Assembly: GCA_963836045.1 (NCBI GenBank)
Contig: CAWIIC010000003.1
Coordinates: 2,854 to 66,853 of the forward strand
Direction of reading: 5' to 3'
Origin: an uncultured Pseudomonadota bacterium
Lineage (GTDB): Bacteria > Chloroflexota > UBA5177 > JAJPKF01
DNA length: 64,000 bases
Shown here: positions 1-64,000 of the stretch, piece after piece
Layout of the letters: the number at the start of each line of letters is the position of its first letter
How positions within the stretch are numbered: the stretch's first letter is position 1
Notes under the pieces: model-generated
The model's database searches: none
Seen by the model: the letters and a program-made list of their open reading frames with translations, nothing else
What the model was told of the DNA's origin: nothing
Made by a program: the position numbers and the translations under genes

Positions 1-2859
1 GCGTTCGTCGTGCTGCCATAGTCAACCGTAGCAACGTTGCTGGCGCAGGAGGCATTGGTGACGGTTATCGTCGTGCCGGGAACCGTGTGTGCCGTCTGCC
101 GATTGAGCGCATCGTAGGCGTTGGTGGTGACGTTGACTGACGCTCCATAGCTGGTGGAGGTGAGCTGATTACCAACCGAGTCATACGTCTGCGAGGAGGC
201 GATGGCGCCAGCAACCGCCAGAGACGTAGGAGCCTGGGCATGACAGCACTGAGAACTGAACGGAGGTGCTCGTAGATGCAGTGACCACAAACGCTCCGTT
301 GTATCCAGTAGGATTGACACCACTGATAAAGACCCAGCTTCCCACCGGTGGCGGTGTCGTGGTGCTGGTGTAGTCAACGGTTGCAACATTGCTTGCGCAG
401 CTCGCAGTGGTCACAGCCATTCGGCTACCCGGATCCGACTGAGCTAGTTGCCGGTCGTCAAAGTCAAACGCGGTTCCGGTGAGGTTCCCCTGGTCGTCTC
501 GCGCGAAGGTGACGTTGTTATCACCGTCGTACGTGTTGACGGACTCGGACATGTCCGTACCGCCGCTAGAATACGTTCCAGGGCAGGAGGAGACCGCATA
601 AGTAATAGAAGTACTGTGCGAGCCGGTCACCTGATATGAGCCGTTGTACCCCGATGGCGTGACCCCTGAAACCACAACATAGGAGTTCGTAGCCGGAGGA
701 TTGGACGTGCTGGCAAAGTTGAGCGTGACGACGTTACTGGTACAAGTTGCCGTGGTAACCGTGAGGGCTGTGCCGGGATCGGTCTGTGTCAGCAGATTGC
801 CAGCTGGATCATATGTTGATGCAGTCGTCCACAGAGAAGCAGTAGCACCGCTTGCATTGCCATTGGGTTCGACGGTGGTGGCTACCTGACCGTCCGGCTG
901 ATAGGTCGTGGTGGTCACATCCGGTGTGGTACCACCGGTTGCACAGGTGCCGGCTGTGGTCGGCATGACACTGTCGCAGGTGACGTCGCCATAGCTGTCG
1001 TAGGCTGTTGTGTCGTTGTTGTTGTTTGGATCCTTGACGTTGGTGAGATCGCCAACATTGGTGTCGCTGTTCTGGTTGTAGGTGTACGTCGTCGTGAGGC
1101 TGGCAGGCGTTCCCGCCGTTTGCTGGACCGTGCAGGCGAGCAACCAGGCAGCAAGGCCGGTTTGGTTGCAGGTGCCGTTGGTTGCGCCGTAGTAGTTGGT
1201 GGTCGTGTAGGCGGGAGTGCCGGTGTTGCACGCACCGCTATACGACGTTGCTTGTTCGAGCGGATTGGTGGTGGTCGCGACCAGGTTGGGGTAGGTCGAG
1301 TTGTAGGTGTAGCTCGTGACGTTGCCTTGCACTTGCCAGAAGTTGCCTCCGGATGAGGATCCGGGACTTCCAGAGACGGCATATTGAACCGTAGTGGTTG
1401 AGGCTCCGGTTACCTGGAAGGTCCCGTCATACGCAGTGTTGGTCACTCCCGAGACGACGATGGTCGCCCCGACGATCGGCGCTGTGGTGGCGGCAAAGGT
1501 AAGCGTAGCGGTACCGCCTGACGACGATGCGCCGGTGATGTTGACGGTAGGACCTGGATTCCCCGGTTTGACAGAGCATTGGACATCACCCAGGTACGTG
1601 CCCGTCCCAAACCAGTCTGTGTAGGACGTGAGATAGCTGGCGCCACTGCCGTTGGCCGGCTCCGTCGTCGTGTGATCACCAAGCGTATTGGCGTCGACCG
1701 AATAGTTAGTCGTTGCCTGCACGGAGGTTCCGACACCTTGCCTCTCAGAGGTCAGCAAGCCATCGACGAGGATGTCCTGTGTCTCGTTCCCGTCGGCATC
1801 AATCGTCGTTGTGGTCTGCGTGCCGTCGGTGCTGCAGGTTCCCCTTCCGTAGTTGCACTGGTAGGCATACGAGGTAATGGCGTTTAATCCGGCGGCTTTA
1901 GCTGCCGCATCCTGTGTATATACGGCACGGCCGGAGGTGTCATACCAGATCAGCTCACCCGGAGCCGAGGCCGCGTGCTCGTTTGGGGTTTGAATGCTGT
2001 TGAGCAAGCCCTCGCTGTTGTACTGGTAATAGGTAGTGTTTCCATCGGCATCGGCTGAAGTCGCCAGCTGATTGCTGCCATTGTAGGTAAAGCTGACCTT
2101 GAGCGTTCCGGTGCCGGCATTGGCGCTTGAGGTCACGCTGGTGATCTCGGTCCCGCTGTACGCCAGGGTCAAGGTTCGGTTGGTGCCACAGGTAGTTCCC
2201 GAGACGGTGGTGCACTCGGTAACGGTGGTCAGCTGGGTGTTGCCGCTGTTGTAGGTCATCTCGGTTGGGTAGCCGTTGATATCCCGTTCTTCACAGAGAG
2301 CACCTGAGGGTTGGCCGGCAGGAGGCGTGGCCGTGATCTGATAAAACGCATACTTCGTCTGGTCATGAGCGGTGAGAACCAAGGCAGTCGCCGGGCAGTT
2401 TGGCGCCAACGTCTGGCCGGTATTCACTACGAGGCTAGCCAGGACTCGAGTCGGTGGTGCATAGGTACTGCCGTTGTAGGCGAAGGTCACCGCGCTGCGA
2501 TCATTCGGGTGCGGTGCTGGGTCCGGATGGAGAACGTGATCAGGCAGGCCGACCGCCCATTGACCGAGACGCTGATGTCTCCGCCGCCGTTGCTCGTTGA
2601 ACGACGGAATGACACAACGAGGTGTGCATCTAGCTCATACCAGCCTCTGAGGTTGGGCACGGAGAACGGGCTGCTATGCACGGGAAGGAGCATGCCGGGC
2701 CGGGGCGAACAGCGGTCGGCGTAGGACGAAGAGCGGCTGATATGCCGGTGGACGGTGTGCAGCCGAGGATGTGGCCCCGGCACCGGAGGCAGTTCGTTCC
2801 GCGTGTAGACTGGCGCCTAGAACCAGTAGGAGCGACACGGCACCTGGAATGAGCCGCAT
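1..2859 (-). pseudogene. YD-repeat (RHS-family) secreted protein, reading frame broken at >=3 places; C-terminal part runs off the window start
   Basis: ORF 181-2490 carries several YD-repeat signatures (DADGNTTYYQYNSEGLL, YDPAGNLLTQTDP, TYDGDNNVTFARDDQGNLT). A signal-peptide-like N-terminus (MRLIPGAVSLLLVLGASLHA) lies in another frame (ORF 2674-2859), and a beta-rich stretch lies in a third frame (2487-2783). Past the stop at 181, a shifted frame continues to position 1 with SSQTYDSVGNQLTSTSYG...NAYDALNRQTAHT. Confidence 0.8.
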
Positions 2860-2867
2860 GCCCTACT

Positions 2868-3976
2868 CTAGTGTTCCGCACCTGAAATAGGTGATGATTC
2901 AGCTTGGGCTAACGCGGCCCTGCCTCGGCGCACGGCAGCGATGATTTTGTCTGCGCCGGCCGTCCACACAAATGGTTTTGGGTCGGCGTTGTGTACGGCG
3001 AGATACTCCTCGATTGCTGCGGTCAATTCTGGGACGGAGAGGAACACGCCGCGACGGATCCGCTTTCCAGACAGTTGCGCGAACCACCGTTCGAGGAGAT
3101 TGAGCCATGAACTGGACGTCGGCGTGAAGTGGAGGCTGAATCGCGGATGCCGTTGGAGCCAGTCGCGGACCTGCGGGTGTTTATGGGTCGCGTAGTTGTC
3201 GAGGATCATATGGATCGCCAGCTCTTGCGGGACTTCCCGATCGATGCGTTTGAGAAAGCGAAGAGACTCCTCGTGCCGGTGTCGAGGCAGGCACTGGCCA
3301 ATGACCGCCCCAGTCAGCACATCCAGCGCTGCAAACAGCGTTGTTGTCCCATGCCGTTTGTAATCGTGAGTCATCGTTCCCGCACGCCCTGGTTTCATGG
3401 GCAGCGACCGCTGCGTCCGGTCCAGCGCCTGAATCTGGCTCTTCTCGTCCACACATAGGACGACCGCCTGGTCGGGTGGGTTGAGATACAGGCCGACCAC
3501 GTCGACGAGTTTCGACTCAAACTCAGGGTCGGTCGAGACCTTGAACGTGTCGACACGATGCGGTTGTAGCTTTCGAGACGACCAGATACGCTGGACCGTC
3601 GTGGCGCTTACTCCTTGCGCACGGGCCATCGTCCGAGTGCTCCAATGGGTCGATGCTGGTGGCGTCGTATCCGTCGTCGCCCGAACAATTGCCTCCACCT
3701 TTGCCTGCGGGATGGTAGGTTTTCGGCCTCTGCCCTCGCGGACCTTGCCGAGATCCCGCAGTCCCTCCTCGGCGAACGGGTTCGCCATTTGGCTACGCTG
3801 GCTGGCGAAGCGCCGACCTCTGCGGCGACCCGGTAGGTGGCAATACCATCTGCGGCAAGGACAAGAGCTTTGGCTCGCTGGACCTCTCGATGAGGGGCAG
3901 TTTGAGACTTCGCGATAGAAAGCAGCACTTCACGCTGACCGTCAGACATCGGCAAGGCGGCTGTTGGAGTTCTCAT
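2868..3976 (-). CDS. IS630-family DDE transposase in two overlapping frames (orfA HTH part 3608-3976, orfB catalytic part 2868-3788; orfB is -1 relative to orfA)
   Basis: orfB has the IS630-type catalytic blocks VLCVDEKSQIQAL, ILDNYATHKH and SSWLNLLERWF. orfA has the HTH part (REVQRAKALVLAADGIATYRVAAEVGASPASVAKWR). The frames join around 3785 (VAKWRT / FAEEGLRDL). The stop TAG is formed by the flanking TA plus the next base. Confidence 0.85.
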
Positions 3977-4020
3977 ACTCCAACTTACCATAATTATCAC
4001 TTAATTGCGGAGCACTACAC
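2871..4020 (-). mobile_element. IS630-family insertion sequence (~1.15 kb)
   Basis: Gapped, imperfect terminal inverted repeats: GTGTTCCGCACCTGAAATAGGTGATGATT (2871-2899) against the reverse complement of 3992-4020 (GTGTAGTGCTCCGCAATTAAGTGATAATT). TA dinucleotides flank both ends (2869-2870, 4021-4022), as expected for IS630/Tc1-type TA target duplication. The element encodes a DDE transposase. Confidence 0.85.
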
Positions 4021-5333
4021 TAGTCTTGGGGATTCGTGGGACGCGGCCGGCAGATCCCGGGGGACTGAGGGCTCGAACGCATGACAAGCTCGTGGCTGAC
4101 TCCCGCGCTCAGCTGGCTCACGTGGTCGCAGATGAAGGTCGGCGTCGGATCCCCCCTGCCCTCGCCGCAGCTTCCGCCGTCGCCGATCTCACCGTACTCG
4201 CAGCCGCCCCAGTTGTAGACCCTGTGACCGACGGTGAGGGCGGAGCCGTAGTCGCCTGCGGCTGCGATAGCGACGAACCTGAGCCTCGGAGCGATCCGAA
4301 CCGGAAACTGGATGTAGCCCTCGATGTACCCCGTTCCCGCCTCCCCTTCGTAATCGTGGCCCCAGGCCATCAGGACTCCGCTCTTGAGCAGCGCCAGCGA
4401 CGCAAAACCGGAAGACACCGCCTTGACGTTTCGCAGGTGATACACGCTCACCGGGTGGTCCACGCAACCGTAGAAGGCGGTGGGTATGCCGCAGGAGGGA
4501 TCGAGCCGAGACTTGGTGGCGAGAGTGTCGCGACCCCAGGACTTAACCCGCCCGTCCGCTAGAACCGCGAGAGCCGTGTTCCCGTAGTTGCCGACTTCGG
4601 CCGCCACCGCCTTGGTGATTTGGTAGACCTGCGCCGGATGGTCGATGCAGACGCACTTGTTGTGCGGGATGCGGTTGATGCCAAGGGTTCCCCCGCCTCC
4701 GGCACCCCAGGTCCAGACGCGACCGGTCCAGGAAAGTGCCAGCATGACGCCGGAGACGGAGACTGACCTGATGTTGCGCAGGCCGGGCACGCGATGCGGC
4801 CGGGCAACGCACTGGCACCCCGAAGAGCTCACGTACCCTAAGCCCAGCTGGCCGGAGCCGTTGCTGCCCCAGGTCCACACGGTGCCATCGCTTCGCAGGG
4901 CGGCGGCCTCAGAGTTCCCAGCAGAGACGGCGGTGATTTGGTTCAGGCCCGACACGGGATGGAATCGTCGGATGCACATGCAGCCGCTCACCCCGACGGT
5001 ACCATTACCGGCAATCCCATGGCGGTTGTCTCCTGCCATCCAGACACGACCGTTACTATCCACAGCCAGGCTGAAGCCGTAGCCGGCAGAGACCTGAACG
5101 ACCTTCCTCAGGCCCCTGACGCGGACCGGCGGGAGGCACGAGCACCCGTCCTGCGCGACTGGTCTGTTCGCGCCGAACTCGTCCACGCCATTCTCACCCC
5201 AGCCCCAAACAGATGAGACGTGCGCAGTACCAGGCCCGGCGATTCCGTCATGCGCAGCGGCCGCGCTCGCGCCGACGATTGAGGGACTCGCAATAACGAC
5301 GAGAGCTAGCCACCACCAGATCTTGGATATCAC
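4020..5333 (-). CDS. Secreted RCC1-repeat (beta-propeller) protein
   Basis: Repeated RCC1-like units (WGWGENG, VWMAGDNRHGIAGNG, VWTWGSNGSGQLGLG, VWTWGAGGGGTLG, LMAWGHDYEGEAGTG, VYNWGGCEYGEIGDG). The proposed GTG start at 5333 gives MISKIWWWLALVVIASPSIVGASAAAA as a signal peptide and overlaps the upstream stop as GTGA. The start position is inferred. Confidence 0.8.
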   Translation of the reverse strand: MISKIWWWLALVVIASPSIVGASAAAAHDGIAGPGTAHVSSVWGWGENGVDEFGANRPVAQDGCSCLPPVRVRGLRKVVQVSAGYGFSLAVDSNGRVWMAGDNRHGIAGNGTVGVSGCMCIRRFHPVSGLNQITAVSAGNSEAAALRSDGTVWTWGSNGSGQLGLGYVSSSGCQCVARPHRVPGLRNIRSVSVSGVMLALSWTGRVWTWGAGGGGTLGINRIPHNKCVCIDHPAQVYQITKAVAAEVGNYGNTALAVLADGRVKSWGRDTLATKSRLDPSCGIPTAFYGCVDHPVSVYHLRNVKAVSSGFASLALLKSGVLMAWGHDYEGEAGTGYIEGYIQFPVRIAPRLRFVAIAAAGDYGSALTVGHRVYNWGGCEYGEIGDGGSCGEGRGDPTPTFICDHVSQLSAGVSHELVMRSSPQSPGICRPRPTNPQD

Positions 5334-6294
5334 GGCATGTCGACGGTGCTGGCATTGCCATCGCTCGACATGCAATGGTTGCCCGACCAGAACCCCAGGT
5401 CGGGAGTCGCAATAGGCGTGCCAGGTGGTGGCCGTGTGGGCGTCGGGGCAGCACAGAGCGGTGGAGGGACATCTGGACTGGGGGTGGGACATGGTGTCCC
5501 CGAGCCGGACGCGCACTCGTTGCCGACGTCAATTTGGTTGGACAGCGTGTAGTCTGACCTGTTTACCTGGTAGACCGGAGTTAGTTCGGCGTCCATGTGC
5601 CACTCGGCGTCTTCCTGCCAGCCGTACATCTTCTGGTTGTAGGCACTGAGACACAAGTCGCCGGAACTCTGGAAATCGTTCCAGTCCTCGTGCGCCTCGG
5701 CGACAACAAAGTAGCCCAAGCTCTCATCGTAACCACCGTTGATAGTGAATGGGTAGTAGCGGACGTGGTAGTCCTGGAGCCAGGGCGTGGCAGTCGGCGT
5801 GACGCCAGCCTTGCAGGGATTGGACTTGACCCCGTTTGTGTACGGCCACGCGGTTGCCAGTGGCGTCGCCGGCGAGCAGGAGCTAGCCTGCGTCATGTTC
5901 TCATAGTCCCGGGAGCCGTCGGAGGAGTCGTTTAAACCCGCAGTCGCCAGAGCATGGCCCACCTTCGTCGAGTTGGCGTTATTGTAGAAGACCAGGTTAA
6001 TCGGGTTGTCTACTGCCGTCGCCGAGATAGTCGGCGGCTGAGGGGTGCCGTTGACCATGTGTGGGTAGAAATCGTAGTTGTAGTACTGGTCAACGTACGG
6101 ATATGTCCCGCACCCGACGTAACTCCAGACCTGTGCCAAGTTGGGTGCGGCGAAGGCCTAGCTTCGAGGATAGCGTAGCCCGTGTGAACGCCAAGGGCAG
6201 CACCGCAGCACATTGCCAGCACAATGCCGGTCAGGAACGTCTTTGGAACGGTTTTGCCAGGCCGCGAGCTGCCGCTGGCGCTCATGGGTTGCAT
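5330..6294 (-). pseudogene. Secreted protein of unknown function; signal peptide and mature part lie in different frames
   Basis: ORF 6010-6294 begins with a signal-like segment (KTFLTGIVLAMCCGAALGVHTGYAILEA). ORF 5330-6139 continues in another frame (AFAAPNLAQVWSYVGCGTYPYVDQYY...). The junction at ~6150 looks like a 1-nt indel. I recognise no family. Confidence 0.5.
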
Positions 6295-6818
6295 GACTGA
6301 TCGTATTTAGGTGTTGGCATCTGAGAGTGGTCGGCGAGCGTGGCGTCGAGGTTGGGGATGACGCCCGCCACGTCACCGTGGAGGTTATCGACAAACACCG
6401 TCAGTTCCGTGACGCCATCCCAAGTCGCGCTGTAGTTCTGGGCGGCGTAGGGAGGATTGGCCGTCTCGCTACAGTCGTAGTCGAGCTGCACCCAGGTACC
6501 AGGGACGCTGACAGGGCGCGCGAAGACGACTGTGACAACGCGCGAGGATACTGCCGTCGGATTCGGTCCATGGTTGTTCGGATGTCTCGGTGACCGAACG
6601 GTTGGCGATCAAGCCCTGAACGCGCGAATCGACGTCGACGATTTGACTCGCCTTGGCCGCTTCCTGGGCCGTCAACTGTGGAACCGAACCTGGGAAGGGC
6701 GTCCCCACTACGGGCTGAGGCAGCTTGCCAGGCGCGTGGCCGCCACCGCGAGCGCGGTGGCCAGCGACACGACGCACGCGCTCAGAACGATAATGACGCT
6801 CGCGCCCAGCTTGCTCAC
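6282..6818 (-). pseudogene. Small secreted protein of unknown function, >=2 frame breaks
   Basis: A GTG at 6818 preceded by GGAG gives VSKLGASVIIVLSACVVSLATALAVAAT (signal-like). The sequence then continues in the frames of ORF 6469-6777 and ORF 6282-6491. Its stop overlaps the start of the next gene. Confidence 0.4.
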
Positions 6819-7105
6819 GTTCTCCGGGTCCGTCCTAGTCGGAATCGCCTCTATCAGGCTAGCACATGTCTGGGAGTACCTCAGTTCATCCAGAGCCGAG
6901 GCGGGCTTAAGTACTCCGTCGCGGCAAGCTGTTATTCCAGCTGGCTTGATCTGACGGCCTGATGGGGTTCGTCTTGGGCTCTTTTGCCGCGAATCCTCTC
7001 GACGCCGTTACTGCGCCACGCGCCACCAATTGCGAAATGAACACCCTACCAGTTGACGCTTTGACAGCTACACACGCGACTTCACATCGCACAGAGCAGC
7101 CATAG

Positions 7106-7270
7106 CTACTCGTTGGTGTTTGCAAGCGGCGCGGTCTTGTCCAGGGCAATCGCGATCTGATGAAGACTGGTGAGGTGGATCCGGCTTCCCTTCATCGCGG
7201 CGTTTACCCTGGACGCGCTGAGGGCAGCGGCACGCGCCAAATTTTTCCGTGTCCAGCACCCCCGAGCCAT
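7106..7270 (-). CDS. Possible 54-aa helix-turn-helix protein (below the ORF-track size cutoff)
   Basis: My own translation gives MARGCWTRKNLARAAALSASRVNAAMKGSRIHLTSLHQIAIALDKTAPLANTNE. The segment LARAAALSASRVNAAMKG...LHQIAIAL resembles an XRE-type HTH. There is no other support. Confidence 0.3.
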   Translation of the reverse strand: MARGCWTRKNLARAAALSASRVNAAMKGSRIHLTSLHQIAIALDKTAPLANTNE

Positions 7271-7703
7271 CTCGCAGTGCAACTGTCGATGATTAACGCG
7301 TATTCTCAGTTGGGGCCTCCTACGGGATTTGGAGTTCGGACGCGATCGCTATCATGGGTGCAAGTGGGAACCAGGTCCTCACGTATCAGAACGTGCCGGC
7401 CTGGATCATCTCTCTCTGGGTCTGGGTTCGCTGTTGGCACGCCCGGGAGGATAGACAGCCACGAGGAATCAGTCGTGGTCAACGCCTCGGCTGGCCACCC
7501 CCTCATCAGATTTACGTAGGGACTGTTTGAGCTCAGGCGTGGAGTAACGCGGACTCTCGTCTATGGCGGCAACCAGCTACGTGGCTGATGGGATAAAGCT
7601 CGGACCGGACTTGCGGGGACTCGGGCTCGGCGAGCAACTTGGGCCAACCCCTTCGTTGTTCGCAGCCCAGAGTTTTTGAGAATCAGACCCCCGCTAAAAA
7701 CGC

Positions 7704-8204
7704 CTACTTGACCTGGAATTTCGCATCGATCGGCTGACCGAATCTGTAGACTCTACTGACATCACGAGTCTTCGGCACATGACCGGCAAACGCTAATTCA
7801 TATATGAGGTCGTAAAAACCAGCATGCGACGGCGCTCGGAAACGGACTCTTACATTCACGGACGTTCCGGGTTTGGCGTTTGGGACTGATGTAGTTGCCG
7901 CGGAGCTATTTTCCACCGTGGCCCTTCCGGCCGAGTCGCCTTCGAACCAGATCAGCACGAGGCGAACGTTGTGCCACTCGATCGCGCCGCAGTTCTTAAG
8001 CTTCCACACCTTTCTTGCCAGTTTGCCAGCTGCTAGCGGCGGTCCTCCATTGGGAATGGTTACATCGCTCACCCAGCTTTCGCACAATCCGGTGTAGAAG
8101 GACTTTGCAGGGGTCCGCATTGCTAATCCAACCGATGCGTTGACAAGGACAATGACACTGAACGCCATAATCCAGAAGACGAATGGTCGAATACTGTTCA
8201 GCAT
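7704..8204 (-). CDS. Membrane-anchored protein with NBR1-type Ig-like (FW) domain
   Basis: An N-terminal hydrophobic anchor (FVFWIMAFSVIVLVNASVGLA) is followed by SDVTIPNG...KVWKLKNCGAIEW...KPGTSVNVRVRFRAPSHAGFY...FGQPIDAKFQV. This matches the bacterial NBR1-like Ig-domain pattern. Confidence 0.7.
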   Translation of the reverse strand: MLNSIRPFVFWIMAFSVIVLVNASVGLAMRTPAKSFYTGLCESWVSDVTIPNGGPPLAAGKLARKVWKLKNCGAIEWHNVRLVLIWFEGDSAGRATVENSSAATTSVPNAKPGTSVNVRVRFRAPSHAGFYDLIYELAFAGHVPKTRDVSRVYRFGQPIDAKFQVK

Positions 8205-8230
8205 GGAATCAGCCCCGGCGGCAATTTCTT

Positions 8231-8991
8231 ATGACAGCATGGCTCCCAAGTATTATCGTCACCGCCTCTAGCCTCGTCGTCGTTTTTCTGATCGATGAGT
8301 ACCTGCCACGTAGACCGGAGATTCGGTGGCACGTCGGCAACCACCGTCTGACGATCAGCGAGGACTTTCCACAATTGCAGTTCGTCTATGCGAAAGAATC
8401 ACGGAAACGACTGTCGGTCGCCACAGTCTTCTTATACAACAGTGGTTGCGATACGCTTAAATCCGATGACGTGAAGGATTTCTCCATCCGTAGCTCGACG
8501 GGCAACCAGATACTGGCCGTGCGGGTGGTTGCGACTAACGATGCGAAATGCGATCTAGCTGTGGAGGATAGACCGGAAGCGTTGTCACGGTGTTCCGTCG
8601 CATTCGCGTTCTACGGCGGAAGCGTGGAGCTGTTATTCAAGTACTACACACAGGGTCACGTGCTAGCGACATCTGTGTCTCCACGTCGTTTGCGACGGGA
8701 GATGACCGTGAGGCTGACGTGACCGGAGATGTTCGGCGCTTAGGCCGCTTTCGCGGCCGAACCTCAATGGCCTGGGTCACGGCGGTCACGGCGGGACTCG
8801 CTCTTCTCATTGGAGCTGACGCACTGTCGATTTCCTTCGCTCGATCCGATACCCTCAACACGGCCACGGCTCTATACCTCTCTGGCGCCGTATTCTTGGG
8901 CGTGACGTCAGCTCAGCTATCCCGATCAAGCCTCCCGCGTGAGCTGCGAGCCGCGTATTGCGGTGCCCTGGCCGCCCTCGCCGACGACTAG
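8231..8991 (+). CDS. Hypothetical membrane protein, possibly two frames (8231-8722 and 8590-8991)
   Basis: An ATG at 8231 gives MTAWLPSIIVTASSLVVVFLI (TM helix). A second frame adds two further TM-like helices (WVTAVTAGLALLIGADAL, LYLSGAVFLGVTSA). No family recognised. Confidence 0.25.
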
Positions 8992-9263
8992 CTTTCGGCC
9001 AGTTCGCCGAGGTCCGAGACCTCGTCGACACGAACGAGGGGTAGCTGCGTTCCGGCCGCCCCCACCGCCGCGTTAATGCGTCTGAACTCTATTCCACTGA
9101 TCACAGAGGAACCAAGCAAAGTCGCCGATGTCAGACCCATGATGAGAGGCGAGGATGTTTTACCTGATAGCTCCACAACTAAAGCAAACACGGCGACTCC
9201 TCCAAGGAAGCATGAGGTTCCAAACTTGGCTACGTTGCGTGCCGATAGATCTCCAAGATACAC
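8988..9263 (-). CDS. Hypothetical small membrane protein
   Basis: A 91-aa ORF with two hydrophobic helices (FLGGVAVFALVVEL, LIMGLTSATLLGSSVISGI). No homology recognised. Confidence 0.25.
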   Translation of the reverse strand: MYLGDLSARNVAKFGTSCFLGGVAVFALVVELSGKTSSPLIMGLTSATLLGSSVISGIEFRRINAAVGAAGTQLPLVRVDEVSDLGELAES

Positions 9264-9469
9264 GACATTTCCCCTCTCCCCACGGAAAGAACCTTGCAGT
9301 CGACCGGTTCCAAGCTGGGAGTCCGTTGCCGATCAGTCAGGACTGCAACGTGGGCGAGCGTACACCAGTTCAACGTCGGGATGCAGGTGGCGAACGACGC
9401 AAATAGCCTCAAGCAGTCAACGCCAAGAACCGCGCGGGCGGCTGGCGCAAATTGATGCGAGGAAGGAGC

Positions 9470-9660
9470 CATTGATTAGTCGAGGCGTGGAGATCTCGCA
9501 GCCGAGCAACGTCATGTTGAACACACAGCTCTTCCGTTCGGAGACAATCGGGGTAGCCGCCTCGACACCAGGCATTCGAGTGTTGGGAAGGCTCAACAGA
9601 GGCTGATAGAATTTCCTTGCGGCTGCGTCCACACTCTTAGTCCAGGGGGCACGGTAGCTG
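9470..9660 (-). pseudogene. Decayed duplicate of the 5' end of the nucleotidyltransferase gene at 18117-18900
   Basis: VDAAARKFYQPLLSLPNTRMPGVEAATPIVSE (ORF 9417-9671) corresponds to MDATARKQYQPLLSLPKTRIPAVEAATRIVSE (18.9 kb). Nucleotide blocks are shared, e.g. GCTCAACAGAGGCTGATA and GTTCGGAGACAATC.GGGT.GCCGCCTCGAC. Confidence 0.5.
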
Positions 9661-10101
9661 AGCCCGAACATTTCGACCGGCTAGATGTCGTGATGCACGC
9701 ATCTCGCCCACCACGAACGGGGGTTTGGTGTGCGCCACTCCCCAGGTGCTCCGCGGTTTCTCGGAGAAATGTTTTACTAGCGCCTTTGGCTTGTACCCGA
9801 CGATAAGAAACGGTACGAGAATTTTGGCGGTTCCATCGCGCCGCCATAGACGACCCCCTGCCTCGAGGCGGGTATCCACCGCCAGTAACAGGGGTCTGGA
9901 TTCTCTTCTCCAGTGACGGTGCCGGGCAGCTCCTGTGAGACTGACTCGACCAGGAAATATGCACGAAAGCATATTCGGCACGTGGAGGCGACCTCGTACC
10001 ACCAGATTGAGATTTGTCCTCCTGGATGTTTTCGCACATCGATCTTGTCACTGACCTTGCCCCGTTTTCGCGGACACATTTTTTCTGGACTCTCTAGGCT
10101 G

Positions 10102-10761
10102 CTAACGTGGTTCCGTGGCAGCCCTCCTCGTATGTTGCCGGACTGACGTTGCCGAGCGTGGTGTGCCGGCCGTCCCCTCCGCTGGGTCACAGATGAGATC
10201 CGTCGGGGTCGGTGCAGTCATCTCTACCATCAACTGGATGATGTGGCGAGGCGTGCGGAACTGGCCATTCTGTCCCGCCGATGCGATCTTGCTCAGCATG
10301 TACTCATAGAGATCACCTTTGGTGTCCCGTTCTTCCATAGGTACATCCGAGATCATGTCGACTACCTTCGCCAGCAGTGCGGGCGTTGGGATCGTGAAAC
10401 GCGCATCTCTCATGTGGTGCTGATAGGTTGAGCCGTCATCGCCAAGCATTCGGAGCCAGGGGAAAATGTGCTCGCTGACAACTACATACATGTCGGCAGG
10501 TGCGAGGTTCTTGAAGCGAGACCATCGAAAGTCGACGTATGGACGACCACGAGAGTCGGAACCTTCGGGGAACACAGCGCGCTCAATTGGGTCGCCCGTC
10601 CGGGCCGACCTGTTCTCCGCAAGGGTCTGGAGATCATCGAGCCGCCGCAAGAAGAGAAGGTAGGTGATCTGCTCGATGACTTCTAGCGGATTGGAAATTC
10701 CGCCCGACCAAAATGCGTCCCAGATGCGGTCGACCTGATTCTTGATGGCGCCTGTGATCAT
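10102..10761 (-). pseudogene. hsdM: Type I restriction-modification methylase HsdM, N-terminal ~200-aa fragment
   Basis: HsdM_N-type N-terminus (IWDAFWSGGISNPLEVIEQITYLLFLRRLDD) and the start of the N6-methylase domain (GQFRTPRHIIQLMVEMTAPTPTDLICDPA). The sequence breaks off where CGTAGFL should follow. No hsdS or hsdR gene is nearby. Confidence 0.8.
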
Positions 10762-11018
10762 CGGCTAGTTCTCCCCCGGGTTTGCGTTCCCAGAAAGTCT
10801 AAGTCGACGTCGTCCTGGCATGCGACCGCAATCCTTTCGAGTTGTTGAGCACATGCTGACTTAGCTCTGCCATCTCGCGTGCTAACCAAAGGGCCATCGG
10901 TGTCCACATGCTCCGCATGAAGCGACTGACAACGCTAGGAGACGACCGTCAGAGCCGAGGCTGGGTACCCGCGGACATCTCCGGACGCGTAATCGACGGG
11001 TTCCTCGGCAGCGATCAC

Positions 11019-11110
11019 GGCTGCAACGAGTATCGTGCCTCGCGTCTAATTGGCCGTGCTTGTTCTCATACTGCGTTGGCCGCAAGCGCGAACGAGACCC
11101 GTGACTATCT
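11019..11110 (+). repeat. Badly decayed tRNA-3'-portion module (Met-CAU-like)
   Basis: GTTCTCATACTGCGTTGGCCGCAAGCGCGAACGAGACCC (11062-) aligns with GTTCTCATAATCCCTTGGTCGCTGGTTCGAATCCGGCC of the 23.5-kb module. GGCTGCAACGAG upstream resembles the GGCTGCAAAAC arm repeat. Confidence 0.35.
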
Positions 11111-11141
11111 ACTGTGCCACTCTCCACCCAGGCGGAAAAAC

Positions 11142-11466
11142 TAATGCAATAGGTAATGCCAGGCCGAAAAGTAATGCAATACGTAATGCAAAACGAGTGA
11201 TCTACCGGAGTCTAGGAGCGTCCAGCGTGATTGCCGATGTCCACGAATCGTTTGCGGAACGCCATGTTTGGACTCACTTGGAAACGCCTGGATACAATGA
11301 GGTCGGTTTGCTAAACCGCTAAGGGGGTAACGCCCTTCGAGGGTTCGAATCCCTCCCTCTCCGCCACAGCCCTTTATTCCAGCCAAAATGCTGTCGGTAT
11401 CCTGCTCACTTCCGGTCGCGATCTCGTCTAGTTAACGCGCAAACACTGCAAAAGTACTGCAAAAGT
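11142..11466 (+). repeat. tRNA-3'-portion module, Ser(GCU) type, with flanking direct repeats (att-like)
   Basis: GTAATGCA(A) occurs 4x at 11142-11191. The core at 11303-11366 reads TCGGT-TTGCTAA-ACCGC, then a long variable arm with a 5-bp stem, GAGGG-TTCGAAT-CCCTC, and CCTCTCC-G-CCA. ACTGCAAAAGT occurs 2x at 11445-11466. There is no canonical D arm, and the candidate 5' acceptor strand pairs only 5/7. Confidence 0.7.
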
Positions 11467-11547
11467 TTCTTCACCCCGGGAACGTGAGGTAATGGCAGCA
11501 CAGCAACCCAGGTCCGGTACTCTTCCACCAGAAGCGGTCCACGGCTA

Positions 11548-12255
11548 TTGGATCAGATGTTCGCCGTCTGGATCATGCCGTCGCTCGTTGCAAGAGGTTT
11601 GACGCTCGAACGGTCTGAAATATCCCAGGCGTTGATTCTGCTAATACCTTCCATGCCTCCCACAGTGCATATCAACTCAGAGGCGGAGTTGGTCGCAGTG
11701 TTTGCTGCCGCAACCCGAGACATTTCACCGGGAGAACCGATCACTGGAGACGACGTCACAGAACTGGTTGGGATCCGTCCCCGCGAGGACCCCGGTGACT
11801 CCGGCTGGCTAGCATTCGCGACTGTCGGAAGCGAAATCATTGTTGGATGGGACGGCCGACGCAACCGCAAGAGCGCATCCCGACTCGTTGATCGAGCTCG
11901 CGAATTCCTTGCATGCGCCATCGACTCCGTGAGCAATGGCCGATTAGCGCCGGCGGTGGAGTGCGCATTCGCAGCCGCAGAACTAGGTGTCAAAGCTGAC
12001 ATGTTTCTTATGTTTGATCGACCGACGACGAAGCACTGGGAACGGGCCAACTGGTGGTCCGAGTGGGAACGGCTCGGAAACGCTCCGGACGGGACGGCAA
12101 GTACGCTGAGCCGTCTCTATTCTGAGCGTCCAAGTGCTCGATACGCCGAATCCCAAGTCAATGTTGATCCAGCCGAGATGTCATCATTGCTGGAATCGGT
12201 CTCGGTCCTGATCGAGCATGTGGCTGAACGGATCGCCGTCGAGCTGGTGCCCTAA
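11548..12255 (+). CDS. Hypothetical protein with HEPN-like C-terminal helical region
   Basis: The C-terminal half (ASRLVDRAREFLACAIDSVSNGRLAPAVECAFAAAELGVKADMFL...HWERANWW...RLYSERPSARYAE...LLESVSVLIEHV) follows the HEPN helix pattern. I cannot point to a clear R-x4-6-H motif. Confidence 0.4.
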   Translation: MDQMFAVWIMPSLVARGLTLERSEISQALILLIPSMPPTVHINSEAELVAVFAAATRDISPGEPITGDDVTELVGIRPREDPGDSGWLAFATVGSEIIVGWDGRRNRKSASRLVDRAREFLACAIDSVSNGRLAPAVECAFAAAELGVKADMFLMFDRPTTKHWERANWWSEWERLGNAPDGTASTLSRLYSERPSARYAESQVNVDPAEMSSLLESVSVLIEHVAERIAVELVP

Positions 12256-12268
12256 CTACTAGGTGGCG

Positions 12269-13000
12269 TCACTCAAGTTCGGGTTCACTCCGAGGCTTGC
12301 TGAACAGGGCATCCACGCGGTCGGCTGCATCTTTGTGTAGCGTGGGCAAGACGTGGCTGTAGGTGCCCAGCGTCAAGCTAATCGTGCTGTGACCCAACAT
12401 CTCTTGCACGACGCGTGGATGAATGCCTTCAGCAAGAAGTTGCGACGCGGCTGTGTGTCGTAGGTCGTGAACGCGGATGCGGGACAGGCTGGCCTTCTGC
12501 TTTTCGCACACCAATTTCGAGCGCGCGGACTTTCCGTCACCTGCCCAATGTGCGATGTATCCGAAAGAATTTTGACTCGAGTCGATGCCCAGTTCGTGGC
12601 AGACGGCGTGAATGCCGCATGAGTTCGCGCCAACTCCTATCGAAAGCGCATCCAGCGTAGCGAACACTGACGGAGTTGCTCGATCACTGCATTTCTCGAT
12701 GGATGGCGGCAACGTCAATGGCCCTGAAGGGCACCAGTGCAACACAAACTCCAAGGAAACGTCCCACATCACTCAATAGATGGAAGTGTTCCAACTGAAA
12801 CGTCTCGAGTCGATGACAGCGGCGGCACCTTCTGCGGTAGCGGTATAGCGTCGCTGTCGTGATCCAAACGCATTCGGGGGAACATGACTTCCAACCCGAA
12901 GGTCCGGCGTTCTGGGGTCCCCGCCAGTTGTTGAACACTCGATCACGCTGATACGCATTCGATGACAGCGCGATCGGTCCTTCGATTAGCTGGTGAGCTT
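12269..13000 (-). pseudogene. Tyrosine recombinase (phage-type integrase) remnant
   Basis: The C-terminal catalytic blocks are intact (VHDLRHTAASQLLAEGIHPRVVQEMLGHSTISLTLGTYSHV). The box I region is degenerate (ALSIGVGANS, where TGLR..E is expected). Upstream parts are scattered over two other frames (12773-12958, 12684-13124). Confidence 0.75.
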
Positions 13001-13091
13001 CAGCCTGACCGGATGGGCAACCCGTCCGTCGGCTCGTCGTAGAGGAAGGATTTGGCCCACTCGTTGGGGGTCTCGCTTGTACACTGGAAGT

Positions 13092-13797
13092 ATGGCGCAG
13101 TGCACAGCACCTGTACGCGGCCACCGTTCATCGGCCGCTGCTGCGAATTGTCCTGCTTGCGGGGGACGGGGATACTACCGCTCTTCCTACTCCTACTCTC
13201 CGCCCGTCTCGTCTTACCGGAGCGGGTCGTCATTCGGTGGGGCCGGTTCAAGCGGCGGCAGGTCCTCCGGCGGTGGGAGATCGCGTCGGACTAGGGCTGG
13301 CGGATCGGTCTCGTACAGCCCAACCGAGTGGCGCTCCATCGAACCCCTCGCTCGCAAGGCCGTCGAGCAATCGCGCGAGCACCCAGACCGTCGGGACCTT
13401 TTCTTATGCCATGCATGGGACGATCGAGAGGGCAGCGCCTCTGAGTTGTACAACCGCCTGCAATCCAATGGCGCGTCGGTCTGGTTCAGCGAGAAGGATG
13501 TTCCCCTCGGCAAGCAGTTGATCCGTGAGATCGACAAGGGGCTCAAGAACTCTCGCGTCGGAATCGTGCTGGTGACCCCGGCGCTGCTCAAGAGCATCGA
13601 TGGAAAAGGAACTCTCCGTGCTGCTCGCGACCGGCCGGGTTATCCCCGTTGCGCATGGGACCACCTTCGAGGCACTGCGAGAGGTCAGCCCGATGCTGGC
13701 GTCGCACGCGGGACTGAACACGGCAGATTCGTCGCTGGCGGACGTGGCCGCCAAGGTCGCCGCAGCAGCAGCGGCGCTAGCCGACGACGGGGTCTAA
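13092..13797 (+). pseudogene. TIR-domain protein with Cys-pair N-terminus and Gly/Ser-rich linker; one frame break at ~13603-13610
   Basis: The order is MAQCTAPVRGHRSSAAAANCPACGGRG, a low-complexity SSYSYSPPVSSYRSGSSFGGAGSSGGRSSGGGRSRR linker, then a TIR_2-like block (DLFLCHAWDDREGSASELYNRLQSNGASVWFSEKDVPLGKQLIREIDKGLKNSRVGIVLVTPALLKS). The conserved tail ELSVLLATGRVIPVAHGTTFEALREVSPMLAS lies in the frame of ORF 13600-13797. Confidence 0.75.
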
Positions 13798-14199
13798 CGC
13801 GGTTATAGTGGCGCCGCGAACCACGGTCCGGTCGGCCCCTGCGCGGTGACCGGTCTGGTGCTGACTCCCCGCGGGCGATGGATCGATCCCTCTCATGGGC
13901 CAAGGATGCGACGTCGGGGAAGGGCTGACGAACGCCGACGACTGATCACGCAACGAGCCGAGCCGTGGAGCATCCCACTACGCCCCTCGATAAGCGGCAC
14001 AGCCTGGTCCATGCAACCCGAAGGTCTGGGTCGCTGTCCCTTCAGTCGGGTTTCTGGGGACCAGAGCTTGGGACCGACGGCATCCGGTTGCGAGTCAGCA
14101 AACGGTCGCGATTGAATCCGTTTCGGAGAGTTCCGTCGACCCAGTCTTGATAGCGGGTTCGTAATACAAATTCGAAAGTGGACTATACCAGATCCGCAT

Positions 14200-14365
14200 G
14201 GCTGCAAAACGGCTGCAAAACACGATGGAGGAACATGGATGTTCAGGGACAATCGCGGTCTGAGCTCCACAGAATTACGCCAGAAATGGATGTTGACGGA
14301 TGACTGCGGACCGATGACATGGAACTTCTAATCCGATGGTCGCCGCAGGCGCTGCATCAAGGTCC
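14200..14365 (+). repeat. Truncated tRNA-3'-portion module (identity unclear)
   Basis: GGCTGCAAAAC occurs 2x (14200-14221), followed by the GATGTTCAGG block shared with the 23.4-kb module. Then comes CTTCTAATCCGATGGTCGCCGCAGG (14325-), which aligns with GTTCTTTTAATCCGTTGGTTCCGGG of the Lys-type module. The T arm and acceptor are missing. Confidence 0.45.
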
Positions 14366-14367
14366 AG

Positions 14368-14649
14368 TACTGCAAGACGTACTGCAAAAGGAGACCGTCC
14401 AGATACATCTAGGTGCGGCCAGTCACCAATGCCGTTGCGCACTTTTGGCGTCTCCGCTGGTCTCATGGATCGCTATGGATGCGCCTGGAGGAGCGAGATT
14501 CGGATTGCTAATCCGCTGTGGGGAGTAATCTCTATTGCGGGTTCGAATCCCTACCTATCCGCCACAGCCCTTTCTTACGGCGACAAAAACGACCGATTCG
14601 GTTCTGCGTTACGTCGTTTCGTTCTACTTTGGGACCAAGTACTGCAAAG
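14368..14649 (+). repeat. tRNA-3'-portion module, Ser(GCU) type, with flanking direct repeats (att-like)
   Basis: TACTGCAAGACG/TACTGCAAAAGG at 14368-14391. The core at 14500-14564 reads TCGGA-TTGCTAA-TCCGC, a long variable region, GGGTTCGAATCCC (T stem imperfect), and CCTATCC-G-CCA. The downstream CAGCCCTTT is shared with the 11.3-kb copy. GTACTGCAAAG lies at 14639-14649. Confidence 0.65.
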
Positions 14650-14861
14650 CCTTGAGAGTTCCTGCGGAGCTGTGGTGACATGAGGTAGTTAGACACAGAT
14701 GTACGGCAACGTGCGAAGCTAGGAATCAGACGTGGACGGAGCGCCTACTGTCACAAAGACTGACCTGTTACAAGATTCGCGGTCACGGAAATCCATGAGA
14801 CCCCAACTGGATTCTGAGCGGTGATGCCGTTGAGACATGGCATATCGAGCTTGTTGGTGGC

Positions 14862-16376
14862 GTGGAGAGCGACACCGCCCACTTCTCTCTCTATCTTGGT
14901 GAAAGCGAGTCTCCGGAACCGCCATGGGTGGGTTTCTTGCGATCGGAGTTTCGCGATCTCCGCCCGGTTCCGGCGAGAAGCAATCTCGGGGCGGTGCTTC
15001 TCGTTCGACTCGCCGGCGAAGGTGAAGGCGAAGTCTTTGCATACGCCTTCGGATATGGTCGCCTGTTTCTGAATCGTCGGCGAATCGATCGCAGTTGGGG
15101 ATTGCGCGCCGCCCTAAATCTGACGAACCATGAACAACTTAAGTCGCTCACAACGAAGATCGTTGGCAGTAACACGCTGCACATGCAAAGTACTGCGACA
15201 AGGGATGACGCGGTCTTCACGTTCGAAATCGACACCGGGCGCAGTCTTTTGGGCGCCATAGAAGGACGGACACTTGATCCGGAAGGCTGGGGTAATCGCA
15301 TCTCAGGTGGGGATGCCGTGAAGTTCGCCCCATCAGTTTCCGTTCGCGAATTGGAGGAAGCGTGTCGAGCACTATTGATCGCACGGCGCGCAGACGACTA
15401 TAAGGCACATATTCCGTGGGCCGACAACATGTCTGAAGTGGACAACCTCGAGCTACTCGAAGAGTTGTCCTCCGCATCTATAGGCGAGATTCGGGCAAAT
15501 TCTGGAAAGTTTGAGATAGTCGCGCCGGCCATCCTCACCAACCAGGACTACGAGTACTTTCAGTACTCGCACGCGCGTGACCGCCAGCACGGGGTCCCGC
15601 GACGTGAGTTGCGCCTTATCGACTATTTGCAATATGTAAATCGCGGATTGCTGGACGTGGCAACCCTGCAGCGTCACGAGATCAGGGCCGTAAGTACTGA
15701 GGGGGAGGACGTTGAATCGTGGTCGGTGTGGAATTGCATTTCGGGCGTGCTCGAATTGCGCGGACAGTCTTTTGTGTTGGACGAAGGCAAGTTCTATCAA
15801 GTAGATAGTGACTTTCTCGCGGGATTGGATGGCTCGATCGATGGCCTCGACTCGCACCATCTGGAACTCCCGACACTCGCGGTTGGTGAAGCGGAAGAAG
15901 CGTATCTGCTACGAATTGCTGAAGACATGGCTGACATGCTCCTGCTGGATCAAAGACTCGCACGAATTGCTGGGGAAGATCCGATTGAAGTGTGCGACCT
16001 ACTTCGGACTTCCGGAGAACTCATTCACATGAAGAAGGGCTTTACGGGTGCCGGGTTGAGTCACCTATGTAGACAAGCGACAGGCTCAGCCGAAGCCTTG
16101 GCGACGAGCCCCGCCTTCCGGGACGCCGTCAGGGCCCGCATGGTGCGAATTGCCGATGACGGTGGTGGGGAAGTCATGATCTGGGTGGCGGGTCTGCTGA
16201 GGGATCCGTTTGTCCCGACGGAAGTAACTTTTGCCATCGCTGGGCATTGGGCAGGGCGAAGTGCATCCGCAGGACTACCGTTTGGAAGCAAGATGGGTTT
16301 GCGCACGGCCGCCGAAAATCTCCGCAGACGTGGATTCGTCCCGCGATTGATTCGAGTCGAAATCGAACGACCTTAG
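14862..16376 (+). CDS. TIGR04141/DUF6119-like 'sporadically distributed' protein (function unknown)
   Basis: A 504-aa intact ORF. The C-terminal block IEVCDLLRTSGELIHMKKGFTGAGLSHLCRQATGSAEAL matches my recollection of that family's signature (E.cD...g.liHvK..s.s..lSHL..Q). This is a family assignment from memory, not a search. Confidence 0.55.
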   Translation: MESDTAHFSLYLGESESPEPPWVGFLRSEFRDLRPVPARSNLGAVLLVRLAGEGEGEVFAYAFGYGRLFLNRRRIDRSWGLRAALNLTNHEQLKSLTTKIVGSNTLHMQSTATRDDAVFTFEIDTGRSLLGAIEGRTLDPEGWGNRISGGDAVKFAPSVSVRELEEACRALLIARRADDYKAHIPWADNMSEVDNLELLEELSSASIGEIRANSGKFEIVAPAILTNQDYEYFQYSHARDRQHGVPRRELRLIDYLQYVNRGLLDVATLQRHEIRAVSTEGEDVESWSVWNCISGVLELRGQSFVLDEGKFYQVDSDFLAGLDGSIDGLDSHHLELPTLAVGEAEEAYLLRIAEDMADMLLLDQRLARIAGEDPIEVCDLLRTSGELIHMKKGFTGAGLSHLCRQATGSAEALATSPAFRDAVRARMVRIADDGGGEVMIWVAGLLRDPFVPTEVTFAIAGHWAGRSASAGLPFGSKMGLRTAAENLRRRGFVPRLIRVEIERP

Positions 16377-16418
16377 TTCCAGCCGCCTCGGCTTGCGCTA
16401 GAGGGTTGCTTGCCAGCT

Positions 16419-16772
16419 TTAGATTTCTGGAAATCGACGACTAGGTTCGCCTGGCCCTTGGACCCAGCTTGGTCGGGCTGGCTGATGACCGCCCTCTGTC
16501 AGTCCGAACGCCGTGCACGCATGGCTCAACTTGCTTCGAATGTCAAGGGCCCGCTCGGTGGTGATCACACCTTCGAGCGGGTCGAGATGGTACTCGGATA
16601 CGACTTCGTCGATTTGATCTTGCGTTACACCAAGCTGCTCTGCAAGTGTTTCTTTGGTAAACCCTTCCACGATGTGCGCCTCGCCCCTTCGCAACTGAAG
16701 GTGTCTGCCCAGATTATCGCCGGTCCGGTTGCTGCAAAGGCTTCGAAGTGCGCGACGTGCTGACATTTGCAT
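16419..16772 (-). CDS. Small XRE-like HTH protein
   Basis: GFTKETLAEQLGVTQDQIDEVVSE looks like an HTH. The gene is convergent with the TIGR04141-like gene. Its ATG lies 5 nt from the GTACAGT tandem repeat (16778-16796). Confidence 0.5.
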   Translation of the reverse strand: MQMSARRALRSLCSNRTGDNLGRHLQLRRGEAHIVEGFTKETLAEQLGVTQDQIDEVVSEYHLDPLEGVITTERALDIRSKLSHACTAFGLTEGGHQPARPSWVQGPGEPSRRFPEI

Positions 16773-16777
16773 CGTTT

Positions 16778-16960
16778 GTACAGTGATTCGTACAGTAATG
16801 CGACGCGTCTAGGGATCTGCAGGGGCATCCAGGGGTGCATGCAATGTAGATAACTTGGCGTTATTCCGCCGTTGTTGGACATCAAGAAACGCCATTGGAC
16901 GTCCTACAAGTGTTCTCATAATACCTTGGTCGCTGTGCCGAATCCAGCCGGGCCCCAACC
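16778..16960 (+). repeat. tRNA-3'-portion module, Met(CAU) type, decayed
   Basis: GTACAGT 2x (16778-16796). The core at 16915-16957 reads CTCATAA-TACCT-TGGTC-GCTGT-GCCGAAT-CCAGC-CGGGCCC, a mutated copy of 23475-23519. The downstream CTTGTTTGCCC...GCCAAAAACAGC parallels the 23.5-kb copy. Confidence 0.6.
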
Positions 16961-17036
16961 TAACCTACATCCTTGTTTGCCCAGCAGTTTAGCCAAAAAC
17001 AGCATATCAACAATGGATTGCAATGCGGCCATCTAC

Positions 17037-17882
17037 TCAACATGAATGCTGATTTTGAGATTTGTGCAGTAGATGTACAGTGATGCCGACGCGGGATGGA
17101 CCAGCGGCCGCGTTCAGTACAGCACCAGCTTGTGCCTTATTGACCACCTTCCCGTTCTGAAATTCAATGTAGGCGTTAGCACCGCTGTTCCCCTCGGTCC
17201 AGGAGTAGATTGCAGTTTGGCTATCCCCGGATCCCGACTGCTCTGAGAGTGTCCCCGTTCCGAGCAATGACTGCACTTGCGCGAGCGTCATACCGATCTG
17301 CACAGCATCAAAGCTTCTTAGAGTCAATGATCCAGGGGTGGCGGGCTGCGGTGTAGTGGGTGTCGAAGGGACTGCGTCGAACGGTACGGTAATGGCTAGC
17401 GGTTCACTGACCAGATCAGCACTGATCTGCATTGTGCGTATATTCGATGTCGGTGGTGATGGAGTTCCTAAGGTCGCTACGATATCTCCCGGCCAGGTAC
17501 TCAGTTCTCCTGCAGTTTGTGTTTGCGCAGCATCGTAAAAGAGATCAATGGTCGCGGCACAGTAACTGTCGAGGTGGTTCGCAAAGAAGAAGTCCAACGC
17601 ATCACTAAGCCGTGTGTAACTCGATGCGTTTTCACTCACGACCGCTGCGTAAAATGGTGATTCGCAGATGCCGGGTTGCGCGCCATTTTGATGGGTCACC
17701 ACGTTGAGGTCGCTGACATTTCCTTTCGCAGCAATCAATCGTAAGTCAGCCGCGCTCCTCGGGACAGTCAAACTGGCTTGCGTCGAAGCGGGTTGTGAAG
17801 GCGTCGGCGTCTGCTTCTGGGGGTTGGAGTTCAATGCGGTTCCTGATGAGCCGCATCCAACTAGGGCCATGACCACTGCCAA
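17037..17882 (-). CDS. Lipoprotein with C-terminal DUF3862/BLIP-like domain
   Basis: Lipobox MAVVMALVGC. The C-terminus (FDAVQIGMTLAQVQSLLGTGTLSEQSG...AIYSWTEGNSGANAYIEFQNGKVVNKAQAG) fits the small beta-rich lipoprotein-domain pattern. Confidence 0.6.
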   Translation of the reverse strand: MAVVMALVGCGSSGTALNSNPQKQTPTPSQPASTQASLTVPRSAADLRLIAAKGNVSDLNVVTHQNGAQPGICESPFYAAVVSENASSYTRLSDALDFFFANHLDSYCAATIDLFYDAAQTQTAGELSTWPGDIVATLGTPSPPTSNIRTMQISADLVSEPLAITVPFDAVPSTPTTPQPATPGSLTLRSFDAVQIGMTLAQVQSLLGTGTLSEQSGSGDSQTAIYSWTEGNSGANAYIEFQNGKVVNKAQAGAVLNAAAGPSRVGITVHLLHKSQNQHSC

Positions 17883-17966
17883 ACCACGACAATCTCATGG
17901 AGCAATGGTAGCTAAGTGTTTACAGCTAGGCAGAGCTCTGTCAGCCGAGTCCGAAGCTGCTCCTTT

Positions 17967-18110
17967 GTCTCGCCTTCTGCAAGCAGTCTGAGTGTGTCAG
18001 AGGAAATCGAACACACTCAGAAATCGGGGAATTCCGTCACTCTTGGACAGACGTGGACACACTCAGACGTCATCGATGCGGTTTGCTAAACCGCTTAAGA
18101 TGCCTAGCAC
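17967..18110 (+). repeat. Fragmentary tRNA-3'-portion module: Ser(GCU) anticodon arm only
   Basis: AGACGTGGACACACTCAGACGTCATCGAT aligns with AGACGTGGAGAGACACCCCAAGATGCCTGATCAG of the 23.4-kb module. A perfect arm GCGGT-TTGCTAA-ACCGC follows (18078-18094). The variable arm is partly recognisable, and the T arm and acceptor are absent. ACACACTCAGA occurs twice direct and once inverted (17981-18067). Confidence 0.5.
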
Positions 18111-18116
18111 GCCTAG

Positions 18117-18900
18117 TTAGTTCACGTCGTTCTGCGGCAACTCTGCCACCTGTCGGAACCCGGCGTACACGGGGCCTCCCACCTCGTCGAGAATCTCTCG
18201 CGCCCATATTGTCAGCAGTTGATCGTTATCCTCGCACGCCAATCGCCTTCTCGCGACAACTAATGCGGCGGCTCTCTGAGGATCACACGCTCGGAGTGCG
18301 CGAATCTGACGCTTACCGCCTTCCGGGTACACGCCCCGCCGATCAAACAATAAGTCTGAGGCCGCGTCGATAATCCAACATCCGATACTGAGGCGCTCCT
18401 CGCGATCGTTGGAAGCACCGAGGTCTATCAGGGCGTCCGTGATTTTGTAGCGAAGAGCGTCAATCGTTCTTGCGTCTAGCCGACGCGGCCCGGCGTCCAG
18501 CAGAACCTTGGTTTCATGCTGAGTAGAAGAGGCCATATCTCTTCGATCCAGCAGAACGATGCCGTCGGCGACAATGGAACACAAAGCCACATGCCGGTCT
18601 CTCAGCTCTTGGTCACGAAATTGGGCCCACGCTGAATGCGTATGTACGAAGGCCTCAACCGGCCACCCCAGCTGAATGAAGGTTTCTCGGAACGGCGCCT
18701 CCGAGACATCGCCGAAGGACTACGATGTCGAGATCTGAGAATGGTGTCGCAGCAGAAGTCAGCACCGCCGATCCAAGGAAAGCTAGCTCAGCTGCTGGGT
18801 AGCGTTCGGAGACAATCCGGGTGGCCGCCTCGACGGCAGGTATTCGAGTCTTAGGCAGGCTCAACAGAGGCTGATACTGCTTTCTTGCGGTCGCGTCCAT
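18117..18900 (-). pseudogene. Pol-beta-superfamily nucleotidyltransferase (antibiotic-NTase-like), one frame break at ~18720
   Basis: NTase motif AFLGSAVLTSAATPFSDLDIVV (ORF 18655-19140). After a 1-nt shift the sequence continues as FGDVSEAPFRETFIQLGWPVEAFVHTHSAW...VALCSIVADGIVLLD, in frame with ORF 18117-18590. Confidence 0.65.
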
Positions 18901-19028
18901 GCTCTTAGTGTAGGTGGCGCGATTCCAATTGCGTGTCGGGCTTAACAATAAGTGAGAAGGTTGGGGGTGTACAGTCGATGTACAGTAATGCGGTACTCGA
19001 ATAGCATCAATCAATCTCATTGCCGGTG

Positions 19029-19973
19029 TTAGTCCCGACAATGCCCAATGCGAGGATTTCGCTTCCAGAAGTACCTGAATAGGTATCGCGGAGACGTACA
19101 TAACGACACCCGCTTTTGCTGACGGAGATTGGTACTCCATCCGTGGCCACGCATTCCTAGCAGTGCGAAGCCGTCCACCGCGTAGTACACATCGTAGGAA
19201 CCTCCGGGATACACAAACCGCAGGTCGTAGGCCGCTACGTGATCAAAGAGTCGACCGTGGACTAGGCGATATCCCGTTCCATTGCCGGTGCTTATGAAAC
19301 CATCACGGCGAGCTGTTGCCGCCAGACCTGCTGCGATACCAGGATCGTCCACGCCATGTATGAAGTACGCAGTAAGGTCGCCCCTGTGGCTGCGCAACCT
19401 GGGTCCCTGCCAGACCAACGCGAAGTTCATGGCGGTATTCATCGGCAAGCCCATGTTGTGAGCGAGGCGAAAGAAGTAAACGACCTTACTAGTCTGGGTA
19501 ACTGTCTCTAGTCCCCTCACCACGTATGTTCCGTGGATTCTCATCGACCAGACACGAAATGTAAGGTCGCGGCACCTCGACAAGCCTTGACACTTCACGC
19601 GCTCAGAGTAAACGCGTTCGAGCACCTGACCGGGCTTTGGTGTAGCAGCCCTTGCAGCGCGAACCAGAACCGTCCCCGCGGAAACCGGAGTTGGGCTCTG
19701 AGCGACTGAGTTAATAAGCACGGTTGTAACAATTGCTGTAGCTACGATGGCTGCGCACAAAGTGAAGCGCCACGGGGGAGCCCGAAGACCACGGAGCAGC
19801 TTGTCAGGATTCGCGGCCTGGGGTCGATCCGTGAGACGGCTCACAAACGCATCGACAGAAGCTGAGGGATGGCCCTGTGTGCAAATGTGACCAAGCATTT
19901 CCACCAAATGTCGCCGGTCGGCTGAAGAATTCGGCGTTATGAGGTCGTCATATCCGTGGTCAACAGGTCTCAT
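19029..19973 (-). CDS. Putative anti-sigma factor (single-pass membrane protein)
   Basis: Overlaps the 3' end of the ECF sigma gene. One TM helix (FTLCAAIVATAIVTTVLI). The extracytoplasmic domain is of unknown family. The call rests on position only. Confidence 0.5.
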   Translation of the reverse strand: MRPVDHGYDDLITPNSSADRRHLVEMLGHICTQGHPSASVDAFVSRLTDRPQAANPDKLLRGLRAPPWRFTLCAAIVATAIVTTVLINSVAQSPTPVSAGTVLVRAARAATPKPGQVLERVYSERVKCQGLSRCRDLTFRVWSMRIHGTYVVRGLETVTQTSKVVYFFRLAHNMGLPMNTAMNFALVWQGPRLRSHRGDLTAYFIHGVDDPGIAAGLAATARRDGFISTGNGTGYRLVHGRLFDHVAAYDLRFVYPGGSYDVYYAVDGFALLGMRGHGWSTNLRQQKRVSLCTSPRYLFRYFWKRNPRIGHCRD

Positions 19974-20475
19974 TGATCCTCCTCTCTATTTGCTGCAAAG
20001 TGCGCGATAGCTGCTTTCGAGTAGCTTCAGGCGTTCTCTTTATCAGTCGAGCAATATCAGGAATCGTCAGTCCCGCTGCAAACCGAAGAGCGATGAGGTC
20101 CTGTTTGTCTTTGGGGAGATCGGAGACGATGGAGCGAACTTGGCGATATTCGTCGGCATACTCGACCTCGGATTCGGTGTCGTCGCTCGATGCGATATCA
20201 GGCAGCGGAGTAGTGAGCCAACCGCGTCGTCGGGCCTGCCGGTGACGGTCGACAACGAGGTGTCGGGCAATGGTAAACAGCCAGACTGCAGTAGCGTCGC
20301 ATTGGGCATCGGGTTTCGAGAGCGCAGCCCAAGCTTTCGCAAAAGTCTGTTGGGTTAAATCATCGGCATCCTCCGGAGATCCCGTCCTAGTCCGGAAGTA
20401 CCAATAAACGCGCTCGCGATGTAGACGATAGAAGTCCTGGAAGGCCTCTGTTCCAGGGTTCTGTGCATCAACCAT
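19960..20475 (-). CDS. ECF-type sigma-70 factor
   Basis: Region 2 (DADDLTQQTFAKAWAAL, WLFTIARHLVVDRHR) and region 4 (LPKDKQDLIALRFAAGLTIPDIARLIKRTPEATRKQLSRTLQQI). Confidence 0.85.
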   Translation of the reverse strand: MVDAQNPGTEAFQDFYRLHRERVYWYFRTRTGSPEDADDLTQQTFAKAWAALSKPDAQCDATAVWLFTIARHLVVDRHRQARRRGWLTTPLPDIASSDDTESEVEYADEYRQVRSIVSDLPKDKQDLIALRFAAGLTIPDIARLIKRTPEATRKQLSRTLQQIERRINETC

Positions 20476-20606
20476 CCGACCCGCTGCTCTCAGAAGCTTG
20501 CCCCTTGATTATCAGTCGTACCAGCACGTACCTGATTGGGTGTCCACCAGGGTCGGCTCGACCCCACTATTAAATAGAACGCTCGATACGGCCAAACCGG
20601 ACATCA

Positions 20607-22043
20607 ATGTGTAGTGAGGAAACGCCTGAAATAGAGCACTGTTTGCTGCCCGAATCGGCGCGTTTGTCGGACCGTTATTTATGTGTATTGGAAAGGCGCA
20701 TAGCATGGGTAGTGACAGACCTCCCAATCGAGAAGAGTCAGTCTCTCTGCCGCTATCGTCTCCTCATCGGGGACAACCAGAAGAGGATTCTCGTCGACGC
20801 CCGCAATTCCAAGGTCCGGCTACCAACCTGGCTCACGGGGCGCGGTCACCCCTTGCAAGCGACCGATCACATCAACAAGTGGACCCTGTCGCGAACGGGC
20901 GTGAGGGCAATCACTCTGCGCTGCATCTCGACGGGTCCGAGCCCAGATGGCGAGTCCATCGAGCGGCGGTACGAACTTGCGGCACTTCGCCCGGTCGATC
21001 CGGCAGAAGGATTTCTTTGGATCTCGAGGGATGAGGTGCCCGAACTCGCTACCCCTTCAGAACGGAATCTGGCCGAAACACACTTTTCGGATTTCGCTTC
21101 TCCGCCCGCTGCCCGCCGCCCGTGGGCAAGGCCGGGTTGGTGGGAGACTGCCGCCGCATGGATCCAGCAGCAGCTTCAGGTGGCGGGACATAGGGGCGAA
21201 CCAAAGATAACGCAAATCAGTAGCTGGGAACGTGGCTGTGTCTTGCGAGTCGTTAGTCCAGCTGCGACGCTCTACTTCAAAGCATTGCCGCTGCAGTTGG
21301 CCCATGAGTTAGGCGTGCTGCGCAGCTTGGCGATGGAGAATCCTAGTCTGGTTCCAAAGCTCGTAGCGGCCGATGAGGACTGCCGTTGGATCCTCACAGA
21401 GAAGATGCCTGGTCGCGCGCTTAGCGTTCGGGATGACGTGGATCAGTGGCGTACTGCCTGCTCTGTCCTCGCCAAGTTGCAGGTCGGCAGCATCGCCACC
21501 GCAGAGCTGTTTCGAGCGGACCTTCCCTCTCGTGGCGTGGACTGGATGCTCAACAAGTTAGCCGCTGATCCCTTTCGACGCGCTGATATTTCGCCCGAGT
21601 TTCGGGCGCAGCTTGGAGCGCGACTCACTGGCCTGAGGTCGCAGGCCCGACGACTGGCGGCGCTTTCTCTTCCGTCGGCAATCGAACATGGCGACCTAAT
21701 TCCCAGCAATATCTTCATCCATGCGGGAAATGCAGTGATCTTCGACTGGACCGACGCCTCCGTCTCCATCCCCTTCTTCAGCCTATGGTCGCTGCTCGAC
21801 GCAATCGGAACTGATGTAGCCCACCTCGGCACAAAGACTGCGCGGAAAGCTCTGGTAGACGCCTACTTTCGCAAATGGAACAAGCTAGCGAGCGACGCAA
21901 CGCTATCCGAAGCCTGGCGCCTCACGCAGCGGCTCGCACCGCTCCACTTGGCACTGCGCTACCAGTTCGACATCCTGCCGGCCGTGGAGTCGCGCTGGGA
22001 AATGGAAAACATGGTGCCCTACTTCCTCCACAAGCTAGCCTGA
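20607..22043 (+). CDS. Phosphotransferase-family (APH/choline-kinase-like) protein
   Basis: Catalytic block IEHGDLIPSNIFIHAGNAVIFDWTDASVSIPFFSL (the HGDL..N...DW.D pattern). The N-terminal ~150 aa are unassigned and the start codon is uncertain. Confidence 0.7.
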   Translation: MCSEETPEIEHCLLPESARLSDRYLCVLERRIAWVVTDLPIEKSQSLCRYRLLIGDNQKRILVDARNSKVRLPTWLTGRGHPLQATDHINKWTLSRTGVRAITLRCISTGPSPDGESIERRYELAALRPVDPAEGFLWISRDEVPELATPSERNLAETHFSDFASPPAARRPWARPGWWETAAAWIQQQLQVAGHRGEPKITQISSWERGCVLRVVSPAATLYFKALPLQLAHELGVLRSLAMENPSLVPKLVAADEDCRWILTEKMPGRALSVRDDVDQWRTACSVLAKLQVGSIATAELFRADLPSRGVDWMLNKLAADPFRRADISPEFRAQLGARLTGLRSQARRLAALSLPSAIEHGDLIPSNIFIHAGNAVIFDWTDASVSIPFFSLWSLLDAIGTDVAHLGTKTARKALVDAYFRKWNKLASDATLSEAWRLTQRLAPLHLALRYQFDILPAVESRWEMENMVPYFLHKLA

Positions 22044-22459
22044 CCGGAGAGTATTTGGACGGCCATAGATTGTTCAGGAATCTGAGCCGTCGGGATCTAT
22101 ATGTTCGCGAATCGTTAAATTGCTGCCAGCTATTGAACGCGGTGGCATGCTGTGAATAGGTCCGGGGGGGACGAGCAAACCGCGTCCGACGTCCAGATAT
22201 TCAGTGTTAGGCAAAGACATGCCTTAATGCTAACGGGTCGTTGTTGTTCTCAGGTCCATCAACGTACGAATGAGTTTGGCCAGGTCACGTGTCTGAAATA
22301 ATTGGTGAGCCGCGATGGCATTGCATAATCGTGGAAACAAGCGCTGGATGAAATGCGGCTCGCGCGTACGCCAGTAGAAAGTGACGTGATCCGATCACCG
22401 ACATTGTCAGTCTGCTTACTGAACTTGGTATCTCTGGCGCTGAATACGAGAGCCAACTC

Positions 22460-23228
22460 GTGCAGACTCGGTTTCGGCAGAAGCTTGTTGACGCCTGGAG
22501 AATCCTTCCGGGCACTGCAATCTTGGAGGTTGGGTGCGGTCAGGGAGACATGACACTCGTGCTCGCGGCCGCAACGGGTGCAGATGGGCACGTCACTGCA
22601 ATTGACGCAGCAGACGAAACTTCGGGCTCACCGCTTACCTTTGCGAAGGCCACGGCGCGCATTCGCCGATCTCGTGTTGGAAAAGCAGTCTCCTTTCGAT
22701 TCGGCGTCGATGTTCTCGAGCCTGAAGGTGGTCCTGCCACGATCTCACTACGACTGCGCTGTGCTGGCTCACTCGCTTTGGTATTTCGCTTCCATGGACT
22801 TGTTGCAACGAACTCTCAAGCGAATGAAGGAGTTGGCCGATCGGCTTTATCTCTCAGAGTGGGACCTGACACCGACAAGGAAATCCCAGCTGCCACACTT
22901 TGCAGCGGCCCTAGTCCAGGGATGGACATCTGCCTGGAAACCCGATCGCCGCTGCAATATTCAGACACTTATGAGTCGACAGGCGATCGAGCGGCTTGTT
23001 CTGGATGCCGGCTGGACAATCGAAACCAATGTCTCCGTCGACAGCTCAGACCTTCAGGACGGCAGATGGGAGGTTCTCAACTGTCTCCAGATACTCAGCT
23101 CAGGAATCGGTAGGGACGACTCAACGACTATTGAGGGCCTGGACTTGGATAATGTGAAAATACTTCTCCAGCAGTCAGCGTCTGAGGCTCTGCCATCGTT
23201 TGCAATGCGTTGCCACCAACCGCAATGA
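22460..23228 (+). pseudogene. Class I SAM-dependent methyltransferase, one frame break at ~22730
   Basis: Motif I ILEVGCGQGD and VTAIDAAD lie in ORF 22460-23113. The continuation RSHYDCAVLAHSLWYFAS... lies in ORF 22578-23228. Confidence 0.7.
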
Positions 23229-23338
23229 GATGCGACCAGTTTGGCGATGACCATCGCGCACCTCTCCGCGGACGGTTCTTCAGGGCACGCATAACACCTT
23301 CGTCACCACGCGAGGAAGGACGGTCGGCAGCGCCACCT

Positions 23339-23640
23339 GTACAGCAAGCCGTACAGCAAACGTGACGTCTGCCGATGTTCAGGCATGTCCGCGGAAGTAG
23401 GGCTCAGTTGAGATGTGGCTAAAGAACGCCACAACTAGACGTGGAGAGACACCCCAAGATGCCTGATCAGCGTTCTCATAATCCCTTGGTCGCTGGTTCG
23501 AATCCGGCCGGGCCCACCAAATCTCGACTGCTTGTTTCTCCCGGGATAACGCCACAAACAGCGCTTAACCTAACCACATTTCGGGAGCATTCAACTTAAC
23601 GATAAGCACGGATTTTCGTCTTGTACAGTTGTTGTACAGT
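23339..23640 (+). repeat. tRNA-3'-portion module, Met(CAU) type, best preserved, with flanking direct repeats (att-like)
   Basis: GTACAGCAA 2x (23339-23359). The core at 23475-23519 reads CTCATAA-TCCCT-TGGTC-GCTGG-TTCGAAT-CCGGC-CGGGCCC-A-CCA. GTACAGT 2x at 23623-23640. The 5 nt before the loop (GCGTT) cannot pair with TCCCT, and no GGGCCCG 5' strand is present. Confidence 0.7.
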
Positions 23641-24000
23641 AATGGCAATTCCGAGCGACCGAGACGGCATGCTCTTAGTCTTCCGGTGTGATGCGGAGGT
23701 GTCAATCAAGGACTTTCACGAAACGCTTAGGCTGAGTCCAAGAGATGACAGTGATGGGGGTTTAACGTTCCCGCTGAGTTGACATCGTTCACGGTCGTCA
23801 GTATGTCGAGATGTGTGCAACCCGCTGACCGAATTTCTGTGGAGGCACGCGCTCACCCTCGATCAGAGGCAACGCGTTGGCGGCGAGTTGAGTAAGTCCT
23901 GCAGTGCGCAGATCCATGCTGGCGTCAGTAAGCAGACGATCTCGCCCACGAACCGTCCAACCGATTCAGCCGCATACGCTCAAGCGACCATGCGAGCCGG

Positions 24001-24612
24001 TCACGAATCTAAAGCGGGGTGCCAGCGTCCCGATCGTATCTGCGGTCTGGAAGGCCCAAGGCTGGTTCGCCCCGTCAGGTATAGCAGCCCGTCCCAGGGA
24101 TCCTGGTCCTTGGGAAGATTAGACAAGGGAAAGAGGCGAGCGCAGATCTTGGAGCAGACGGTTCTATCAGGATGTATCTTTCCATGAAGGCCCTGACAGA
24201 TGTCCCAGCCGTGAACATAGAGTTCCATGCCAGCCAATGCGTTAAAAGCCATCGCATCTGCCAGTCCCCATGGGTGATAGGCATGTGCACTGGGGCCGAC
24301 AGTGCGCAGGGTGGCCACCATCATGCTACTCGCGGCCTGGATGAACTCCACGGCGTCTTTGGAATCAGCACCGCTCGTCAGCCTGGCTCGGAACTCGACA
24401 TAGTGGTCGGTAGGTCCCGCAGCAAGTTGCCCAGCATAGGCCAAACAGTCATCAGCCATGTGACTCGCCGTTCGCAGGCAGCTCCACCGAAGTGAGCCTG
24501 CTCGAACTGACCAATCCTTTCCCGTCAGGGGACTCAGAGAGTCTAGCGTTTGGTCAATGGCAGTTTGCAGATCCAATGGCGTGAGGAATTGGGACATCGC
24601 CACGTCGCTCAA
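24001..24612 (-). CDS. DinB/MDMPI_N-like (mycothiol-dependent maleylpyruvate isomerase N-terminal domain) protein
   Basis: DWSVRAGSLRWSCLRTASHMADDCLAYAGQLAAGP... matches the DinB_2/TIGR03083-type helix-bundle pattern. Confidence 0.65.
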   Translation of the reverse strand: MSDVAMSQFLTPLDLQTAIDQTLDSLSPLTGKDWSVRAGSLRWSCLRTASHMADDCLAYAGQLAAGPTDHYVEFRARLTSGADSKDAVEFIQAASSMMVATLRTVGPSAHAYHPWGLADAMAFNALAGMELYVHGWDICQGLHGKIHPDRTVCSKICARLFPLSNLPKDQDPWDGLLYLTGRTSLGPSRPQIRSGRWHPALDS

Positions 24613-25153
24613 CTCCTGGGCAGGTGCTGCAAAAGTCTACAGGCTGTTCCTGGCTGCATCTCGCATGTCAGGAATCCCTCTTGACCAGAGCGTCAAGGCT
24701 TCCTCCTTTGTCACATCGCCGCGCTCGCCCTTCACCCACCAGTCGCGCGCCGGATTCGTTTCAAGTATGGGTCCGCCGTCTTGTGATGGCCGGTGAGCGA
24801 GGCGCAGCTCACAATGTTCCCTGCCGGCAGACGAGCTTCGGACAGCGAAGCCCTGGACCCACTCGACCCAAACCACAGTGAACAGCACACCACCACGTCT
24901 GTCCCACCTCCTATGCTGGGAGAGTATCCCGCACCCGCAGCCAAACCATCCAGGCGCGCTGCCCAACTCACTTGTCTACCATCATCCAGGGGTAAGTACA
25001 AGGACGACAGGAAGATCGGCCAGGAACCGGTTGAGAGGACTTACCTCTTCCTGTCACGCTGGTCACGCTGGCATTCACCAGCCAAAGATTGACTGCCCTG
25101 CAGCGTGCTAGGCTTTAGCGTGGTTTGCTCCGAAGTCAAAACAGGAGTTACCA

Positions 25154-25876
25154 ATGTACAGGATTGTGCTGGCGTTTCCCGTGGTGCCCGGTAAGAGCGA
25201 AGCCGAGGTCACCGCAATCGCCGACGTATTCCGTTCTCGTCCTGTGGAATACCGAGAGGCACGGCAGCGCATTGGTATCACGCGGGAACGAGCCTATTAC
25301 CAGAAGTCACCGATGGGCGATTTCGTGGTCGCTTACATCGAGAGCGAGCGCCCCTACAGTGAGGCGGCCGCGAGCCTGGTGTCGTCCACGCAGGACATCG
25401 ATCATCAGTTCGTACGCCACGTCAACGAAGTGCACGGTGTTGATCTCACCCAGCCGCCTGCAGGTCCCGCACCCGAAACGGTTGCTGAGTGGTTTGATCC
25501 GAACGCTTCCGGCCGCCTCCGTGGCATGGCCTTCTGCGCACCCCTTCTTCCTGGCCGCTACGATGCCGGCAAAGCATGGGCACACGAAGCCTTTGTCACC
25601 CGTCGTGACGAGCTGACTGCATCCCGTCGCGCGTGGGGTCAGACCGGTGAAGTCGTCACCGTGATGCAGACGCCGCACGGCGATATCTGCTGCGTCTACC
25701 TGGAAGGCACTGACCCTGTGGAGGGCAACCGGAAGTTCGCTGCCTCGAATACCGAATACGACCGCTGGTTCAAGGATCAGCTGAAGACGCTGTTTCCGCC
25801 GCAAGTCGACTTCAATCAGCCGGTCCCATCAGTGACCGAGATTTTCGACTCAGCGTCGCTCTTGGTCGCAAGCTAA
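25154..25876 (+). CDS. Hypothetical protein made of two tandem ~115-aa repeats
   Basis: Good RBS (AGGAG 7 nt upstream). Both halves share the pattern ..P..PGK/R....A......R..E...SR...G...E......P.GD....Y.E...P. No family recognised. Confidence 0.5.
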   Translation: MYRIVLAFPVVPGKSEAEVTAIADVFRSRPVEYREARQRIGITRERAYYQKSPMGDFVVAYIESERPYSEAAASLVSSTQDIDHQFVRHVNEVHGVDLTQPPAGPAPETVAEWFDPNASGRLRGMAFCAPLLPGRYDAGKAWAHEAFVTRRDELTASRRAWGQTGEVVTVMQTPHGDICCVYLEGTDPVEGNRKFAASNTEYDRWFKDQLKTLFPPQVDFNQPVPSVTEIFDSASLLVAS

Positions 25877-26096
25877 GGGAAGCTACCGGGCGCGGGCGTG
25901 CAGGATGGCATGCCACTCGCGACACGGAGTATGGGTTGGGGAGCTACGATCAACGACGGCCTCAGCCCGCGGATGCTTTCGTAGCTGACTGGCCGGAACG
26001 AGTGTCGATCGATGGGACTGGATTGCTAAGTGGACCGCGCTGGAAACACGGCGTAGAACCTCCAAATCCGTGGTGGCGCTGTCGGAAGCAGGACCT

Positions 26097-26370
26097 GTAC
26101 AGCAATCTGTACAGCAAAAGTGCCGATCTACCGATGTCCAGACGCGTCCATGGAGCTATACATCAGGTGAAATCGGCGGAAACACGCCACTCCTGGACAG
26201 TGGTAACGCGCGCAGACGCCGTATCAGCGTTCTTTTAATCCGTTGGTTCCGGGTTCGAGTCCCGGCGCCCTCACCAGCCGTTTCTGGCGGAATGATGCCA
26301 GGGTCAGTGAAGCGTCCGAGTCGGAGGAACTCGATAATAAGTCGCTCGTCCAGCGAAAGTACAGCAAAAG
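26097..26370 (+). repeat. tRNA-3'-portion module, Lys(UUU) type, with flanking direct repeats (att-like)
   Basis: GTACAGCAA 2x (26097-26117). The core at 26232-26276 reads CTTTTAA-TCCGT-TGGTT-CCGGG-TTCGAGT-CCCGG-CGCCCTC-A-CCA. GTACAGCAAAAG at 26359-26370. The upstream ~130 nt align with the 23.4-kb module along their whole length. Confidence 0.7.
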
Positions 26371-26567
26371 TATTTCCAACCCCGTCACGCATGACTGCAG
26401 ACTTGACTATGCGATCGCTCCTGGTTGATGAGTCACCTACGTCGACGAAACTCGCGTGTCGAACGGCGGGACAGGCAAGTGGTCCCTCACGACTGTGCTG
26501 ACAAAGCGCGAAGCCCAGTCGGTGAGAGGCTTCTTCGTCAGGCGCTAGATCATTTGACAAAGAGACG

Positions 26568-27223
26568 ATGATGCCCATCGCCGGAGAGCTCGTCACGGAG
26601 ACGCTCGAGTATGACGGTGGTCGTCAAGTCACGGTGTACGTCCCGTCGGGTACGCCCGAGGCTGTCGTGTTCGCCGGTGACGGCCAGTTGATCTCGCAAT
26701 GGGGAGGAGCCCTTGAGGCGGCCGACTTACCGCCGACGATGATCGTCGGTACACACCGGCTAGCCGACGAGACGCTGCGGCTCCACGAGTACTCACCGAC
26801 CTTCGACCCGGGACGGTTCGCGCTGCACGAGAGATTCTTCGTCGACGACGTCCGCCGATGGGCGCGGTCGCGCTTCGGAGTCGCGCTTGCCCGCTGAACG
26901 TACCGCGGTGTACGGTGTCTCAGCGAGTGGAGAGCCGGCGCTCGCCGTGGGGGCTTCGGCATCCCGAGGTCTACGGCGCGGTTTTCTGTGCCTCCCCGGG
27001 CGGCGGCTACCGACCGCCGGGCGTAATGCCGGGGTCACTTCCAGGCGCGTACCTCGTCGCGGGCACGCTGGAGCCTTTCTTCCGAAAGAACGCGACCCGG
27101 TGGGCGGTTGCACTGCGCGATGCAGGCGCGGACGTTGTGATGACCGAGGGGGCGGGATCGCACGGCGATGCCTTCTGGCGAGAAGAACTCCCCTTGATGG
27201 TGGCCTGGGCGTTCGTGCAATGA
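26568..27223 (+). pseudogene. Putative esterase (enterochelin-esterase-like alpha/beta hydrolase), >=2 frame breaks
   Basis: Three frames are needed to read it: VTVYVPSGTPEAVVFAGDGQ... (26568-26897), ERTAVYGVSASGE.ALAVG carrying the GxSxG nucleophile elbow (26887-), and RHPEVYGAVFCASPGGGY...GSHGDAFWREELPLMVAWAF (26858-27223). Confidence 0.65.
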
Positions 27224-27847
27224 AATGTCGCGATGTCGGCCGCTGACGCGCTGCCTGCCGATCTGAAGCGGCGTCAAGAGCGCGCAATCGCACGTATCTG
27301 CGAGTTTGGCCGCTCACGACCTCGTTGCCTAGCCGAGGAAGGTGTTCTTTATCTTGCAATCGAGGATGCTTCCCGGCATCCTACTAGGAACTCGTCAGCC
27401 GAGAGATTGAAGCACTTCCGCAAACCGCGCACGGCGGTCAATGGGACGCTATGAACCACATGTTGTTCCGGGACACGGATCGGCTATCACGTCGTGAAAC
27501 AGGAAAGCCTGGCTAGTGGACCAAGTGGCAGCAGCTTGGGCAGCATCGGATGCACCGGAAACGTCAGCTGTATGAGCGGAGGCGGCGTGCAGCTAACATT
27601 CACCAAACGACTAGCCAGCCAGCGCTCGCGCCTCCAGCTTGGGCCTTCCAGATGTATCCGTCAGGCCATGCGCTCCTGCGATGACATTGCCGTGGGGACA
27701 GTGACTATGATGGCGCTGCCGACTGCTGGGACGCGGTCGGCCTCACGTCGGATTGCTTCTTCCACCGCAAACGAAAGCCAGTTATAGAGCCTATGGCCGT
27801 GCGGGGGAATGAAGGACCTCATCCGGCATCCGGGAAGAGATGAATGG

Positions 27848-30800
27848 CTAAGCGGCAGGTTTGCTCGTACGTGTCCAGGTGCCGGACACAAGTTGGGCTC
27901 GCTGCCCACAGAATTTATCACTCACCGTAGTGATGCTCAGAAGGCGACCGATGACCGTCCAATGGTAAGAGCCGGTGGGCGTGAGATCGGTTTGCTGTCC
28001 CTTGCAGAAGGGCATTGTCGTTCGTCCGGGAGGTCCGCCAAAGATGGTAAGCCCGCCGCTGTTGGTCGCAGTATAGTGTTCGGAAGCGCCGAGAATCAGT
28101 CGGTCGCGAGTGACTCTCAGCTCAAGATGCGTGGGTGAAACGAAGACATCCGCGCTGAAGGGAAGTCCGAGCTCGTAGCCCGCGCCAACTTCATAGTCTT
28201 CGGCTTTATAGTTCGCGGGGAGAGTCTTCCGTCGGTAGACGCCCACCAGATCGGCAGTCTTTGACGGGCCTGTAGCTCCCAGCCTCGCCTGTTTGCCGGG
28301 AAGGACAAACGCGGCGGCGTGCTCGGCGACGTTCAGGGCGTCAGTGGAGGCGGAGTTACCCATCACGATGACGGTGAGCCCCGCGCGAGGGAACCGCAGG
28401 TTGGCCGTCTGATAGTCGTACAGGTTGCCGGAGGTGTACACGACGCGGGATCCAAAGAGGTAGCCATTCTTCCAGCCGTCTGTCCATTCGACATGGCTGA
28501 TTCCTGGGTCGGAGGGAGCAGTTATCCCACGAGGAGCGACTGCCATTCTCGTCTGGGCCGGCGGCATGTACGTGCCGCTGAACAGCAGGTTATCGTACCT
28601 ATATAGGTCGTGAGGAGTAGAGTAGGCAGCGAAGTAGTCGTTGTATACCTGGCCGACATGCGCTCCGGAGGAATTGTAGTCCAAGGCCAGACGGCTGGAA
28701 CTGATGCCGTCGAACATCTGGTGGGCCAACTGCGGGACCTTGGCCACCAAATCTTGGTGGTTTCGCAGCCGGTTCCATGTGCCGTTGCCGTTGGGAATGA
28801 GGCCCGTCGGCATCCAAACGCCGGTGGGGTCTGACTGGGACACCACGCCAGGGTTGAGAATGGCCATGATCAGATTCGCGCAGGTCGTGTAGTGAACGCT
28901 TACGGAATGGTGAGGTTCGAGCGGAAGGGACTCGCATTTCGCCTCTGCCTGGACAATGTTGTTCCCGCGCGTGCCCCACCGATAGTTGGGAAGGCTCGAG
29001 GTGCCCTCAACAAGCTGCGCCGTCGTGATCTTGTGCCACTTGGCTGGACATCTCCCGACAAGGATGGCGTGGCACAGAATCGGTGCGTTCACGTTGGAGA
29101 TCCAGTCATATACCTTCTGACGCTGTGACACCTGCAGGGTGTCGGCAGTGATCAGGGCTGTCGTCGTGGCGTCGGCCAGCCCATACTCGGTGTTGGGTCG
29201 GTTGGGAATGTGAGCCGCTCGATTAGCCATGCCGTAGCCCTGGTCGAGAATCACCTTCCCCTTCTTGGCTACCAGCACCGTGCCACTCAACTGCCCCTGC
29301 GCGGCGGCACCGGACAGGTATGAAGACAGCGTAGCCGCGCTGGCATGGCCCGGTATCGACGAATACCCTAGCAACGAACCGAGCAGGACGGCAACGAGGG
29401 CAACGACCACGGCGGCCGTGAACCAGGGCTTCCGGATGAGCCGGGAGGGTCTGGACGCCGGCTGGGTTCCCAGCTCCTCGATGCTCCGCTTCATCTCCTT
29501 CATCGACTGGAAGCGACGACGGGGATCCTTATTCAGGGACTTCAGGATCACGGTGTCCCAATCTCCGGGAAGCTCCTGGCGGACGGAGCTGGGCGGCGCG
29601 GGCTCATCGTGCATCTGCTGGACCGCTATGGCCAGCGCGTCGTCGCCGTCGAACGGTGGACGGCCCGTCACCATGTGATACAGGACCGCACCGAACCCGT
29701 ACACGTCTGACCGAGCATCGACGTGCTTGCCTCTGACCTGTTCCGGGGACATGTACAGCGGCGTCCCCACTCGCATACCGGTCGTGGCGATGGTGCCCAT
29801 CATGGTGTCCACCGACAGAATGCGGGCGATGCCGAAGTCCGTCACCTTGACCCGATCTTCATCCAGGATCATGATGTTGTCGGGCTTCACGTCCCGGTGG
29901 ACGATCGACTGACCGTGGGCGTAAGCGAGTGCGTCGGCCGTCTGACCGGCGATCGATTTCGCCCGATCGAGGTCGAGCGGACTGTCATCGAGCTCTCTGG
30001 CGAGCGACCGGCCCTCCAGCAGCTCCATCACGATGCACGCGACGTGCTCCTCGGCGAAGCTGTCGTAGATGCGGACGATATTCGGATGGTCGAGTGAACG
30101 GAGGATCGCGCCCTCTTGTTGAAACCGGAGCAGGTCATCGAGGTCGATGCCGGCGCGAGCCAGCACCAGCTTGGCGGCCACCATCCTCTCCGTCTGTCGG
30201 TCGTACGCACGGAAGACGCGACCCATCGACCCGGCTCCGATCTCACCCTCGAGATCGAGGCGTCCACCCAGCGACCGGATGAGCTCATCTATCAATCGTG
30301 GACTGCCCTTGGTCCGTCGATAGACGAAGCCGGCAAACTCTTCGGACACCTCCCTCTGGCCCATCAGCTCGGCGACCAGGGCGGACGTCTCCTCCAATGA
30401 CAGCGGCCGCAGCGTTATGTACTGGGCCAACCGGTCTCGAGAGAGACGCTGGAGGGTGGCGGCCAGCGTCGGGTTGGTGTCGGCTAGACCAACATCGGAG
30501 AAGGCGCCGGCGAGAAGGGTCCGCGAGGCGCCGGTCGAGCGCGCGAGTGCCAGGAGAACACTCAAGGTCTGTGGATCGGCCCATTGAAGGTCGTCCAGGA
30601 CCAGCGCCACGGGAACCGATTGGGCGGTTCGAGCCAGGCTGTTGGCGAGAGCTGTGGCCACTTGCAGGTCGGTGCCGGTTCCGGCGGCAAGCTCGCTGAT
30701 TGCCTTCCATCCCTTCTCCGTGTCCAGGTCGGCAGCCAGCGAAATGCTGGAGCTTGACGGTGCGATCGCTTCGAGTATCGGGTGGTACAGACGGTTGAGG

Positions 30801-31289
30801 TCGTCGGGAGTGCATGTGCCCGTCAGGACGGCGAAGCCTCGATCGCCGGCATGGACGGTCAGCTCCTGGAGCAGTCTGGTCTTGCCGCATGCGGGTTCGC
30901 CGGCAACGAGCAGCAGGTGAACCCTTTCCTTCCGCTACCGAGTCGAGGATCGAGCCTATTCGTGCTACCTCAGGGTCGCGGCCGATGAGATTGGTCTCGG
31001 GAAGCGACCCCAGAAAGCGGCCACGGAGTTGGGAAGCGGACGAGTCGGTGGAATCGGCGCCGGTGAGCGCCGCACGGTGGAGGGCAGCACGATCGGCGTC
31101 CCCGAGGTCAAGGGCATCGACCAGCCGGCGGACGGTGAAGGCTCGGGGTGTGGTGTTTGCGCCTCGCTCGAGATCGCTGATGACGCGAACGCTGAGCTCA
31201 GCCCGCTCTGCCAGCTCCTCCTGGGTAAGCGCCGCCTCGGACCTGTAACGATGGAGGAGTGAGCCGAGGGTTGACGGGGTCGTTGTCAT
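27848..31289 (-). pseudogene. Giant signalling protein, copy A: XRE-HTH, STAND/AAA_16 ATPase, Hanks Ser/Thr kinase, TM helix, degenerate beta-lactamase-fold ectodomain; one 1-nt insertion from intact (~1146 aa)
   Basis: ORF 30285-31289 carries the HTH (LTQEELAERAELSVRVISDLERG). ORF 27848-30661 carries LVLDDLQWADPQT, the kinase motifs GAGSMGRV, VAAK, HRDVKPDN, DFG and SPE, the TM helix WFTAAVVVALVAVLLGSLLGY, and the beta-lactamase-like GTVLVAKKGKVILDQGYGMANR. One extra A at 30920/30921 (GGTGAACCC, against GGTGACCC at ~34400 in copy B) separates the two ORFs. Removing it restores GHLLLVAGEPACGKTRLL (Walker A). Confidence 0.85.
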
Positions 31290-31298
31290 GTCGTTCGC

Positions 31299-34200
31299 TC
31301 AGCCGGATTCTGACACTCGGGTCCACGATCCCGGCATCAGTTCAGCCCTGGCGTAGCAGCCGATGAAGCCCGGTCCCCAGTCAGTGACCTTATTGATGAA
31401 AAGATGCTTGCCTAGAAGAGACCAGTGGTAGTAGCCGGGAGACATGAGACCGGTCAGAGCTGGAGCGCACCCATGAAAGTCTTGTCCACCGGGCCGTGGA
31501 CCAAAGAGGGTTAAGGCGCCGCTATCTGCCGCCGTATAGGGCTGTTTCGCTCCAAGGATAACGTACTGCCTGTTGATCCGCAGTTCCAGGGTAGAATCCC
31601 CGTAGGTGCCTGTCCCGTTAGGAATCGAGGGTGGGAATCCTAGGACCGTAGCCGGCGAACTCGTCTGTTGATTCATAACCGAGATGTCAGCAGGTCGTTC
31701 CGTCCGAACGTACGTCCCGGGAAGATCGGCAACGGTGGGCGCTCCTGTTGCAGTCGTGCGAGCCCGCCGACCCGGCAGCATAAACGCCGCCACGTGCTCG
31801 GCTACATTCAAAGCGTTGGTCGAGGCCGTATTCGCCATGACGATTACTGCAGAGTTGAATTTCGGAAACCAGAGGTTGGCCGTCCCGTAGTCGTTTAGGC
31901 TGCCGGCAGTATACGTGATTCCTTGTCCGAACAAACGTCCCACCTTCCAGCCGTCAGCCCATTGGACGTTGTCAATTCCAGGATCTTTAGGCGCCGCCAT
32001 GTCGCGCGCCGTAACCAATCGGCGTGTGTTCGCAGGTGACATCAGGTTTCCAGAGAAGGGGAGACGGTCGTACTCATACAGATCTCTGGCGGACGTGTAT
32101 GCAGCGTAGTAATCGTTGTAAGAAGCGACGTGGTGTATGCCCGCGGCCGAGTAGTCGATGGCCAGGCGAGGATTCCCCGGCCCGTCGAAGAGCTGGCGAG
32201 CCAGGAATCGTGAGTGGTGACCGTCGAACGAGATCGTTCCTCGACCGCCCGGGAGGATACCAGTGGGCAGCCATTCCTCGTCGGTAGAGCGCAGGTTGTG
32301 TATAGTGGGAGCCACGAATCCGAGCAGAATGTCGTTGCAACTCGAATAGTCCACGCGATGCGAGTTTCTTCTTTTCATCGGCAAGAGATAACAATGGCCC
32401 TGAGCCGCAACCATGTTACCGCTGCTTTGACCCCTATGGTAGTCCGGCAGACCCGACGTCCCCTCGACCAGGTTTGCGATGGTGAGGCCCCGCCACTTGC
32501 GAGGACATCCGGGGCCGTAGAAGCGGTGATATGCTCGGTTACAGATGCTATAGCTGAGTCGCGTAATCAGGCCTGAAGCATTCGCAGGATGGATTCCCCA
32601 CTCGGCTTGTGTTCCCTGGAGCGCGTCCGCTACCAAGAGGGCGTTGGTGGTGGAGTCGGAGAGACCGTATTCCGTGTTCGCGCGGTTGGGGACGTGACCT
32701 GCTCGATTGGCATAGCCATACCCTCGGTCCAGGATCGTCTTCCCTTGTGTTGCTACCAGTACAGTACCGCTCAGCTGATCTTTGGCGGCCGCTCCGGCGA
32801 GATATGTGGCCAAGGTTGCTCCACGAGCCTGCCCCGCTGCTGCCGAGTAGCCAAGCATCGTGCTGATTAGGGCAAAGATGAGAAGACCTACTCCCGCCAT
32901 GGCGAACCAGCGGTTTCTGACGAGGGAGTGGGAGGTGTCGCTAAGCTGCGTTCTCAGTCCATCGATCTCGCGCTTCATCTCCTTCATCGATTGGAAGCGG
33001 CGACGCGGATCCTTGTTCAGTGACTTCAGAATCAGACGCATCCCAGTCCGCAGGAAGCCCGGTCGCACAGAACTTGGTCGCTCCGGCTGCTCGTGCATCT
33101 GCTGGACGGCTATGGCCAGCGCGTCGTCACCTTCGAACGGTGGACTGCCCGTCACCATGTGGTACAGCACCGCGCCGAAGCCGTACACGTCGGACCGAGC
33201 ATCGATGTGCTTGCCTTTGACCTGTTCGGGGGACATGTAGAGCGGGGTTCCTACTCGCATACCGGTCGTGGCGATGGTGCCCATCATCGTGTCCACCGAC
33301 AGAATGCGGGCGATGCCGAAGTCCGTCACCTTGACCCGGTCTTCATCCAGGATCATGATGTTGTCGGGCTTCACGTCCCGGTGGACGATCGACATGGACC
33401 GTGGGCGTAAGCGAGTGCGCCTCGGCCGTCTGGCCGGCGATCGACTTGGCGCGGTCAGGTCCAGCGGACCGTCGTCGAGCTCTCTGGCGAGCGACCGGCC
33501 CTCCAGCAGCTCCATCACGATGCAGGCGACGTGCTCCTCGGCGAAGCTGTCGTAGATGCGGACGATATTCGGATGGTCGAGTGAACGGAGGATCGCGCCC
33601 TCTTGCTGGAAACCGGAGCAGGTCATCGAGATCGATGCCGGCGCGAGCCAGCACCAGCTTGGCGGCCACCATCCTCTCCGTCTGTCGGTCGTACGCACGG
33701 AAGACGCGACCCATCGACCCGGCTCCGATCTCACCCTCGAGATCGAGCCGTCCACCCAGCGACCGGATGAGCTCATCTATCAATCGCGGACTGCCCTTGG
33801 TCCGTCGATAGACGAAGCCGGCAAACTCTTCGGACACCTCCCTCTGGCCCATCAACTCGGCAACCAGCGCGGACGTCTCCTCCAATGACAGCGGACGCAG
33901 CGTTATGTACTGAGCTAACCGGTCTCGAGAGAGACGCTGGAGGGTGGCGGCCAGCGCCGGGTTGGTGTCGGCTAGACCAACATCGGAGAAGGCGCCGGCG
34001 AGAAGGGTCCGCGAGGCGCCCGTCGAGCGAGCGAGCGCCAGGAGAACACTCAAGGTCTGCGGATCGGCCCATTGAAGATCGTCCAGGACAAGGGCCACCG
34101 GAACCGACTGTGCGGTTCGAGTCAGGCTGTTGGCGAGAGCCGTGGCGACCTGTAGGTCGGTGCCGGTTCCGGCGGCAAGATCGCTGATTGCCTTCCATCC

Positions 34201-34776
34201 CTTCTCCGTGTCCAGATCGGCAGCGACCGACACGCTGGAGCTAGGTGCGAAGGCTTCGAGCAGCGGGTGGTACAGCCGGTTGAGGTCGTCCGGCGTACAC
34301 GTGCCCGTCAGGATGGCGAAGCCTCGATCTCCGGCATGGACGGTCAGCTCCTGGAGGAGCCTGGTCTTGCCGGAGGCGGGTTCGCCTGCCACGAGCAGCA
34401 GGTGACCCTTTCCTTCCGCCACCGAGTCGAGGATCGAGCCTATTCGTGCTACCTCAGGGTCGCGGCCGATGAGATTGGTCTCGGGGAGGGAGCCCAGGAA
34501 GCGGCCACGGAGTTGGGAAGCGGACGAGTCGGTGGAATCGGCGCCGGCGAGCGCCGCACGGTGGAGAGTAGCTCGATCGGCGTCCCCGAGGTCAAGGGCA
34601 TCGACCAGCCGGCGGATGGTGAAGGCTCGGGGCGTGGTGTTCGCGCCTCGCTCGAGATCGCTGATGACGCGAACGCTAAGCTCAGCCCGCTCTGCCAGCT
34701 CCTCCTGGGTAAGCGCTGCCTCCGACCTATATCGACGGAGGAGTGAGCCAAGGGTTGACGGGGGCGTCGTTGCCAT
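31299..34776 (-). pseudogene. Giant signalling protein, copy B (tandem paralog), multiple frame breaks inside the kinase domain
   Basis: ORF 33343-34863 holds the HTH and an intact ATPase (GEPASGKTRLL). ORF 31299-33776 holds the kinase, TM helix and ectodomain. Relative to copy A there is +1 at 33602-33614 (CTTGCTGGAAACC vs CTTGTTGAAACC), +2 at 33391-33400 (GACATGGACC vs GACTGACC), +2 at 33417-33425 (GCGCCTCGG vs GCGTCGG) and -1 at ~33447-33468. The stop lies 9 nt before the copy A start. Confidence 0.85.
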
Positions 34777-34831
34777 TGGTGCTCGGGGAGCTTTGCTAGC
34801 CGGCTGGGGCGCACAGTGCCGGATAGTTCGA

Positions 34832-34860
34832 ATTATATAACAGGTGACAATCGCAGACAA
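34832..34860 (-). promoter_or_regulatory. Candidate sigma70-type promoter for the tandem kinase genes
   Basis: On the minus strand: TTGTCT (34860-34855), a 17-nt spacer, then TATAAT (34837-34832), about 55 nt upstream of the copy B ATG at 34776. Pattern match only. Confidence 0.3.
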
Positions 34861-35566
34861 CACGGGTGAGACCGAGCGTTCGACGGTTCAAAGACTCATT
34901 CGAGGTCGCTGGGTGGCTCACGGTCAAGGGTGTGTCCACGGAGCGCAGAGCCCCAACGTTGCCTACTTCCAGTAACTCGTTGTCATGCCTTCGTGACGGG
35001 ACACTCATGGCGGTCAGGTACTGGGCAACGAAGGGGTGGCAGTTCAGGTTGGCGGTGATGTGCGCCTCGGACACATACCTTCTGCGCCGCGCAAGCCAAG
35101 CTGCTTTTGCTTTGAGGAATGAGAGCACCGGGCCCGCGGACGGCTAAAGCCATCGTAAAACTGGGATCGGTGAGCTTCCTCCCGAGCGTGGGTAATGCTA
35201 CGTGCTAGTAAAATGCCGGTCAAATGATGGCTGGAGTTATGGGCAAATTGGCCGCCCAGTCTCAAACTTGACCTCAGTGGGCCAGCCGGCAACCCATGAA
35301 TCGCAGAGCGCACGCAGCAACTGAACCGCTAGACGAAGCGCCACGGCTCGCGTAGCTGTGGTCGCTTCAGGAAGCGAACCGTCGACTTCCCGAGCTCCCG
35401 GACCGACGCGTTAGACACCATTCGTCGGACGACCGTTCAAAACGGCTGCGACCAGCATGCCACGAGAACGTTTCTCCGGTAGATCGGGTTCTGGTTCTCG
35501 AAGCTTCACGCTTAACCCCCGATGCCCCGGATTCCCAACTCTCGTAACAACAAGGAGTAGCACGCC

Positions 35567-36766
35567 ATGTACGCTAACCACGACCTCGCGACCGCTTCGA
35601 CCGAGCGAACCCTCCGAACGACGAATCTGCCTATCCCAACATTGAACCTGCGGATAAAGCCGGTAGTGCTCGTACTAGCGTTGTTGTCCATTCTCTTGCC
35701 ATGGTCTCCCAGCTTGGCTCACGCCGGCTCCGCGACGAAGTACCGGGTGGTCGCCATTGCACCTACGAGTGCCGCTTCCTTCTCAACTGCCATTAACTCG
35801 GCCGGAGAGGTCATAGGTCAGATGGGCGGAACAAATCCCGTTCCATTCGTCTATCGGGCCGGCAAGCTCGTCCGCTTGATCGCTCCGCGCGGTCTTTCTG
35901 ACGTCCAGGCTTTGGCGCTCAACGACGCGGGTACGATAGCCGTGCAAGCGCAGGGCCCTAGCGGTCGCTCGCTCGCGTTCGCCGTAAGGCCGAACCGTGG
36001 CCGCTTCGTCTGGAGCCGGCTTGCGCTTGCAGGTTTTGATGGCGCCGACGTCTCGGTATCGGGCGTGGCCAGCAACGGTGACATCGACGGCACCGTGACG
36101 TTAGTCTCTCCCGGCGGCACGGTTGACATGCGCTCGGTCATCTGGCGAGTGACTCCTGGGTACGGGTACCGTCCGGCTCAGGTCCTGCCGGTAAGTGCGG
36201 GGTTCACGTCGACACTTGCAGGAGGCATCTGGCGGAGGCGCGGCGAGACATACGTCGCCGGTGCCGAGGCAACGCCGTCGACGCACGTTCAGGACGCGTC
36301 TCTCTGGAGTCCGGAGCCTGCGCTTGAGGCAGTGCCGGGCGAGCAACTTTTCACGAGCGCGATCGGCGGCACGGGAGATGAGGTATACGCTGTGGGAACG
36401 ATGCGAAGCTCGACATTCCAAGCGTGGGCCGCAAAGCTGGCGTTCGGACCGGGAGGCAGGGCCGGGTTGGACAGGATGCAGGCGCTACCGCCGGTCGCCG
36501 GTTACGACGAATCCGTCGCTGTAGGCGTTTCCGTCGATGCTGCCGGACTGCCGGTTACCGTCGGGGATGTATTGTCCACTCTCAACTCCAGGACCAGCGC
36601 GGTTGTTTGGACGGGTGACCGTTCGGCCTCTCTCTTGCAGTCTGACGTGGGCGTCACGCCCTGGACTATCACCGAGGCCGGCGGCATTAACGCCAAGGGT
36701 GAGATCGCGGCGGCCGGAACGTATAAGGGAAGTCTCGGCGCGCTCATTCTGGTGCCTAAGGGATAA
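35567..36766 (+). CDS. Secreted repeat protein (HAF-family-like extracellular repeats)
   Basis: Signal-like VVLVLALLSILLPWSPSLAHA. Recurrent units AINSAGEVIGQ, ALNDAGTIAVQ, GVASNGDIDGT and GGINAKGEIAAAG. Paralogous in style to 58779-60053. Confidence 0.45.
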   Translation: MYANHDLATASTERTLRTTNLPIPTLNLRIKPVVLVLALLSILLPWSPSLAHAGSATKYRVVAIAPTSAASFSTAINSAGEVIGQMGGTNPVPFVYRAGKLVRLIAPRGLSDVQALALNDAGTIAVQAQGPSGRSLAFAVRPNRGRFVWSRLALAGFDGADVSVSGVASNGDIDGTVTLVSPGGTVDMRSVIWRVTPGYGYRPAQVLPVSAGFTSTLAGGIWRRRGETYVAGAEATPSTHVQDASLWSPEPALEAVPGEQLFTSAIGGTGDEVYAVGTMRSSTFQAWAAKLAFGPGGRAGLDRMQALPPVAGYDESVAVGVSVDAAGLPVTVGDVLSTLNSRTSAVVWTGDRSASLLQSDVGVTPWTITEAGGINAKGEIAAAGTYKGSLGALILVPKG

Positions 36767-36935
36767 GGGGGCGACACGCCATGCGCACCCGTTTTCAATT
36801 GTGGGTGGAAGCTCCTCATGCCAACCATCATGAACATGGAGGCTGACATATTGTGGGCGCAGCGTCACCACGTAGCAACATTTAGCAGCTCAGACGGCTA
36901 TGAACGAACGCCTGTCAGTAGTTCTCGTCTCTGTT

Positions 36936-38063
36936 CTATTCGGCTTCGGTTGCTGCGGGTGCCGTCGCGTCCGCCTCGACCTTCACACTCATGAGTCTGG
37001 CAAGAAGCTGGGTTTCGGCGCTTGCTCGGACGAGCGCTCGGATCGCCAGAGTCAATGGCACGGCCAGCAGCGAACCCCACCAGCCAAAGACCCAGGACCA
37101 AAAGATCAGCGCTATGAAGGTCACGCTCATGGGGAGTCCCAGTCGGGTCTTATTGAAGCGGGGCGTGACGACGTTGTCCATCAGCGCGTTCAAACCTATC
37201 GTCAGTGCCAGAATGACTATCGCCGTCTGCCAACCGTACTCGATGAAGGCCAACAGAATCGCGGGAAGCACGGCGAGAATGAGACCTATATTTGGGATAT
37301 ACCCGAGGACAAAGGCGAGGAAACTCCACAATACGGCTAAATCAACATTAAATACAAGAAGTTCGGCGAGTATTGCGGCAGCGCTAAGGAAGTTGCTGAG
37401 GGTCTGAATTCGGTACTGCTGCTGCACTTCCTTGGCGACTCCGCTGAATCCTTCTATGAGTCTGGCACCCCTTGGCGAACCGCGTCGAAGTGCCTCCCCA
37501 TACGAAGAGGCGTCGATAAGTATCAGGATCAGGATGAACACGAAGAACACCGCTCCTACGATTCCTGATATCACGGGGCCTACTGAGTGCAATACGGCGT
37601 CCTTCAGTGCCGCGCCGATGGTGTCGAACAGTGGCTGCACGTGAAAGCCATGATCTATCAGCCACGACTTCAATGGCGCCAATCGTTCGGTCAAAAGCTG
37701 GGAGTAATGCGGCAGGTTGGCGCTGAGCTGATGAAGCGAGGTGATTACGATGGCCGCGAGCGCGGCGACGATTGCCACGATGGCGACCACCATGATGCTC
37801 AAGGCAACAAATGCGGGGGCGCCTTTGTTCTCCATCCACTGCAGCGTAGGCGTGAACAGAATACCCAGAACGATCGCAAACAGAATCGGAGAAAGGACTT
37901 CCGCTCCGTTCTTCAGGCCGGCGACGATAACCACCAGGCTTGCTCCTATAAGGAGGGCGCGAAACACTAGCGACGACTGCGAAGCCAGCGAATCGACAGC
38001 AATGCCTTCGCGAGAATACAGAGCTCTGCCCGGAGGTAGTTCGGGAGGGCTACGGTCGCTCAA
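36936..38063 (-). CDS. AI-2E family transporter (PerM/UPF0118)
   Basis: A multi-TM protein with the family's C-terminal signature GYIPNIGLILAVLPAILLAF...LNALMDNVVTPR...PMSVTFIALIFWSWVFGWWGSLLAVPLT. Confidence 0.8.
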   Translation of the reverse strand: MSDRSPPELPPGRALYSREGIAVDSLASQSSLVFRALLIGASLVVIVAGLKNGAEVLSPILFAIVLGILFTPTLQWMENKGAPAFVALSIMVVAIVAIVAALAAIVITSLHQLSANLPHYSQLLTERLAPLKSWLIDHGFHVQPLFDTIGAALKDAVLHSVGPVISGIVGAVFFVFILILILIDASSYGEALRRGSPRGARLIEGFSGVAKEVQQQYRIQTLSNFLSAAAILAELLVFNVDLAVLWSFLAFVLGYIPNIGLILAVLPAILLAFIEYGWQTAIVILALTIGLNALMDNVVTPRFNKTRLGLPMSVTFIALIFWSWVFGWWGSLLAVPLTLAIRALVRASAETQLLARLMSVKVEADATAPAATEAE

Positions 38064-38279
38064 CGGTCAACCACGGTGGCGGCGGGAAGTCGCCCGGGCA
38101 TGTGGATTGCACCTGCCCAGCTCGACCCCGTATGTTCGGGAATGCAATGGCTTAACAGCGGACTTCAACAAACAGAACTTACCATCCTGAAGGATGTTAT
38201 TCAGGCCCGAAAGGTTCTCTGGTCTTCGACCGTGCGTTCCCGTTCAGCGACAGCGCAGAGGCGAAGCGCTATCTGAGCA

Positions 38280-38640
38280 TATGACACGCCCTAGGACCGC
38301 ATGGATTGTTGGCTTGACGGGGATCCAGGCATAGCGAGACTCTGGCCTGAAGCCCAGACGCGACTGCTTGACGGTGGCGCGATGTCCTCCAGGGCCTCTC
38401 GATTTCTGGTTCTAACGAACGTTTGTAGTAGCGACAGATTCGCCAGCAAGGATGGCAGAACGGAATGGCGGCCCTGCTTCGGATCGTACAGGTCCGCGAA
38501 GTTTTCGTCCATGAGGAGCCGCCTGCTGCTTCGCCATCTCGCGAAAGATCCAATCTACCTTGACCAGATGTCCACAAACTCGGCGGCAGCCCAGGAGTTG
38601 GCGTTGGGGATCGGTCTTCCCGAACACATTCAGCTCGCGG
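38280..38640 (-). pseudogene. IS5/IS1182-type transposase N-terminal (DUF772-like) fragment, frame-broken
   Basis: Two frames read FGKTDPQRQLLGCRRVCGHLVKVDWIFREM and FADLYDPKQGRHSVLPSLLANLSLLQTFVRTRNREALEDI. Together they follow the InsH-N/DUF772 pattern (...lY...GRPs.pP..l....lLq...g.SdR.l.e). No catalytic domain follows. Confidence 0.45.
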
Positions 38641-38835
38641 GAGGCGGAGAGCCAAATCGATCATCGCACTGGTGGCAGTGTCGATCAGAAAGTCAGCAGC
38701 CTACCAATAACTGCAGCCGTGTCGGGCAGGGCCGTTGCACTGGAGCCAATTGAGAGTAAAGCGCTTGGCTGAAAGGCGCCCGATCCGCATTATTGGAAAA
38801 TCGTCTCAGCGTGTACGGCGAGCCTTCCGGCACTG

Positions 38836-39942
38836 TCAGCTGTCCTCAGGGAACTCGGTTACCGTACGTTCGTCGATCCACCGGATTGAGCCGGGAGGCT
38901 CGATTTCATTTATTGCTTGCTTGATCTCCTCTTCCTTCGATGGGTCTCGCTGATCCCAGTGAACCACAAAGACGATCACGACGCCGTCCGGATCGCGGAC
39001 AGGTGCTTCAATAGTTCCCCAGTTGTAGCTCTTTACGAAGCCTCCACGACTGGTTAGAGCGCGCCTGGCCGCTGCCTGGTATGCCGGCGCTCTGATTACT
39101 TCGGCGAGAGAGTCGACCTCGAGCCGGATAGACACCTTGGCCGTCGCCATGTCACTCTCATGCACCGCCGCCGGTACGTCGGGATGCCCCTCGCTGACCT
39201 CCAAACGCGCTCGTTGTCCCCCTCTACTGACGATGTTGTAAATGATTCCAGCGTGTTTCCGCGGACGGCAATCAACATTGGGACACACTTTTGCGAACTG
39301 TCGAGCGAATTTGGAGTCACCATACGCTCGGACTGGAACGATCGTGAAGGCCGAGCCGAACGCCGAGTAAAACTTGTGCGACACCATAGCATCCTTCACC
39401 TTAATAAAGATTCCCACCGGTGCCACAGCTAACTGAACTCCAGTTTGCACTCCGATGTGATGGCCGTTAGCCGGCTCGTGCTCGGAGTTCGGATTGTGGT
39501 GCTTCGGGTCCTGCACGGGTAAACTGCCTGGCACGGTAGCCGCGCGTGCAACGTGGGCGCTTCGCGCCTCGACACGCTTTCTTCGAACCCGTGGCCGGGG
39601 GTGAGCCGCCCCGTTCTCAGCCTTCAATGACGCGAACCATTCCGTGTCAAACGGGAGCGTCCGCCGGGAGGCCCGTTCGCGGACGGTTGCCCAGAGTGCT
39701 GATGCCTGGTCTTCTTCATGACCGGCCGCGAACGCACCATGGTCGAGGTACAGGGTGATTATCTGTTTGAGCCGCTCCATCGCGGGGTACGAGAGGCCCG
39801 ACTCCCAGGCGTGGATGGATTGGCAGCTGACGCCCAGAATGTCGGCCAGATCCTGCTGCGTCAGGCCGATCCGCTTGCGCAGAGCTAGCACTTGATCAGC
39901 AAAGGAATAATCTCGAACTTCGTCAGAACGGCTGGTCGACAT
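38836..39942 (-). CDS. XRE-family HTH regulator fused to a glyoxalase/VOC-like domain
   Basis: N-terminus ALRKRIGLTQQDLADILGVSCQSIHAWESG. C-terminus IFIKVKDAMVSHKFYSAFG...GTIEAPVRDPDGVVIVFV (VOC beta-alpha-beta-beta-beta pattern). Confidence 0.65.
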   Translation of the reverse strand: MSTSRSDEVRDYSFADQVLALRKRIGLTQQDLADILGVSCQSIHAWESGLSYPAMERLKQIITLYLDHGAFAAGHEEDQASALWATVRERASRRTLPFDTEWFASLKAENGAAHPRPRVRRKRVEARSAHVARAATVPGSLPVQDPKHHNPNSEHEPANGHHIGVQTGVQLAVAPVGIFIKVKDAMVSHKFYSAFGSAFTIVPVRAYGDSKFARQFAKVCPNVDCRPRKHAGIIYNIVSRGGQRARLEVSEGHPDVPAAVHESDMATAKVSIRLEVDSLAEVIRAPAYQAAARRALTSRGGFVKSYNWGTIEAPVRDPDGVVIVFVVHWDQRDPSKEEEIKQAINEIEPPGSIRWIDERTVTEFPEDS

Positions 39943-40197
39943 AATGCGGCTCCGGGTTCTGGCTCTTTGTTGATACTAAAGCGATCTCAACCGTAAATCA
40001 AAAGCGATCTCAAGCGGAAATCTCAAGCGATCCCTACTGACAAGATCATGACATTTCCGTAGAGTAGGAAGTCAGAGGGATGCCCCCAAATAGGGTGTTT
40101 TCTCTGAGGCCGCGATCGGGCTCGCAAGGCATCTCGACAAGATTCGGGCGGCCAACGAGCAGATCTCGAGCACACTCAATTCGTCGGAGGTTGTGAG

Positions 40198-41625
40198 ATG
40201 AAGATTCCTGCAGTGCGCCGGTTTTCTGTCGTAAGCGTCGGCCTGGTTCTACTTCTTGTGCTCGGCGGTTGGTCATTTGGTTCAGCGCCGAGGAACGTCT
40301 CCGCGCACGGAAGGGCTCAACGAGCCGCGTCGGTTGCCTTGTCTCTGCCGCGTCGCAGCGGCACCACAATCACGGTCGCCACGGTCAACAACCCAGACAT
40401 GGTGACGGTAGAGTCACTAACCAAGAACTTCACCAAGCAAACCGGTATAAAAGTCAACTATGACACCTACACTGAAGATGAGCTGCGCGCCAAAGTAACG
40501 GCCGACGTTGCGACCGGAGCCGGAAAGTTCGACGTCGCAACCATCGGCACATACGATGCCCCGATCTGGGGAAAGAACAAATGGGCTCTGCCCCTACAGC
40601 CTCTCCTAAACAAGCTCCCAGCCAGCACCCGGAAATCGTATGACCTCGCCGATGTATTTCCGTCGATTCGCGCGGCTCTGTCGTACAAGGGCAAGCTCTA
40701 CGCCGCGCCTTTCTATGGTGAGAGCAGTATGCTCTATTACCGTAAGGATCTTCTCGCATCCCACCACATCAAAATGCCGTTGCACCCGACCTGGGCAAAG
40801 GTCGCCAGCGTAGCAAAGAAATTGAACAGCGGTGGGGTTCATGGAATCTGCCTGCGGGGGCTGCCGGGCTGGGGTGAAGTTTTGGCGCCTCTCGACACCG
40901 TGATCAATACCTACGGAGGGCGCTGGTACAACAAGCGGTGGCAGGCGCAGCTGACCTCCCCGCCAGTCAAGTCCGCCGTCAACTTCTACGTCAATCTGGT
41001 CCGCAAATACGGAGAGCCGGGCGCGTCCAGTAGCGGCTTCACGGAGTGCGAGACTCTCATGGCAACCGGCAAGGTGGCGATGTGGGTCGACGCGACGGTG
41101 GCTGCAGGGTTCCTGGAGGACAAGACTCAATCCATGGAAGCGGGCAAGATTGGCTTCGCCTACTCTCCGGTAGACAAGACTCGAAGAGGCTCCCACTGGC
41201 TGTGGGCGTGGTCTTTGGCGGTCGAGGGAGCGAGCAAGAAGAAGGCGGCTGCTGCCGAGTTCATCGCCTGGGCGACCAGCAAGCAGTATATCAATCTCGT
41301 GGGCAAGACCAACGGCTGGGTGACTATTCCGCCCGGCACTCGTTCCTCTACCTACAAGAACAAGAACTACCTGAAGGCCGCTGCCTCCTTCGCCGGCATT
41401 GTCAAGTCATCTATCTTGTCAGCGAACCAGCATAAGGCCACACTTCTCCCCGTGCCGTATGTCGGAATCCAGTACGTCGATATTCCCGAGTTTGAGGGAA
41501 TGGGCACTCAGGTCAGCAACCTGATCTCTGCCGCGATCGCAGGTAACACGAGTGTCAGCTCGGCACTTAAACAGGCGAATAAACTCGCCAATCAGGCCGC
41601 AATCGCGGGACACTACAGAAAGTAG
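40198..41625 (+). CDS. ABC transporter sugar/polyol-binding protein (family 1 SBP)
   Basis: Signal peptide followed by SBP_bac_1-type sequence. The gene heads an operon with two MalFG-type permeases and a mannitol dehydrogenase. Confidence 0.85.
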   Translation: MKIPAVRRFSVVSVGLVLLLVLGGWSFGSAPRNVSAHGRAQRAASVALSLPRRSGTTITVATVNNPDMVTVESLTKNFTKQTGIKVNYDTYTEDELRAKVTADVATGAGKFDVATIGTYDAPIWGKNKWALPLQPLLNKLPASTRKSYDLADVFPSIRAALSYKGKLYAAPFYGESSMLYYRKDLLASHHIKMPLHPTWAKVASVAKKLNSGGVHGICLRGLPGWGEVLAPLDTVINTYGGRWYNKRWQAQLTSPPVKSAVNFYVNLVRKYGEPGASSSGFTECETLMATGKVAMWVDATVAAGFLEDKTQSMEAGKIGFAYSPVDKTRRGSHWLWAWSLAVEGASKKKAAAAEFIAWATSKQYINLVGKTNGWVTIPPGTRSSTYKNKNYLKAAASFAGIVKSSILSANQHKATLLPVPYVGIQYVDIPEFEGMGTQVSNLISAAIAGNTSVSSALKQANKLANQAAIAGHYRK

Positions 41626-41646
41626 CAAGACCGGCGCGATTATAGG

Positions 41647-41674
41647 GGCGGGGACTGTTCACGCGGTCCCCGCC
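41647..41674 (+). terminator. Intercistronic GC hairpin after the SBP gene (attenuator/stabiliser type)
   Basis: GGCGGGGAC-N10-GTCCCCGCC, a perfect 9-bp stem, followed by TTCATCC (weak T tract). Confidence 0.35.
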
Positions 41675-41697
41675 TTCATCCACTCCGGAGGTCCTTA

Positions 41698-42630
41698 ATG
41701 GCTGAGGTTACTCAGGCCGTCCGCGGCCGGCCCGCGGCCGAAAGAACAATAGTCCAGCGCAGCACGGCGCAAAGACGTGTATTTCTCTTCCCGGCACTGA
41801 TCCTCGTCGGTCTGGTGACCCAGATCGCATTCCTGGTCACCATCTACTTCAGCATGCTGAGCTGGAACTTCGTACGGCCAGACCTAGGTATCCATTTCGT
41901 CGGGCTATCCAACTACGTGAATGTGCTGACCTCCGGCGCCTTTCTTACCGCGTTTATCAATACCATGGAGCTGACCTTTGGAGTTCTGGTAGCCGGCATG
42001 GTCATCGGGCTGTTGCTGGCGCTGTTGCTCAACCGGCCATTTCCCCTTCGAACGCTCGTACGAACTCTACTCATCACGCCATTTTTCATCATGCCCGTGG
42101 CAACCGCGGAAATCTGGAAGAACATGTTGTTGAACCCCGTATACGGCTTGCTTGCGTGGCTCATACAACAACTCGGGGTGACCCCGCCCGACATCCTCGG
42201 TACCCACCCGCTTTTCGGCGTCGGCATCATGCTGACGTGGGAATGGTACCCATTCTTCATGCTCATCCTACTGGGCGGCCTCCAGAGCCTGCCACTGGAC
42301 CTGGTTGAGGCGGCTCGCATGGACGGGGCAGGCCCCCTGGCCGTGTTTTTTCACATTACGCTTCCTCATCTCCAGCGCTACATAGCCGTCTCGGCTCTCT
42401 TTGGGTTGATCTATCTCCTCGGTGTCTTCGGCGAGATCTTCGTGGGAACGCAAGGCGGCCCTGGCGATGCCTCGACGAACCTACCGTTTCTCATCTATCA
42501 GACTGCTTTCAGTAGTTGGGAGGTCGGTGCGGCTTCGGCGCTCGCCGTCGTCGCAGTGCTGATCACCATTGTCATTGCGACGGGGTTCAACCGCATCTTG
42601 CTTCGGATGACCGGCTACGTGGAGGCATAA
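41698..42630 (+). CDS. ABC sugar transporter permease (MalF-like)
   Basis: Six TM helices and the EAA-loop region (LVEAARMDGAGPLAVFFHITLP). Confidence 0.85.
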   Translation: MAEVTQAVRGRPAAERTIVQRSTAQRRVFLFPALILVGLVTQIAFLVTIYFSMLSWNFVRPDLGIHFVGLSNYVNVLTSGAFLTAFINTMELTFGVLVAGMVIGLLLALLLNRPFPLRTLVRTLLITPFFIMPVATAEIWKNMLLNPVYGLLAWLIQQLGVTPPDILGTHPLFGVGIMLTWEWYPFFMLILLGGLQSLPLDLVEAARMDGAGPLAVFFHITLPHLQRYIAVSALFGLIYLLGVFGEIFVGTQGGPGDASTNLPFLIYQTAFSSWEVGAASALAVVAVLITIVIATGFNRILLRMTGYVEA

Positions 42631-43457
42631 TGAGAACCTTAAAGTCTCGTCTTGGAACATCGCTGATTGCCGTGGTGGCGTACATCATCACGATCCTCAT
42701 CGTATTTCCAATCGCGTGGATGGTTATGACCGGCTTCAAAGACGAGGTGTCGGCATATCAAATGCCGCCAAGCCTGATCTTTACGCCGATCCTGGATAAC
42801 CTGAACACGGCCATGAGTAATGGGTTCATGACGTTCTTGTCTCATTCGATCGTCGCGGTCGGGGTTTCAACCCTAGTAGCACTTGCGTTGGGCACCGTGG
42901 CTGCCTTCGCTCTCGTGTGGCACCCTCGCAAGAGCAATGCAGGCATTCTGTTCTGGTTGATATCCACGAAATTCATGCCGGCTGTCGGAGTCCTTGTTCC
43001 GCTGTACATCATCTTCAAGGACATCCACCTGCTCGATACGCTTTTGGCGCTGATTATCATCTACACCGCTGTGAACCTTCCCTTGGTGGTATGGATCATG
43101 TACTCGTACTTCAGCGACGTCCCGAAGGAGCTCCTTGAAGCAGGAAGAGTAGATGGCGCTCATGATTGGCAGGTGTTGCTGCGAATCATCATGCCCATTT
43201 CGCTTCCCGGACTCGCTGTCGCCGCTCTGCTGTCCGCGATCTTCTCCTGGAACGAGTTCCTCTTTGCCGTCACGTTCACATATACCTCTGCACCCACCGT
43301 CCCCGTATTCGTGTCTTCGTATGTGACGTCCGAGGGACTTTTTTGGGCGCGCATGTCGATGGCGCTGTCGCTCGCAATCGTGGTACCTGTGCTACTGGGC
43401 TGGGCAGCCCAGCGTCAACTGATACGGGGGTTAACCCTCGGTGCCGTGAAAGGCTAG
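42630..43457 (+). CDS. ABC sugar transporter permease (MalG-like)
   Basis: ATG overlaps the upstream TAA (TAATG). MRTLKSRLGTSLIAVVAYIITILIVFPIAWMV. EAA loop LLEAGRVDGAHDWQVLLRIIMP. Confidence 0.85.
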   Translation: MRTLKSRLGTSLIAVVAYIITILIVFPIAWMVMTGFKDEVSAYQMPPSLIFTPILDNLNTAMSNGFMTFLSHSIVAVGVSTLVALALGTVAAFALVWHPRKSNAGILFWLISTKFMPAVGVLVPLYIIFKDIHLLDTLLALIIIYTAVNLPLVVWIMYSYFSDVPKELLEAGRVDGAHDWQVLLRIIMPISLPGLAVAALLSAIFSWNEFLFAVTFTYTSAPTVPVFVSSYVTSEGLFWARMSMALSLAIVVPVLLGWAAQRQLIRGLTLGAVKG

Positions 43458-43551
43458 GGCTGGAAGCGAAAAGTATTATGTCCGCGTTCAGATTCTCAGT
43501 GAATGCCGTGCCGGCCGCCGAATTACGTGGCATTCCCCAGGAGCGAATCGC

Positions 43552-45045
43552 ATGTTAAGGGGCGCCACGTCCTCGTTGAGTGATGAAATGCTTGGGGCAA
43601 TGGACGGACGGGTCCGGACACCCAGTTATGACCGGCGTCTTCTCCGCCCTTGTATCGTCCACATTGGTGTCGGCGCGTTCCACCGTGCTCATCAAGCCGT
43701 CTATCTGGACGATCTGGCGGCTGTCGGGGACGGATGGGGAGAGCGCGGCGTTGGACTGCTATCGCAGGATCGCGCTATGGGCGAGGCGCTGGTTCCGCAA
43801 CAGTGTCTGTACACGGTACTGACCCGCGGTGCCGAAGGGGACCGGGCCAGAGTCATCGGCTCTTTGCTGGCCTATCTCTTTGCCCCGAACCAGCCGGAAG
43901 CCGTGCTCGACGCCCTGGCTGACGCCTCGACTCGCGTGGTCACGATGACCATAACCGAGGGTGGGTACAACATCGTAGAGTCGACCGGCCGGTTTGATGC
44001 TGCCAACGAGAGCGTCCGGGCGGACCTCCGACACCCTGAAAGCCCTTCAACGGTATTCGGCTATCTGACAGAGGCCTTGGACCGGCGTCGCCGGGCCGGT
44101 ATTCGTCCCTTCACTCTGCTATCGTGCGACAACGTGCAGGGCAATGGCCACGTCGCGCAAACCGCGCTCGTCTCATTTGCCCGTCTACGCGACGAAGCTC
44201 TAGCGAGGTGGATCGAGGAAAACGTCGCCTTCCCGAACAGCATGGTCGATCGCATCACGCCCCAAACCACCGACGTGGAGCGAGAGTTGTTGGCACGCGA
44301 GTTCGGCATCGCCGACCGCTGGCCGGTGGTGACGGAGCCATTCCGCCAGTGGGTCGTCGAGGACACGTTCAGCAACGGCCGGCCGGCTTTTGAAGAGGTT
44401 GGTGTACAGATGGTGGCGGATGTCCTTCCCTACGAGAACATGAAGCTCCGTCTTCTGAACGCTAGTCATTCTTCGATGGGCTATCTGGGATCTATTGCCG
44501 GCTACACGACTGTCGATCAAATCATGGCTGATCCCCTGTTCTGCACCTTCGTTGAACGTCAGATGCGGGAGGAGGTCGCGCCGCTCTTGCCGCCCGTCCC
44601 CGGCATGGATCTGGATGCCTACCAGCGCACGCTGATCGAGCGCTTTTCCAATCCAAAAATTGGGGATCAGGTAGCACGCGTTTGCCTGGAAAGTTCGGCT
44701 AAAGTTCCAAAATTTCTCCTGCCTGCGTTGCACGATGCTCTGACCGCGAACGGACCTCATCGCTGGCTTACGCTAGGCCTGGCGGGCTGGCTCCGCTACC
44801 TGCTTGGCGTGGACGATCGGGGGGAGCAGATAGAACTGCAGGACGCCCGCGCTACGGAGCTGCAAGCGCTGGCGGCGGCCGGTCATGACGATCCGCGGCC
44901 CCTCCTGGCCGTGCGCGACCTGTTCGGAGACCTTGCGGATCGTGAGACGTTCGTGACCGAGCTCCAAGCCGTCCTGCACGATCTCTACTCCAACGGCGTG
45001 CGAGCCACGCTCGCGCGATGTCTGGCAGGCGCGCAAGCCGTTTGA
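43552..45045 (+). CDS. Long-chain mannitol dehydrogenase family oxidoreductase (mannitol 2-dehydrogenase-like)
   Basis: N-terminal VHIGVGAFHRAHQAVYLDDL (GxGxFxRAH motif), length ~490 aa, polyol-transporter context. Confidence 0.8.
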   Translation: MLRGATSSLSDEMLGAMDGRVRTPSYDRRLLRPCIVHIGVGAFHRAHQAVYLDDLAAVGDGWGERGVGLLSQDRAMGEALVPQQCLYTVLTRGAEGDRARVIGSLLAYLFAPNQPEAVLDALADASTRVVTMTITEGGYNIVESTGRFDAANESVRADLRHPESPSTVFGYLTEALDRRRRAGIRPFTLLSCDNVQGNGHVAQTALVSFARLRDEALARWIEENVAFPNSMVDRITPQTTDVERELLAREFGIADRWPVVTEPFRQWVVEDTFSNGRPAFEEVGVQMVADVLPYENMKLRLLNASHSSMGYLGSIAGYTTVDQIMADPLFCTFVERQMREEVAPLLPPVPGMDLDAYQRTLIERFSNPKIGDQVARVCLESSAKVPKFLLPALHDALTANGPHRWLTLGLAGWLRYLLGVDDRGEQIELQDARATELQALAAAGHDDPRPLLAVRDLFGDLADRETFVTELQAVLHDLYSNGVRATLARCLAGAQAV

Positions 45046-45222
45046 AAGATGTCCTGCCGTCGATGAATCTACGCGGAACTGGAGTAGCTATTGCTTACCA
45101 AGTTATGGGCTCGAGGTGGCGGGGTAGCCATGGTCTACGACCCGTCCCAGACAAACATTCGCTCCTCCAACGTCCACCTAGCCAATGTGACGGAGCGCTC
45201 TCGGTTTGGTCGCAGATGCTCT

Positions 45223-46269
45223 TTATGCTTGCGAGCCGCGAACTGTGCCCGTGACGTGGCCTGAGCTGTCTGCTTGAAGCCGGATATCGAGCGACACGAG
45301 AAGGCCCGTGGTAGTGTCGGAACACTGGCCGGTCCAGTCGCTTGAGGTCAATGCCGTTAGCTGTCCCGAGCAGTCGAAGCCGTTCTGGCCTCTCAGATCT
45401 ATCTGGGTTCCGTCCACAAGCATGCTTCCGTCGTCCGCCGTCTGACCCTGCAGCGTTATCTGAAGATCGGCGGCCACCTGTCCCGTTAGGTGTCCCTGCA
45501 GAACTTCCGACAAACCTTGTTCGCCAGCCGTTGACTGGCTGACGTGTCCGTCGAGCGACGATGTGAAGGGCAACGTAAGCGAGTTCGAGGAAACCGGCGT
45601 CGCGACAGAGCCTCCGGTGGCATTACCGTTGTTTGCGGCACGGCTCCAGCCGGGGCGGAGCGGGCCGACGGCGGTCCAAACCACGACGACGGCGAAGATA
45701 GCGGCCACAACACCGGCAGTCTTTGGATGTGGCTTCATGTGCTCGCCGGGGATCAGCAGCCGAACCGCCAGCAGCGACCCAATAACGCTGAAGCTGCCGA
45801 GATACATCAGGACCGCCCAGTTTGCCTTGGTATCGCTGCCACTGGCGATTCCATGAATCGTGGCCATTCCGTAGATCAGGAAGGTGAGGTAGTGCATACG
45901 GCGCCACCAGACATAGCCAATCCGCTTCTGGATCCGCTCACTGAGCCAGATGGCAATGAGAAGGTAGGCCGAGACTATGCCGAACGAGATCCAGAGGGGC
46001 CGGTAGTGGCCAGCCAGGGGAACGAATATCTCGACCGGCGTGAACCGCATGAAGGGGTCGAGCCAAATCGCGAGCGTGTGAATGCCTGTGAAGACGATAG
46101 CCAGCAGGGTCACGTGACGGTGGAGGTCCGTCGTTGCCCAACGGGGCCACGATTGAGTCCTCCAGCGCAGGCTCAGGACAAGCCCGAGACAGATCGAAAG
46201 AGCAAGCAGCCCGTAGGCGACAAAGCCGCCGGTGCGAGCGACATCCCAGGTGACGGTCGACCAGCTCAT
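45223..46269 (-). CDS. Ferric-reductase-like (MsrQ/YedZ-type) transmembrane domain protein with extracytoplasmic C-terminal domain
   Basis: MSWSTVTWDVARTGGFVAYGLLALS...HRHVTLLAIVFTGIHTLAIWLD...WRRMHYLTFLIYGMATIHGI carries paired His in the TM helices. The start ATG overlaps the apbE stop (ATGA). Confidence 0.7.
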   Translation of the reverse strand: MSWSTVTWDVARTGGFVAYGLLALSICLGLVLSLRWRTQSWPRWATTDLHRHVTLLAIVFTGIHTLAIWLDPFMRFTPVEIFVPLAGHYRPLWISFGIVSAYLLIAIWLSERIQKRIGYVWWRRMHYLTFLIYGMATIHGIASGSDTKANWAVLMYLGSFSVIGSLLAVRLLIPGEHMKPHPKTAGVVAAIFAVVVVWTAVGPLRPGWSRAANNGNATGGSVATPVSSNSLTLPFTSSLDGHVSQSTAGEQGLSEVLQGHLTGQVAADLQITLQGQTADDGSMLVDGTQIDLRGQNGFDCSGQLTALTSSDWTGQCSDTTTGLLVSLDIRLQADSSGHVTGTVRGSQA

Positions 46270-47210
46270 CACGCCGCCTGGTGACGGCTTCCGGCATCCG
46301 GCCAATCGCCGAAACGCAGCCGGCCATCGACGGTGACCATCAGGGCAGACCACCGGTGTTTCCGGAGGTACGCCGCGCCGTCGTACGGGCCGAGCGTCAG
46401 GGCGACTTTTGCCACAACCTCGGCCTCGGCGCAGGTCCCGGCGGCGACGCTCACCGATCGAACCTCATTCATCACGGGCATGCCGGTTCGCGGATCAAGG
46501 ATATGGTGCAAGCGGCGACCTCCCCGAACCCACGCTCGCCGGTTTATGCTCGACGTGGCCAGCGCGCCCTGAAAAAGGTCGACGTTTATCTCGCCATCGC
46601 CGGCCTCCACGGCGACCGTCCATCCCGGTTGATCAGGAAGCTTCCCGTGGACGCGCAGATCGCCGCCGGCGTTTACGGCGGCACAGGCAACTCCTTCGCC
46701 GGCCAGCCACTCGAGAGCCGCGTCCACTGCCATACCTTTGGCGATACCGCCGAAGTCCAAACCCACACCGGTAGGCAGAGAAACCATGGACGCGCGCCTA
46801 TCTACCCGAATGAATCTCCATCCGCCGCCCGGTTTCGCAGCTAAACAGTCGTCCTCGCCGGTCTCCTTTATTTCAGAGAACGTACGATCGTACCCGACGT
46901 CGAGCATTTGAGTCAGGAGGGTGGGGTCAAAGATCCCGTCCGTCGCTTCCGCGGCACGGAGGGACTCAAACAGGACCCGGAGAAACAGGGGACTGACACG
47001 CGCCGGCAGACCGGCCCGGTTGTTGACGTAGGACAGCTCACTATCATGGCGAAATCGACTCAGGGCATGGTCCCAATGGTCGAACATCCGGCGAACCAGG
47101 GTGAGGTTCTTGAGCGGGGTGAGGCGGGGTACGAGCACAGTGACCGTCGTGCCCATTGACGCAAATGTGTCCCGATGCAGTTCGGGGGGAGTGACGAATT
47201 TACGATCCAC
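46269..47210 (-). CDS. apbE: FAD:protein FMN transferase (ApbE family)
   Basis: MGTTVTV...AELSYVN...GVGLDFGGIAKGMAVDAALEWL...GGDLRV...HHILDPRTG, all typical ApbE blocks. Confidence 0.85.
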   Translation of the reverse strand: MDRKFVTPPELHRDTFASMGTTVTVLVPRLTPLKNLTLVRRMFDHWDHALSRFRHDSELSYVNNRAGLPARVSPLFLRVLFESLRAAEATDGIFDPTLLTQMLDVGYDRTFSEIKETGEDDCLAAKPGGGWRFIRVDRRASMVSLPTGVGLDFGGIAKGMAVDAALEWLAGEGVACAAVNAGGDLRVHGKLPDQPGWTVAVEAGDGEINVDLFQGALATSSINRRAWVRGGRRLHHILDPRTGMPVMNEVRSVSVAAGTCAEAEVVAKVALTLGPYDGAAYLRKHRWSALMVTVDGRLRFGDWPDAGSRHQAA

Positions 47211-47523
47211 CGCTGCCCATCACCGGAGGGGAGCTTCCGCCGTTTCCAACTGGAGGAGAGCTTGACCCGCCTCCGTTGTTGTAGGACCCGCCACCGTATC
47301 CGTATCCCCCTCCCGGCTGCGCGTTGCCTGATGAGGTCGAGGTCTGTGAAGGCGCGGAGTGGGCAGTGACGCCGACCGTATGTCCCGCGACCAGTGCCAT
47401 GACTGCTCCGAAGGCAGCGATTGAGCCGACGACGACTGCTTTCTTTATTGTCCGAACCCGAGCTTTGATTCTGTCCCTCGAATCGGGGGTTTTCGGCGTC
47501 CGTCGAGACGGGTCGACGTTCAT
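47200..47523 (-). CDS. Small membrane-anchored Gly-rich protein
   Basis: MNVDPSRRTPKTP..., one TM helix (AVVVGSIAAFGAVMALVAG), then a GGGYGYGGGSYNNGGGSS tail. Overlaps the apbE start. Function unknown. Confidence 0.45.
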   Translation of the reverse strand: MNVDPSRRTPKTPDSRDRIKARVRTIKKAVVVGSIAAFGAVMALVAGHTVGVTAHSAPSQTSTSSGNAQPGGGYGYGGGSYNNGGGSSSPPVGNGGSSPPVMGSGGS

Positions 47524-47868
47524 GACTGCTTCTCCAATGCATGCGGTCCCACCGGGGATACCTCTATCGTCCGAGACCACCATGTGAATCTCTTTTGACG
47601 TGGATGGGGAACTTCTCATTGAACCTCGCTCACAGTTAAACATCACTCCGAGCAGCGGCCGAAACTGAGTTCATGCGCATCCTGCGGTATTCGCTAATCA
47701 CGATACCGACAGCTTTATTTCGTAGGTAGCCTTCGACATAAACCCAGACCAAGAATCCTGAATCTCTGGGTGAAAACGCTGACCACCTCTTTTTGACAAA
47801 TCAGTCGCAGCCCGCTATTTTAGGCACTAAAGAATCCCCGCGCTTTTCAGCCTTACCCAAAGTTGGTG

Positions 47869-47999
47869 GGAACGCTTTTCGAGCGCATGCGCGGCTCGCT
47901 CGCGAGAAGTGAAAAGTCACGTCGATACAGCGTAAATCGAGCGGAACGCTTTTCGAGCGCCTGCGCGGCTCGCTCGCGAGGAGTCAAAAGTTACGACGA
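47869..47999 (+). repeat. Two 57-bp direct repeats (period 74 bp) in a divergent intergenic region
   Basis: GGAACGCTTTTCGAGCGC(A/C)TGCGCGGCTCGCTCGCGAG(A/G)AGT(G/C)AAAAGT(C/T)ACG(T/A)CGA at 47869-47925 and 47943-47999. Each copy contains CGAGCG...CGCTCG inverted arms. Confidence 0.7.
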
Positions 48000-48167
48000 C
48001 CCAGCGTTGACACTCCAGGGCTCAACTCTCGAGACGCTGACACCCAAACCTCTAGAGAGTCACTGTCGGAATGTGAGTGGATGCCCTGTGAGGGAGCAGA
48101 GCGTCGACAATTGTGAACAATGGGGTGGCCATTTAGTGCTGGATGAAAGTTCTAGATCGAAGGGCTT

Positions 48168-48980
48168 GTGGACCTCGAAGAGCCGGCCGCGTCTCACGCC
48201 GTCGCTGTCGCTGACTCTTCCGAGCGTGCTCGGGCCGGTTGGCAGCACCCCCACGTGCTTGCAACGACGGCTATTCTTCTCTTCGTTGCATGGCTGGTAC
48301 TCACGGGCGTTCTCATTGCCGCGGGAGAGGTGGTGACGCACTCACGGGCGGTAACGGCCTGGGATCGCCAGGTAACGGATTGGGTGGTAGCCCACCGGTC
48401 GCCTCAACTTAACGCGGTTGTGAAGGTGGTTACCTGGCTGGGAACCTGGATTGCGCTTGCGGTCGCAGCAACTTTGATTGGGGCTCTGGCCGCTCTCCGC
48501 CGGCTGCCGGTCTTTGCTGTTCTCCTCGCAGTTGTCGCGTGGATCGGCGAAGCAGCCGCGGTCTCGCTGGCGAAGAACGTGGTCCGCCGCCACCGGCCCT
48601 CCGAGAAGATATGGCTGATGACGGCACATGGATGGTCCTGGCCGTCGGGGCACGCGGCAACGGCCGCACTCGTGTTTACAGTGCTCGCAATCGTGGCGAC
48701 ATACCTGGTTCGAACAACCGTCCTGAGGCTTCTGGCATGGATCATTGCACTGCTTGCGGTGTTCGCGGTGGGTCTATCCCGGATTGAGCTGGGAGTACAT
48801 TGGACGACCGACGTGGTCGCCAGCATTCTGTTCGTCAGCCTGTGGATCGCGGTACTGGCTGCGGCCGGTGTCCTAGCGCATGCGCCTGCCCTGCAGCCGG
48901 ATCAGCTCCCAGATAGAGACTTCAAGACGGGTGGAAAACCCCAACGGTACCTGAGTCGGTGGCACCCCCGCGCCGGATGA
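48168..48980 (+). CDS. PAP2-family phosphatase (membrane)
   Basis: PAP2 motifs KNVVRRHRP, PSGH and SRIELGVHWTTD. Confidence 0.8.
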   Translation: MDLEEPAASHAVAVADSSERARAGWQHPHVLATTAILLFVAWLVLTGVLIAAGEVVTHSRAVTAWDRQVTDWVVAHRSPQLNAVVKVVTWLGTWIALAVAATLIGALAALRRLPVFAVLLAVVAWIGEAAAVSLAKNVVRRHRPSEKIWLMTAHGWSWPSGHAATAALVFTVLAIVATYLVRTTVLRLLAWIIALLAVFAVGLSRIELGVHWTTDVVASILFVSLWIAVLAAAGVLAHAPALQPDQLPDRDFKTGGKPQRYLSRWHPRAG

Positions 48981-49250
48981 AGACTCGTGAGCCGGCAGTG
49001 AGTTAAGACGCTTCCGGATTGACTCCAGCACCTCGCTCGCTCCATCGCGGAGGCGCCGCGATCATAAGCGCTGCATGTCCATCCTTCCCGGTGAAGTGGA
49101 TCGTCTTGCCAAGAGGTTCGTGACTTTGGTCATTCCTCTCAGCGCCGAGACACATGGCCTGAGCCACATCACAAATGACCTCGATGGCAGTACAGTGATC
49201 GTAAACCGGCAGGGTTCGACCTTGCCCAAAGGGATTGAAGGAGATCTATT

Positions 49251-51512
49251 ATGTTTGGCTCTTGGGCACGTCTGATGTACCGGCGTCGATGGTACGTCAT
49301 CGCAAGCTGGCTGCTGATCTTGCCCTTCACCGTCGCGATTGCATCGCAGGTCGGCTCGGTACTGGGTCCCGGCAATTTCGATGTGGCCGGCAGCCAGTCG
49401 TATTACGCCGCCGCAATCCTTCGTAACCAGTTTCACCAAAATGCACAGACTGACACCCTGATCGTCGTACGCCCGAACTCGGGCACCGTGGCCAGTCCGG
49501 GATTCGCCAGCACGGTGTCGACGATCGTCGATCGCATCCGCTCCTACTCCGCGCTGAAAGTCACTCAGGTCGACAATCCGCTCGTGACCGCCGACGCCCA
49601 GCTTATGGCCCGCGACCACCGCTCCATAGCACTATTGGTCAGGAGTAGTCTCCCCGATGCGGCCATTGAAAGCAAGATCGTCCACCTTCGCAGCCTGGTC
49701 TCCGTTCCTGGGGTAACGACCTACGTCACCGGCGGCCCTGCCCTCAACCACGATTATGCCGTCAGCAGCCAGCACGACCTCAGTACGGGAAACACCTTCG
49801 CCATTCCTATTCTGGTCATCGTGCTCCTGCTCGTCTTCGGCACCCTGGTTGCGGCCGGGCTCCCGCTTATGCTGGCCATCTTCTCCATTCCCGTGAGCCT
49901 TTCCGGCGTGTACCTCTTCGCTCATTTCCTGAACACGTCGATCTACGCCACCAACGTGGTGGAGGTGCTCGGACTCGGTATATCTATCGACTACTCCCTG
50001 TTCATCGTGTACAGGTTCCGTGAGGAGCTCCGCCTGCATGACGGTGATCGCGAAGCCGCAATCGTTCGGACTATGGCGACCACTGGGCGGGCCGTATTCT
50101 TCTCCGGCATTACCGTGGCCATTGGCCTGGCGGCGCTACTCCTCAGCGGCGTAGTGTTCATGCAGTCTATGGGCCTCGCCGGCATTCTGGTACCGATTTC
50201 GGCACTCCTCACCGCGTTCACGCTGCTGCCGGCCGTCCTCTCGGTTCTGGGCACCAAGGTGAACCGCCTCCGCGTGCTTCCGGTCCGCATGCTCGAGCCG
50301 GGCGAGCGTGGCCCGTGGCACCGGCTGGCTACCGCGATCATGAACCGTCCGGCGCTCATCGGCGGTGTGGTTTTCGTGGTACTCCTCCTGGCCGCCTACC
50401 CGACGACTCACCTGGCATACTCCTATGGCGGCCTCAAGAACGCTCCCCGCAATCTGCAGGCTGTCCAGGGCTATGTCTGGGTACAGAACAACTTTCCGAC
50501 CAAGGCTGATCCCGCCGTTGTGCTCATACAGGGCCCGCGTGCCGGATCGATGATTCAACCTCGCGCCATCGCGGGTTTGCGGTCTGTTCAGGCCGCCCTG
50601 TCCAGATTGCCCGGCGTCGCCGGTGTGGCCGGCCCCGCCACCTATCTCAGCGGCGACGTGGCGCCGTCCGCATCACAGCTCAGGAAGCTCAGCGGGCAAT
50701 ACCTTACCTCGGACGGACGGACCGCGCTGATCGCGGTCGAAACCAGGGATGCCGTTGGGACCAGCGGAGCGGCAAATGTGGTCCACGCCACGAGGGCGTT
50801 GTTGCCGCGGTCGGCTACGCTGCTTCCCCCCGGAAGCCACACGTTCGTCGGTGGCTCCGAGGCCGGGTACTACGACTGGGACAACGTCGTGCTGGGACGG
50901 TTCCCGTACGTCGTTGGCCTGATCCTTCTGCTGACCTACTGCTTCCTGTTCCTCGCCTTCCGCTCGGTGTTCTTGCCGCTCAAGGCGGTGCTCCTCAACC
51001 TACTGTCGGTTACCGTGGCATATGGGCTCATGGTACTGGTCTTTCAAGGCGGCGTCGGCTCGAGTATCTTGTCTTTCTACCCTGAAGACGGAGTTGCGAC
51101 CTGGGTCCCGATCTTCATGTTTGCCTTCCTCTTCGGGTTATCAATGGATTATGAAGTCCTGCTATTAAGCCGCATCCGCGAGGCGTGGCTTTCGACCGGG
51201 AATAATCGAGAGTCGGTTGCGTTCGGTTTGGAGAAGACGGGCCGGCTGATAACGTCGGCGGCGCTAATCATGGTCATCGCATTCTCGTCGTTCCTGCTCG
51301 GCCATCAGATTCAGTTCAAGGAGTTCGGCTTCGGGCTGGTCATCAGTATTGCGATAGACGCCTCGCTCATTCGCGTCGTGTTGGTGCCTGCGATCATGGA
51401 AATCATGGGCGACTGGAACTGGTGGGTGCCGCGATCGCTTCGCGGTTGGGCGTATCGGTCGAGCTCCACGCCAGACTATGAAGAGGTCGAAAAAGATGCC
51501 GTTCCGGCGTAG
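49251..51512 (+). CDS. MMPL-family (RND superfamily) transporter
   Basis: 753 aa, two 6-TM bundles, and MMPL blocks (GLGISIDYSLFIVYRFREEL; GLSMDYEVLLLSRIREA). Confidence 0.85.
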   Translation: MFGSWARLMYRRRWYVIASWLLILPFTVAIASQVGSVLGPGNFDVAGSQSYYAAAILRNQFHQNAQTDTLIVVRPNSGTVASPGFASTVSTIVDRIRSYSALKVTQVDNPLVTADAQLMARDHRSIALLVRSSLPDAAIESKIVHLRSLVSVPGVTTYVTGGPALNHDYAVSSQHDLSTGNTFAIPILVIVLLLVFGTLVAAGLPLMLAIFSIPVSLSGVYLFAHFLNTSIYATNVVEVLGLGISIDYSLFIVYRFREELRLHDGDREAAIVRTMATTGRAVFFSGITVAIGLAALLLSGVVFMQSMGLAGILVPISALLTAFTLLPAVLSVLGTKVNRLRVLPVRMLEPGERGPWHRLATAIMNRPALIGGVVFVVLLLAAYPTTHLAYSYGGLKNAPRNLQAVQGYVWVQNNFPTKADPAVVLIQGPRAGSMIQPRAIAGLRSVQAALSRLPGVAGVAGPATYLSGDVAPSASQLRKLSGQYLTSDGRTALIAVETRDAVGTSGAANVVHATRALLPRSATLLPPGSHTFVGGSEAGYYDWDNVVLGRFPYVVGLILLLTYCFLFLAFRSVFLPLKAVLLNLLSVTVAYGLMVLVFQGGVGSSILSFYPEDGVATWVPIFMFAFLFGLSMDYEVLLLSRIREAWLSTGNNRESVAFGLEKTGRLITSAALIMVIAFSSFLLGHQIQFKEFGFGLVISIAIDASLIRVVLVPAIMEIMGDWNWWVPRSLRGWAYRSSSTPDYEEVEKDAVPA

Positions 51513-51544
51513 ACAGCGAGCTACGTCAGAATGAAGACGGAGCA

Positions 51545-52894
51545 ATGAGCGCCAAACCACCGAGAGTATTGAAACCAGTTGAGTCTCCGCAGGGGAGCCT
51601 GGCAAAGCGGTGGCGGGCGTACGCTGACGGGCCGGACGCCGCGCAACAAGGTTGGCCCGCTTCGCTGCGGATGGCGGGCTACATCACGTGCGCGGGCGCC
51701 ACAGTCGGTATTGGTCTTCAGGCCGGCGCTAATCATCCGCTTGAGCTGGTCGCCGTTGTAGCGGCCTCTCTGGCCTTCGTCGCGGCATTTTACGTGATAA
51801 CCCAGATGCCGGGGCTACGCCGGGGTGTCGTGCTCCTACTGACCGCTGGTCAGCTCGTGCTCGCCTGCGGCATCTTTCTCGTCGCAGGCTGCACTGGTGC
51901 GGAGCTGCTGCTGTTTGTGCTGGCTGCCGAGTGCCAGATGGTATTTCCGCTCGTGATTGCCCTCACTGCCACCGTGGGCTTGTGGCTCCTGTCGGTGCTC
52001 ATCGTAGGGCTAAACGGCTTTCACGCTCCGGGCGAGACCTGGGCACAGTTTCTTGCCACGTCGCCCGCCGGCTTCGCCTTCGTCGCGGCCTTCACCTACA
52101 ACGCGCTTGGCGAGCGCCGGCTGCGGATTCACACGACCGAGCTACTCGAGGAGCTGAATCAGGCACATCAACAGCTCCAGTCGTACACCGATCAAGTCGA
52201 GGAGCTGGCCGTCGCCCGAGAACGCAATCGTATGGCCGGGGAGATACACGACACCCTGGGGCACTACCTCACGGTCGTCAACGTTCAGCTCGAGACCGCC
52301 ATGAAGCTTCATGAGCGAAACCCTGAGGCGGCGGCGGAAGCAATCTCCGTGGCGAAAGTCCAGGCGGCCGAAGCCCTCAGCGAGGTTCGGCGCTCGGTCG
52401 CTGCGCTCCGACCCGCAGCGCTCGACGCCGGCTTCTCGGAGGCGCTCGCCCTCTTTATTGACAGCCTGCGGAAATCGACGGACCTCAAGATTCATCTCGA
52501 AACCCACAGCACCGAGCGCCTGCCTCCGGAGATTGAGGTTGTGGCGTATCGTGTGATCCAGGAGGCGCTCACCAATGTGCGCAAGCACGCCCGAGCTCGA
52601 AATGTCTGGATACGTCTCAAGGCGGACGAGCAGGGATTCGACGGCGAGATTCGCGACGACGGTCGCGGCGCGAAAGACCTCGAAAGCCAGGGTTCGTTCG
52701 GCTTGCAGAGTATGCGCGAACGCCTGGGCGGCGCCGGTGGGTGGCTCAGGACCGAGTCGATCACGGGTGAGGGCTTCTCGGTTGAGTTCCATATCCCGCC
52801 GCAGCACCGAAGGGTAAACGGTGACCCGGTCGAGGCCGGATCATATAGCACGGGATCCACCCCACCCCCTGCTCGCTCCCGTCACACTCGGTGA
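51545..52894 (+). CDS. Sensor histidine kinase (HisKA_3/NarX-DesK type)
   Basis: Multi-TM N-terminus, H-box ERNRMAGEIHDTLGHYLT, and an HATPase_c region (NVRKHARA..., DDGRG, GFGLQSMRER). Confidence 0.85.
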   Translation: MSAKPPRVLKPVESPQGSLAKRWRAYADGPDAAQQGWPASLRMAGYITCAGATVGIGLQAGANHPLELVAVVAASLAFVAAFYVITQMPGLRRGVVLLLTAGQLVLACGIFLVAGCTGAELLLFVLAAECQMVFPLVIALTATVGLWLLSVLIVGLNGFHAPGETWAQFLATSPAGFAFVAAFTYNALGERRLRIHTTELLEELNQAHQQLQSYTDQVEELAVARERNRMAGEIHDTLGHYLTVVNVQLETAMKLHERNPEAAAEAISVAKVQAAEALSEVRRSVAALRPAALDAGFSEALALFIDSLRKSTDLKIHLETHSTERLPPEIEVVAYRVIQEALTNVRKHARARNVWIRLKADEQGFDGEIRDDGRGAKDLESQGSFGLQSMRERLGGAGGWLRTESITGEGFSVEFHIPPQHRRVNGDPVEAGSYSTGSTPPPARSRHTR

Positions 52895-53568
52895 ATGCTA
52901 CCCGGGTCCTCGTCGTGGACGATCAGGCCCTCTTCCGGCAGGGTCTTAGGACGCTGCTGGAGCTGGAAGAGTCGATCGAGGTAGTGGGTACGGCGGTGGA
53001 CGGCAGCGACGCCGTCCGTCTGGTGGACCAGCTTCTGCCTGACGTAGTGCTGATGGATCTTCGAATGCCGGTGATGGATGGTGTCGTTGCCACACGCGAG
53101 ATAAAGCAGCATCACCCGGAAATCCATGTGCTGGTGTTGACGACCTTTGACGACGACGAGTCGATCGTCGGTGCACTGGAGGCCGGCGCCAGCGGTTATG
53201 TCCTCAAAGATACTCCCTCTGAGCAGCTTGCGCGGGACATCAACGTCACGAGAGCCGGAGGATCGGTGCTGTCGCCGTCCGTGGCCGGACGGGTGATCGC
53301 CCAGATGGTGGGCCACCATGACGCTCGTGGCGAGCCGTCTCACCACATTGATAGCGCTGTGGATTCCGAGGGCCGGGAGCGACTCAGCGATCGGGAGATT
53401 CAGGTCTTGGCGCATGCGTCGGCCGGCCTGTCGAACCGTGAGATCGGGCAGAAGCTGTCCATCACCGAGGGCACCGTCAAGAACCACTTTTCCTCTATCC
53501 TCTCGAAACTCCACCTGCGTGACCGGACGCAGGCGATCCTCTTCGCGCGTGACCGCGACTGGATTTAA
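52891..53568 (+). CDS. Response regulator, NarL/LuxR family
   Basis: Receiver domain (VLVVDDQALFR...DVVLMDLRMPVMDG) plus a LuxR HTH (LSDREIQVLAHASAGLSNREIGQKLSITEGTVKNH). The GTG start overlaps the kinase stop (GTGA). Confidence 0.9.
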   Translation: MNATRVLVVDDQALFRQGLRTLLELEESIEVVGTAVDGSDAVRLVDQLLPDVVLMDLRMPVMDGVVATREIKQHHPEIHVLVLTTFDDDESIVGALEAGASGYVLKDTPSEQLARDINVTRAGGSVLSPSVAGRVIAQMVGHHDARGEPSHHIDSAVDSEGRERLSDREIQVLAHASAGLSNREIGQKLSITEGTVKNHFSSILSKLHLRDRTQAILFARDRDWI

Positions 53569-53718
53569 TCGAGCGTCCGCGCAACAGGGGCTCTGCTGCC
53601 TCACGCGGCATGTGGCACCGTGCGGGGTTGGGCGATAACCCATCTTCGGGCACCTGCTTGCGGCAATTCGGAGCAGGGTTCTGAGCCGGCGAGGCGACGG
53701 CGGACTTTCAATATTCCT

Positions 53719-53916
53719 TTAGCTGGGCTTCTGCTCTCCGGCATTCAGATGGTAGTCCGGGGCCTTGGCCTTGCCGGTAGGGTGCCCCAGCCGATCCAAC
53801 TCCTTGGTCAGGGGCCTCTCATCGGTCGGTTGCATGGCCACCGCTCCTGCATAAAGGACCCACAAGCCGACGGTAATGAGCACTAAGCCAGTGATTGACC
53901 ATGCGAGCAGGCTCAA
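53719..53916 (-). CDS. Hypothetical small membrane protein
   Basis: 65 aa with one TM helix (LLAWSITGLVLITVGLWVLYAG). Abuts the PRC-barrel genes. Confidence 0.35.
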   Translation of the reverse strand: MSLLAWSITGLVLITVGLWVLYAGAVAMQPTDERPLTKELDRLGHPTGKAKAPDYHLNAGEQKPS

Positions 53917-54191
53917 CCTGCCTGCTCCGGCTGGCGGTGGTCGTGCAGAGTCACTAGCCGGATCTGCCCATCGCAGTCTTCCACGTGCTCCCAGCCAATC
54001 CGCTTCGCCGGCCGCTTCCTCAACCCAAGACGGTGAAGCAGCGCGCGGGGCCCGATGCTCAGGGCGATGACGTGAAGCTGACCTCCACGGTCGGCGGCGA
54101 TGATGTCCTCGATTCGGCCGACACGCCGGCCGTTGCCGTCGACGACGTCCATCCCTATCAGCGTGCTGTACAAGACCTTCTTAGATGGCAT
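53913..54191 (-). CDS. PRC-barrel domain protein
   Basis: LIGMDVVDGNGRRVGRIEDIIAADRGGQLHVIAL matches the PRC-barrel pattern. Confidence 0.6.
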   Translation of the reverse strand: MPSKKVLYSTLIGMDVVDGNGRRVGRIEDIIAADRGGQLHVIALSIGPRALLHRLGLRKRPAKRIGWEHVEDCDGQIRLVTLHDHRQPEQAG

Positions 54192-54572
54192 TCACGATCC
54201 TGGAAGTTTGCGAATGAAGCGGTGCGAGACTGCGGCGGCCAAACGGTTGAGTCCGGTTTGGTCTCGGTCGACGACGAGGGTGACGACCACACCGATGCGA
54301 TCGACGCAATCCCACGGAAGTTGCACCGGGGCGGGCTGTTTGAGCCCGAGGCATCGATAAAAGAGGCGGACGGACCACCGCAAAGGCTGGGGCCAGCGAC
54401 AAGAAAGCGCCATCGGGCCTGCAACGATCGCTTCTACCCGCGGGAATTCCCCGGGTGGATCAGCTCGCATCGTGATCACGAGATCGTCCACCATTCCGCA
54501 GCGCCTCTCGTCCTTGCTCACCAGTGCTCTGTCTACCACTTGCTGACCAAGCCACAGCTCATCTCTGGTCAT
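54192..54572 (-). CDS. PRC-barrel-like domain protein
   Basis: WLGQQVVDRALVSKDERRCGMVDDLVI...PRVEAIV is PRC-barrel-like. Sits directly downstream of the NRAMP-like gene. Confidence 0.45.
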   Translation of the reverse strand: MTRDELWLGQQVVDRALVSKDERRCGMVDDLVITMRADPPGEFPRVEAIVAGPMALSCRWPQPLRWSVRLFYRCLGLKQPAPVQLPWDCVDRIGVVVTLVVDRDQTGLNRLAAAVSHRFIRKLPGS

Positions 54573-54575
54573 CGT

Positions 54576-55802
54576 TTAGAGGCTCCCAGAAAGAAACAGC
54601 AGAGGTATGGCTGCGATCGTTACCACGACGAGAACGGCGATGATGAGCAACGCGACCCCGTTCATGGCAAGAGTATTGGTTTGCGAGCCCATGAACGAGC
54701 GATCGTTTGCGACGACGAGCAGCGGCACAAAGTTGAACGGCAGAGTGACCGCCGAGATTGCCATGGCAAGCGTCGTCATCAAGATCGGATCCACCCGAGT
54801 TTCGGCCACGAGGATCGCGAGCAGCAGGAGCAATAGAACCATGAAATGAAACAGTGGGGCATTACGCGGCTTTGCCTTCTTTCCCCAATCCCAGCCGAAA
54901 TACTGCATGATCACGTAGCTCCCGCTCATGCTGGCTTCGAGTCCCGCACCGAGACAGACCACGAATGTCCCGGCTAAAAACACTCCTAACCCTGGAAGGC
55001 CGAAGGCGTGCGTCGCCGGGATGAGAGTGGAGGCAAACGTATTGACCATATTGTGCAGAGGATGCAGAAAGAGGTAAGCATCCACCATGAGCGCCAGGGC
55101 TATCCCCGCGCCGAAGGCGGTACCCACGATGGGGACGATTTTGTTGGTCATGAAGTTACTGGCGTCCCACTGCTCCTCGAGGGCGCCCGACGAATAGAAC
55201 GCAAATTGATAGGGGGTCATGTAGGCGCCAAGCAAACTCACAACCATGAAGAGATAGGCCGGCACCGGGTGGGCCGTCGACATCGACGGGTGCAGGAGAG
55301 AGCTTCCGATCGCGGCCCAGTTTCGACTAAACCTCGCCATGATCACGATCGCGACCAGCATGAGCAAGCCGAGGGTGGCCGTCGAGTTGTCGAGTAGATC
55401 GAACCCGGCGAACCAGATGATCGACGCAACCAAGAGTGCCGCCAGCGGCACGAACAGCAGGTAGGACAGATGGGAAAGGTATGCCAGTACCAGAGACATG
55501 CCGGCCAACTCCACGAAGATGGTGAGCAGCTGTGAAATCGACGTAGAGATCAGGGGAATGAGAGCCAGGCGAGAGCCGAGCCGATCCCGAATCACCTCGT
55601 ACATCGTTCGACTGGTCGAGATGGTGATACGTCCTGACATTTCGGCAAAAACTGAAAACCCGATAATGCCGATTACCAGGGTCCAGACGAGCGACAGCGC
55701 AAACTGAGCCCCTGCTTGCAGCGACGTCACGATGCCACCAAAATCCAGGAACCCACCTATGCCGGCAAGTACGCCGAGAGCTAGGGCTCCGACTCGTTTC
55801 AT
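54576..55802 (-). CDS. NRAMP(SLC11)-related transporter with a non-canonical metal-site motif
   Basis: GGFLDFGGIVTSLQAGAQFALSLVWTLVIG aligns with MntH's ...DPGN...LQAGAQFGY.LLW. The TM6 region reads LLGAYMTPYQFAFYS, against GA..MPHN. Confidence 0.75.
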   Translation of the reverse strand: MKRVGALALGVLAGIGGFLDFGGIVTSLQAGAQFALSLVWTLVIGIIGFSVFAEMSGRITISTSRTMYEVIRDRLGSRLALIPLISTSISQLLTIFVELAGMSLVLAYLSHLSYLLFVPLAALLVASIIWFAGFDLLDNSTATLGLLMLVAIVIMARFSRNWAAIGSSLLHPSMSTAHPVPAYLFMVVSLLGAYMTPYQFAFYSSGALEEQWDASNFMTNKIVPIVGTAFGAGIALALMVDAYLFLHPLHNMVNTFASTLIPATHAFGLPGLGVFLAGTFVVCLGAGLEASMSGSYVIMQYFGWDWGKKAKPRNAPLFHFMVLLLLLLAILVAETRVDPILMTTLAMAISAVTLPFNFVPLLVVANDRSFMGSQTNTLAMNGVALLIIAVLVVVTIAAIPLLFLSGSL

Positions 55803-56487
55803 TGCGTCAGTGTCCCCGCACTGGTTTCGCGTCTCCGCTCTTCGGCCAGGTCCACTACTCGATGCTCAAGACGTCGGGCGATTGCCATACGATTCCGTGA
55901 ATCTCCTGAAGCCGTAGGACATAACCTCACGTTCTGATACACGCGTCCAAAGGATTCTTGGCCAGGCTTCTCCCCTTTCCAGTTGTTCGTCAAAGCATGA
56001 TCCGGGCCGACCCTCGCGGAAGGTCATCTCCGACGCGACGCATCGCCCGGAGCTAGAGGCGGCTGATCAGGCGATCGACCGTTGCGTGGCTCTCGTTAGT
56101 CCCATACCTGTCTCGGACGGAGCTCACGCGAATACACCGGCTTTCCTCGTGCAGGTGTGGAAGATCGGTCCGGAAGGAAGGTCAAGGATTGCTTGAGCTC
56201 GACACCGACAGGCTCGCGTGGCCTGACCTGAGAGCAGGCGGACGACATGGACTCGCCGGGGCGCGGCAGGCTAAACGATTCTTCTACCTAACGGATGGGA
56301 GACCGCCATTGAGACCGAGATAAGCAACAATTGCCACGGCGAAAGCGCGATGCAAGTTTAAGGCTACGGCGGATTGTCCGGGACAGGCACCGGCAGGTAC
56401 ATCGACGATCCATCGCCGGCCAGTTGCTCCAGCGCTTGGCGCTTCATCGCGGATCGCAGTCGATGGGTGCGGCCTATCAGGTGGCAG

Positions 56488-58375
56488 CTACTTCATAAGC
56501 GAGATCAAAGGACTATACAGTGTCGGCAGCATCCACGCCCGGTACTCCGTCCATCCGTAGAGCGATTGCGAGAACAACGTCTTGCCGGCCGGGTTGACCT
56601 CGACATCCTGAGCGAAAAACGGAGAGACCGAAATCGTTCCAGAGGAGAAGAAGTAATTCCCGTTGGGCAGCCTCTGAGCCGAACCCTGGGCCGCCGAGTA
56701 GATTCCGAGATTCGCGTTCAGTAGCTGAGTAGCCGTGTGCGTCTTCAGGTCCAGGCGGTATACCTGTCCCCGGGAATCGCAATAGGCCTGCCCGCGGCAG
56801 GTTGACGGGTCTGTCACGCCGGAGCCGGCGACTCGGGTATCCCCATCGTCGAGTAACTCGATAGTATTGTTGCCGGTGTCGACGAAGTTAGCATTGTGCT
56901 GGTGTGAGAACCAGGGCCAGGGGTCTTTCTTGTCCAGAGGAACCAGCTTGAAGTTTCCACCCTGGCCCAAACGCCAGATGACGTGCCCATCGCCCGTTCC
57001 GTTGGCATAGTCGATCTTTACGACCCAGTCCTGGTTTCGTAAGGATACGAGCAAGTTTCCATCGGTCGAAGAGTATTCGATCGAGTTTGCATGGGTCCAA
57101 TCGGTGATGAGCGCGGCATCACCCGGCACGGGGCATACAAATGTTGAGAACCTGATTGGGGTCGCGCACGTATCGTTCTGCGTGGGTATACGACTGAGGT
57201 CGAGATGATCGAAGGCGTCCCATACCCACACGACCTGAAGGTTGCTATCAAGGACGATTACCATGTCTCCCCTGACCGGCAGTCCCCCAACGGTCTTCTC
57301 GTCGATACCGATCACTGCCAACCGGCCGTCGGGAAGAGGCATCGCCTCGTGGCCCAATCCGTAGACAGGACGGTGGCCGAGGGCTTTCAGCTGGACGTTT
57401 AGCTCCTGTATGTTCGTCTCTTGCAGCGGGTCGCCGGCGAGATCCGTCACACGAAGGACGTTGTCCGACGGCTTGCTCAGCGGCTTCTGGCCGTCCTCGC
57501 CAAATAGGTAGACTCTAGCCCCCAATCCTGTTCCGGGAGCCGGCGCCATTCGGACGGGCCACACGTTCGTCAGGTCAGCCTCGTTGAGATACCAGACCTC
57601 TGCCCCGTTCGTCAGAGTTCCGATGGGATCTTGAGCGGCGGGGTCCGCACTGCCCCGCCATCATATGGACGATCATCCCGGATCCCGGACCCGAGCCTGA
57701 GACGAATGTTCGCGCAAAGGCCGGGGTTAGGTATAACACGGAGGCGGACGAAGTCGTGGTGCCGCCCTGAGTCGTGAAATATTTCAGCTGGTAGTACTGG
57801 TTTGGCAGCATTCCGGCTACCAAAAAGTTCAACCGCTGCCCTGAGCAATTCTGAGATCCCGTGTACTGAAAGTCGCTCGAGTAATAATGCGCAAAGCCTA
57901 CCTTGACCTGCCCCTTTGAGCATGCGGGCGTAGTAAACAGCGCGACCGAAGGGTCGCTGGTTGGCACAACCGCTCCGTTTGCTCCGGAATTTTGAGGCGC
58001 AAAGGAGATCTGTCCGCTGACGGTGCGGCTCGTAGCAGCACCATAGCCGGGCGCAACCGCCGCACGGACGTAGTAATTCCCTTGGATGAGCGGCGCCATC
58101 GAAAAGGAAGCGCTGGTACTGAAGTCGCGGACGATTTGATACGGCCCCGCTTGGTTTTGCGCAACACTAAACCGATAGACACTCCCGCGTGCTCCGCCGG
58201 AGACCGTCCACCTAACCAGTGAACCCACAAGAGGCGGGGAGGCAGCGTCTGCGCGTAACTTCAAGCTGCCTGCGTACTGAGGGCTTGCTTGGACAGGCGT
58301 TCCTGCCACGGCTAACAAGGAAACGACAGCTATCAGCAGGGACGTGCACGCGATCAAGCGCCAAGCGATAGGCAT
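56488..58375 (-). pseudogene. Arylsulfotransferase (ASST)-family beta-propeller protein, one frame break at ~57660
   Basis: The signal peptide and N-terminal domain lie in ORF 57575-58429 (start taken at MPIAWRLIACTSLLIAVVSLLAVAG). The ASST-like propeller lies in ORF 56488-57564 (DWTHANSIEYSSTDGNLLVSLRNQDWVVKIDYANGTGDGHVIWRLG). The propeller frame stays open upstream as WRGSADPAAQDPIGTLTNGAEVWYLNEADL. Confidence 0.65.
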
Positions 58376-58778
58376 AGTTGAGATCCTCCATTCTCCAGAT
58401 ACACGCGATAGATCGTAGGGACGCGGCAATCAAATGAAACCCCACTAACCAGACGATGCCGTCAAGCCCTTCTGCAGGTTAGTCAAGTTTACAGAACAGC
58501 TCGGTTTCTTGCCAGTCGACCGCGGCACGCGTAAACAGTGGCAACAGTAACCGGCTGCATGAAAGTCATGGGCGCCGCCTTCGATTTGTAAAGCCTCACC
58601 GCAGGGAAACAGGCTGCGCGGGTACATCGCACTGGTCGACAGGCACAGACGTTCGCGGCAAGTCGACGTCACGGCCAAATTGCTAGCGGAATGTCGGCAG
58701 ACTGTGGGCGCAGTTCATGGTGCTGCGGCCTTCGCTAGGGCACACTGACCTCATTGATGTTTCGGTTGACGACACAGA

Positions 58779-60053
58779 ATGGAGGTCGATATGACGCGCC
58801 GATCGACGATTATTGCCGCAGCTACAGTTGCTTTCACGTGTCTGGCGATCCCCATGACGACTTTGGCTCGGTCGGTGAACCATGTTTCGTTGCCGGCGCC
58901 TTCGGCGACACCTCTAACATTTGGCCTGCAGCCACTCAGCGTGCCCCCAGGTACCGTACGAGCTGTTGCCCATGGAATAAATCAACACGGCGATGTGGTC
59001 GGGTGGAGCGTCTCCTCCTCCACTGTGTCGGCAGAAATCTGGCGCATCTCACCGACCGGACGCGAGATTGGGAGGCGAGAGGTTACGGCTCCCAGGGGAT
59101 ACTCCGACGCCTACCTGGCAGAGATCGACGACAACGGGACTGCAGTCGGACAGGTACTTTCGGCGCCCGACAGCTCGGGCTACCAAAGTGCCTATCTCGG
59201 CTACATGCGTGGCGGCGCTTGGGCCATCCTCCGGGGTCCGGCGGGCGGACCGATCGAGGGCCAGCAGGATGCTACCTCGATCGCCATCGCCCCTAACGGG
59301 GTGATAGCCGCCACCGTGCGGCAAGGACGTACGGGTCAATGGACCGCCGCAATGTTCAAGCCTTCCCACGCTGGCTACGGAAGAGCAATCTTGCTGCCGG
59401 TCAGCCCGCATGCTGTTGCTTCAGAGGTTGGCGCCGCTTACTCCGTGGGTTCGACCACGGTCATTGGGGGAGATGAGCATCTTCGTTCCGGCGACCAAAC
59501 CAACGTGATCCCCGTGGTGTGGATTGATGGACATGGCCCGTACGCCCTGGGTTCTCCGTCCCAATCGGGGCCCGCATCCTTCCAGAAGGTGACGTGCCTC
59601 TATGCCAACCAGCCGCACACGCTGCTGGCTGTGGGCTACGGACTGTCCAATGTCGACGGGCTTGTGGGCTCAGAAGGCTTCGTCGACGCGGTCGACCTAT
59701 CTCGGTCCACGCCAAAGATCGGTCAGTCAGCACAACTTCCCCTACCTCTCGGAGCAACCTTCTCATACTCCAGCGCCGCCGGAGGCGTACCCCACGGCAA
59801 GCCGGGTATGTATACGATCGGTGGGTATGTTTCAGATTGGGCCGGCGGTAGCGCCGGGGCGCTTTGGGACGCAACCCTTGCTCACGGAACCGTGTCCATA
59901 CAGCAGCCGACTCCCCTGATTCCGTCGCCAAGCCTGCGGTCGGCCAAGTGCCCGGTGTACCAGGTCGAATCGATGAACGCCGGTGGATATGCGGCTGGGT
60001 TTACATTCTGTAATGGTGAAGCTCAGCCCATTGTCGTGTACCCTGAAGGCTGA
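58779..60053 (+). CDS. Secreted repeat protein (HAF-family-like extracellular repeats)
   Basis: Signal peptide (STIIAAATVAFTCLAIPMTTLA). Repeat units AHGINQHGDVVGW, AEIDDNGTAVGQ, IAIAPNGVIAAT and ESMNAGGYAAGF. Confidence 0.45.
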   Translation: MEVDMTRRSTIIAAATVAFTCLAIPMTTLARSVNHVSLPAPSATPLTFGLQPLSVPPGTVRAVAHGINQHGDVVGWSVSSSTVSAEIWRISPTGREIGRREVTAPRGYSDAYLAEIDDNGTAVGQVLSAPDSSGYQSAYLGYMRGGAWAILRGPAGGPIEGQQDATSIAIAPNGVIAATVRQGRTGQWTAAMFKPSHAGYGRAILLPVSPHAVASEVGAAYSVGSTTVIGGDEHLRSGDQTNVIPVVWIDGHGPYALGSPSQSGPASFQKVTCLYANQPHTLLAVGYGLSNVDGLVGSEGFVDAVDLSRSTPKIGQSAQLPLPLGATFSYSSAAGGVPHGKPGMYTIGGYVSDWAGGSAGALWDATLAHGTVSIQQPTPLIPSPSLRSAKCPVYQVESMNAGGYAAGFTFCNGEAQPIVVYPEG

Positions 60054-60457
60054 TGATGGCGAAAGTTCTCGGCAGCGTCTGTCAATACAATATGTCGTTG
60101 AATGTGCGGCTACGGAACCTGAACGATGTATTTCGCAGTGCTCCGGAAGCGTGGGCCGGCATGGACGCGGCGGCGAGGAGGACGTTCGTTCTCAGCTGTC
60201 CCAAGATCCGTGGACTCCTCTCCAGATGCTCGGGATCGTGGCCATTGAGCCATGGGAGATTCTTCTGGGCGATGTCGAAAGGCTCTAGCAATTTTGGCTT
60301 CAGAGGGGCCGGCGGCAGCTGCTTCACCTATTCCTTATGTAACTCTTACATCTCAGCAACTTGGGAGCGGGGCCGAGGAACCCGCGAGAGACGGGTGTAG
60401 ACTTTCGCAGGATTGCGTCAAGAGGCGCTTCCTATAAAAAAGTCGGGAAAGGGAGTC

Positions 60458-63250
60458 ATGAAACGCATTGCTGTCGCAGTACTGGGTCTTGTAGTCGTCA
60501 TGAGTCTGGGCTTCGGCGGGGTGGCGATGGTGGCCGCGTCCGCAAACGGTTTCGGCCATTCTACGGTTGGTCCCAAAACGGGTAGCACCGTCCTGTTGCC
60601 GACCAATCAGTGGATCACCCCAGCGGGCACCCGGGCGGTTCTCGATACACAGGGGCGTTTCGTATCCAGCGCCGTCAGTCCCGACGGCACCAAGATGGCG
60701 GCGCTCACGTGGAAGGACTTTACCGGTTTTCTATCGATCATCGACCTTAAAACCGACAAGGTTATTCAAACAGTAGGCGCTCCGGGTCAGTCCTATCTGG
60801 GTGACGGCAACATGGCAGCGGATGGACCGCTCTACTCGCCGGACGGCTCGACGCTCTGGGTTCCGCAACTGTACGACATAGTCCGTTTCTCTGTCGGCAG
60901 CGACGGGACGGTCTCTGATCCAGTCGTCATCAATCTACCTACGAGCGGCCCCGGAGGCGCGGCTCTTCCATCGGGCATGGCTCTGTCACAGGATGGCTCG
61001 AAGCTGTATGTGGCGCTCAACGGATACAACACCCTGGGGGTGATCGACACCGACACAGATACGTTGGTAAACCAGATTAACGTCGGCATAGCGCCCCGGC
61101 AGGTGGTCGTCGTCGGCAACAATGCCTACGTTTCCAACGAGGGCGGGCATCCAACCGGTCAGCCCTCGTACAACTACACATACTCGAACCTGAGTGACGA
61201 CACTCCCGTTATTGCCGATCCGACGACTGGCGCCGCGACCACCGGCACGGTCTCGGTGGTGGATCTCACCAAGCAGTCTGAGACTCAGGAGATCAATGTG
61301 GGGCTCGGGCCGAGCGCGGAGTACCTGGCACCCGATGGCACACTGATGGTTGCGGACTCCAATTCCGACGCCGTGTCGCTCATCGACACGTCAACCAACA
61401 AGTATCTGCAGACATTCCAGACCAACCCAGTCCATGGCACGGGGAATGGCAGCAACCCAAATGCGATCATGATGCCCGATTCAAGCCATGTGGTGGTAAG
61501 CATCGGCCGAGATAATGCGCTGGCCGTCTACAAGTACGCCGGGCCCACAGCCGCCGTTCAGTACCTAGGCTTGTTGCCCACGGATTGGTACCCGGTCGCC
61601 GCCTCAACGGACTCTACAGCGGGCCAGGTGGTTGTCACCAACGACAAGGGCATCGGTGCGTTCGGGCCGGATCTGACTATCAACAAGGGACCCAGTACCA
61701 GTCCGGCCACCGGGCATAACAACTTCGCCGACACTGCGAGCATCACCGTGTTTTCCTGGCCGTCGGCTCTGGCGGCACTCGGCGCCTATACCCAGCAGGT
61801 ATTTCATGACAATGGATGGCAGAGCCTGGGGCCGACCTCGCCACTGCGACACTCCCACGCCAGTCCGGTTGCTGTCCCGCGTGAGCTGGGCCAGCCCTCA
61901 ACCATCAAACATGTATTCCTGATTGACAGAGAGAATCGCACCTACGACCAGGTCTTTGGAGACATAAAAAAGGGAGCCGGGGACCCGGGCGATGCTCAGT
62001 TCGGCGCAACCTTCACTCCGAATGCGCACGCTCTGGCTAACCACTTCGGGCTGTTCGACAACTTCTACGATCCGTCCACGCTCTCCGCTGACGGCCATAA
62101 CTGGCTGTTGCAGGCCAACGCCATTGACTACATAGAGAAGCAATTCGGAGCCTTCTATCGCAGCTACCCGGCTCTCGGGGCAGATGCCCTGGCATACCAG
62201 CCGAGCGGGTTCCTGTGGAACAAAGCCAAGGCGGCGGGGAAGACGGTCCAGGACTTCGGCGAGTACGAGAACTTTCAAAACCTACCCCTATCCGGCGCCC
62301 CGACATGGAGCCAGTGGTACCAGGACGCTCTCATCCTGGAGCACAAAGCAAAGGGGCCGCTTCCCGTACCGGTGAGCAAGTACACGAGCTGGTCCGACAT
62401 CCAGTCGGTCAACTCGATGGATTACCCCAACTTCCCGACGTTTAACCTGGATATCCCTGATCAGTACCGAACAGATGTGTGGCTGCAGGCATTTGCCCAC
62501 AGTGAGAGGACGGGTAATCTTGCCAACCTAAACCTTATCGCTCTGCCTGACGACCACACGGCAGGCGTCGGCATTGGGGACCCGTATCCGGTGGCCGAGG
62601 TCGCGGACAACGATCTGGCTCTTGGTAGGATCGTCGACACGATCTCGCATAGCAAGTTCTGGAAGAGTTCCGTCATCTTTGTCGTGGAAGACGACAGTCA
62701 GAACGGCGTGGACCACATTGACGGACACCGCGCTCCGGCGCTCGTGATTAGCCCCTGGGTCAAGCGCGGAGTCGTCAACCACACCTATTACACGCAGCTC
62801 AACGTGGTCAAGACGATCGAGCAGATTCTTGGTCTTTCGCCTATGAACCAGATGGATCGCGCCGCACAGCCGATGTTCAACGTGTTCACCAACAAACCGA
62901 ACTTCCACCCGTACCACTATCGACAGAACCGGATCCCCTTGACCGAGGGTCTCACTGCATCGAGCAACCGTACGGTTGCAGCCATGGTTCCCCCGTCTGA
63001 GCGCAGGATATACCGCCAGTGGGTCGCATGGAGCGCTTTACAGCACTTCGGCGGCTCTCAGCCTGCTCCCGACATGGCCAATCCAGCCCAGTTGAACCGT
63101 CTCGATTGGTACAGCGCTACTCGATGGACCAAGCCCTACCCGGGTGATAAGGCAATCCTCGCGCCTGCACGGGTGCCCGGAGGCAACCGCTACTACGTCT
63201 GGCAGCAGCTACAACTCAAATTTGCTGAAAAGGCGGTGGCCAAGCACTAG
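60458..63250 (+). CDS. Secreted beta-propeller (YVTN-type repeats) fused to a phosphoesterase-family (PLC/AcpA-like) domain
   Basis: Start at MKRIAVAVLGLVVVMSLG, preceded by GGGAG. The N-terminal half has LYVALNGYNTLGVID and AYVSNEGG type repeats. The C-terminal half has IKHVFLIDRENRTYDQVFGD and DDHTAG...VVEDDSQNGVDHIDGHRAPALVISPW. Confidence 0.8.
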   Translation: MKRIAVAVLGLVVVMSLGFGGVAMVAASANGFGHSTVGPKTGSTVLLPTNQWITPAGTRAVLDTQGRFVSSAVSPDGTKMAALTWKDFTGFLSIIDLKTDKVIQTVGAPGQSYLGDGNMAADGPLYSPDGSTLWVPQLYDIVRFSVGSDGTVSDPVVINLPTSGPGGAALPSGMALSQDGSKLYVALNGYNTLGVIDTDTDTLVNQINVGIAPRQVVVVGNNAYVSNEGGHPTGQPSYNYTYSNLSDDTPVIADPTTGAATTGTVSVVDLTKQSETQEINVGLGPSAEYLAPDGTLMVADSNSDAVSLIDTSTNKYLQTFQTNPVHGTGNGSNPNAIMMPDSSHVVVSIGRDNALAVYKYAGPTAAVQYLGLLPTDWYPVAASTDSTAGQVVVTNDKGIGAFGPDLTINKGPSTSPATGHNNFADTASITVFSWPSALAALGAYTQQVFHDNGWQSLGPTSPLRHSHASPVAVPRELGQPSTIKHVFLIDRENRTYDQVFGDIKKGAGDPGDAQFGATFTPNAHALANHFGLFDNFYDPSTLSADGHNWLLQANAIDYIEKQFGAFYRSYPALGADALAYQPSGFLWNKAKAAGKTVQDFGEYENFQNLPLSGAPTWSQWYQDALILEHKAKGPLPVPVSKYTSWSDIQSVNSMDYPNFPTFNLDIPDQYRTDVWLQAFAHSERTGNLANLNLIALPDDHTAGVGIGDPYPVAEVADNDLALGRIVDTISHSKFWKSSVIFVVEDDSQNGVDHIDGHRAPALVISPWVKRGVVNHTYYTQLNVVKTIEQILGLSPMNQMDRAAQPMFNVFTNKPNFHPYHYRQNRIPLTEGLTASSNRTVAAMVPPSERRIYRQWVAWSALQHFGGSQPAPDMANPAQLNRLDWYSATRWTKPYPGDKAILAPARVPGGNRYYVWQQLQLKFAEKAVAKH

Positions 63251-63269
63251 ATAGTCTCGCTTGAAGGCA

Positions 63270-63304
63270 AGCCCGGCCGGCAGCAGAATACTGTTGGCCG
63301 GGCT
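63270..63304 (+). terminator. GC-rich hairpin between convergent genes
   Basis: AGCCCGGCC-N17-GGCCGGGCT, a 9-bp stem with no clear T tract. Confidence 0.3.
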
Positions 63305-63425
63305 GCAGCGGGGCCTTGCTCGATCAGAGCGGACGAACGAGCGAGGCGGCTCTTCGAGCAGGAAATGCGTCTGACATAACGCTTGGCTGGATGGCCTGCT
63401 GTCAGCAGCTGGTCACCAGTCGTCG

Positions 63426-64000
63426 TTACGTCTGCTGACGGAGCTCGAGCAGGACGAAACCCTTGCTCTCAACCTCTATCATTCGACCCTGCTCGAGGTC
63501 TCGAATCGTCAGTAGCTCCGCGTCGTCATGCCACTGGCGGAGCAAGCTGTCGAATCTCCGGACGTGATATGCGCCTTCCAGAGCATCGTCTACCAGGCGC
63601 ACGTGACCCGTTACGGTTATGTCTTCCGTGTTGCCAACGAACAGCACGGTCCGATTGTGATGCCGCATCCCAATTCCAACGAGCGAGTCACCGGAAACCA
63701 GCATTGACGGGGTGATGTCTTCGCTGTAGGTGGTCGTGTTGGCGTCTTCCGCGACATGATGGAAGTTGGCGTGGATGTGGGTGTCGGGCTGCCGAGTGAC
63801 CACCCACGTAAGTGATCGACCGCGAAAGGGAACGTTTCGGATCGCCAGCCACTTCCAGTCTGGCGGTAGACATGGCCGCACCGCTACGTCGCCGCCATCG
63901 ACTGAAAAGCCGCCCATACCCTCAACTGCCGCCCAGAGATACCGCGGTGGAAACCAAGGGGAGAGCATCATCCCTTCGTTGGTCAGTGTTTCACCATGCA
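63426..64000 (-). CDS. C-terminal part of an amylo-alpha-1,6-glucosidase/GDE_C-like glycoside hydrolase (gene continues beyond the window end)
   Basis: SPWFPPRYLWAAVEGMGG plus a beta-sandwich tail. The frame is open to position 64000. Confidence 0.5.
   Translation of the reverse strand, partial: HGETLTNEGMMLSPWFPPRYLWAAVEGMGGFSVDGGDVAVRPCLPPDWKWLAIRNVPFRGRSLTWVVTRQPDTHIHANFHHVAEDANTTTYSEDITPSMLVSGDSLVGIGMRHHNRTVLFVGNTEDITVTGHVRLVDDALEGAYHVRRFDSLLRQWHDDAELLTIRDLEQGRMIEVESKGFVLLELRQQT

Follow-up and report, generated by a model that had tools for sequence, protein, structure and literature searches.

A decaying island of attP-like junctions with mixed tRNA cores, probably accreted at a tRNA-Lys(UUU) gene, in an uncultured Chloroflexota genome

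Results

The region from 6.9 to 27.8 kb of a 64,000-nt stretch (the window) of contig C3 from an uncultured Chloroflexota genome (G000, the host genome) is, with a probability that we put at about 80%, the distal, decaying part of a tandem-accretion island anchored at a tRNA-Lys(UUU) gene. The modules that separate its blocks of cargo genes appear, from their sequences, to be attP-like junctions of one tyrosine-integrase family. The first-pass annotation had favored modular accretion over one large island, and we reach the same view, as the boundary elements read as integrase attachment-site junctions and a sister strain differs by whole cassettes.

Extent and composition of the island

The host genome is a 5-Mb MAG of 16 contigs, 89% complete. 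The GC content of the island had been judged by eye to be low, and this was borne out: it is 0.574 vs. 0.603 ± 0.012 for the 21-kb windows of the genome, placing it in the lowest 0.6%, while individual blocks range from 0.53 to 0.62. The left flank had been called an RHS operon; instead, Pfam identifies an RCC1-repeat protein and the following gene:

2868–3788: IS630-type transposase (Pfam, left flank)

Neither ARAGORN nor Rfam identified an intact tRNA in the 64-kb window, and contig C3 has none in its first 82 kb. The limits originally drawn at 6.9 and 27.8 kb are not real ends, since synteny (see below) anchors the island at a tRNA-Lys(UUU) that would lie left of the window, making the island larger than 6.9–27.8 kb. 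The proposal that a tRNA-portion module bounds every block holds between 11.3 and 26.3 kb, where the modules are real, but no module is alignable at the outer limits (~6.9 and ~27.8 kb), which counts against the accretion reading. We found no relative sharing the 20-kb region, and HMM searches uphold the TIR, HEPN, and HsdM assignments.

tRNA cores and arm words

On the + strand, the interval 11.3–26.3 kb contains six tRNA 3′ portions, of the types Ser-GCU, Met-CAU, and Lys-UUU; there are also an Arg-UCU-like core that is truncated and a single orphan arm pair. The cores are flanked by paired arm words, as follows.

11142–11192, + strand: P-arm words GTAATGCAA, 3–4 copies, left of core A1
11304–11366, + strand: core A1, tRNA-Ser(GCU), anticodon stem to CCA (63/64 to host tRNA-Ser, C10:163663–163727)
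11445–11466, + strand: P′ arm pair, ACTGCAAAAGT twice, the left inner face of element c2 (word again at 14367–14387)
14200–14312, + strand: module R1, with arm pair GGCTGCAAAAC twice, P-proximal ACGCCAGAAATGGA motif, and Arg(UCU)-like anticodon loop/stem CTTCTAATCCGATGGTCGCCGCAGG
14367–14387, + strand: P arm pair, GTACTGCAA twice, the right inner face of element c2
14501–14564, + strand: core A2, diverged tRNA-Ser(GCU) 3′ portion (single P′ word at 14639)
16778–17085, + strand: module B1, tRNA-Met(CAU) core at 16915–16957 with decayed T arm; arm pairs GTACAGTGAT/GTACAGTAAT at 16778–16800 and GTGCAGTAGAT/GTACAGTGATG at 17064–17085
18078–18099, + strand: core A3, tRNA-Ser(GCU) anticodon arm only (18/18 to host)
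18968–18990, + strand: orphan arm pair TGTACAGTCGATGTACAGTAATG, core missing (word identical to the P′ arms of B2)
23339–23644, + strand: module B2, tRNA-Met(CAU) core at 23475–23519; P pair, GTACAGCAA twice, at 23339–23359; P′ pair GTACAGTTGTTGTACAGTAATG at 23622–23644
26097–26369, + strand: module B3, tRNA-Lys(UUU) core at 26232–26276; P pair, GTACAGCAA twice, at 26097–26117; P′ word GTACAGCAAAAG at 26359, with a degenerate copy before it

The word GTACWG(C/T)AA occurs 12 times, always on the + strand between 11.4 and 26.4 kb and nowhere else in the 64 kb, and 6–7 of the genome's 17 GTACWG tandem pairs fall in the island. The modules are mutually only 65–80% alike. The R1 core (at about 14283–14312) is truncated in the T arm, directly against the following arm pair; its likeness to Arg(UCU) was read by eye and is not significant by BLAST against host tRNA-Arg, and its P side is homologous to that of a sister-strain module whose loop is Leu(UAA)-like. 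In A2 the T stem has decayed and the pairing of the anticodon stem is kept via a compensatory change. The B2 core has 91% identity to the host tRNA-Met, yet 100% over 52 nt to the tRNA-Met of a relative, G003, and the module is retained in the sister strain. The P sides of B3 and B2 are 71% identical. Aligned with the 3′ part of the intact tRNA-Lys(UUU) of the sister strain, the B3 core agrees at 45/45 positions, and the P side and core of B3 together align over 195 nt with a junction of the relative G002 at 77% identity. The Met and Lys loops differ at 2/7 positions. Element c2 lies between two Ser cores, and its two inner faces carry one and the same arm word; the ends of most blocks are unlike in tRNA type and arm words, and most are therefore not simple one-element cassettes.

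The geometry of the modules is shared with canonical attL/attR sites beside intact integrases in relatives. For instance, in G005 a tRNA-Lys(UUU) has a P′ arm pair at +100 and a 378-aa integrase on the opposite strand, beyond which are a P arm pair at −135, GGAC pairs, and a displaced fragment, and on a Dormibacteraeota contig, arms of the GTACTGCAA type lie 4.9 kb downstream of a tRNA-Lys(UUU). The host genome itself contains a dozen classical tRNA-linked fragments starting at the anticodon loop, and intact integrases beside tRNA-Ser(UGA) and tRNA-Lys(CUU). Two results count against the accretion reading: no intact integrase with GTACWG arms was found in the 89%-complete host genome, and the cores of this one stack are of three to four tRNA identities.

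Cargo genes

The genes identified in the blocks are listed below.

7704–8204, − strand: NBR1-type Ig-like domain protein, 166 aa, block c1 (PF16158, E 5e-11)
9417–9671, − strand: NTase-like gene fragment, block c1 (homologous only to the N-terminus of the 18.1–18.9 kb gene)
10102–10761, − strand: HsdM N-terminal 219 aa, truncated type I restriction-modification methylase, block c1 (PF12161, PF02384)
11548–12255, + strand: HEPN-domain protein, block c2 (PF05168, E 2e-6)
12269–12772, − strand: tyrosine integrase remnant, block c2 (PF00589 positions 119–169 of 172)
12993–13797, + strand: ThsB-like TIR gene, one frameshift near 13600, block c2 (PADLOC ThsB1, E 4e-63, profile 1–172/234)
14862–16376, + strand: DUF6119/TIGR04141 protein, intact, 504 aa, block c3 (PF19614, E 9e-100; TIGR04141, E 2e-92)
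16419–16772, − strand: small HTH protein, a weak call, block c3 (PF13560, E 0.003, below cut-off)
17037–17882, − strand: BamE/BLIP-like putative lipoprotein, block c4 (PF07467, PF04355, weak)
18117–18921, − strand: NTase-like gene, one frameshift, block c5a (PF01909, E 0.002–0.04, below cut-off)
19029–20475, − strand: block c5b, ECF sigma factor and overlapping downstream 314-aa ORF
19960–20475, − strand: the ECF sigma factor itself, block c5b (PF04542, PF08281)
20607–22043, + strand: APH-family kinase-like protein, 478 aa, block c5b (PF01636, E 1e-16)
22460–23228, + strand: SAM methyltransferase, split over two frames, block c5b
24001–24612, − strand: DinB/MDMPI-like protein, block c6 (PF11716, TIGR03083, weak)
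25154–25876, + strand: DUF6176 protein, 240 aa, block c6
26526–27223, + strand: esterase pseudogene, two frameshifts, block c7 (vs. intact paralog C13:17628–18268)
27309–27479, + strand: remnant, 81% to part of a 199-aa gene in another sister-strain cassette

HMM searches confirmed most of the initial gene calls (NBR1-Ig, HsdM, HEPN, the integrase remnant, the ThsB1-like TIR, DUF6119/TIGR04141, ECF sigma, APH, methyltransferase, DinB-like, and DUF6176), with the lipoprotein and HTH calls weak, and the esterase call gained support through its intact paralog, which matches PF00756 (E 1e-6). The NTase call is weak, its PF01909 matches being below threshold. The 5′ part of the c1 NTase fragment (repeat X1, 9535–9653) is 82% identical to 18803–18921. 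The HsdM fragment matches PADLOC MTase_I (E 1e-64) over profile positions 2–204 of 491. The integrase remnant is integrase-like over its last ~70 residues only, and its identity is 61% to the G005 integrase, which is intact and adjoins tRNA-Lys(UUU), and 56% to the sister-strain integrase. The C-terminus of ThsB (177–230 of 234) is in another frame, at 13600–13797, and there is no ThsA near this gene. The best outside homolog of the DUF6119 protein is 30% identical, and on Logan contig L028 the c4 lipoprotein is predicted with a length of 251 aa. The 314-aa ORF, a putative anti-sigma factor, has no Pfam support. The DUF6176 protein, earlier described as a duplicated-domain ORF, has a single PF19673 match covering residues 4–93 only, and is residue-for-residue identical in the sister strain (ENA contig_37070), in which the c5a NTase-like gene (260 aa) and the c5b methyltransferase (255 aa) are intact.

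The description of most genes as broken was an overstatement: six or seven of about 18 are demonstrably so (HsdM, the NTase fragment, integrase, ThsB, NTase, methyltransferase, and esterase). Similarly, the suggested defense-type character applies only to the type I methylase fragment, the ThsB pseudogene without ThsA, and the HEPN protein, and does not extend to the remaining cargo; PADLOC and profile searches identified no complete defense system in the island.

Comparison with a sister strain

The sister strain is represented by contig_37070 of ENA ERZ25039590, a 667-kb contig from a separate assembly. Its left flank is 96–99% identical to the start of host contig C6 and is followed by an intact tRNA-Lys(UUU), a TGGTGCTGT arm pair, and an element of 13.9 kb encoding DUF3854/DUF3987 and HTH_17 proteins as well as an integrase of 387 aa. 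Beyond this element, TGGTGCTAT arms precede a displaced Lys core, which is itself followed by a GTACAGCAAA arm pair. Further cassettes differ, until the contig rejoins the window at 18101, ~13 nt right of A3, and from there its order matches that of the window (c5a-c5b-B2-c6-B3-c7, then the kinases), with identities of 92.8% for c5a, 98.7% for c5b, and 99.9% for c6. At the c5a/c5b boundary (18968–18990) the sister strain has an extra 1.7 kb with two modules and two genes, and an IS630 insertion in c6 is another difference. Overall, whole cassettes distinguish the window from the sister strain, and the breakpoints fall where modules lie. An independent Logan contig agrees on the order R1-A2-c3-B1-c4-A3.

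The tRNA-Lys(UUU) and its flanks are absent throughout the G000 assembly, and contigs C6 and C3 both end at the tRNA-Lys(UUU) locus. We infer that the host's own gene is probably unassembled, in the gap between the starts of these contigs. Adjacency to tRNA-Lys(UUU) in the host genome is drawn from synteny with one sister contig, and this counts against the accretion reading.

Discussion

We propose a series of insertions by small integrative elements, all of one tyrosine-integrase family, each of which brought an attP. This attP would have as its core the tRNA 3′ portion, from anticodon loop to CCA, together with a P-proximal ACGCCA/GGAC region and two pairs of arm words. One pair, its words (mostly GTACWG...) one helical turn apart, would lie about 115–135 nt to the left of the core and the other about 100 nt to its right. 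As every insertion would restore the tRNA and displace older elements outward, the junction between neighbors would be attP-like, with the P arm of the left element and the core and P′ arm of the right one. Later, the integrases would have been lost, leaving one C-terminal remnant, the cargo genes would have gained frameshifts and truncations, and deletions would have clipped cores A3 and R1 and orphaned the arms at 18968. Simple one-step insertions do not explain the blocks other than c2, because their ends are unlike. The Met, Ser, and Arg cores may have entered the Lys stack by near-cognate anticodon-loop recombination or within composite elements, and c5b and c6 may be tandem members of one Met-type family (P GTACAGCAA, P′ GTACAGTAATG) that landed on the Lys core B3.

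The unlike ends also figure in a different reading, to which we assign a small share of the probability, namely that the island is an active integron-like capture platform, whose integrase-less cassettes, each with a complete attP-like site, would be captured, rearranged, and cut out again by tRNA-targeting integrases acting in trans. These integrases would tolerate 2–3 nt of anticodon-loop heterology, so that Met, Ser, Arg, or Leu cores could stack in a Lys array. Consistent with such a platform are the integrase-less 1–5 kb blocks between complete P-core-P′ junctions, the integrase-less 2.6- and 4.3-kb blocks between Lys cores in G002, and the likewise integrase-less 1.1–1.6-kb blocks adjoining tRNA-Met and tRNA-Ser in G003 and G005, as well as the differing cassette content of the two strains. 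In two pairs of modules, B2 and B3 (Met and Lys) and R1 and the sister module (Arg(UCU) and Leu(UAA)), the P sides are homologous and the cores differ chiefly in the anticodon, and a heterotypic junction also occurs within the host genome's tRNA-Thr island. However, the window has no intact integrase and the genome none with matching arms, the many truncated cores and arms and decayed genes suggest a dead array, and deletions fusing neighboring elements would also yield unlike ends.

We consider it improbable that this is a true orphan array, moved off its tRNA by rearrangement or imported in a larger composite element and not beside tRNA-Lys(UUU). The lack of a tRNA both in the window and over the initial 82 kb of C3, the IS630-type transposase at 2868–3788, and the scattering in the host genome of the order's ancestral Ser...Met tRNA neighborhood would all fit, but the sister strain has the right-hand cassettes and kinases downstream of tRNA-Lys(UUU) with a left flank that is the end of C6, both C6 and C3 terminate at the locus, and the B3 core reproduces the 3′ part of tRNA-Lys exactly. 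Almost no weight attaches to the heterotypic order being an artifact of metagenome assembly or binning, with a contig chimeric at repeats: the genome is a MAG of 16 contigs and the modules are repeats, but at 65–80% likeness they are too diverged to mislead an assembler, the Logan contig spans R1, A2, B1, and A3 with one indel and one SNP, and the 667-kb ENA contig, from another assembly, keeps the order c5a-c5b-B2-c6-B3-c7 and kinases. Just as implausible are functional tRNA-like RNAs or regulatory elements in place of recombination sites. The 3′ portions do end in CCA, and the compensatory change in the A2 anticodon stem would be expected anyway, because an attP core joins a working tRNA after integration; in contrast, the 5′ sides are unpaired with the acceptor 3′ strands, ARAGORN and Rfam find no tRNA, the T stems of A2 and B1 are decayed, and the arm pairs and integrase remnant fit att sites.

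Tandem accretion at tRNA-Lys(UUU), the reading that we prefer, has several known counterparts. The flexible tRNA-anchored islands of Prochlorococcus, which grow through successive integration and include tycheposons and remnants of these, have one tRNA and one integrase type per island (10.1101/2020.12.28.424599). They too adjoin a tRNA gene, and nothing but partial tRNA copies stands between their elements; older elements are displaced inward by newer ones, and earlier events are recognizable from integrase fragments and scattered partial tRNAs. The sister strain's live element, like tycheposons, pairs a tyrosine integrase with a primase/helicase-like protein, whereas Ser, Met, Arg, and Lys cores are mixed here, in a Chloroflexota host with a 5-Mb genome. 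CIMEs and ICE-IME tandem accretion (PMC5704250) offer att-flanked integrase-less blocks in tandem with integrase-bearing elements at one site, and internal junctions arising by site-specific accretion; however, we saw no conjugation or mobilization genes here, and most blocks have unlike ends. Hotspots of integration at tDNAs, such as the asn tDNAs of Klebsiella pneumoniae (PMC4891358), share strain-variable content at a tRNA gene and tRNA 3′-end direct repeats that delimit modules, but the modules here are much smaller (1–5 kb), mostly integrase-less, and of several tRNA identities. Integrons and CALINs resemble the island as short gene-cassette arrays with recombination sites between cassettes and no nearby integrase, but here there is no IntI, attI, or attC; instead there are attP-like sites with arm-type repeats and tRNA portions, and cassette orientation is mixed. 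The island is thus of a kind already known, while the mixing of the docking sites of several tRNA types in one stack is unusual.

tRNA-Derived Modules in the Island

No intact tRNA was found in the 64-kb window by ARAGORN, and the tRNA 3′ portions (cores) of the modules were located by searching for repeats, by reading the sequence directly, and by BLAST against the tRNAs of the same genome. Six to seven cores are present as direct repeats of tRNA 3′ portions, every one of them on the + strand; an orphan arm pair is listed with them:

11304–11366, + strand: A1, Ser-GCU core, identity 63/64 to the host gene at C10:163635
14200–14312, + strand: R1, Arg-UCU-like core, truncated, arm pair of its own
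14501–14564, + strand: A2, Ser-GCU core, 77% identical, T stem decayed
16915–16957, + strand: B1, Met-CAU core, T arm decayed
18078–18099, + strand: A3, Ser core, anticodon arm only
18968–18990: orphan arm pair
23475–23519, + strand: B2, Met-CAU core
26232–26276, + strand: B3, Lys-UUU core

The tRNA-like stretches each begin at the anticodon loop or stem, and the sequence to their left forms no tRNA 5′ half. Pairing in the anticodon stem of A2 is retained via a T>A/A>T change. The left (P) arm pair consists of 7–11-nt words spaced 11–12 nt apart, ~115–135 nt left of the core; between it and the core lie an ACGCCA motif and GGAC pairs, nearer the core, and a second word pair (P′) lies ~100 nt right of the core. 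The arm words are mostly GTACWG(C/T)AA, with 12 on the + strand at 11.4–26.4 kb and 0 elsewhere in the window. Six to seven of the 17 tandem GTACWG pairs in the 5.1-Mb genome fall in the island, and two more are located at other tRNA fragments.

Several candidate sources and modules were rejected. The host tRNA-Ser(GCU) gene, considered as the origin of the Ser cores, has neither arms nor an island downstream. The genes of an order-wide tRNA neighborhood, considered for the Ser and Met cores, map in this genome (G000) to contigs C2, C16, and C5 and not to C3, the contig of the window; in L029, L030, and L031 (genomes G006, G009, and G004) this conserved neighborhood has tRNA-Ser(UGA)-Ser(GCU) and, 10–14 kb away, tRNA-Gly(UCC)-Met(CAU), all on one strand. 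The repeat X1/X2, considered as a minus-strand module, is the 5′ coding part of an NTase-like gene. The Met core of B2 (window 23468–23519) matches the tRNA-Met of a relative, G003, at 100% over 52 nt and the host tRNA-Met at only 91%; the B2 element probably became adapted to a different host lineage.

Modules as Attachment-Site Junctions

The modules are attachment-site junctions, because their geometry and the likenesses of B3 and of an integrase remnant match integrated elements in relatives and elsewhere in G000. Since both arms are present, they are attP-like junctions of the kind expected between tandem integrated elements. For instance, a 5.4-kb element in G005 has an intact tRNA-Lys(UUU) gene, an arm pair at +100 and then an opposite-strand 378-aa tyrosine integrase, and its far end has an arm pair at −135, GGAC pairs, and a displaced tRNA fragment, after which host DNA resumes; the window modules share their geometry with such ordinary integrated elements. 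In G000 about a dozen tRNA fragments, all beginning at the anticodon loop, lie near cognate tRNA genes, and tRNA-Ser(UGA) and tRNA-Lys(CUU) are adjoined by intact integrases.

The window's stretch of C3 has no intact integrase, and its sole PF00589 match is the remnant at 12269–12772, which lies ~900 nt right of A1 and points toward it. The last ~70 residues of the remnant share 56–61% identity with intact integrases of the element-borne kind. The block that holds this remnant (c2; HEPN, integrase remnant, and TIR) is bracketed by two Ser cores, with the word ACTGCAAAAG on both inner faces, and fits a single element. B3 matches a G002 junction across its P side and core (77% identity, 195 nt), at a locus where three Lys cores part integrase-less blocks; one junction there has arms of two types, one with GTACTG words and the other with GTACAG words. 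Synteny with G002 via the AI-2E transporters common to both was rejected, as the proteins are only 23% identical. In L013 5560–12860 (G002:C16, record JAJPKF010000010) the cargo is a ketopantoate reductase with a CN hydrolase in one block and SnoaL with a cyclase-NB-ARC STAND protein in another. The leftmost Lys core there has the anticodon ATT and is preceded by an apparent decayed tRNA 5′ half, and therefore an anchoring tRNA can itself decay.

A scan of genome contigs for the arm-pair pattern returned mostly unrelated, largely AT-rich genomes among the 80 matches listed; 14 loci were checked for tRNAs, a few of which were informative. Two contigs of the Anaerolineae MAG H111_70 (L067 6529–6759 and L081 2264–2494) have an identical ~127 nt with three GTACAGCAAAA words and diverge ~30 nt upstream of an intact tRNA gene, which is tRNA-Met in one case and tRNA-Asn in the other; thus arm words occur upstream of whole tRNA genes of two identities.

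Anchoring at tRNA-Lys(UUU) in a Sister Strain

The exact DUF6176 protein of the window was also identified on a 667-kb ENA contig of another assembly. The left flank of the sister-strain contig (ENA ERZ25039590 contig_37070) is 96–99% identical to the start of G000 contig C6 and is followed, at the syntenic place and on the window's + strand, by an intact tRNA-Lys(UUU), a TGGTGCTGT arm pair, and a 13.9-kb element encoding a DUF3854/DUF3987 protein, an HTH_17 protein, and a 387-aa integrase. Next come TGGTGCTAT arms, a displaced Lys core, a GTACAGCAAA arm pair, and then cassettes that are not in the window. The element (L119 8104–22230, a stretch of the same contig) is apparently intact and adjoins tRNA-Lys(UUU); its DUF3854/DUF3987 protein has 895 aa, small same-strand ORFs stand in a row, the integrase is at the right end with a clipped T-loop remnant 10 nt past its stop codon, and TGGTGCTRT arm pairs are found at both ends.

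From window position 18101 rightward the two strains have blocks in common, namely c5a (NTase-like gene; 92.8% identity), c5b (sigma factor, APH, and methyltransferase) with B2 (98.7%), and c6 (DinB and DUF6176; 99.9%), and in the sister gene table these are followed by B3, the esterase fragments, and the kinases. Identity differs by block (window 18101–26027), and these three seem to have separate histories. Everything left of 18.1 kb differs between the strains, the sister contig being compared in part. Further differences between them are an IS630 insertion in c6 and a 1.7-kb segment, carrying two more modules, where the orphan arms are located; the breakpoints map ~13 nt to the right of A3 and to the orphan-arm site, 18.93–19.03 kb. 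The modular accretion proposed in the first-pass annotation is thereby borne out, as the island is real and strain-variable, with breakpoints at modules.

The core of B3 matches the 3′ part of the sister tRNA-Lys(UUU) at 45/45 positions, and neither this gene nor its immediate flanks are present in the 16 contigs of G000. Most simply, C6 and C3 would both break at the locus, with tRNA-Lys(UUU) in the gap between them; by synteny, the gene and ~2.3 kb of upstream DNA would lie between position 1 of C6 and position 1 of C3. The orphan look of the array is most likely due to a contig break. The ends first proposed for the island, 6.9 and 27.8 kb, are not its real ends, and candidate motifs at these limits failed to align with A1 and A2.

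The mixed order of cores is not an assembly chimera, because a 5.2-kb Logan contig spans R1, A2, c3 (the DUF6119 block), B1, c4 (the lipoprotein block), and A3 with one indel and one SNP, and the right half of the island is spanned by the ENA contig. At the DNA level the region was found in none of 30 relatives (none of the same genus), in which the matches were confined to tRNA cores, short HsdM and integrase-remnant pieces, and a widespread esterase gene.

Cargo and Composition

The gene calls for NBR1-Ig, the HsdM fragment, HEPN, the integrase remnant, TIR, DUF6119/TIGR04141, ECF sigma, APH, methyltransferase, DinB-like, and DUF6176 were upheld by HMM searches; with TIR, HEPN, and HsdM among these, and with no 21-kb synteny conserved among the 30 relatives, neither of the two outcomes that would have refuted the first-pass annotation was seen. 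The NTase call is weaker: the family assignment of the gene at 18.1–18.9 kb is under the Pfam threshold, and a PDB relative was not found by sequence. This gene has one frameshift here and is intact in the sister strain, as is the methyltransferase gene, which is also frameshifted here. The description of most genes as broken was too strong, as ~7 of ~18 are demonstrably so. The HsdM piece covers profile positions 2–204 of 491. PADLOC identified the TIR protein as ThsB1 (E 4e-63, profile 1–172 of 234); its C-terminus is in another frame, and therefore the gene has one frameshift.

The label of defense fits only part of the cargo, and PADLOC detected no complete known system: its HMMs matched only the truncated type I methylase and the frameshifted ThsB, with no ThsA alongside, and gave no match for HEPN, DUF6119, and the rest of the cargo. 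The best homolog of c3 is 30% identical, and no relatives of c3 were found in a metagenome scan. The GC content of the island is 0.574, compared with 0.603 ± 0.012 for the genome's 21-kb windows, placing it in the lowest 0.6%.

The + strand esterase gene has two frameshifts relative to an intact paralog on C13 that matches PF00756. This gene (window 26561–27236; G000 C13:17628–18268; L002–L004) has a DNA identity of 77–83% across genera and another family of the class, and is multi-copy, with three in G003 and two in G020. Conservation this high is unusual for such distances and suggests a recent horizontal spread.

The left flank (window 181–6139) had been taken for an RHS operon, a call without Pfam support. 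Its ORFs are as follows:

181–2490, − strand: 769-aa ORF, no match
2868–3788, − strand: IS630-type DDE_3 transposase ORF (Pfam)
4020–5516, − strand: RCC1-repeat protein (Pfam)

BLAST of this segment against ~21 kb of the sister contig (record 318–339 kb) gave no match, and for this reason it may also belong to the variable island.

Mixed tRNA Identities

Ser, Met, Arg-like, and Lys cores, three or four tRNA identities in all, share one Lys-anchored stack, in which the two ends of most blocks are unlike. Described tRNA-anchored islands have one tRNA and one integrase type per island (10.1101/2020.12.28.424599), and the mixed identities are a departure from these. Since the tRNA-like part begins at the crossover, the core moves together with the P′ arm and the block on its right, and the P arm belongs to the block on its left. 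The cores joined to homologous P sides differ chiefly in the anticodon: the Met module B2 (TTCTCATAATCC) and the Lys module B3 (TTCTTTTAATCC) share 71% identity over 194 nt, and R1 (ACTTCTAATCC, Arg) compares in the same way with a module of the sister strain (ACTTAAAATCC, Leu-like). A comparable heterotypic junction occurs on C11, where an Arg-UCU core lies within a tRNA-Thr island. In this tRNA-Thr(GGU) island (G000 C11:96673–109948) the Arg(UCU) core has its own P′ arms and an integrase remnant and lies 2.5 kb before the terminal Thr fragment, making this the second heterotypic junction in G000.

Judging by their arm words, c5b and c6 appear to be two members of a single Met-type family (P word GTACAGCAA, P′ word GTACAGTAATG) and to have landed on the Lys core B3. 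Such a landing could be explained by near-cognate recombination at the anticodon loop, by composite elements, or by deletions that fused neighboring elements. A broader proposal, which we consider improbable, is that integrases of one Chloroflexota family operate a cassette system based on tRNA cores, in which small integrase-less cassettes with complete attP-like sites are swapped in trans and near-cognate cores (Met/Lys, Arg-UCU/Leu-UAA, and perhaps Ser) would be able to recombine because the crossover is at the anticodon loop. If this were true, one tRNA-anchored island would gather cassettes whose targets are several different tRNAs, and an element could move from one target tRNA to another.

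Relation to Known Islands and Significance

The island is strain-variable and was built by modular accretion, and it is of a kind already known (tycheposon-type islands, CIMEs, and tDNA hotspots). It resembles tRNA-anchored additive islands in its direct repeats, its integrase remnant with arm-type sites on both sides, and its strain-variable content, but the one-tRNA-per-island rule is broken in the window array, and the proximal intact tRNA is seen in the sister strain and is absent from the window and the G000 assembly. With their att-like flanks and lack of an integrase, blocks c3–c6 may be CIMEs, elements mobilized by the integrase of a related element. Unlike in integrons, the boundary sites in the window are tRNA-portion modules and not attC, and the only PF00589 match is the remnant. 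The sister element, with its integrase, HTH_17 protein, and DUF3854/DUF3987 protein, is a candidate tycheposon by gene content.

The locus provides a well-resolved case of accessory genes piling up and decaying beside a tRNA gene in a little-studied soil/sediment phylum, one that includes a live donor-type element in the sister strain. For annotation, it indicates that "orphan" arrays of tRNA fragments in MAGs can come from contig breaks at the anchoring tRNA. The mixed identities, together with the homologous P arms on cores that differ mostly in anticodon, hint at how integrases change their target tRNA.

Follow-up and report, generated by a model that had tools for sequence, protein, structure and literature searches.

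The attP and attR sites of tRNA-targeting heterobivalent tyrosine integrases, such as those of pSAM2, SLP1 and mycobacteriophage L5, have a lambda-type architecture. Segments bounded by att sites and devoid of a recombinase of their own (CIMEs) are known from the accretion-mobilization of ICEs and IMEs in streptococci, and in IMEX or dif-module arrays integrase-less modules stand at repeated recombination sites, with the recombinase encoded elsewhere. In tRNA-linked islands, for example the tycheposons of Prochlorococcus, tandem elements are split by partial tRNAs and the integrases are fragmented (bioRxiv 10.1101/2020.12.28.424599).

The DNA analysed here (the window) is a 64-kb stretch of an uncultured soil Chloroflexota genome, in which seven or eight same-direction recombination sites separate short gene segments within a 15-kb island. 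This island was probably stacked by site-specific insertion of largely non-autonomous tRNA-targeting elements into each other's sites and is now partly decayed. The same-direction pattern is real and common among related bacteria, and represents a variant of an already known way of building genomic islands.

Recombination modules and cargo of the island

A reading made from the sequence only had listed eight + strand copies of a module ending in the 3' part of a tRNA. Seven of these were found to be homologous beyond chance, all on the + strand: A (11.1 kb), B (14.2 kb), C (14.4 kb), D (16.8 kb), E (18.0 kb), G (23.3 kb) and H (26.1 kb). An nhmmer profile trained on G, H and two foreign loci only recovered D (2e-19), A (1e-12), C (5e-12), E (2e-7) and B (1.4e-4), every match being on the + strand. 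A broader profile yielded the identical set and no further match in the window; B belonged to its training alignment (own match 6e-17) and E did not (9.5e-9). The eighth listed copy, site I (11048..11083, +), is a possible decayed Met-type remnant consisting of a P-arm end and a CTCATA loop region: it aligned locally to D, with a score reached by 1 of 1000 shuffles against D and 14 of 1000 against G, and matched neither nhmmer profile. A further site, F, had been missed.

Motif counts gave the same picture. GTACWGYAA occurs 12 times against 0.8 expected, on the + strand only and confined to 11.45-26.37 kb; GGTTCGARTCC occurs 4 times against 0.11 expected; and a loosened arm pattern gave 24 matches on the + strand and 1 on the - strand. 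The upstream repeat pairs are spaced by 12 bp. Downstream direct repeats, which the sequence-only reading had also described, were located in five places (11445-11465, 14639-14649, 17063-17085, 23623-23645 and 26348-26370), with pairs spaced by 11 bp.

Each module is terminated by a tRNA 3' part, of Ser-GCU, Met/Ile2-CAU or Lys-UUU type and in one case Arg-UCU-like. The three identities named before were thus found again, their number being probably four because of the Arg-UCU-like loop of B. As had been predicted, no complete tRNA was detected by ARAGORN in the 64-kb window; no intact anchor tRNA was found in the window or within 11 kb upstream. Rfam gave no match in the window at gathering thresholds and, at relaxed thresholds, partial tRNA-like matches only: the Ser 3' halves of A (11311-11363) and C (14508-14561), both picked up by the antisense plastid trnS family, and, in H, a tRNA match below threshold (26215-26273; 23.8 bits, the cut-off being 29).

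Module A (11142..11465) starts with four P arm repeats of the type TAATGCAA/TAATGCC (11142-11191), followed by the P arm body, a tRNA-Ser(GCU) 3' part with CCA (11303-11366) and two P' repeats ACTGCAAAAG (11445-11465). Immediately after it lies a HEPN-domain gene (11548..12255, +; Pfam HEPN), followed by the C-terminal remnant of a tyrosine integrase (12287..12526, -), which begins at the HxLRHT box, is about 80 aa long and matches Pfam Phage_integrase at profile positions 119-169 only, and by an apparently frameshifted ThsB-type TIR gene (12993..13808, +; Pfam TIR_2, PADLOC ThsB 4e-63). Module B (14200..14350) consists of two P repeats GGCTGCAAAAC (14200-14221), a P arm body and a decayed core with a CTTCTAA loop, and abuts the arm repeats of module C (14367..14649). 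The latter has two P repeats GTACTGCAA (14367-14388), a P arm body, a tRNA-Ser(GCU) 3' part (14500-14564) and a single P' repeat GTACTGCAAAG (14639-14649). The cargo between C and D (14862..16772, mixed strands) includes a DUF6119 gene (+) whose product does not cover the N-terminal portion of the family profile and, on the - strand, an HTH gene of 117 aa.

In module D (16778..17085) the P repeats GTACAGTGA/GTACAGTAA (16778-16800) and the P arm body are followed by a decayed Met/Ile2(CAU) 3' part (16915-16957) and P' repeats (17063-17085). Module E (17994..18096) retains only the distal P arm and the Ser(GCU) anticodon stem-loop (18078-18094), and site F (18967..18991, +) is an arm-repeat pair alone, GTGTACAGTCGATGTACAGTAATGC, of P' type with 11-bp spacing. 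The cargo between D and G (17037..23228, mixed strands) comprises a lipoprotein-like gene, a broken nucleotidyltransferase-like gene, a 314-aa gene with an ECF sigma factor, an APH-family kinase and a broken methyltransferase; strain L001 has intact versions of the last-named gene and of the nucleotidyltransferase-like gene.

Module G (23339..23645), part of the nhmmer training set and of the motif counts, carries two P repeats GTACAGCAA (23339-23360), a P arm body, a Met/Ile2(CAU) 3' part with CCA (23475-23519) and P' repeats GTACAGTT/GTACAGTAA (23623-23645). Between G and H (24001..25876) lie a DinB/MDMPI-like gene (-), a 109-aa ORF (-) and a DUF6176 gene (+); the two closest DUF6176 homologues whose neighbourhood was read occupy an ordinary chromosomal setting beside leuS. 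Module H (26097..26370), likewise in the training set and matched by relaxed Rfam, has two P repeats GTACAGCAA (26097-26120), a P arm body, a tRNA-Lys(UUU) 3' part with CCA (26232-26276) and P' repeats (26348-26370). Arm words are shared across modules: the P' repeats of A match the P repeats of C, and the P repeats of D match the P' repeats of G and site F.

The integrase stub was the sole match when an integrase-fragment profile was run against the six-frame ORFs of the whole window, in agreement with the single remnant noted from the sequence. It aligns to aa 332-394 of the 410-aa integrase of locus L031. Locus L026 shows the order module, HEPN gene, reversed integrase, as at module A, and integrases, full-length in L031 and L040 and as remnants in L026, follow the module on the opposite strand, as in the window. 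The stub may nevertheless be unrelated to the modules, since its integrase type is very common and also adjoins tRNAs without these repeats.

The same site type in related sequences

Sites of this type were found at 13 loci in species-representative genomes and at 76 metagenome loci, with Lys, Ser, Asn, Phe, Val and Thr cores. Phage contig L004 carries an arm pair, a tRNA 3' fragment, a second arm pair and a 412-aa integrase. In L087 a 416-aa integrase is followed by three copies of GTACTGCAA, a P arm and a tRNA-Asn 3' half (attR). The 6.7-kb insert of L055 has an intact tRNA-Val and P' repeats at one end, and P repeats with a 46-nt tRNA repeat beginning 3 nt before the anticodon loop at the other. 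The same arm word at the integrase-linked sites of L004 and L087 and at both ends of the L055 insert bears out the earlier attP-type interpretation. Within the window's own module types, L001 has at 1055-1200 a module closely similar to B, and H is 77% identical to L019 (525-722) over 198 nt, the similarity stopping at CCA.

Same-direction arrays of 2-3 sites, 1-9 kb apart, occur at at least 17 loci; Rubrobacter and Chloroflexota contigs are among those with same-direction arrays. In the Rubrobacter-type arrays the arm words differ between neighbouring sites, which, like the arm words shared across modules of the window, speaks for hybrid junctions. ARAGORN found no tRNA adjoining a module in the 47 loci scanned except in L055, where the anchor tRNA-Val lies 6.7 kb upstream, and in L018/L021, where the tRNA is just downstream of the arm repeats. 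The sequence-only remark that the island is "not a standard picture" was therefore correct only in part: tRNA-less same-direction arrays are frequent in related soil bacteria, and partial-tRNA repeats with broken integrases have been described for tRNA-linked islands.

Pairs of contigs are identical over 230-629 nt leftward and diverge 9-10, 20 or 49-53 nt past the start of AAACTCGTA. Together with the end of the H-L019 similarity at CCA and the pair described next, these break points speak for recombination at the core. One empty/occupied pair was obtained from the comparison of relatives: L046 equals L072 (98-99% identity) except for an additional 1.9 kb bordered on both sides by a 55-nt core repeat; this insert has its own P' and P repeats and one patatin-SnoaL gene, and no integrase. 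This difference could also be due to RecA-mediated deletion between the 55-nt repeats instead of integrase-mediated insertion. In strain L001, the single strain comparison for the window, the place of site F is taken by 1.7 kb that hold two genes and two more modules, a replacement at F and not a clean insertion at a core.

Formation of the island and alternative explanations

Sequence comparisons support the interpretation of the modules as putative attP-type recombination junctions that belong to one broad family of integrative elements targeting tRNAs. The enzymes moving them would be tyrosine integrases of the heterobivalent kind, which combine Phage_int_SAM_3 and Phage_integrase and have a short arm-binding domain at the N terminus. 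A full module would be a hybrid attP-like site starting with tandem arm-type repeats (GTACWGCAA and variants, 12-bp phasing), presumably bound by the integrase, and continuing with a P arm of about 130 nt, a core from the anticodon loop to the tRNA 3' end and, after 70-105 nt often containing a hairpin, P' arm-type repeats (11-bp phasing). A circular element carrying such a site would recombine with a resident site of the same core, the crossover probably lying in or beside the anticodon loop, and each insertion would leave two complete hybrid junctions around the newcomer. Nesting or repetition, in an order that we infer, may have placed a Ser element between A and C, Met elements between I and D and between D and G, and the Lys site H. 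The outcome would be stacked segments of 1-3 genes, mostly defence, toxin-antitoxin-like and accessory, most of them without an integrase of their own, which may have been lost or, for non-autonomous elements, provided in trans. The decay of B, D, E and I and the single remaining stub suggest that the system in this window is at least partly dead.

The interleaving of Ser, Met and Lys cores makes accretion at a single tRNA impossible; elements would have to insert in nested fashion into sites carried by other elements, or composite blocks would have to move. The nesting model is not fully self-consistent, because the P repeats of A (TAATGCAA) do not match the P' repeat of C (GTACTGCAAAG). Other points against this explanation are the missing anchor tRNA, the lack of an integrase beside any of about 20 complete GC-rich sites that bear this arm word, the doubtful link of the stub to the modules, the RecA alternative for L046 and L072, and the replacement seen at F. 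Both suggestions of the sequence-only reading retain a part of the truth: a graveyard of serial integrations fits the integrase remnants and decayed copies, and a site-bounded cassette array fits the complete junctions around integrase-less segments of 1-3 genes and the empty/occupied pair.

A possible, though rather unlikely, explanation is a live integron-like platform, in which integrase-less cassettes with complete attP-type sites are inserted, excised and reshuffled by one integrase encoded elsewhere, the tRNA-half cores serving as address labels that choose the recombining cassettes. It overlaps with stacking by insertion and differs from it in that the platform would be active today and would not depend on tRNA genes. 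In its favour, G and H are complete P-core-P' junctions whose arm pairs and T-arm stems are perfect. Further support comes from the about 20 complete sites in relatives beside which no integrase was found, from the one-gene insert of L046, from the inserts without integrase that L049 and L055 carry between attL-like and attR-like sites, and from the many metagenome contigs that terminate at modules, one Logan contig ending within the T arm of H. It is opposed by the lack of an integrase gene in the 64 kb, by the decay of four core-bearing sites out of eight, by several broken cargo genes, by the strain difference at F, which is not core-bounded, and by the cargo itself, which lies in both orientations without a common promoter and was not found beside modules elsewhere.

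It is very improbable that the modules encode structured small RNAs whose 3' end resembles a tRNA and that the repeats beside them are binding sites of a regulatory protein. The uniform strand, the conserved 130-nt upstream block, the encoded CCA with hairpins following it and the GGCG-N6-CGCC inverted repeat of many P arms would agree with such genes, but RNAalifold revealed no shared structure besides the T arm, only 58.5% of cells show pairing in the inverted repeat of the P arm and compensatory change is slight, Rfam families match the tRNA fragments and nothing beyond, and the same sites border inserted DNA and adjoin integrases. Hardly credible is a tRNA cluster with decayed 5' halves, or copies of a tRNA-derived short repeat (MITE/SINE-like), as the closeness of several tRNA identities and the units of about 300 bp might suggest. 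The sequence replacing the 5' half is homologous across tRNA identities and to foreign loci, terminal inverted repeats and target duplications are absent, and the polymorphisms duplicate the core only and include cargo; moreover, the modules are only about 50% identical to one another in pairwise comparison and so are not recent copies.

Comparison with known systems

The island has features of several described systems. It shares with integrons a one-direction array in which short cargo is followed by a recombination site, and segments without a recombinase. Unlike integrons, it has no IntI-type integrase or attI, its sites are double-stranded and attP-type, with arm repeats and a tRNA-derived core in place of folded single-stranded attC hairpins, and its cargo is of mixed orientation without a common promoter. 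The integrase-less modules are stacked at repeated sites as in IMEX/dif arrays, which use a 28-bp dif site and the host XerCD and have neither arm repeats nor a tRNA-derived core.

As with CIMEs, site-specific recombination would let the segments acquire neighbours, and an integrase supplied in trans could move them. CIMEs are usually decayed ICEs or IMEs at a single chromosomal site, whereas the segments here may be single genes with their own P/P' arms, as in the L046 insert, and form multi-unit arrays. Accretion islands such as tycheposons are similar in the serial integration at one site that pushes older elements inward, in the partial tRNA copies between elements, in the scattered fragmented integrases and extra partial tRNAs, and in the adaptive or defence-related cargo. 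These islands have an intact tRNA at their start and repeat only that tRNA, whereas in the window no anchor tRNA is in reach, the identities are interleaved and arm repeats are kept on both sides of most junctions.

From attP and attR sites of tRNA-targeting integrases the window differs in holding complete, chromosome-embedded attP-like hybrids without integrase or tRNA, in a series that mixes three or four tRNA identities. It resembles them in the arm-type direct repeats that flank the core on both sides and in the identity from the tRNA anticodon loop to the 3' end, which restores the gene on integration; in intact relatives (L087, L004) the integrase gene adjoins the site, and L055 shows classical attL and attR at tRNA-Val.

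Modules of the island and their tRNA-derived cores

Each complete module consists of upstream arm repeats (P), a P arm of about 130 nt, the 3' part of a tRNA (the core) and downstream arm repeats (P'). Seven were designated A (11.1 kb), B (14.2 kb), C (14.4 kb), D (16.8 kb), E (18.0 kb), G (23.3 kb) and H (26.1 kb). The arm word GTACWGYAA was found 12 times against 0.8 expected, in all 12 cases on the + strand and within 11.45-26.37 kb; the T-loop motif GGTTCGARTCC was found 4 times against 0.11 expected. A, D, G and H each have arm-word pairs upstream and downstream of the core, in one orientation. The P pairs are spaced by 12 bp (A, C, D, G, H), and the downstream direct repeats noticed in the sequence-only reading proved to be P' pairs spaced by 11 bp (A, D, F, G, H), F being an arm pair only (18967-18991). 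The P' repeats were considered as truncated starts of the next module; this was rejected because their spacing is 11 bp and not 12 bp, and because they also occur in the bona fide sites of comparison loci L004, L019 and L055.

A profile built only from G, H and two foreign loci recovered D, A, C, E and B with E-values of 2e-19 to 1.4e-4, all on the + strand, so that the resemblance between copies exceeds chance, as had been claimed. A broader profile found the same seven modules and nothing further in the window. Of the at least eight copies originally proposed, these seven stood, but the one at about 11.06 kb was missed by both profiles; this candidate remnant, I (11048-11083), is taken as weak; its local alignment to D had a score reached by 1 of 1000 shuffles. 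The three tRNA identities proposed, Ser, Met and Lys, were recovered, and B, whose loop reads CTTCTAA (Arg-UCU-like), probably adds another. The identities (Ser, Met/Ile2, Lys, Arg-like) are interleaved along the island.

No complete tRNA or tmRNA gene was found by ARAGORN in the 64-kb window, and no Rfam match was obtained there at gathering thresholds. In the region of 10.5-27 kb, searched with relaxed thresholds, the meaningful Rfam matches were all partial: the Ser 3' halves at 11311-11363 and 14508-14561 were matched via a plastid family antisense to trnS, the best tRNA alignment (26215-26273) scored 23.8 bits against a cut-off of 29, and tmRNA 3'-end matches spanned the T arm and acceptor of A and G. 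None of the modules has the complete cloverleaf of a tRNA gene (5' acceptor strand, D arm, anticodon arm and T arm), and no tRNA-like sequence was matched in 1-10.6 kb or 26.9-40 kb. ARAGORN, Rfam and the flank searches thus reject the possibility that complete tRNAs had been overlooked by eye, and agree with the earlier statement that no intact tRNA lies among the modules. The anchor tRNA could sit further upstream of the island.

A structured RNA in the P arm was unsupported: the T arm is the only shared fold, with bases pairing in 92.7 % of cells, whereas the small GGCG-N6-CGCC repeat pairs in 58.5 %. Descent from a decayed cluster of tRNAs, or from a short repeat element, was ruled out, the non-tRNA part being homologous across identities and genomes and the copies being of low identity.

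Related sites and integrases in other loci

With a combined search pattern of an arm pair, 125-155 nt and a T loop, 76 metagenome loci were detected, together with 13 in species-representative genomes (Rubrobacter, Chloroflexota, Anaerolineae, Modestobacter and one MAG labelled Proteobacteria). The cores of these loci go back to tRNAs for Lys, Ser, Asn, Phe, Val and Thr; in Rubrobacter, the 3' part of tRNA-Thr(CGU) is the dominant type. Module H and locus L019 are 77 % identical over 198 nt, and the similarity ends at CCA. A phage or plasmid origin was rejected: the P arm of H was unmatched in PLSDB and INPHARED, and IMG/VR yielded one real site, L004.

Sites of this architecture beside an integrase or an intact tRNA were identified in three relatives. 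In the low-GC contig L087, a classical attR, made up of three GTACTGCAA repeats, a P arm and a tRNA-Asn 3' half, begins less than 40 nt behind a 416-aa integrase (Phage_int_SAM_3 and Phage_integrase). In the phage-like contig L004, the arm pair seen in the window stands on either side of a tRNA 3' fragment, and a 412-aa integrase comes next. In L055, an intact tRNA-Val at the left end is followed downstream by GTACAGCAA-type repeats, and the right end, 6.7 kb on, carries a P arm and a 46-nt tRNA repeat starting 3 nt before the anticodon loop; the insert holds an IS256-family (Mutator-type) transposase gene and a RES-Xre pair, with no recognisable integrase. The attP-type reading offered from the sequence was therefore right in kind, the same architecture being found in L004, L087 and L055. 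In the window, one-orientation arm-type direct repeats flank a core with a tRNA identity block from anticodon loop to 3' end, evident in the partial Rfam matches and directly readable; in relatives, the same core block forms the direct repeat flanking inserts. A cognate integrase adjoins the site in L087 and L004, and none does in the window. Judged by these sequences, the modules are the known site type of a widespread element family.

The L004 site (3530-3784), on a Bacteroidota-like phage contig, carries AGTACAGCAAATAGTACAGCAAAA on both arms. No similarity could be detected between its integrase and the GC-rich ones, and the shared arm word would therefore reflect either convergence or a very old putative arm-binding specificity.

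ARAGORN was run on 47 module-bearing loci: the anchor tRNA-Val of L055 was placed 6.7 kb upstream of its module, an intact tRNA was found directly behind the arm repeats in L018 and L021, and none adjoined a module in the remaining loci scanned. In an Anaerolineae MAG (L018, 6529-6710; L021, 2264-2445; also L033), intact tRNA-Met and tRNA-Asn genes are preceded, at a distance of about 100 nt, by three GTACAGCAA repeats and 55 identical nt. Here the arm is 5' of the whole tRNA, the reverse of the usual geometry.

The sole tyrosine-recombinase signal among six-frame ORFs of the whole window is an integrase C-terminal stub, 12287-12526(-), on the strand opposite to A and 0.9 kb away; Pfam scans detected no tyrosine recombinase in the flanking ORFs. 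The stub was rejected as a route to intact relatives with the same sites, and could not be linked to the modules, because its best 120 database matches are all short fragments and the 3 inspected adjoin tRNA-Lys(CUU) and are without the arm word. Elsewhere, modules are followed downstream by an integrase in the reverse orientation, either full-length (L031, L040) or reduced to a stub, and L026 shares this module-then-reversed-integrase geometry with the window (A, HEPN gene, integrase stub). No integrase adjoins the approximately 20 complete GC-rich sites with a GTACWGCAA-type arm word; for this reason most units look non-autonomous.

Integrase remnants that keep the last 60-70 residues only were seen in L014, L035, L037, L056, L076, L094, L099 and the window (12287-12526). 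Relative to a full length of about 410 aa, their alignments begin at residues 324-341, a little ahead of the HxLRHT box; in several loci the arm repeats of the following module directly adjoin the cut end. A recurring protein of about 400 aa was considered as a hidden recombinase and rejected: the one that recurs (L094, 7309-8595) appears to be a membrane protein conserved at the edge of the array, and the rest are unrelated. This 428-aa protein has no Pfam match and has homologues in L014, L030, L066 and others; in Rubrobacter-type arrays it recurs directly behind the final module, and it probably represents a conserved chromosomal neighbour marking the distal edge of the tRNA-Thr island.

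Gene content of the array and strain comparison

The window belongs to an uncultured member of the Chloroflexota. The segments between its modules hold 1-3 genes each. The A-to-C stretch contains a HEPN gene, the integrase stub and a ThsB-type TIR gene; the C-to-D stretch, a DUF6119 gene and an HTH gene; the D-to-G stretch, lipoprotein-like and nucleotidyltransferase-like genes, an ECF sigma factor with a partner gene, an APH-family kinase and a methyltransferase; and the G-to-H stretch, a DinB-like gene and a DUF6176 gene. The TIR gene (12993-13808; PADLOC 4e-63) has an apparently broken reading frame, and no ThsA partner was seen near it. None of the cargo genes was found beside modules elsewhere in about 100 loci; the two closest DUF6176 homologues whose surroundings were read lie in a core-genome context, adjoining leuS.

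Strain comparison was confined to L001, a near-identical strain contig (98.8 % identity) covering window 18.1-35.9 kb; exact-protein look-ups gave no match to further strains or to an extension of the left flank. At F, L001 carries 1.7 kb with two more modules and two genes. Directly behind the P' arm of G, at window 23726-23733, it has an IS630-like insertion (L001 7317-8573), and a Logan contig also stops at this position. An IS630-family transposase gene is present in the left flank as well (2868-3788, -). The nucleotidyltransferase-like gene (18117-19140) and the methyltransferase gene (22460-23228) are split in the window and intact in L001 (260 and 255 aa), and are either pseudogenes or the result of assembly indel errors.

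Just left of the array, 10102-10761 (-) encodes a type I restriction-modification methylase fragment, comprising the HsdM N-terminal domain and the first ~60 aa of the methylase domain. To its right, 27848-34863 holds two tandem paralogous gene pairs, each with a helix-turn-helix regulator, with AAA_16 added in one of the two copies, and a Ser/Thr kinase fused to a beta-lactamase-like domain. The paralogue cross-matches in the BLAST comparison of L001 with the window are 88-92 % identical.

Proposed nested insertion, a possible cassette system and known systems

If elements had inserted into each other's sites, hybrid junctions would be left around each newcomer, and the arm words pair as this nesting predicts: the P' repeats of A (ACTGCAAAAG) match the P repeats of C, and the P repeats of D (GTACAGT...GTACAGTAATGC) match the P' repeats of G and also F. 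A Ser-type element comprising the HEPN gene, the integrase stub, the TIR gene and B would then lie between A and C, Met-type insertions would be bounded by I/D and D/G, and H, which has one word on both arms, would be a self-consistent Lys site. The P repeats of A do not match the P' repeat of C. Nesting does not explain the mixed identities together, nor the place of the anchor tRNA.

In at least 17 loci, two or three modules follow one another in the same direction at distances of 1-9 kb, and arm words differ between neighbouring junctions (GTACTGCAAC, GTGTGCCAAC, TGTACACCAAC, ACATCACC, TGACACCAC). Mixed cores are found elsewhere too: in L072, one tRNA fragment is followed after 220 nt by another of a different kind. 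Contig pairs that agree fully over 230-629 nt left of the core split 9-10, 20 or 49-53 nt past the start of the anticodon-loop motif. Locus L046 corresponds to L072 with 1.9 kb added, and a 55-nt core repeat brackets the added stretch. This insert brings P' and P repeats of its own, with one patatin-SnoaL gene between them, and encodes no integrase. Such a pair would be expected from recombination between two complete sites, and RecA-dependent deletion between the 55-nt repeats would yield it as well. The break points at the anticodon loop and core end, with this one empty/occupied pair, are indirect evidence for the predicted binding of an integrase to arm and core sites and for strand exchange in the overlap. 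A bolder reading, which we consider unlikely, is that soil Chloroflexota and Actinomycetota have a live cassette system, independent of tRNA genes, in which an integrase encoded elsewhere stacks, excises and exchanges integrase-less cassettes in trans via complete attP-type sites. Each one-to-few-gene cassette would carry arm repeats, a tRNA-half core and arm repeats, the cores would serve as interchangeable address labels, and the whole would be a functional analogue of the integron made of lambda-type sites.

If the junctions are as they appear, the window records the build-up of accessory and defence genes in little-studied soil phyla, with small, mostly integrase-less segments entering each other's tRNA-derived sites and not tRNA genes only. 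The signature (GTACWGCAA pairs, about 130 nt, tRNA 3' half) is searchable, with about 90 further loci in Rubrobacter, Chloroflexota, Modestobacter and others, and could delimit islands and non-autonomous elements overlooked by integrase-based finders. A new mechanism would be opened only by a demonstration of activity in trans.

An integron is ruled out by its defining features: the window has no IntI-type integrase with attI and promoter, and no attC-like imperfect inverted repeats folding as single strands, the T arm being the only consensus fold of the modules. Tycheposon accretion islands have partial tRNAs between tandem elements and scattered broken integrases (bioRxiv 10.1101/2020.12.28.424599). 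The island contains an integrase remnant, 12287-12526(-); there is no intact tRNA at its proximal end, or anywhere in the 64 kb, and its partial copies are of interleaved identities rather than of one tRNA. Segments C-D, D-G and G-H are att-bounded and have no recombination genes of their own, as in CIMEs, and the inserts in L046, L049 and L055 are likewise without integrase. No description of such arrays was found in the open-access literature. In site architecture the modules resemble the lambda-type attP sites of tRNA-targeting elements, in island architecture the window resembles tycheposon-type accretion islands, and its segments resemble the recombinase-less CIMEs. The array differs from accretion islands and CIMEs in that its anchor tRNA is not within reach, its tRNA identities are interleaved, and complete hybrid sites flank integrase-less, sometimes single-gene segments.

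Follow-up and report, generated by a model that had tools for sequence, protein, structure and literature searches.

Phased pairs of short direct repeats around orphan tRNA fragments in a Chloroflexota island array are probably arm-type sites of tyrosine integrases

The window analysed here, a stretch of 64 kb from an uncultured member of the Chloroflexota, contains between 11 and 27 kb a row of five modules (A to E). Each is centred on an orphan tRNA 3' fragment that reaches from the anticodon loop to the CCA end (two of Ser-GCU, two of Met and one of Lys-UUU, in addition to decayed copies) and is accompanied by short repeated words upstream (P arm) and downstream (P' arm). The fragments correspond to nt 29-92 of tRNA-Ser(GCU) and nt 32-76 of tRNA-Met, and ahead of the loop the sequence has no relation to tRNA. 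Between these joints lie cargo genes for HEPN, TIR, DUF6119, ECF sigma, APH kinase, methyltransferase, DinB-like and DUF6176 proteins. The only integrase sequence in the window is a C-terminal remnant of about 70 aa, and no intact integrase or excisionase was found there, so nothing in cis is able to use the sites. The features of the row are as follows, with upstream distances counted from the anticodon loop.

11061..11105, plus strand: decayed Met-type core, remnant of a tRNA-Met 3' fragment (BLAST within the window with modules C and D as queries; sequence)
11141..11161, plus strand: module A, distal upstream pair CTAATGCAA / GTAATGCCA, imperfect, period 12
11171..11194, plus strand: module A, P-arm pair, GTAATGCAA twice, -136/-124, period 12
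11269..11293, plus strand: module A, TGGAC/TGGAT boxes at -38 and -18
11304..11366, plus strand: module A, core, tRNA-Ser(GCU) 3' fragment with 98% identity to the real gene (C10:163635) over its nt 29-92
11443..11466, plus strand: module A, P'-arm pair ACACTGCAAAAG / GTACTGCAAAAG, period 11, +79 past the tRNA end
12284..12499, minus strand: integrase remnant, C-terminal ~70 aa (HDLRHTAA...GHS...Y), 62-67% identity to intact integrases of the order
14200..14221, plus strand: module B, far-upstream pair, GGCTGCAAAAC twice, period 11, -304/-293; possibly the P' pair of another decayed joint
14367..14390, plus strand: module B, P-arm pair GTACTGCAAGAC / GTACTGCAAAAG, -137/-125, period 12
14466..14480, plus strand: module B, TGGAT boxes at -38 and -28
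14500..14564, plus strand: module B, core, diverged 3' fragment resembling tRNA-Ser(GCU), 78% to the fragment in module A
14639..14649, plus strand: module B, lone P' word GTACTGCAAAG, +75 past the tRNA end
16778..16796, plus strand: module C, P-arm pair, GTACAGT twice, -136/-124, period 12
16911..16960, plus strand: module C, core, degenerate tRNA-Met 3' fragment; TGGAC boxes at -38 (16876) and -18 (16896)
17075..17124, plus strand: module C, downstream single words GTACAGT (17075) and GTACAGCA (17117)
18044..18097, plus strand: truncated joint of Ser(GCU) type, in which TGGACA boxes (-38/-28) are followed by GGTTTGCTAAACCGCTTAAG and then by unrelated sequence
18968..18988, plus strand: isolated arm pair, TGTACAGT twice, period 11
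23339..23359, plus strand: module D, P-arm pair, GTACAGCAA twice, -135/-123, period 12
23471..23519, plus strand: module D, core, 3' fragment of tRNA-Met(CAU), matching the tRNA-Met gene C4:157106 at 91%; TAGAC box at -38 (23436)
23621..23640, plus strand: module D, P'-arm pair, TTGTACAGT twice, period 11, +104 past the tRNA end
26095..26120, plus strand: module E, P-arm pair, CTGTACAGCAA twice, -134/-122, period 12
26228..26276, plus strand: module E, core, 3' fragment resembling tRNA-Lys(UUU), with a TGGAC box at -37 (26194)
26348..26370, plus strand: module E, P' pair of period 11 at +83, with GTCCAGCGAAA decayed and GTACAGCAAAAG intact

An earlier sequence-only reading had listed arm repeats between positions 11142 and 26370, and every one of them was recovered where it had been placed: upstream GGCTGCAAAAC at 14200 and 14211, GTACTGCAA at 14367 and 14379, GTACAGT at 16778 and 16790, and GTACAGCAA in two pairs (23339/23351 and 26097/26109); downstream ACTGCAAAAGT at 11445 and 11456, a single GTACTGCAAAG at 14639, and GTACAGT at 23623 and 23634. 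The fourfold repeat described at about 11142-11191 does consist of four copies, but only those of GTAATGCAA at 11171 and 11183 are exact, as CTAATGCAA (11141) and GTAATGCCA (11153) carry one mismatch each. Similarly, the word GTACAGCAAAAG at 26359 is present but not single: its decayed partner GTCCAGCGAAA lies directly upstream at 26348, which makes the P' site of module E a period-11 pair. The proposed period of 11-12 bp was borne out and depends on the arm, being 12 in the upstream pairs close to the core, and 11 both in downstream pairs and in the pair lying far upstream in module B. That list lacks a period-11 pair of TGTACAGT at 18968 as well as GTACAG words that stand alone at 17075 and 17117. 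Instead of the two word families that had been suggested, the words form one continuum, in which a single base separates the GTACTGCAAAAG of modules A and B from the GTACAGCAAAAG of module E. In module D the P word GTACAGCAA is unlike the P' word GTACAGT.

The upstream pair begins 134-139 nt ahead of the anticodon loop in all five modules, and the same distance is found, with differing words, at six further att sites (the E' joint of the sister strain, C4:153640, C8:92741, C10:132113, C10:145333 and C12:16990). The combination of fixed geometry and drifting sequence noticed earlier was thus confirmed, with an upstream pair constant within about 3 nt of the loop across words and tRNAs. The downstream pair begins 71-115 nt past the tRNA end. 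Words are present on both sides of the core, as P and P' pairs in modules A, D and E and as a P pair with single P' words in modules B and C. Repeats of this kind might be operators, iterons or promoter elements for cargo genes or replication, unrelated to recombination, and at the loci L037, L064 and L087 the pair does lie between the tRNA and the integrase start, from where it could autoregulate int. However, the geometry is tied to the tRNA fragment and to no ORF, the cargo is different in every module and the pair is located past the integrase stop codon in most loci, and we consider such a regulatory role very unlikely. It is similarly improbable that the modules are genes for structured tRNA-like RNAs with the repeats within the transcript. 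The tRNA 3' halves retain the T arm and CCA, and a compensated change distinguishes the anticodon stem of module A from that of module B, but such a change is equally expected from tRNA genes of different former hosts. Moreover, no Rfam family was detected at threshold, only partial tRNA-like matches, and other sequence takes the place of the 5' half precisely from the anticodon loop, a hallmark of integrase crossover.

Exact pairs of at least 8 nt with period 11 or 12 are concentrated in the row, with 8 of the 10 in the 64-kb window inside 11-27 kb. When the whole genome was searched for exact pairs of at least 9 nt at offsets of 10-13, 16 of 206 were located within 350 nt of tRNA genes or fragments, a zone covering 0.97% of the genome in which about 1.3 would be expected, and all 16 had a period of 11 or 12. 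For pairs of the form GTACAG-N5-6-GTACAG, 8 of 9 in the genome lie at att modules (0.7 expected). The tandem words are therefore not distributed at similar density throughout the genome but concentrated at tRNA/att modules.

The same layout is found beside intact integrases. In the tRNA-Ser(UGA) island on contig C10, the P' pair (two copies of TTGCGCTCCAA at +81) is followed by an intact integrase, and the far fragment of this island carries the P pair, two copies of GCGCTCCATTT at -139. In the tRNA-Lys(CUU) array on contig C8, P and P' words match within one island and differ between neighbouring islands. An island with int and xis in the sister strain (98.8% identical) shows the same arm-pair layout; at the equivalent of position 18968 this strain has a pair of GCTGCAAAAC and a Leu(UAA)-type core in place of the TGTACAGT pair, and its joint paralogous to module E possesses a P' pair of GTACAGCAAA. 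Among loci of the same order (n=13), a pair with period 11-12 is located 48-94 nt past a tRNA that adjoins an integrase homolog, and the metagenomic loci L124, L155 and L160 show the same layout beside intact integrases. In a collection of genomes from several phyla, the tRNA faces the 3' end of the integrase at 40 of 80 loci, and 28 of these 40 carry the pair; at these collection loci pairs occur at 4.2 per kb within the integrase-tRNA spacer versus 0.21 per kb outside. In dozens of elements the P' pair adjoins the integrase stop codon. Apart from the shortness of the words nothing favours chance or low-complexity sequence as an explanation of the pattern, and in view of the uniform period and the excess of pairs near tRNAs, the clustering of GTACAG pairs at modules and the 20-fold spacer enrichment across phyla, it has next to no probability.

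Integrases of this family contain about 70 aa ahead of their SAM-like core-binding domain, and this N-terminus was not recognised by Pfam models. An AlphaFold model of the intact integrase from the sister strain (pLDDT 90.9) contains three strands and a helix at residues 18-66, and with Foldseek the model aligned over 365-383 columns to full-length lambda Int as compared to about 295 for Int(75-356), at a sequence identity to lambda Int of only about 18%. The predicted fold suggests that integrases of the family possess a lambda-Int-like arm-binding N-terminal domain. In a Mantel test, word similarity was correlated with integrase similarity (r=0.435, p=2e-4), and the correlation with the N-terminal 70 aa alone was r=0.48. 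Although their tRNA targets differ, the three closest pairs of integrases are also the three whose words resemble each other most, and on a tree of 45 integrases the word classes require 6 label changes versus 13.8 after shuffling, with 0 of 200 shuffles as low. When metagenomic integrases were retrieved purely by the word GTACWGCAA, 6 of 9 fell into one clade (support 98/99). These data are in agreement with the proposal that the words co-evolve with diverging recombinases, as word similarity tracks integrase similarity independently of the tRNA target. The mapping of words to integrases is not one-to-one, since GTACWGCAA is present in at least two or three integrase lineages, and words are not a clean lineage marker, since the integrase remnant beside module A is placed outside the metagenomic GTACTGCAA clade.

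The earlier reading had left open whether recombinases or directionality factors bind the arm words. In lambda and L5, the sites for recombination directionality factors (RDFs) likewise consist of short direct repeats in phase, and HTH_17 genes adjoin intact integrases at C10, at C8 and in the sister strain, so that the doubled words might be sites for an RDF (Xis-like HTH_17 protein) or a host bending protein and not for integrase. We regard this as unlikely, because both arms carry the words, whereas sites for an RDF are normally confined to one arm, because the P' pair borders the 3' end of the integrase and because word variation follows the integrase, above all its N-terminus. The TGGAC boxes at -38/-28/-18 are the better candidate for an RDF or host-factor site, as they are found on the P side only and are conserved among elements with different arm words.

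Taken together, the doubled 9-12-nt words are very probably arm-type sites for the N-terminal domain of heterobivalent tyrosine integrases at attP-like joints, and of the two kinds of binding protein proposed earlier the recombinase is favoured and the directionality factor much less likely. The source integrases would belong to one large tRNA-targeting family of Chloroflexota, Actinomycetota and other phyla. Each joint would consist of a P-arm pair at -136/-124, phased TGGAC boxes, a crossover core formed by the anticodon loop and the 3' half of the tRNA, and a P'-arm pair 70-115 nt past the tRNA. By analogy with lambda and L5, each arm of a working element would carry two integrase N-domains on neighbouring sites separated by one helical turn, with the core bound by the catalytic domains, and the resulting bent intasome would determine the direction of integration or excision. 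The words would differ between modules because each module stems from another member of a group of related elements, with an integrase of distinct arm specificity, and the spacing would be kept because the architecture of the complex is conserved.

Such a design is known and ordinary; the present example is a clear one, and the design is common to a large integrase family across several phyla. In mycobacteriophages of Clusters J and K, L5 and Giles, direct pairs of 10-11-bp arm sites flank a tRNA-derived core, and arm words vary along with the Int N-terminus (PMC3706429, PMC3203893). The attP sites of these phages resemble the joints described here in a core made of the anticodon loop and the 3' tRNA part, in the flanking direct pairs, in words that differ between related integrases and track the Int N-terminus, and in an HTH_17-type excisionase beside int. 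In contrast, the host here is an uncultured member of the Chloroflexota, the elements are small islands or remnants and not phages, most joints have no integrase, and both the distances (-136/-124; +70 to +115) and the presence of TGGAC boxes are peculiar to this lineage, in which the sites are known from sequence. Lambda attP (P1, P2, P'1-P'3) shares with the joints a bivalent integrase whose N-terminal arm-binding domain is rich in strands (here predicted), arm sites on both sides of the core and a distance of about one helical turn between adjacent sites, but lambda targets no tRNA, and the number and orientation of its sites differ.

The elements of the window would be dead or cargo-only. 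Its cassettes are small, bounded by att sites and devoid of integrase and transfer genes over 64 kb, apart from the one 70-aa remnant, as is the case in CIMEs, suggesting that the row is an accretion zone of integrative-island remnants. CIMEs and tandem ICE/IME remnants (ICESt1 family; PMC5704250) and the tycheposons of Prochlorococcus (bioRxiv 10.1101/2020.12.28.424599) likewise form rows of integrase-less or decayed cassettes split by partial tRNA copies, with fragmented integrases and a content that varies by strain. Those arrays are anchored on one target gene with one att type repeated, whereas here Ser-GCU, Met and Lys-UUU joints (Leu-UAA in the sister strain) are interleaved. No full tRNA was found in the 64-kb window or in C3:1-82000, the real tRNA-Ser(GCU) and tRNA-Met genes sit on other contigs and a tRNA-Lys(UUU) gene is absent from the whole assembly. 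As no full tRNA is located at the end of the array, the joints are orphans, and their mixture is not predicted from simple tandem integration at one tRNA gene, which weakens the view of a simple tandem array but leaves the arm-site assignment untouched.

With low probability, the row might instead be a working cassette platform, in which the few intact integrases, together with HTH_17 factors, act in trans to capture, excise and exchange the cargo. The cassettes would then keep complete arm, core and TGGAC-box sites for integrases encoded elsewhere in the cell or on incoming elements, and the platform would be a tRNA-fragment-based, multi-specificity analogue of integrons or tycheposon satellites. 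Weak pointers in this direction are that the arm pairs are perfect to the letter in a row that has lost its integrase genes, and that two other arrays of the genome contain similar foreign-type orphan joints. The array also differs between the 98.8%-identical strains at or near joints, an indirect hint of mobilisation.

Each of the five modules (A to E) is an att-like joint centred on an orphan tRNA 3' fragment, and in every one of them this core runs from the anticodon loop to the CCA end. The anticodon loop is the exact point at which the tRNA 5' half gives way to other sequence, as is characteristic of integrases whose crossover lies in this loop. No full tRNA was found in the 64-kb window with ARAGORN, and comparison of the window with Rfam gave no curated RNA family, only partial tRNA-like matches; a match to a plastid tRNA-Ser-derived family was discarded as a trivial antisense match. 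The positions of the upstream pairs of short doubled words (P pairs) are listed below, with the first base of the anticodon-loop string as reference.

Cores and P pairs of the joints in the window
Module A: core matching nt 29-92 of the real tRNA-Ser(GCU) on contig C10 at 98% identity; P pair at -136/-124
Module B: core of a diverged Ser(GCU) type; P pair at -137/-125
Module C: core of a degenerate Met type; P pair at -136/-124
Module D: core 91% identical to nt 32-76 of a real tRNA-Met on contig C4; P pair at -135/-123
Module E: core of Lys(UUU) type; P pair at -134/-122
11061-11105: decayed extra joint, Met type
18044-18097: decayed extra joint, truncated Ser type

The downstream (P') pairs start 71-115 nt past the tRNA 3' end, and within the window the period of the pairs is 12 upstream and 11 downstream. 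Other att fragments of the genome have quite different words at the same positions (C8:92741, -137; C10:132113, -139; C10:145333, -137; C12:16990, -134; C4:153640, about -136), and in a 98.8%-identical sister strain the Lys(UUU) joint E', a paralog of module E, carries TTGGTGCTATG x2 at -136/-125. The constant pair positions, together with the loci of intact integrases described below, support the proposal of the sequence-only reading that the words are protein-binding arm sites of fixed geometry, and the repeats are very probably arm-type integrase sites of attP-like joints.

All repeats listed in that reading were recovered at their coordinates, although several descriptions had to be changed. 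Of four reported copies of GTAATGCAA, two are exact whereas the other two have one mismatch each. The supposedly single GTACAGCAAAAG at 26359 is a period-11 pair, because a decayed partner, GTCCAGCGAAA, lies directly upstream. The list lacked a TGTACAGT x2 pair at 18968, as well as GTACAG words that stand singly at 17075 and 17117. What had been described as two word families is one continuum, in which GTACTGCAAAAG of modules A and B and GTACAGCAAAAG of module E are one base apart. The arm word of module E (26095-26117) contains the 8-bp palindrome CTGTACAG, and its pair therefore also matches itself on the opposite strand.

In the source genome (5.14 Mb, 60% GC, 88.9% complete), where the window occupies C3:2854-66853, 206 exact repeats of at least 9 nt occur at offsets 10-13, and 16 of them are no more than 350 nt away from a tRNA gene or fragment, a space that makes up 0.97% of the genome. 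All 16 have a period of 11 or 12; half are in the window and half (8) elsewhere in the genome. The described arm pairs account for 8 of the 10 exact pairs of at least 8 nt with period 11 or 12 in the window. Eight of the nine GTACAG-N5-6-GTACAG pairs of the genome are located at att modules versus 0.7 expected, and TGCAA pairs outside the modules occur genome-wide at roughly chance level. The tandem words thus cluster at the modules, and an equal density throughout the genome does not hold, since the near-tRNA and GTACAG counts are far above expectation. At C5:81148-81202, two TGCAA-N6-TGCAA pairs are found on opposite strands less than 40 nt apart, with no tRNA or integrase match nearby.

The genome possesses only two intact tRNA-linked integrases, on contigs C10 and C8, and the layout is present at both. 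On C10, tRNA-Ser(UGA) is followed by TTGCGCTCCAA x2 at +81 and then by the integrase reading towards the tRNA, and the far fragment of this island has GCGCTCCATTT x2 at -139. In the tRNA-Lys(CUU) array on C8, the first island displays ACAACA-type words in both arms and the next one (1.8 kb) GCGCTGCA-type words in both arms. From these patterns it is evident that P and P' words match within one island and differ between neighbours at the same tRNA. A survey of 16 genomes of the order revealed 13 loci where a tRNA beside an integrase homolog is accompanied by a pair of period 11-12, located 48-94 nt past the tRNA end and with its own word at each locus. In a wider survey, 80 loci were found by integrase profile in contigs of one genome per species. 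The tRNA faces the integrase 3' end in 40 of them, which belong to Chloroflexota, Dormibacterota, Actinomycetota, Bacillota, Acidobacteriota, and other phyla, and 28 of these 40 have an exact pair of at least 8 nt with period 11 or 12 in the spacer between tRNA and integrase (4.2 pairs per kb in the spacer versus 0.21 per kb outside), 43-157 nt from the tRNA end. Three order-level loci (L011, L025, L029) show an alternative order, in which integrase, arm pair, and full tRNA follow each other in the same direction and the pair, opposite in orientation to the tRNA, precedes the tRNA 5' end by about 100 nt; the word at L025, GCTGCAAAAC, is the same as at window positions 14200-14221.

The integrase family comprises at least 1800 relatives at E<=1e-20, many annotated as Chloroflexota, and in its members about 70 residues precede the SAM-like core-binding domain. 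No arm-binding family was detected in these N-termini with Pfam, even at E<=10, and a PDB sequence search matched the core-binding and catalytic domains only, with Tn1549 Int as the best match. In an AlphaFold2 model of the intact 387-aa integrase of the sister strain, built from a 47-sequence alignment (mean pLDDT 90.9), residues 18-66 form three strands and a helix. Foldseek aligned 365-383 columns of the model with full-length lambda Int (1Z1B, 1Z1G, 5J0N) versus about 295 with Int(75-356). The N-terminal region may well be a lambda-type arm-binding domain, an assignment that the model supports but does not prove.

Among the order-level integrases (n=16), those of higher mutual identity have more similar arm words (Mantel r=0.435, p=2e-4). 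The three closest integrase pairs (62, 58, and 51% identity) are also the three most similar word pairs, although their target tRNAs differ (Lys/Met, Ser/Arg, and Ser/Arg). By integrase part, the correlation is 0.48 for the N-terminal 70 aa, 0.36 for the catalytic domain, and 0.32 for the core-binding domain, a ranking that is only suggestive because all three parts share one phylogeny. A metagenome scan for GTACWGCAA pairs yielded 80 loci, 16 of them with an integrase of the same family; in such loci (L124, L155, L160) the distance of the pair is often 37-106 nt to the integrase 3' end and about 48 nt to the end of a tRNA. On a maximum-likelihood tree of 45 integrases, five word classes need 6 changes versus 13.8 when shuffled (0 of 200 as low), and 6 of the 9 GTACWGCAA-linked integrases fall into a single clade (support 98/99), this word class having arisen at least two or three times. 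The Mantel correlation and the tree label test support the idea that the words co-evolve with diverging recombinases, and the mapping of words to integrases is heritable but not one-to-one. The one integrase trace in the 64 kb, a C-terminal remnant of about 70 aa (12284-12499, minus strand), had been considered as a member of the metagenomic GTACTGCAA clade but groups with the order's own integrases.

A second motif is present on the P side. Boxes of the form T[AG]GA[CT] at -38, -28, and -18 from the anticodon loop were detected in at least 13 of the 18 att modules of the genome (31 observed versus 3.4 expected, Poisson p about 1e-19), independently of both arm word and tRNA, and att fragments with such boxes are found on contigs C1, C5, C8, C10, C11, C12, and C14. 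Directly past the P pair of modules A, B, and E there are three more boxes (TGGAC/TAGAT), inverted and with 10-bp spacing, so that the P arm carries two box clusters of opposite orientation, separated by about 50 bp.

TGGAC boxes in the window
11269-11293: boxes upstream of core
14466-14480: boxes upstream of core
16876-16900: boxes upstream of core
18044-18058: boxes upstream of core
23436-23440: box upstream of core
26194-26198: box upstream of core
11197-11224: inverted boxes, minus-strand reading
14393-14411: inverted boxes, minus-strand reading
26122-26150: inverted boxes, minus-strand reading

As they are conserved in sequence, restricted to the P side, and phased at 10 bp, the boxes are better candidates than the arm words for sites of a directionality factor or host bending protein, that is, candidate excisionase or host-factor sites. 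HTH_17 genes adjoin both intact integrases of the genome, and the boxes are absent from the E' joint of the sister strain. An ACGCCA-like box occurs near -48. A (T)TCAGCCAAA(A)-like motif recurs about 10-25 nt past tRNA 3' ends, in real genes and att fragments alike (window 11380-11392 and 16985-17000; C10:163745, C1:52720, C10:305330, C11:107450).

Independent contigs cover modules B-E, though not A, and for most modules they largely exclude that the orphan joints were produced by mis-assembly of the metagenome-assembled genome. A Logan contig contains window positions 13566-18792 with modules B and C at 99.96% identity, and a 667-kb ENA contig (contig_37070, the sister strain) is collinear with 19028-35874, including modules D and E, at about 98.8% identity. 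For modules B-E the array is thus genuine, and it varies between closely related strains. The sister strain has an insertion sequence (HTH_23/DDE_3) just past module D with an 8-bp duplication (window 23726-23733), and its methyltransferase is intact (255 aa), whereas the window copy (22460-23228) is split in two frames (L032:6044-8572 for both differences). In place of window 18919-19027, where the window has the TGTACAGT x2 pair only, the sister strain carries 1.7 kb with GCTGCAAAAC x2, TGGAC boxes, a Leu(UAA)-type core, and a PRK/AAA_18 gene (L035, reverse-complemented coordinates 10802-12520), a module-level replacement between close strains. Left of window position 18109 the ENA contig is entirely different and includes an HTH_17 excisionase-like gene, the intact integrase, TTGGTGCTATG x2, a Lys(UUU) core, and GTACAGCAAA x2. 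The strain break points do not fall exactly on cores; they are near joints, about 15 nt off.

If the row had grown by simple tandem accretion at one tRNA, all joints would be of one type and one end would carry a full tRNA. This explanation was rejected, as the joints, all in a single orientation, are interleaved in the order Met, Ser, Ser, Met, Ser, Met, Lys, no full tRNA exists in C3:1-82000, and the host-like fragment of module A lies to the left of the diverged fragment of B. The match between P and P' words is closer inside modules B, C, and E than across the segments between modules; the joints therefore resemble whole attP sites and not hybrid joints. Orphan joints of foreign type, each with a dead integrase, are also found inside two other arrays of the genome.

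Foreign-type orphan joints in other arrays
C11:96673-109948: Arg(UCU) fragment at C11:107411 and integrase remnant, within a tRNA-Thr(GGU) island
C8:92727-120534: Arg-like fragment at C8:107686 and pseudo-integrase, within the tRNA-Lys(CUU) array

Such mixed joints might derive from composite elements with several int-attP modules, from circles entering by homologous recombination, or from low-fidelity exchange between anticodon loops. A tRNA-Lys(UUU) gene was not found in the 88.9%-complete assembly, and two Lys(UUU)-type fragments exist (module E and C10:305368). The module row is a strain-variable series of decayed or cargo-only integrative islands, and its orphan joints of mixed specificity might still be in use.

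The same arm-site design is known from mycobacteriophages and is found here in another phylum. In Cluster J phages the core is from tRNA-Leu, its left end lies in the anticodon loop, and on both sides there are pairs of imperfect 10-bp direct repeats, for which a role as arm-type sites was proposed (PMC3706429). Two pairs of 11-bp repeats are found in Cluster K phages, the pairs of L5 and Giles are in direct orientation, and among close integrases the arm words vary together with substitutions in the N-terminus (PMC3203893). Within the field of site-specific recombination the result is expected and not surprising, a well-documented case. For a very large and mostly unstudied integrase family it describes, with statistical support, how the att sites are built: one pair fixed at -136/-124, a second at +70 to +115, and words that are specific to each lineage and follow the integrase. 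This design can be used to delimit islands and predict attP sites, and can help to match orphan cassettes to integrases able to move them and to choose integrase/att pairs as genetic tools for phyla without any.

The cargo between the joints consists of genes for a HEPN protein, a frameshifted TIR protein, DUF6119 with an HTH gene, a BLIP-like lipoprotein, an ECF sigma factor, an APH-type kinase, the split methyltransferase, a DinB-like protein, and DUF6176. A look-up of identical proteins gave no exact match on record for the HEPN protein. The defence-type cargo (HEPN, TIR, DUF6119) of this genome thus resides in cassettes still bearing complete recombination sites. The defence-like part spans 11548-16376, with the HEPN gene, the frameshifted TIR-domain ORF (12993-13808), and the DUF6119 gene (14862-16376) with its convergent HTH gene, and a truncated HsdM N-terminus is found at 10102-10761.

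Follow-up and report, generated by a model that had tools for sequence, protein, structure and literature searches.

The window, that is, the whole 64,000-nucleotide stretch of DNA that was analysed, belongs to an uncultured Chloroflexota genome and contains two homologous minus-strand genes, of which copy A runs from 34776 to 31299 and copy B from 31289 to 27848. They are arranged head-to-tail, 9 nt (GCGAACGAC) separating the TGA of copy A from the ATG of copy B, and this close spacing, reported in a preliminary description of the locus, was confirmed on the sequence. The same description presented both copies as proteins of about 1150 aa, which is correct after frame correction, although in the window each is split into two ORFs; it had spoken of a "frame-corrected" translation, yet gave both copies at that length. 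The features of the pair are the following.

34832..34860, minus strand: promoter-like site TTGTCT-17-TATAAT, 10/12 consensus matches only, about 56 nt upstream of the copy A ATG; possible promoter of the A-B pair
31299..34776, minus strand: copy A, frame-corrected 1157 aa; ORFs in the window 33343-34863 (506 aa) and 31299-33776 (825 aa)
34564..34752, minus strand: copy A XRE-type HTH (residues 9-71), Pfam HTH_31 47 bits
33757..34473, minus strand: copy A AAA_16/STAND-type P-loop NTPase with helical lid (residues 102-340), AAA_16 83.7 bits
32982..33738, minus strand: copy A Hanks kinase domain (residues 347-597), Pkinase profile, broken by indels
32850..32906, minus strand: copy A TM helix (residues 623-641), from hydrophobicity
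31302..32822, minus strand: copy A ectodomain, PBP/beta-lactamase fold with C-terminal beta-barrel (residues ~651-1157), PF00144 40.5 bits
27848..31289, minus strand: copy B, frame-corrected 1146 aa; ORFs in the window 30285-31289 (334 aa) and 27848-30661 (937 aa)
31080..31268, minus strand: copy B XRE-type HTH (residues 8-70), Pfam HTH_31 46 bits
30269..30989, minus strand: copy B AAA_16 NTPase with lid (residues 101-340), AAA_16 85.4 bits, Walker A GEPACGKT
29498..30250, minus strand: copy B Hanks kinase domain (residues 347-597), Pkinase 184 bits, uninterrupted
29366..29422, minus strand: copy B TM helix (residues 623-641, FTAAVVVALVAVLLGSLLG), from hydrophobicity
28259..29338, minus strand: copy B PBP/beta-lactamase-fold ectodomain (residues ~651-1010), from PF00144, alignment and model; four invariant Cys
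27851..28258, minus strand: copy B C-terminal beta-barrel tail (residues ~1011-1146), from alignment and model; two invariant Cys and two invariant Trp

In both frame-corrected copies the order is XRE HTH, AAA_16 NTPase, Hanks kinase, one TM helix, beta-lactamase/PBP-fold domain and beta-barrel tail, and all four Pfam families exceed their curated cut-offs. The domain order and membrane topology proposed earlier were right according to the Pfam matches and the hydrophobic helix; the motifs quoted at that time are found in the sequence, and the HMM search of the frame-corrected proteins upheld the HTH and ATPase calls above the Pfam cut-offs. The HTH_31 profile (XRE-family HTH, PF13560; cut-off 27 bits) is accompanied by a match of 33–35 bits to HTH_3 (PF01381; cut-off 23 bits), and in the AF2 model helices 8-19, 24-30, 35-43, and 51-61 form a helical bundle with pLDDT above 90.

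The NTPase of copy A is uninterrupted and carries the motifs LIGRDPE, GEPASGKT (Walker A), and LVLDDLQWAD (Walker B), while the AAA_16 profile match in copy B spans residues 101-255 with 85 bits against a cut-off of 32.6. LIGRDPE is an hhGRExE-like motif, and in the alignment of 21 sequences R104, the Walker A residues G130, G135, and T137, and D232 of Walker B are invariant; the Walker-A lysine is absent in two family members, and NTP binding is thus not required throughout the family. The N-terminal AF2 model (pLDDT 90) consists of a 5-stranded NBD and a 3-helix lid, the kinase beginning at residue 345, and its NTPase gave the best Foldseek matches with ORC/Cdc6 and with the plant NLRs ZAR1 and NRC. 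No winged-helix domain is seen in this model, so that the module falls short of the full NOD of STAND NTPases, and TPR, WD40, or LRR repeats were not detected by Pfam in either frame-corrected copy. The designation as a STAND-type ATPase therefore stands as far as the AAA_16 profile, hhGRExE, and Walker A/B motifs are concerned, but for a minimal module that lacks both the winged-helix domain and the repeat arm, and it is uncertain whether the modelled NBD and lid would oligomerise in a STAND-like manner.

The kinase domain matches Pkinase (PF00069) with 184–187 bits in both frame-corrected copies against a cut-off of 31.7, and copy B keeps K373, E392, D466, N471, and D484. Invariant in the 21 sequences are the G-loop glycines G351, G353, and G356, K373, E392, D466, N471, D484-F-G, and R592, together with T499, T502, and T503 of the activation loop; in the HRD motif (H464-R465-D466) the arginine is present in 20 of the 21. 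Judged from these residues, the intact kinase is apparently active and regulated through its activation loop. It is followed by a single strong hydrophobic helix (623-641, Kyte-Doolittle 2.5) flanked by R/K on the N-terminal side, a positive-inside arrangement.

The Pfam Beta-lactamase family (PF00144) is matched by residues 663-806 of copy B and 869-989 of copy A with 38–40 bits against a cut-off of 27. The ectodomain model (pLDDT 74) was matched by Foldseek to Pab87, 3tg9, SurE, FmtA/Flp, DltE, AmpC, and R61 with E-values of 1e-14 to 1e-10, and the alignments with Pab87 (2qmi), SurE (6ksu), and IS11 (7spn) cover two domains in 525–570 columns. The beta-rich tail of about 130 aa noticed previously is indeed present and corresponds to the C-terminal barrel that accompanies the PBP-fold domains of Pab87 and SurE. 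The catalytic S-x-x-K is absent: where Flp has S-N-T-K and 3tg9 has S-G-C-K, copy B has D-A-T-T and copy A has D-S-T-T; its position is variable across the 21-sequence alignment, and the third motif is Y-T-S-G in place of K/H-T/S-G. Of the earlier assignment as a serine-hydrolase/PBP-like domain the fold is thus retained, but not the serine hydrolase, and because the catalytic motif is lost the ectodomain probably functions in ligand sensing and not as an enzyme. Six Cys are invariant across the ectodomain and tail in the family alignment, which fits an extracytoplasmic location, and in the best explanation the PBP-fold domain contains disulfides.

Approximately 30 full-length public proteins of 1113–1238 aa, including P0001 and P0022 (the latter on a 2.35-Mb MAG contig), combine HTH, AAA_16, Pkinase, and Beta-lactamase in one chain, and the fusion is thus real and was not created by the frame correction. 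Within the family the HTH-ATPase part is accordingly not a normally separate gene. The NTPase-kinase core recurs in more than 100 clusters, joined there to other ectodomains (NHL/SGL propellers, Bmp/PnrA-like, DUF6923) or other N-termini (BTAD; HTH with cyclase), and BTAD-AAA_16-Pkinase-NHL variants also occur. The family is found mostly in soil metagenomes and is linked to Chloroflexota. No curated NCBIfam model reaches its cut-off on the proteins and the literature search found no paper describing the arrangement, which agrees with its having been called unfamiliar; it is nevertheless not a one-off, being one ectodomain variant among these clusters.

With the N-terminal 345 aa as query, phmmer returned 229 representatives at E<=1e-30, where the non-kinase representatives, and the closest non-kinase relatives, are HTH_31-AAA_16-TPR proteins of roughly 1000 aa. 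The best explanation is that the HTH-NTPase module was derived from cytoplasmic XRE-AAA_16-TPR regulators and that the TPR arm was swapped for the kinase, TM helix, and sensor. Copies A and B share 89–99% DNA identity over nt 1-1640 and about 55% from the TM helix outward; at the amino acid level the identities are 95, 96, and 93% for the HTH, NTPase, and kinase and 38, 52, and 39% for the TM helix, PBP fold, and tail, respectively. Such a homogeneous cytoplasmic module would reflect either gene conversion or a recent shared origin.

The interruptions differ between the two copies. In copy B one extra T at 30921 (GGT-T-CAC, +1) lies just before Walker A, between AEGKG and HLLLVAGEPACGKT, and the frame that is read after it is open from 30934. 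In copy A four frameshifting indels, at ~33609 (+1), ~33456 (-1), ~33421 (+2), and ~33396 (+2), are all located in the kinase N-lobe, with a compensated pair at ~33058/33040 also within the kinase. The region of ~33690-33200 is a fine-scale mosaic of bases typical of copy B and of copy A of the related contig L002 (99% identical to the window), and the indels coincide with switches between A-like and B-like bases every 5–15 nt; because of this setting the cluster most likely arose as an artefact, mixed haplotypes or paralogues having been merged into one consensus. The single insertion in copy B may be real.

It is possible, though rather unlikely, that both copies are true pseudogenes of a family decaying in this lineage, with only fragments encoded, namely, receptor kinases truncated at the N-terminus and, from copy A, a free HTH-NTPase. 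The extra T at 30921 is outside any long homopolymer and is common to the window and L002, which differ at 1% of sites, and a comparison of the window with 10.4 kb of Logan contigs from run ERR11594399 gave 0 indels; the shared T and the latter comparison speak for some of the frameshifts being genuine. On the source contig a third paralogue fragment has frameshifts too, a split gene and a remnant made up of TM helix and ectodomain, with several changes of frame, are found on the related contig L088, and the closest relatives (60–70% identity) are likewise fragmented, so that the clade could be truly decaying. However, apart from the indels no decay is visible, since the corrected reading frames run without in-frame stops and every catalytic and structural invariant is kept. 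L002 carries different indels within the same 400 nt of copy A, and such a clustered difference at 99% identity does not suit neutral decay; elsewhere single-base indels separate the two assemblies at a rate of about one per 2 kb, a methyltransferase ORF is broken in the window but intact in L002, and most JGI-derived family members are intact.

Two further readings concern the function of the proteins. The family might be not a transcription regulator but an NLR-like conflict or self/non-self sensor, where diversified extracellular sensors trigger a kinase and STAND effector switch and the HTH is autoregulatory only; paralogue arrays with a homogenised signalling module and diverging ectodomains, the recurrence of tandem arrays among relatives, the variety of ectodomains (NHL, Bmp, DUF6923, PBP-fold), the similarity of the NBD to plant NLRs, and XRE-NB-ARC genes adjoining one homologue are all in keeping with it. 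This is judged improbable, as Pfam recognised no effector or death domain, PADLOC matched known anti-phage defence proteins only through generic kinase models (residues 350-625), the N-terminal module has its nearest relatives in HTH-AAA_16-TPR proteins of the regulator type, and the neighbourhood shows no evident defence genes. Least credible, to the point of near dismissal, is an active penicillin-binding or serine-hydrolase ectodomain that senses beta-lactams by acylation in the style of BlaR1/MecR1: despite the Pfam match above cut-off and the fold shared with AmpC, R61 DD-peptidase, and FmtA, both copies have D..T in place of the Ser nucleophile and Lys general base, which are unconserved in 21 members, and the third motif is also altered. 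The best reading, which we hold with slightly more confidence than doubt, is that the genes are tandem paralogues from a modular signalling family with links to Chloroflexota, and that their product is a one-chain counterpart of the AfsK-to-AfsR pathway.

Bacterial Hanks kinases usually reach transcription by an indirect and promiscuous route. For the tandem paralogues considered as such a single-chain pathway, an extracellular ligand, plausibly a peptide or a cell-wall-like molecule, would bind the pseudo-enzyme ectodomain and activate the kinase via dimerisation and activation-loop autophosphorylation; the kinase would then phosphorylate, in cis or in trans, the NTPase/HTH module to which it is fused, altering the nucleotide state, oligomerisation, and DNA binding of that module, so that transcription would be controlled straight from the membrane. 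For the signalling direction, the phosphorylation target, and DNA binding alike, this scheme draws on the domain anatomy and on the precedent of AfsK, which phosphorylates the NOD of AfsR, including the Walker-A threonine, and thereby raises its ATPase activity, oligomerisation, and DNA binding (PMC10936776). The genomic context offers no obvious partner or target in the form of an FHA protein, PP2C phosphatase, or evident regulated operon. A wider view, put forward only tentatively, is that Chloroflexota possess single-chain membrane-to-DNA receptors with swappable sensors (PBP-fold, NHL, Bmp, DUF6923), whose kinase phosphorylates its own STAND NTPase and XRE HTH, as in a one-component Ser/Thr-kinase pathway with AfsK and AfsR fused, and whose tandem arrays have signalling modules homogenised by gene conversion, the ectodomains diversifying like a receptor repertoire.

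The action of phosphorylation on STAND switches is still unsettled, even for AfsK/AfsR, and a natural fusion, by which sensor, kinase, NTPase, and DNA-binding domain are permanently paired within one polypeptide, makes a tractable model in which kinase-substrate specificity is not in doubt. It is also a scaffold with exchangeable extracellular sensors, and the pair illustrates the concerted evolution of a signalling module beside diverging receptor domains. The practical message for the window is that both genes are interrupted and that their annotation as genes or pseudogenes depends on the accuracy of the assembly.

Among known systems, the XRE-HTH/AAA_16/TPR regulators (~1000 aa) align with the N-terminal 345 aa from end to end (36–45% identity, E 1e-40 to 1e-58) and likewise carry the LIGRxxE, Walker A, and Walker B motifs, but have a TPR sensor arm where the present proteins have the kinase, TM helix, and extracellular domain. 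Like these proteins, the PASTA kinases PknB/Stk1 cross the membrane once, the Hanks kinase lying in the cytoplasm and a sensor connected with cell-wall biology lying outside; PknB_PASTA_kin (NF033483) is the best NCBIfam match of the kinase domain, at 302 bits against a cut-off of 450 and with the kinase domain alone matched, whereas PASTA repeats are lacking here and the 345 aa of HTH and NTPase ahead of the kinase are absent from PknB. The PknK/MalT-like LAL arrangement is kinase, AAA_16, repeats. PknK also combines Pkinase with an AAA_16 NTPase, but in the present proteins the NTPase precedes the kinase, a membrane anchor is present, and the HTH is an N-terminal XRE domain in place of a C-terminal LuxR HTH or repeats; the kinase-then-NTPase order was shown by only two proteins among the homology matches.

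Pab87, SurE, and the family VIII esterase IS11 resemble the ectodomain in the PBP fold with C-terminal barrel over the aligned columns given above, at 12–15% sequence identity, and differ in that the present domain has lost SxxK, has additional Cys pairs, and is attached to a TM helix and kinase. BlaR1 has a PBP-fold sensor with an acylatable serine and signals via a zinc protease, and ToxR/CadC have no kinase or NTPase; ToxR/CadC and BlaR1/MecR1 likewise couple an extracytoplasmic sensor to a DNA-directed output that lies within, or starts from, a single membrane protein, but share no homology with the present proteins beyond fold class. In AfsK/AfsR of Streptomyces the three functions likewise occur together, as a Hanks kinase whose sensor region is C-terminal, an NTPase of the STAND type, and a DNA-binding domain. 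The DNA-binding domain of AfsR is a SARP domain in contrast to the XRE HTH, its NOD with TPR is cut here to NBD and lid without the TPR arm, the sensor differs from that of AfsK in being a PBP-fold ectodomain, and all functions are gathered in one membrane-anchored chain.

The single-chain architecture of XRE HTH, AAA_16 NTPase, Hanks kinase, TM helix, PBP-fold ectodomain and barrel tail is recurrent and not unique, and in the window it is interrupted in both of its tandem copies, copy A upstream and copy B downstream. The mechanical ORF listing of the window, by which the pieces of the copies were defined, gives four ORFs at the locus instead of two, and the frame breaks were placed by three-frame translation together with DNA alignment of copy A against copy B.

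33343-34863, minus strand: ORF piece of copy A (506 aa)
31299-33776, minus strand: ORF piece of copy A (825 aa)
~33609, 33456, 33421 and 33396, minus strand: copy A indels of +1, -1, +2 and +2 nt, all within the kinase N-lobe
~33058/33040, minus strand: compensated indel pair of copy A
30285-31289, minus strand: ORF piece of copy B (334 aa)
27848-30661, minus strand: ORF piece of copy B (937 aa)
30921, minus strand: copy B break, one extra T (GAA GGA AAG GGT T CAC CTG)
~56 nt upstream of the copy A ATG, minus strand: promoter-like site TTGTCT-17-TATAAT

The extra T of copy B falls between ...AEGKG and HLLLVAGEPACGKT. With the indels removed, copy B comprises 1146 aa and copy A 1157 aa with zero internal stops, so that the two ~1150-aa proteins of the preliminary description stand as to length after frame correction, but not as uninterrupted genes; its 9-nt gap is found between the TGA of copy A and the ATG of copy B. 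The Pfam search with curated cut-offs was run on the frame-corrected proteins and gave the following modules (copy B residues unless marked).

8-70: HTH_31, above the cut-off
101-255: AAA_16, above the cut-off
347-597: Pkinase, above the cut-off
623-641: one strongly hydrophobic TM helix with basic residues N-terminal to it
663-806 (copy B) and 869-989 (copy A): Beta-lactamase, above the cut-off

Thus the HTH, ATPase, kinase and beta-lactamase-fold assignments made earlier by eye, as well as the one TM helix, were borne out. Because of the basic N-terminal flank of this helix the HTH, NTPase and kinase are predicted to be cytoplasmic and the C-terminal 500 aa to lie outside, and six cysteines invariant in the C-terminal part of the family alignment fit an extracytoplasmic ectodomain.

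The fusion itself is real. Among 5.8 billion protein clusters searched, about 30 full-length proteins (1113-1238 aa) have the identical Pfam set and 42-59% identity to copy B over 99-100% of its length. Two intact homologues are each encoded by a single gene, P0022 with 1117 aa on a MAG contig of 2.35 Mb and P0001 with 1153 aa; the HTH-ATPase part is therefore not normally a separate gene in this family, and artificial joining of two genes is ruled out by the existence of these intact homologues. When 254 collected proteins were classified with HMMs made from the family alignment, the HTH-NTPase-kinase order was present in 78 and the NTPase-kinase order in 37 others, with the PBP-fold domain following in 39 proteins of these two kinds. 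On the same cytoplasmic module NHL/SGL beta-propellers, a Bmp/PnrA-like binding protein or DUF6923 serve as alternative ectodomains, while alternative N-termini occur in BTAD-AAA_16-Pkinase-NHL and HTH-cyclase-AAA_16-Pkinase-NHL proteins. The arrangement, previously regarded as unfamiliar, is undescribed in surveys of kinase architectures and in the full-text literature searched, whose coverage excludes most subscription journals, but it is one recurrent form of a modular family. The kinase domain alone is matched by NCBIfam models, none of which reaches its cut-off, and the automated JGI names of the members are a plain list of component domains. The family is built from known kinds, namely a receptor Hanks kinase and a STAND regulator.

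Regarding its origin, the N-terminal 345 aa served as query in an exhaustive phmmer search of 1.84 billion representatives, which returned 229 proteins at E<=1e-30. Apart from kinase fusions, these are HTH_31-AAA_16-TPR proteins of ~1000 aa that align with the query over its whole length. In the simplest history suggested by these sequences, a cytoplasmic STAND regulator exchanged its TPR arm for a kinase followed by a TM helix and a sensor. The scan of the genome collection with copy B, in which matches to the widespread AAA_16 peptide DDLQWADP prevailed, gave only distant AAA_16/kinase loci (<=37% identity) and zero close relatives. XRE-STAND genes cluster around the family in at least one genome: on contig L084 an 838-aa HTH_31/NB-ARC/HTH_77 gene (10037-12553) lies directly downstream of P0001, with more XRE-AAA_16 genes close by. 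In the window a 368-aa ORF at 38836-39942 (minus strand) has an N-terminal XRE HTH (HTH_3) that matches the family HTH profile weakly (E 6e-4), and no other family module.

The breaks in copies A and B would mark true pseudogenes or artefacts. The extra T of copy B, which is found in the window as well as in L002, an independent 667-kb ENA contig 99.0% identical to the window, favors pseudogenes, as does the comparison of the window with 10.4 kb of identical or nearly identical Logan contigs of run ERR11594399, which revealed 0 indels. However, comparison of L002 with the window outside the locus shows about one single-base indel every 2 kb. One of these indels, an extra T at 22726, breaks a Methyltransf_23-type ORF of the window (22460-23228), leaving overlapping frames of 242 and 224 codons, while its L002 counterpart is one 280-codon frame called as a 255-aa gene; the window or the strain behind it thus has frameshifts beyond the two copies. 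Further, L002 copy A has different indels within the same 400 nt, and in the four-way alignment the base type of copy A at ~33690-33200 flips between L002-A-like and B-like every 5-15 nt, with the indels exactly at the switches (e.g., CGG TTT / C CAG, the slash marking the switch). Such a mosaic arises when two haplotypes or cross-mapped paralogues are merged into a column-wise consensus; neither neutral decay at 1% divergence nor a clean conversion tract would give it. The nearest relatives, which share 60-70% identity and come from the same style of assembly, are split as well, and most JGI-derived members are intact. According to these data true pseudogenes are unlikely and the copy A indel cluster is probably an artefact, while for the copy B insertion the chances of an artefact are about even.

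Two other explanations were rejected: programmed frameshifting at the copy B site, since GGT-T-CAC would not permit the slippery re-pairing that a +1 shift needs, and DGR-type hypermutation behind the copy A mosaic, since the differences show no adenine specificity and agree with the sequence of the neighbouring paralogue. Exact-product look-ups gave no record for the 825-aa ORF, the 334-aa ORF or P0006. At 4020-5516 and 5330-6139 (minus strand) the ORF of an RCC1-repeat protein and the same-strand ORF next to it share ~190 nt, and this pair may be another frameshifted gene.

The copies share 89-99% DNA identity over the first ~1640 nt and ~55% from the juxtamembrane region onward; at the protein level the HTH, NTPase and kinase are 95, 96 and 93% identical, the TM, PBP fold and tail 38, 52 and 39%. 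These values point to a signalling module under concerted evolution, or of recent shared origin, beside old divergent sensors. Head-to-tail arrays are also present in relatives. In one related genome (L088, ERZ25039590 contig_19768, 1995-7404) a remnant of TM helix and ectodomain, its frame changing several times, stops 4 nt ahead of a 667-aa HTH-AAA_16-kinase ORF, which a 1-nt deletion (AGC-CAT) parts from its 509-aa ectodomain ORF; the TM helices of the remnant and the downstream gene are identical. Outside the window, the source contig (388,556 bp) holds one more fragment of this PBP-fold ectodomain, from a third paralogue (P0381, 356 aa, 45% identical to copy B, C-terminus out of frame); within the window the fragment matches copies A and B only.

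The genes around the pair are unrelated (AI-2E transporter, sugar ABC system, APH-family kinase, sigma factor, hypothetical proteins), and neither an FHA protein nor a PP2C partner is present in this neighbourhood. The neighbouring mannitol dehydrogenase is matched at 100% identity by an entry on a 388,556-bp NCBI/ENA contig; its top named relatives are Chloroflexota MAGs (71% identity), then Herpetosiphonaceae and Roseiflexaceae, and two BTAD variants of the family carry Chloroflexota names. At 14862-16376 (plus strand) a 504-aa ORF gives a nearly full-length DUF6119 match (E 9e-100). Opposite window position ~23730 L002 has a ~1.25-kb insertion (16937-18193) with IS630-like fragments (HTH_23/HTH_28 and DDE_3 pieces), absent from the window, which is a strain-level mobile-element difference.

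Across 21 sequences the kinase G-loop, K373, E392, D466, N471, DFG motif, R592 and three activation-loop threonines are invariant, and the domain is an RD kinase, predicted active from these residues. The NTPase motifs LIGRDPE (hhGRExE-like), Walker A and Walker B are conserved across the family, the Walker lysine being missing in two members of the alignment. In the AF2 model of residues 1-345 (pLDDT 90) the HTH forms a helical bundle, the P-loop core has five strands, and no more than three lid helices precede the kinase; winged-helix domain and repeat arm are absent. Structurally the model is best matched by ORC/Cdc6 and by the NODs of plant NLRs (TM ~0.45). Thus the STAND-type ATPase of the preliminary description is STAND-related by sequence but, as modelled, a minimal module.

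The ectodomain model (pLDDT 74) matches PBP-fold proteins, and its longest structural alignments are with the two-domain Pab87, SurE and IS11, which likewise combine a PBP fold with a C-terminal barrel and so account for the beta-rich tail noticed earlier. The proposed serine-hydrolase/PBP-like domain is confirmed in its fold but not as an enzyme, because D-A-T-T in copy B and D-S-T-T in copy A stand in place of the nucleophile and base of SxxK. It is therefore a pseudo-enzyme, and the reading as an active beta-lactamase was rejected; this position is not conserved among family members. Most plausibly, the domain would be a sensor that binds a ligand. Word-based searching with the ectodomain by itself found only 16 proteins, essentially all from the same kinase family, besides two distant DUF3471-plus-beta-lactamase hydrolases.

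As to function, the boldest reading, a Ser/Thr-kinase pathway fused into a single component whose sensors can be swapped, is rather less likely than not. A BlaR1-like acylation sensor is contradicted by the lost serine and highly improbable, and an NLR-like conflict sensor is a doubtful candidate; PADLOC matches are limited to the generic kinase domain. In the AfsK/AfsR system the Hanks kinase AfsK phosphorylates the NOD of AfsR, a protein composed of DNA-binding domain, NOD and TPR arm, at sites including the Walker-A threonine, which alters ATPase activity, oligomerisation and DNA binding (PMC10936776). From this precedent and the BTAD variants a four-step mechanism is proposed, in which a ligand would bind the ectodomain, the kinase would be switched on, the NTPase/HTH module would be phosphorylated in cis or in trans, and DNA binding would be altered at the membrane. 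AfsK acting on AfsR is the closest functional analogue, to which the BTAD variants bring the likeness closer, whereas in the present family a single chain, anchored in the membrane and topped by an extracellular sensor, comprises the kinase together with the NTPase and the DNA-binding domain.
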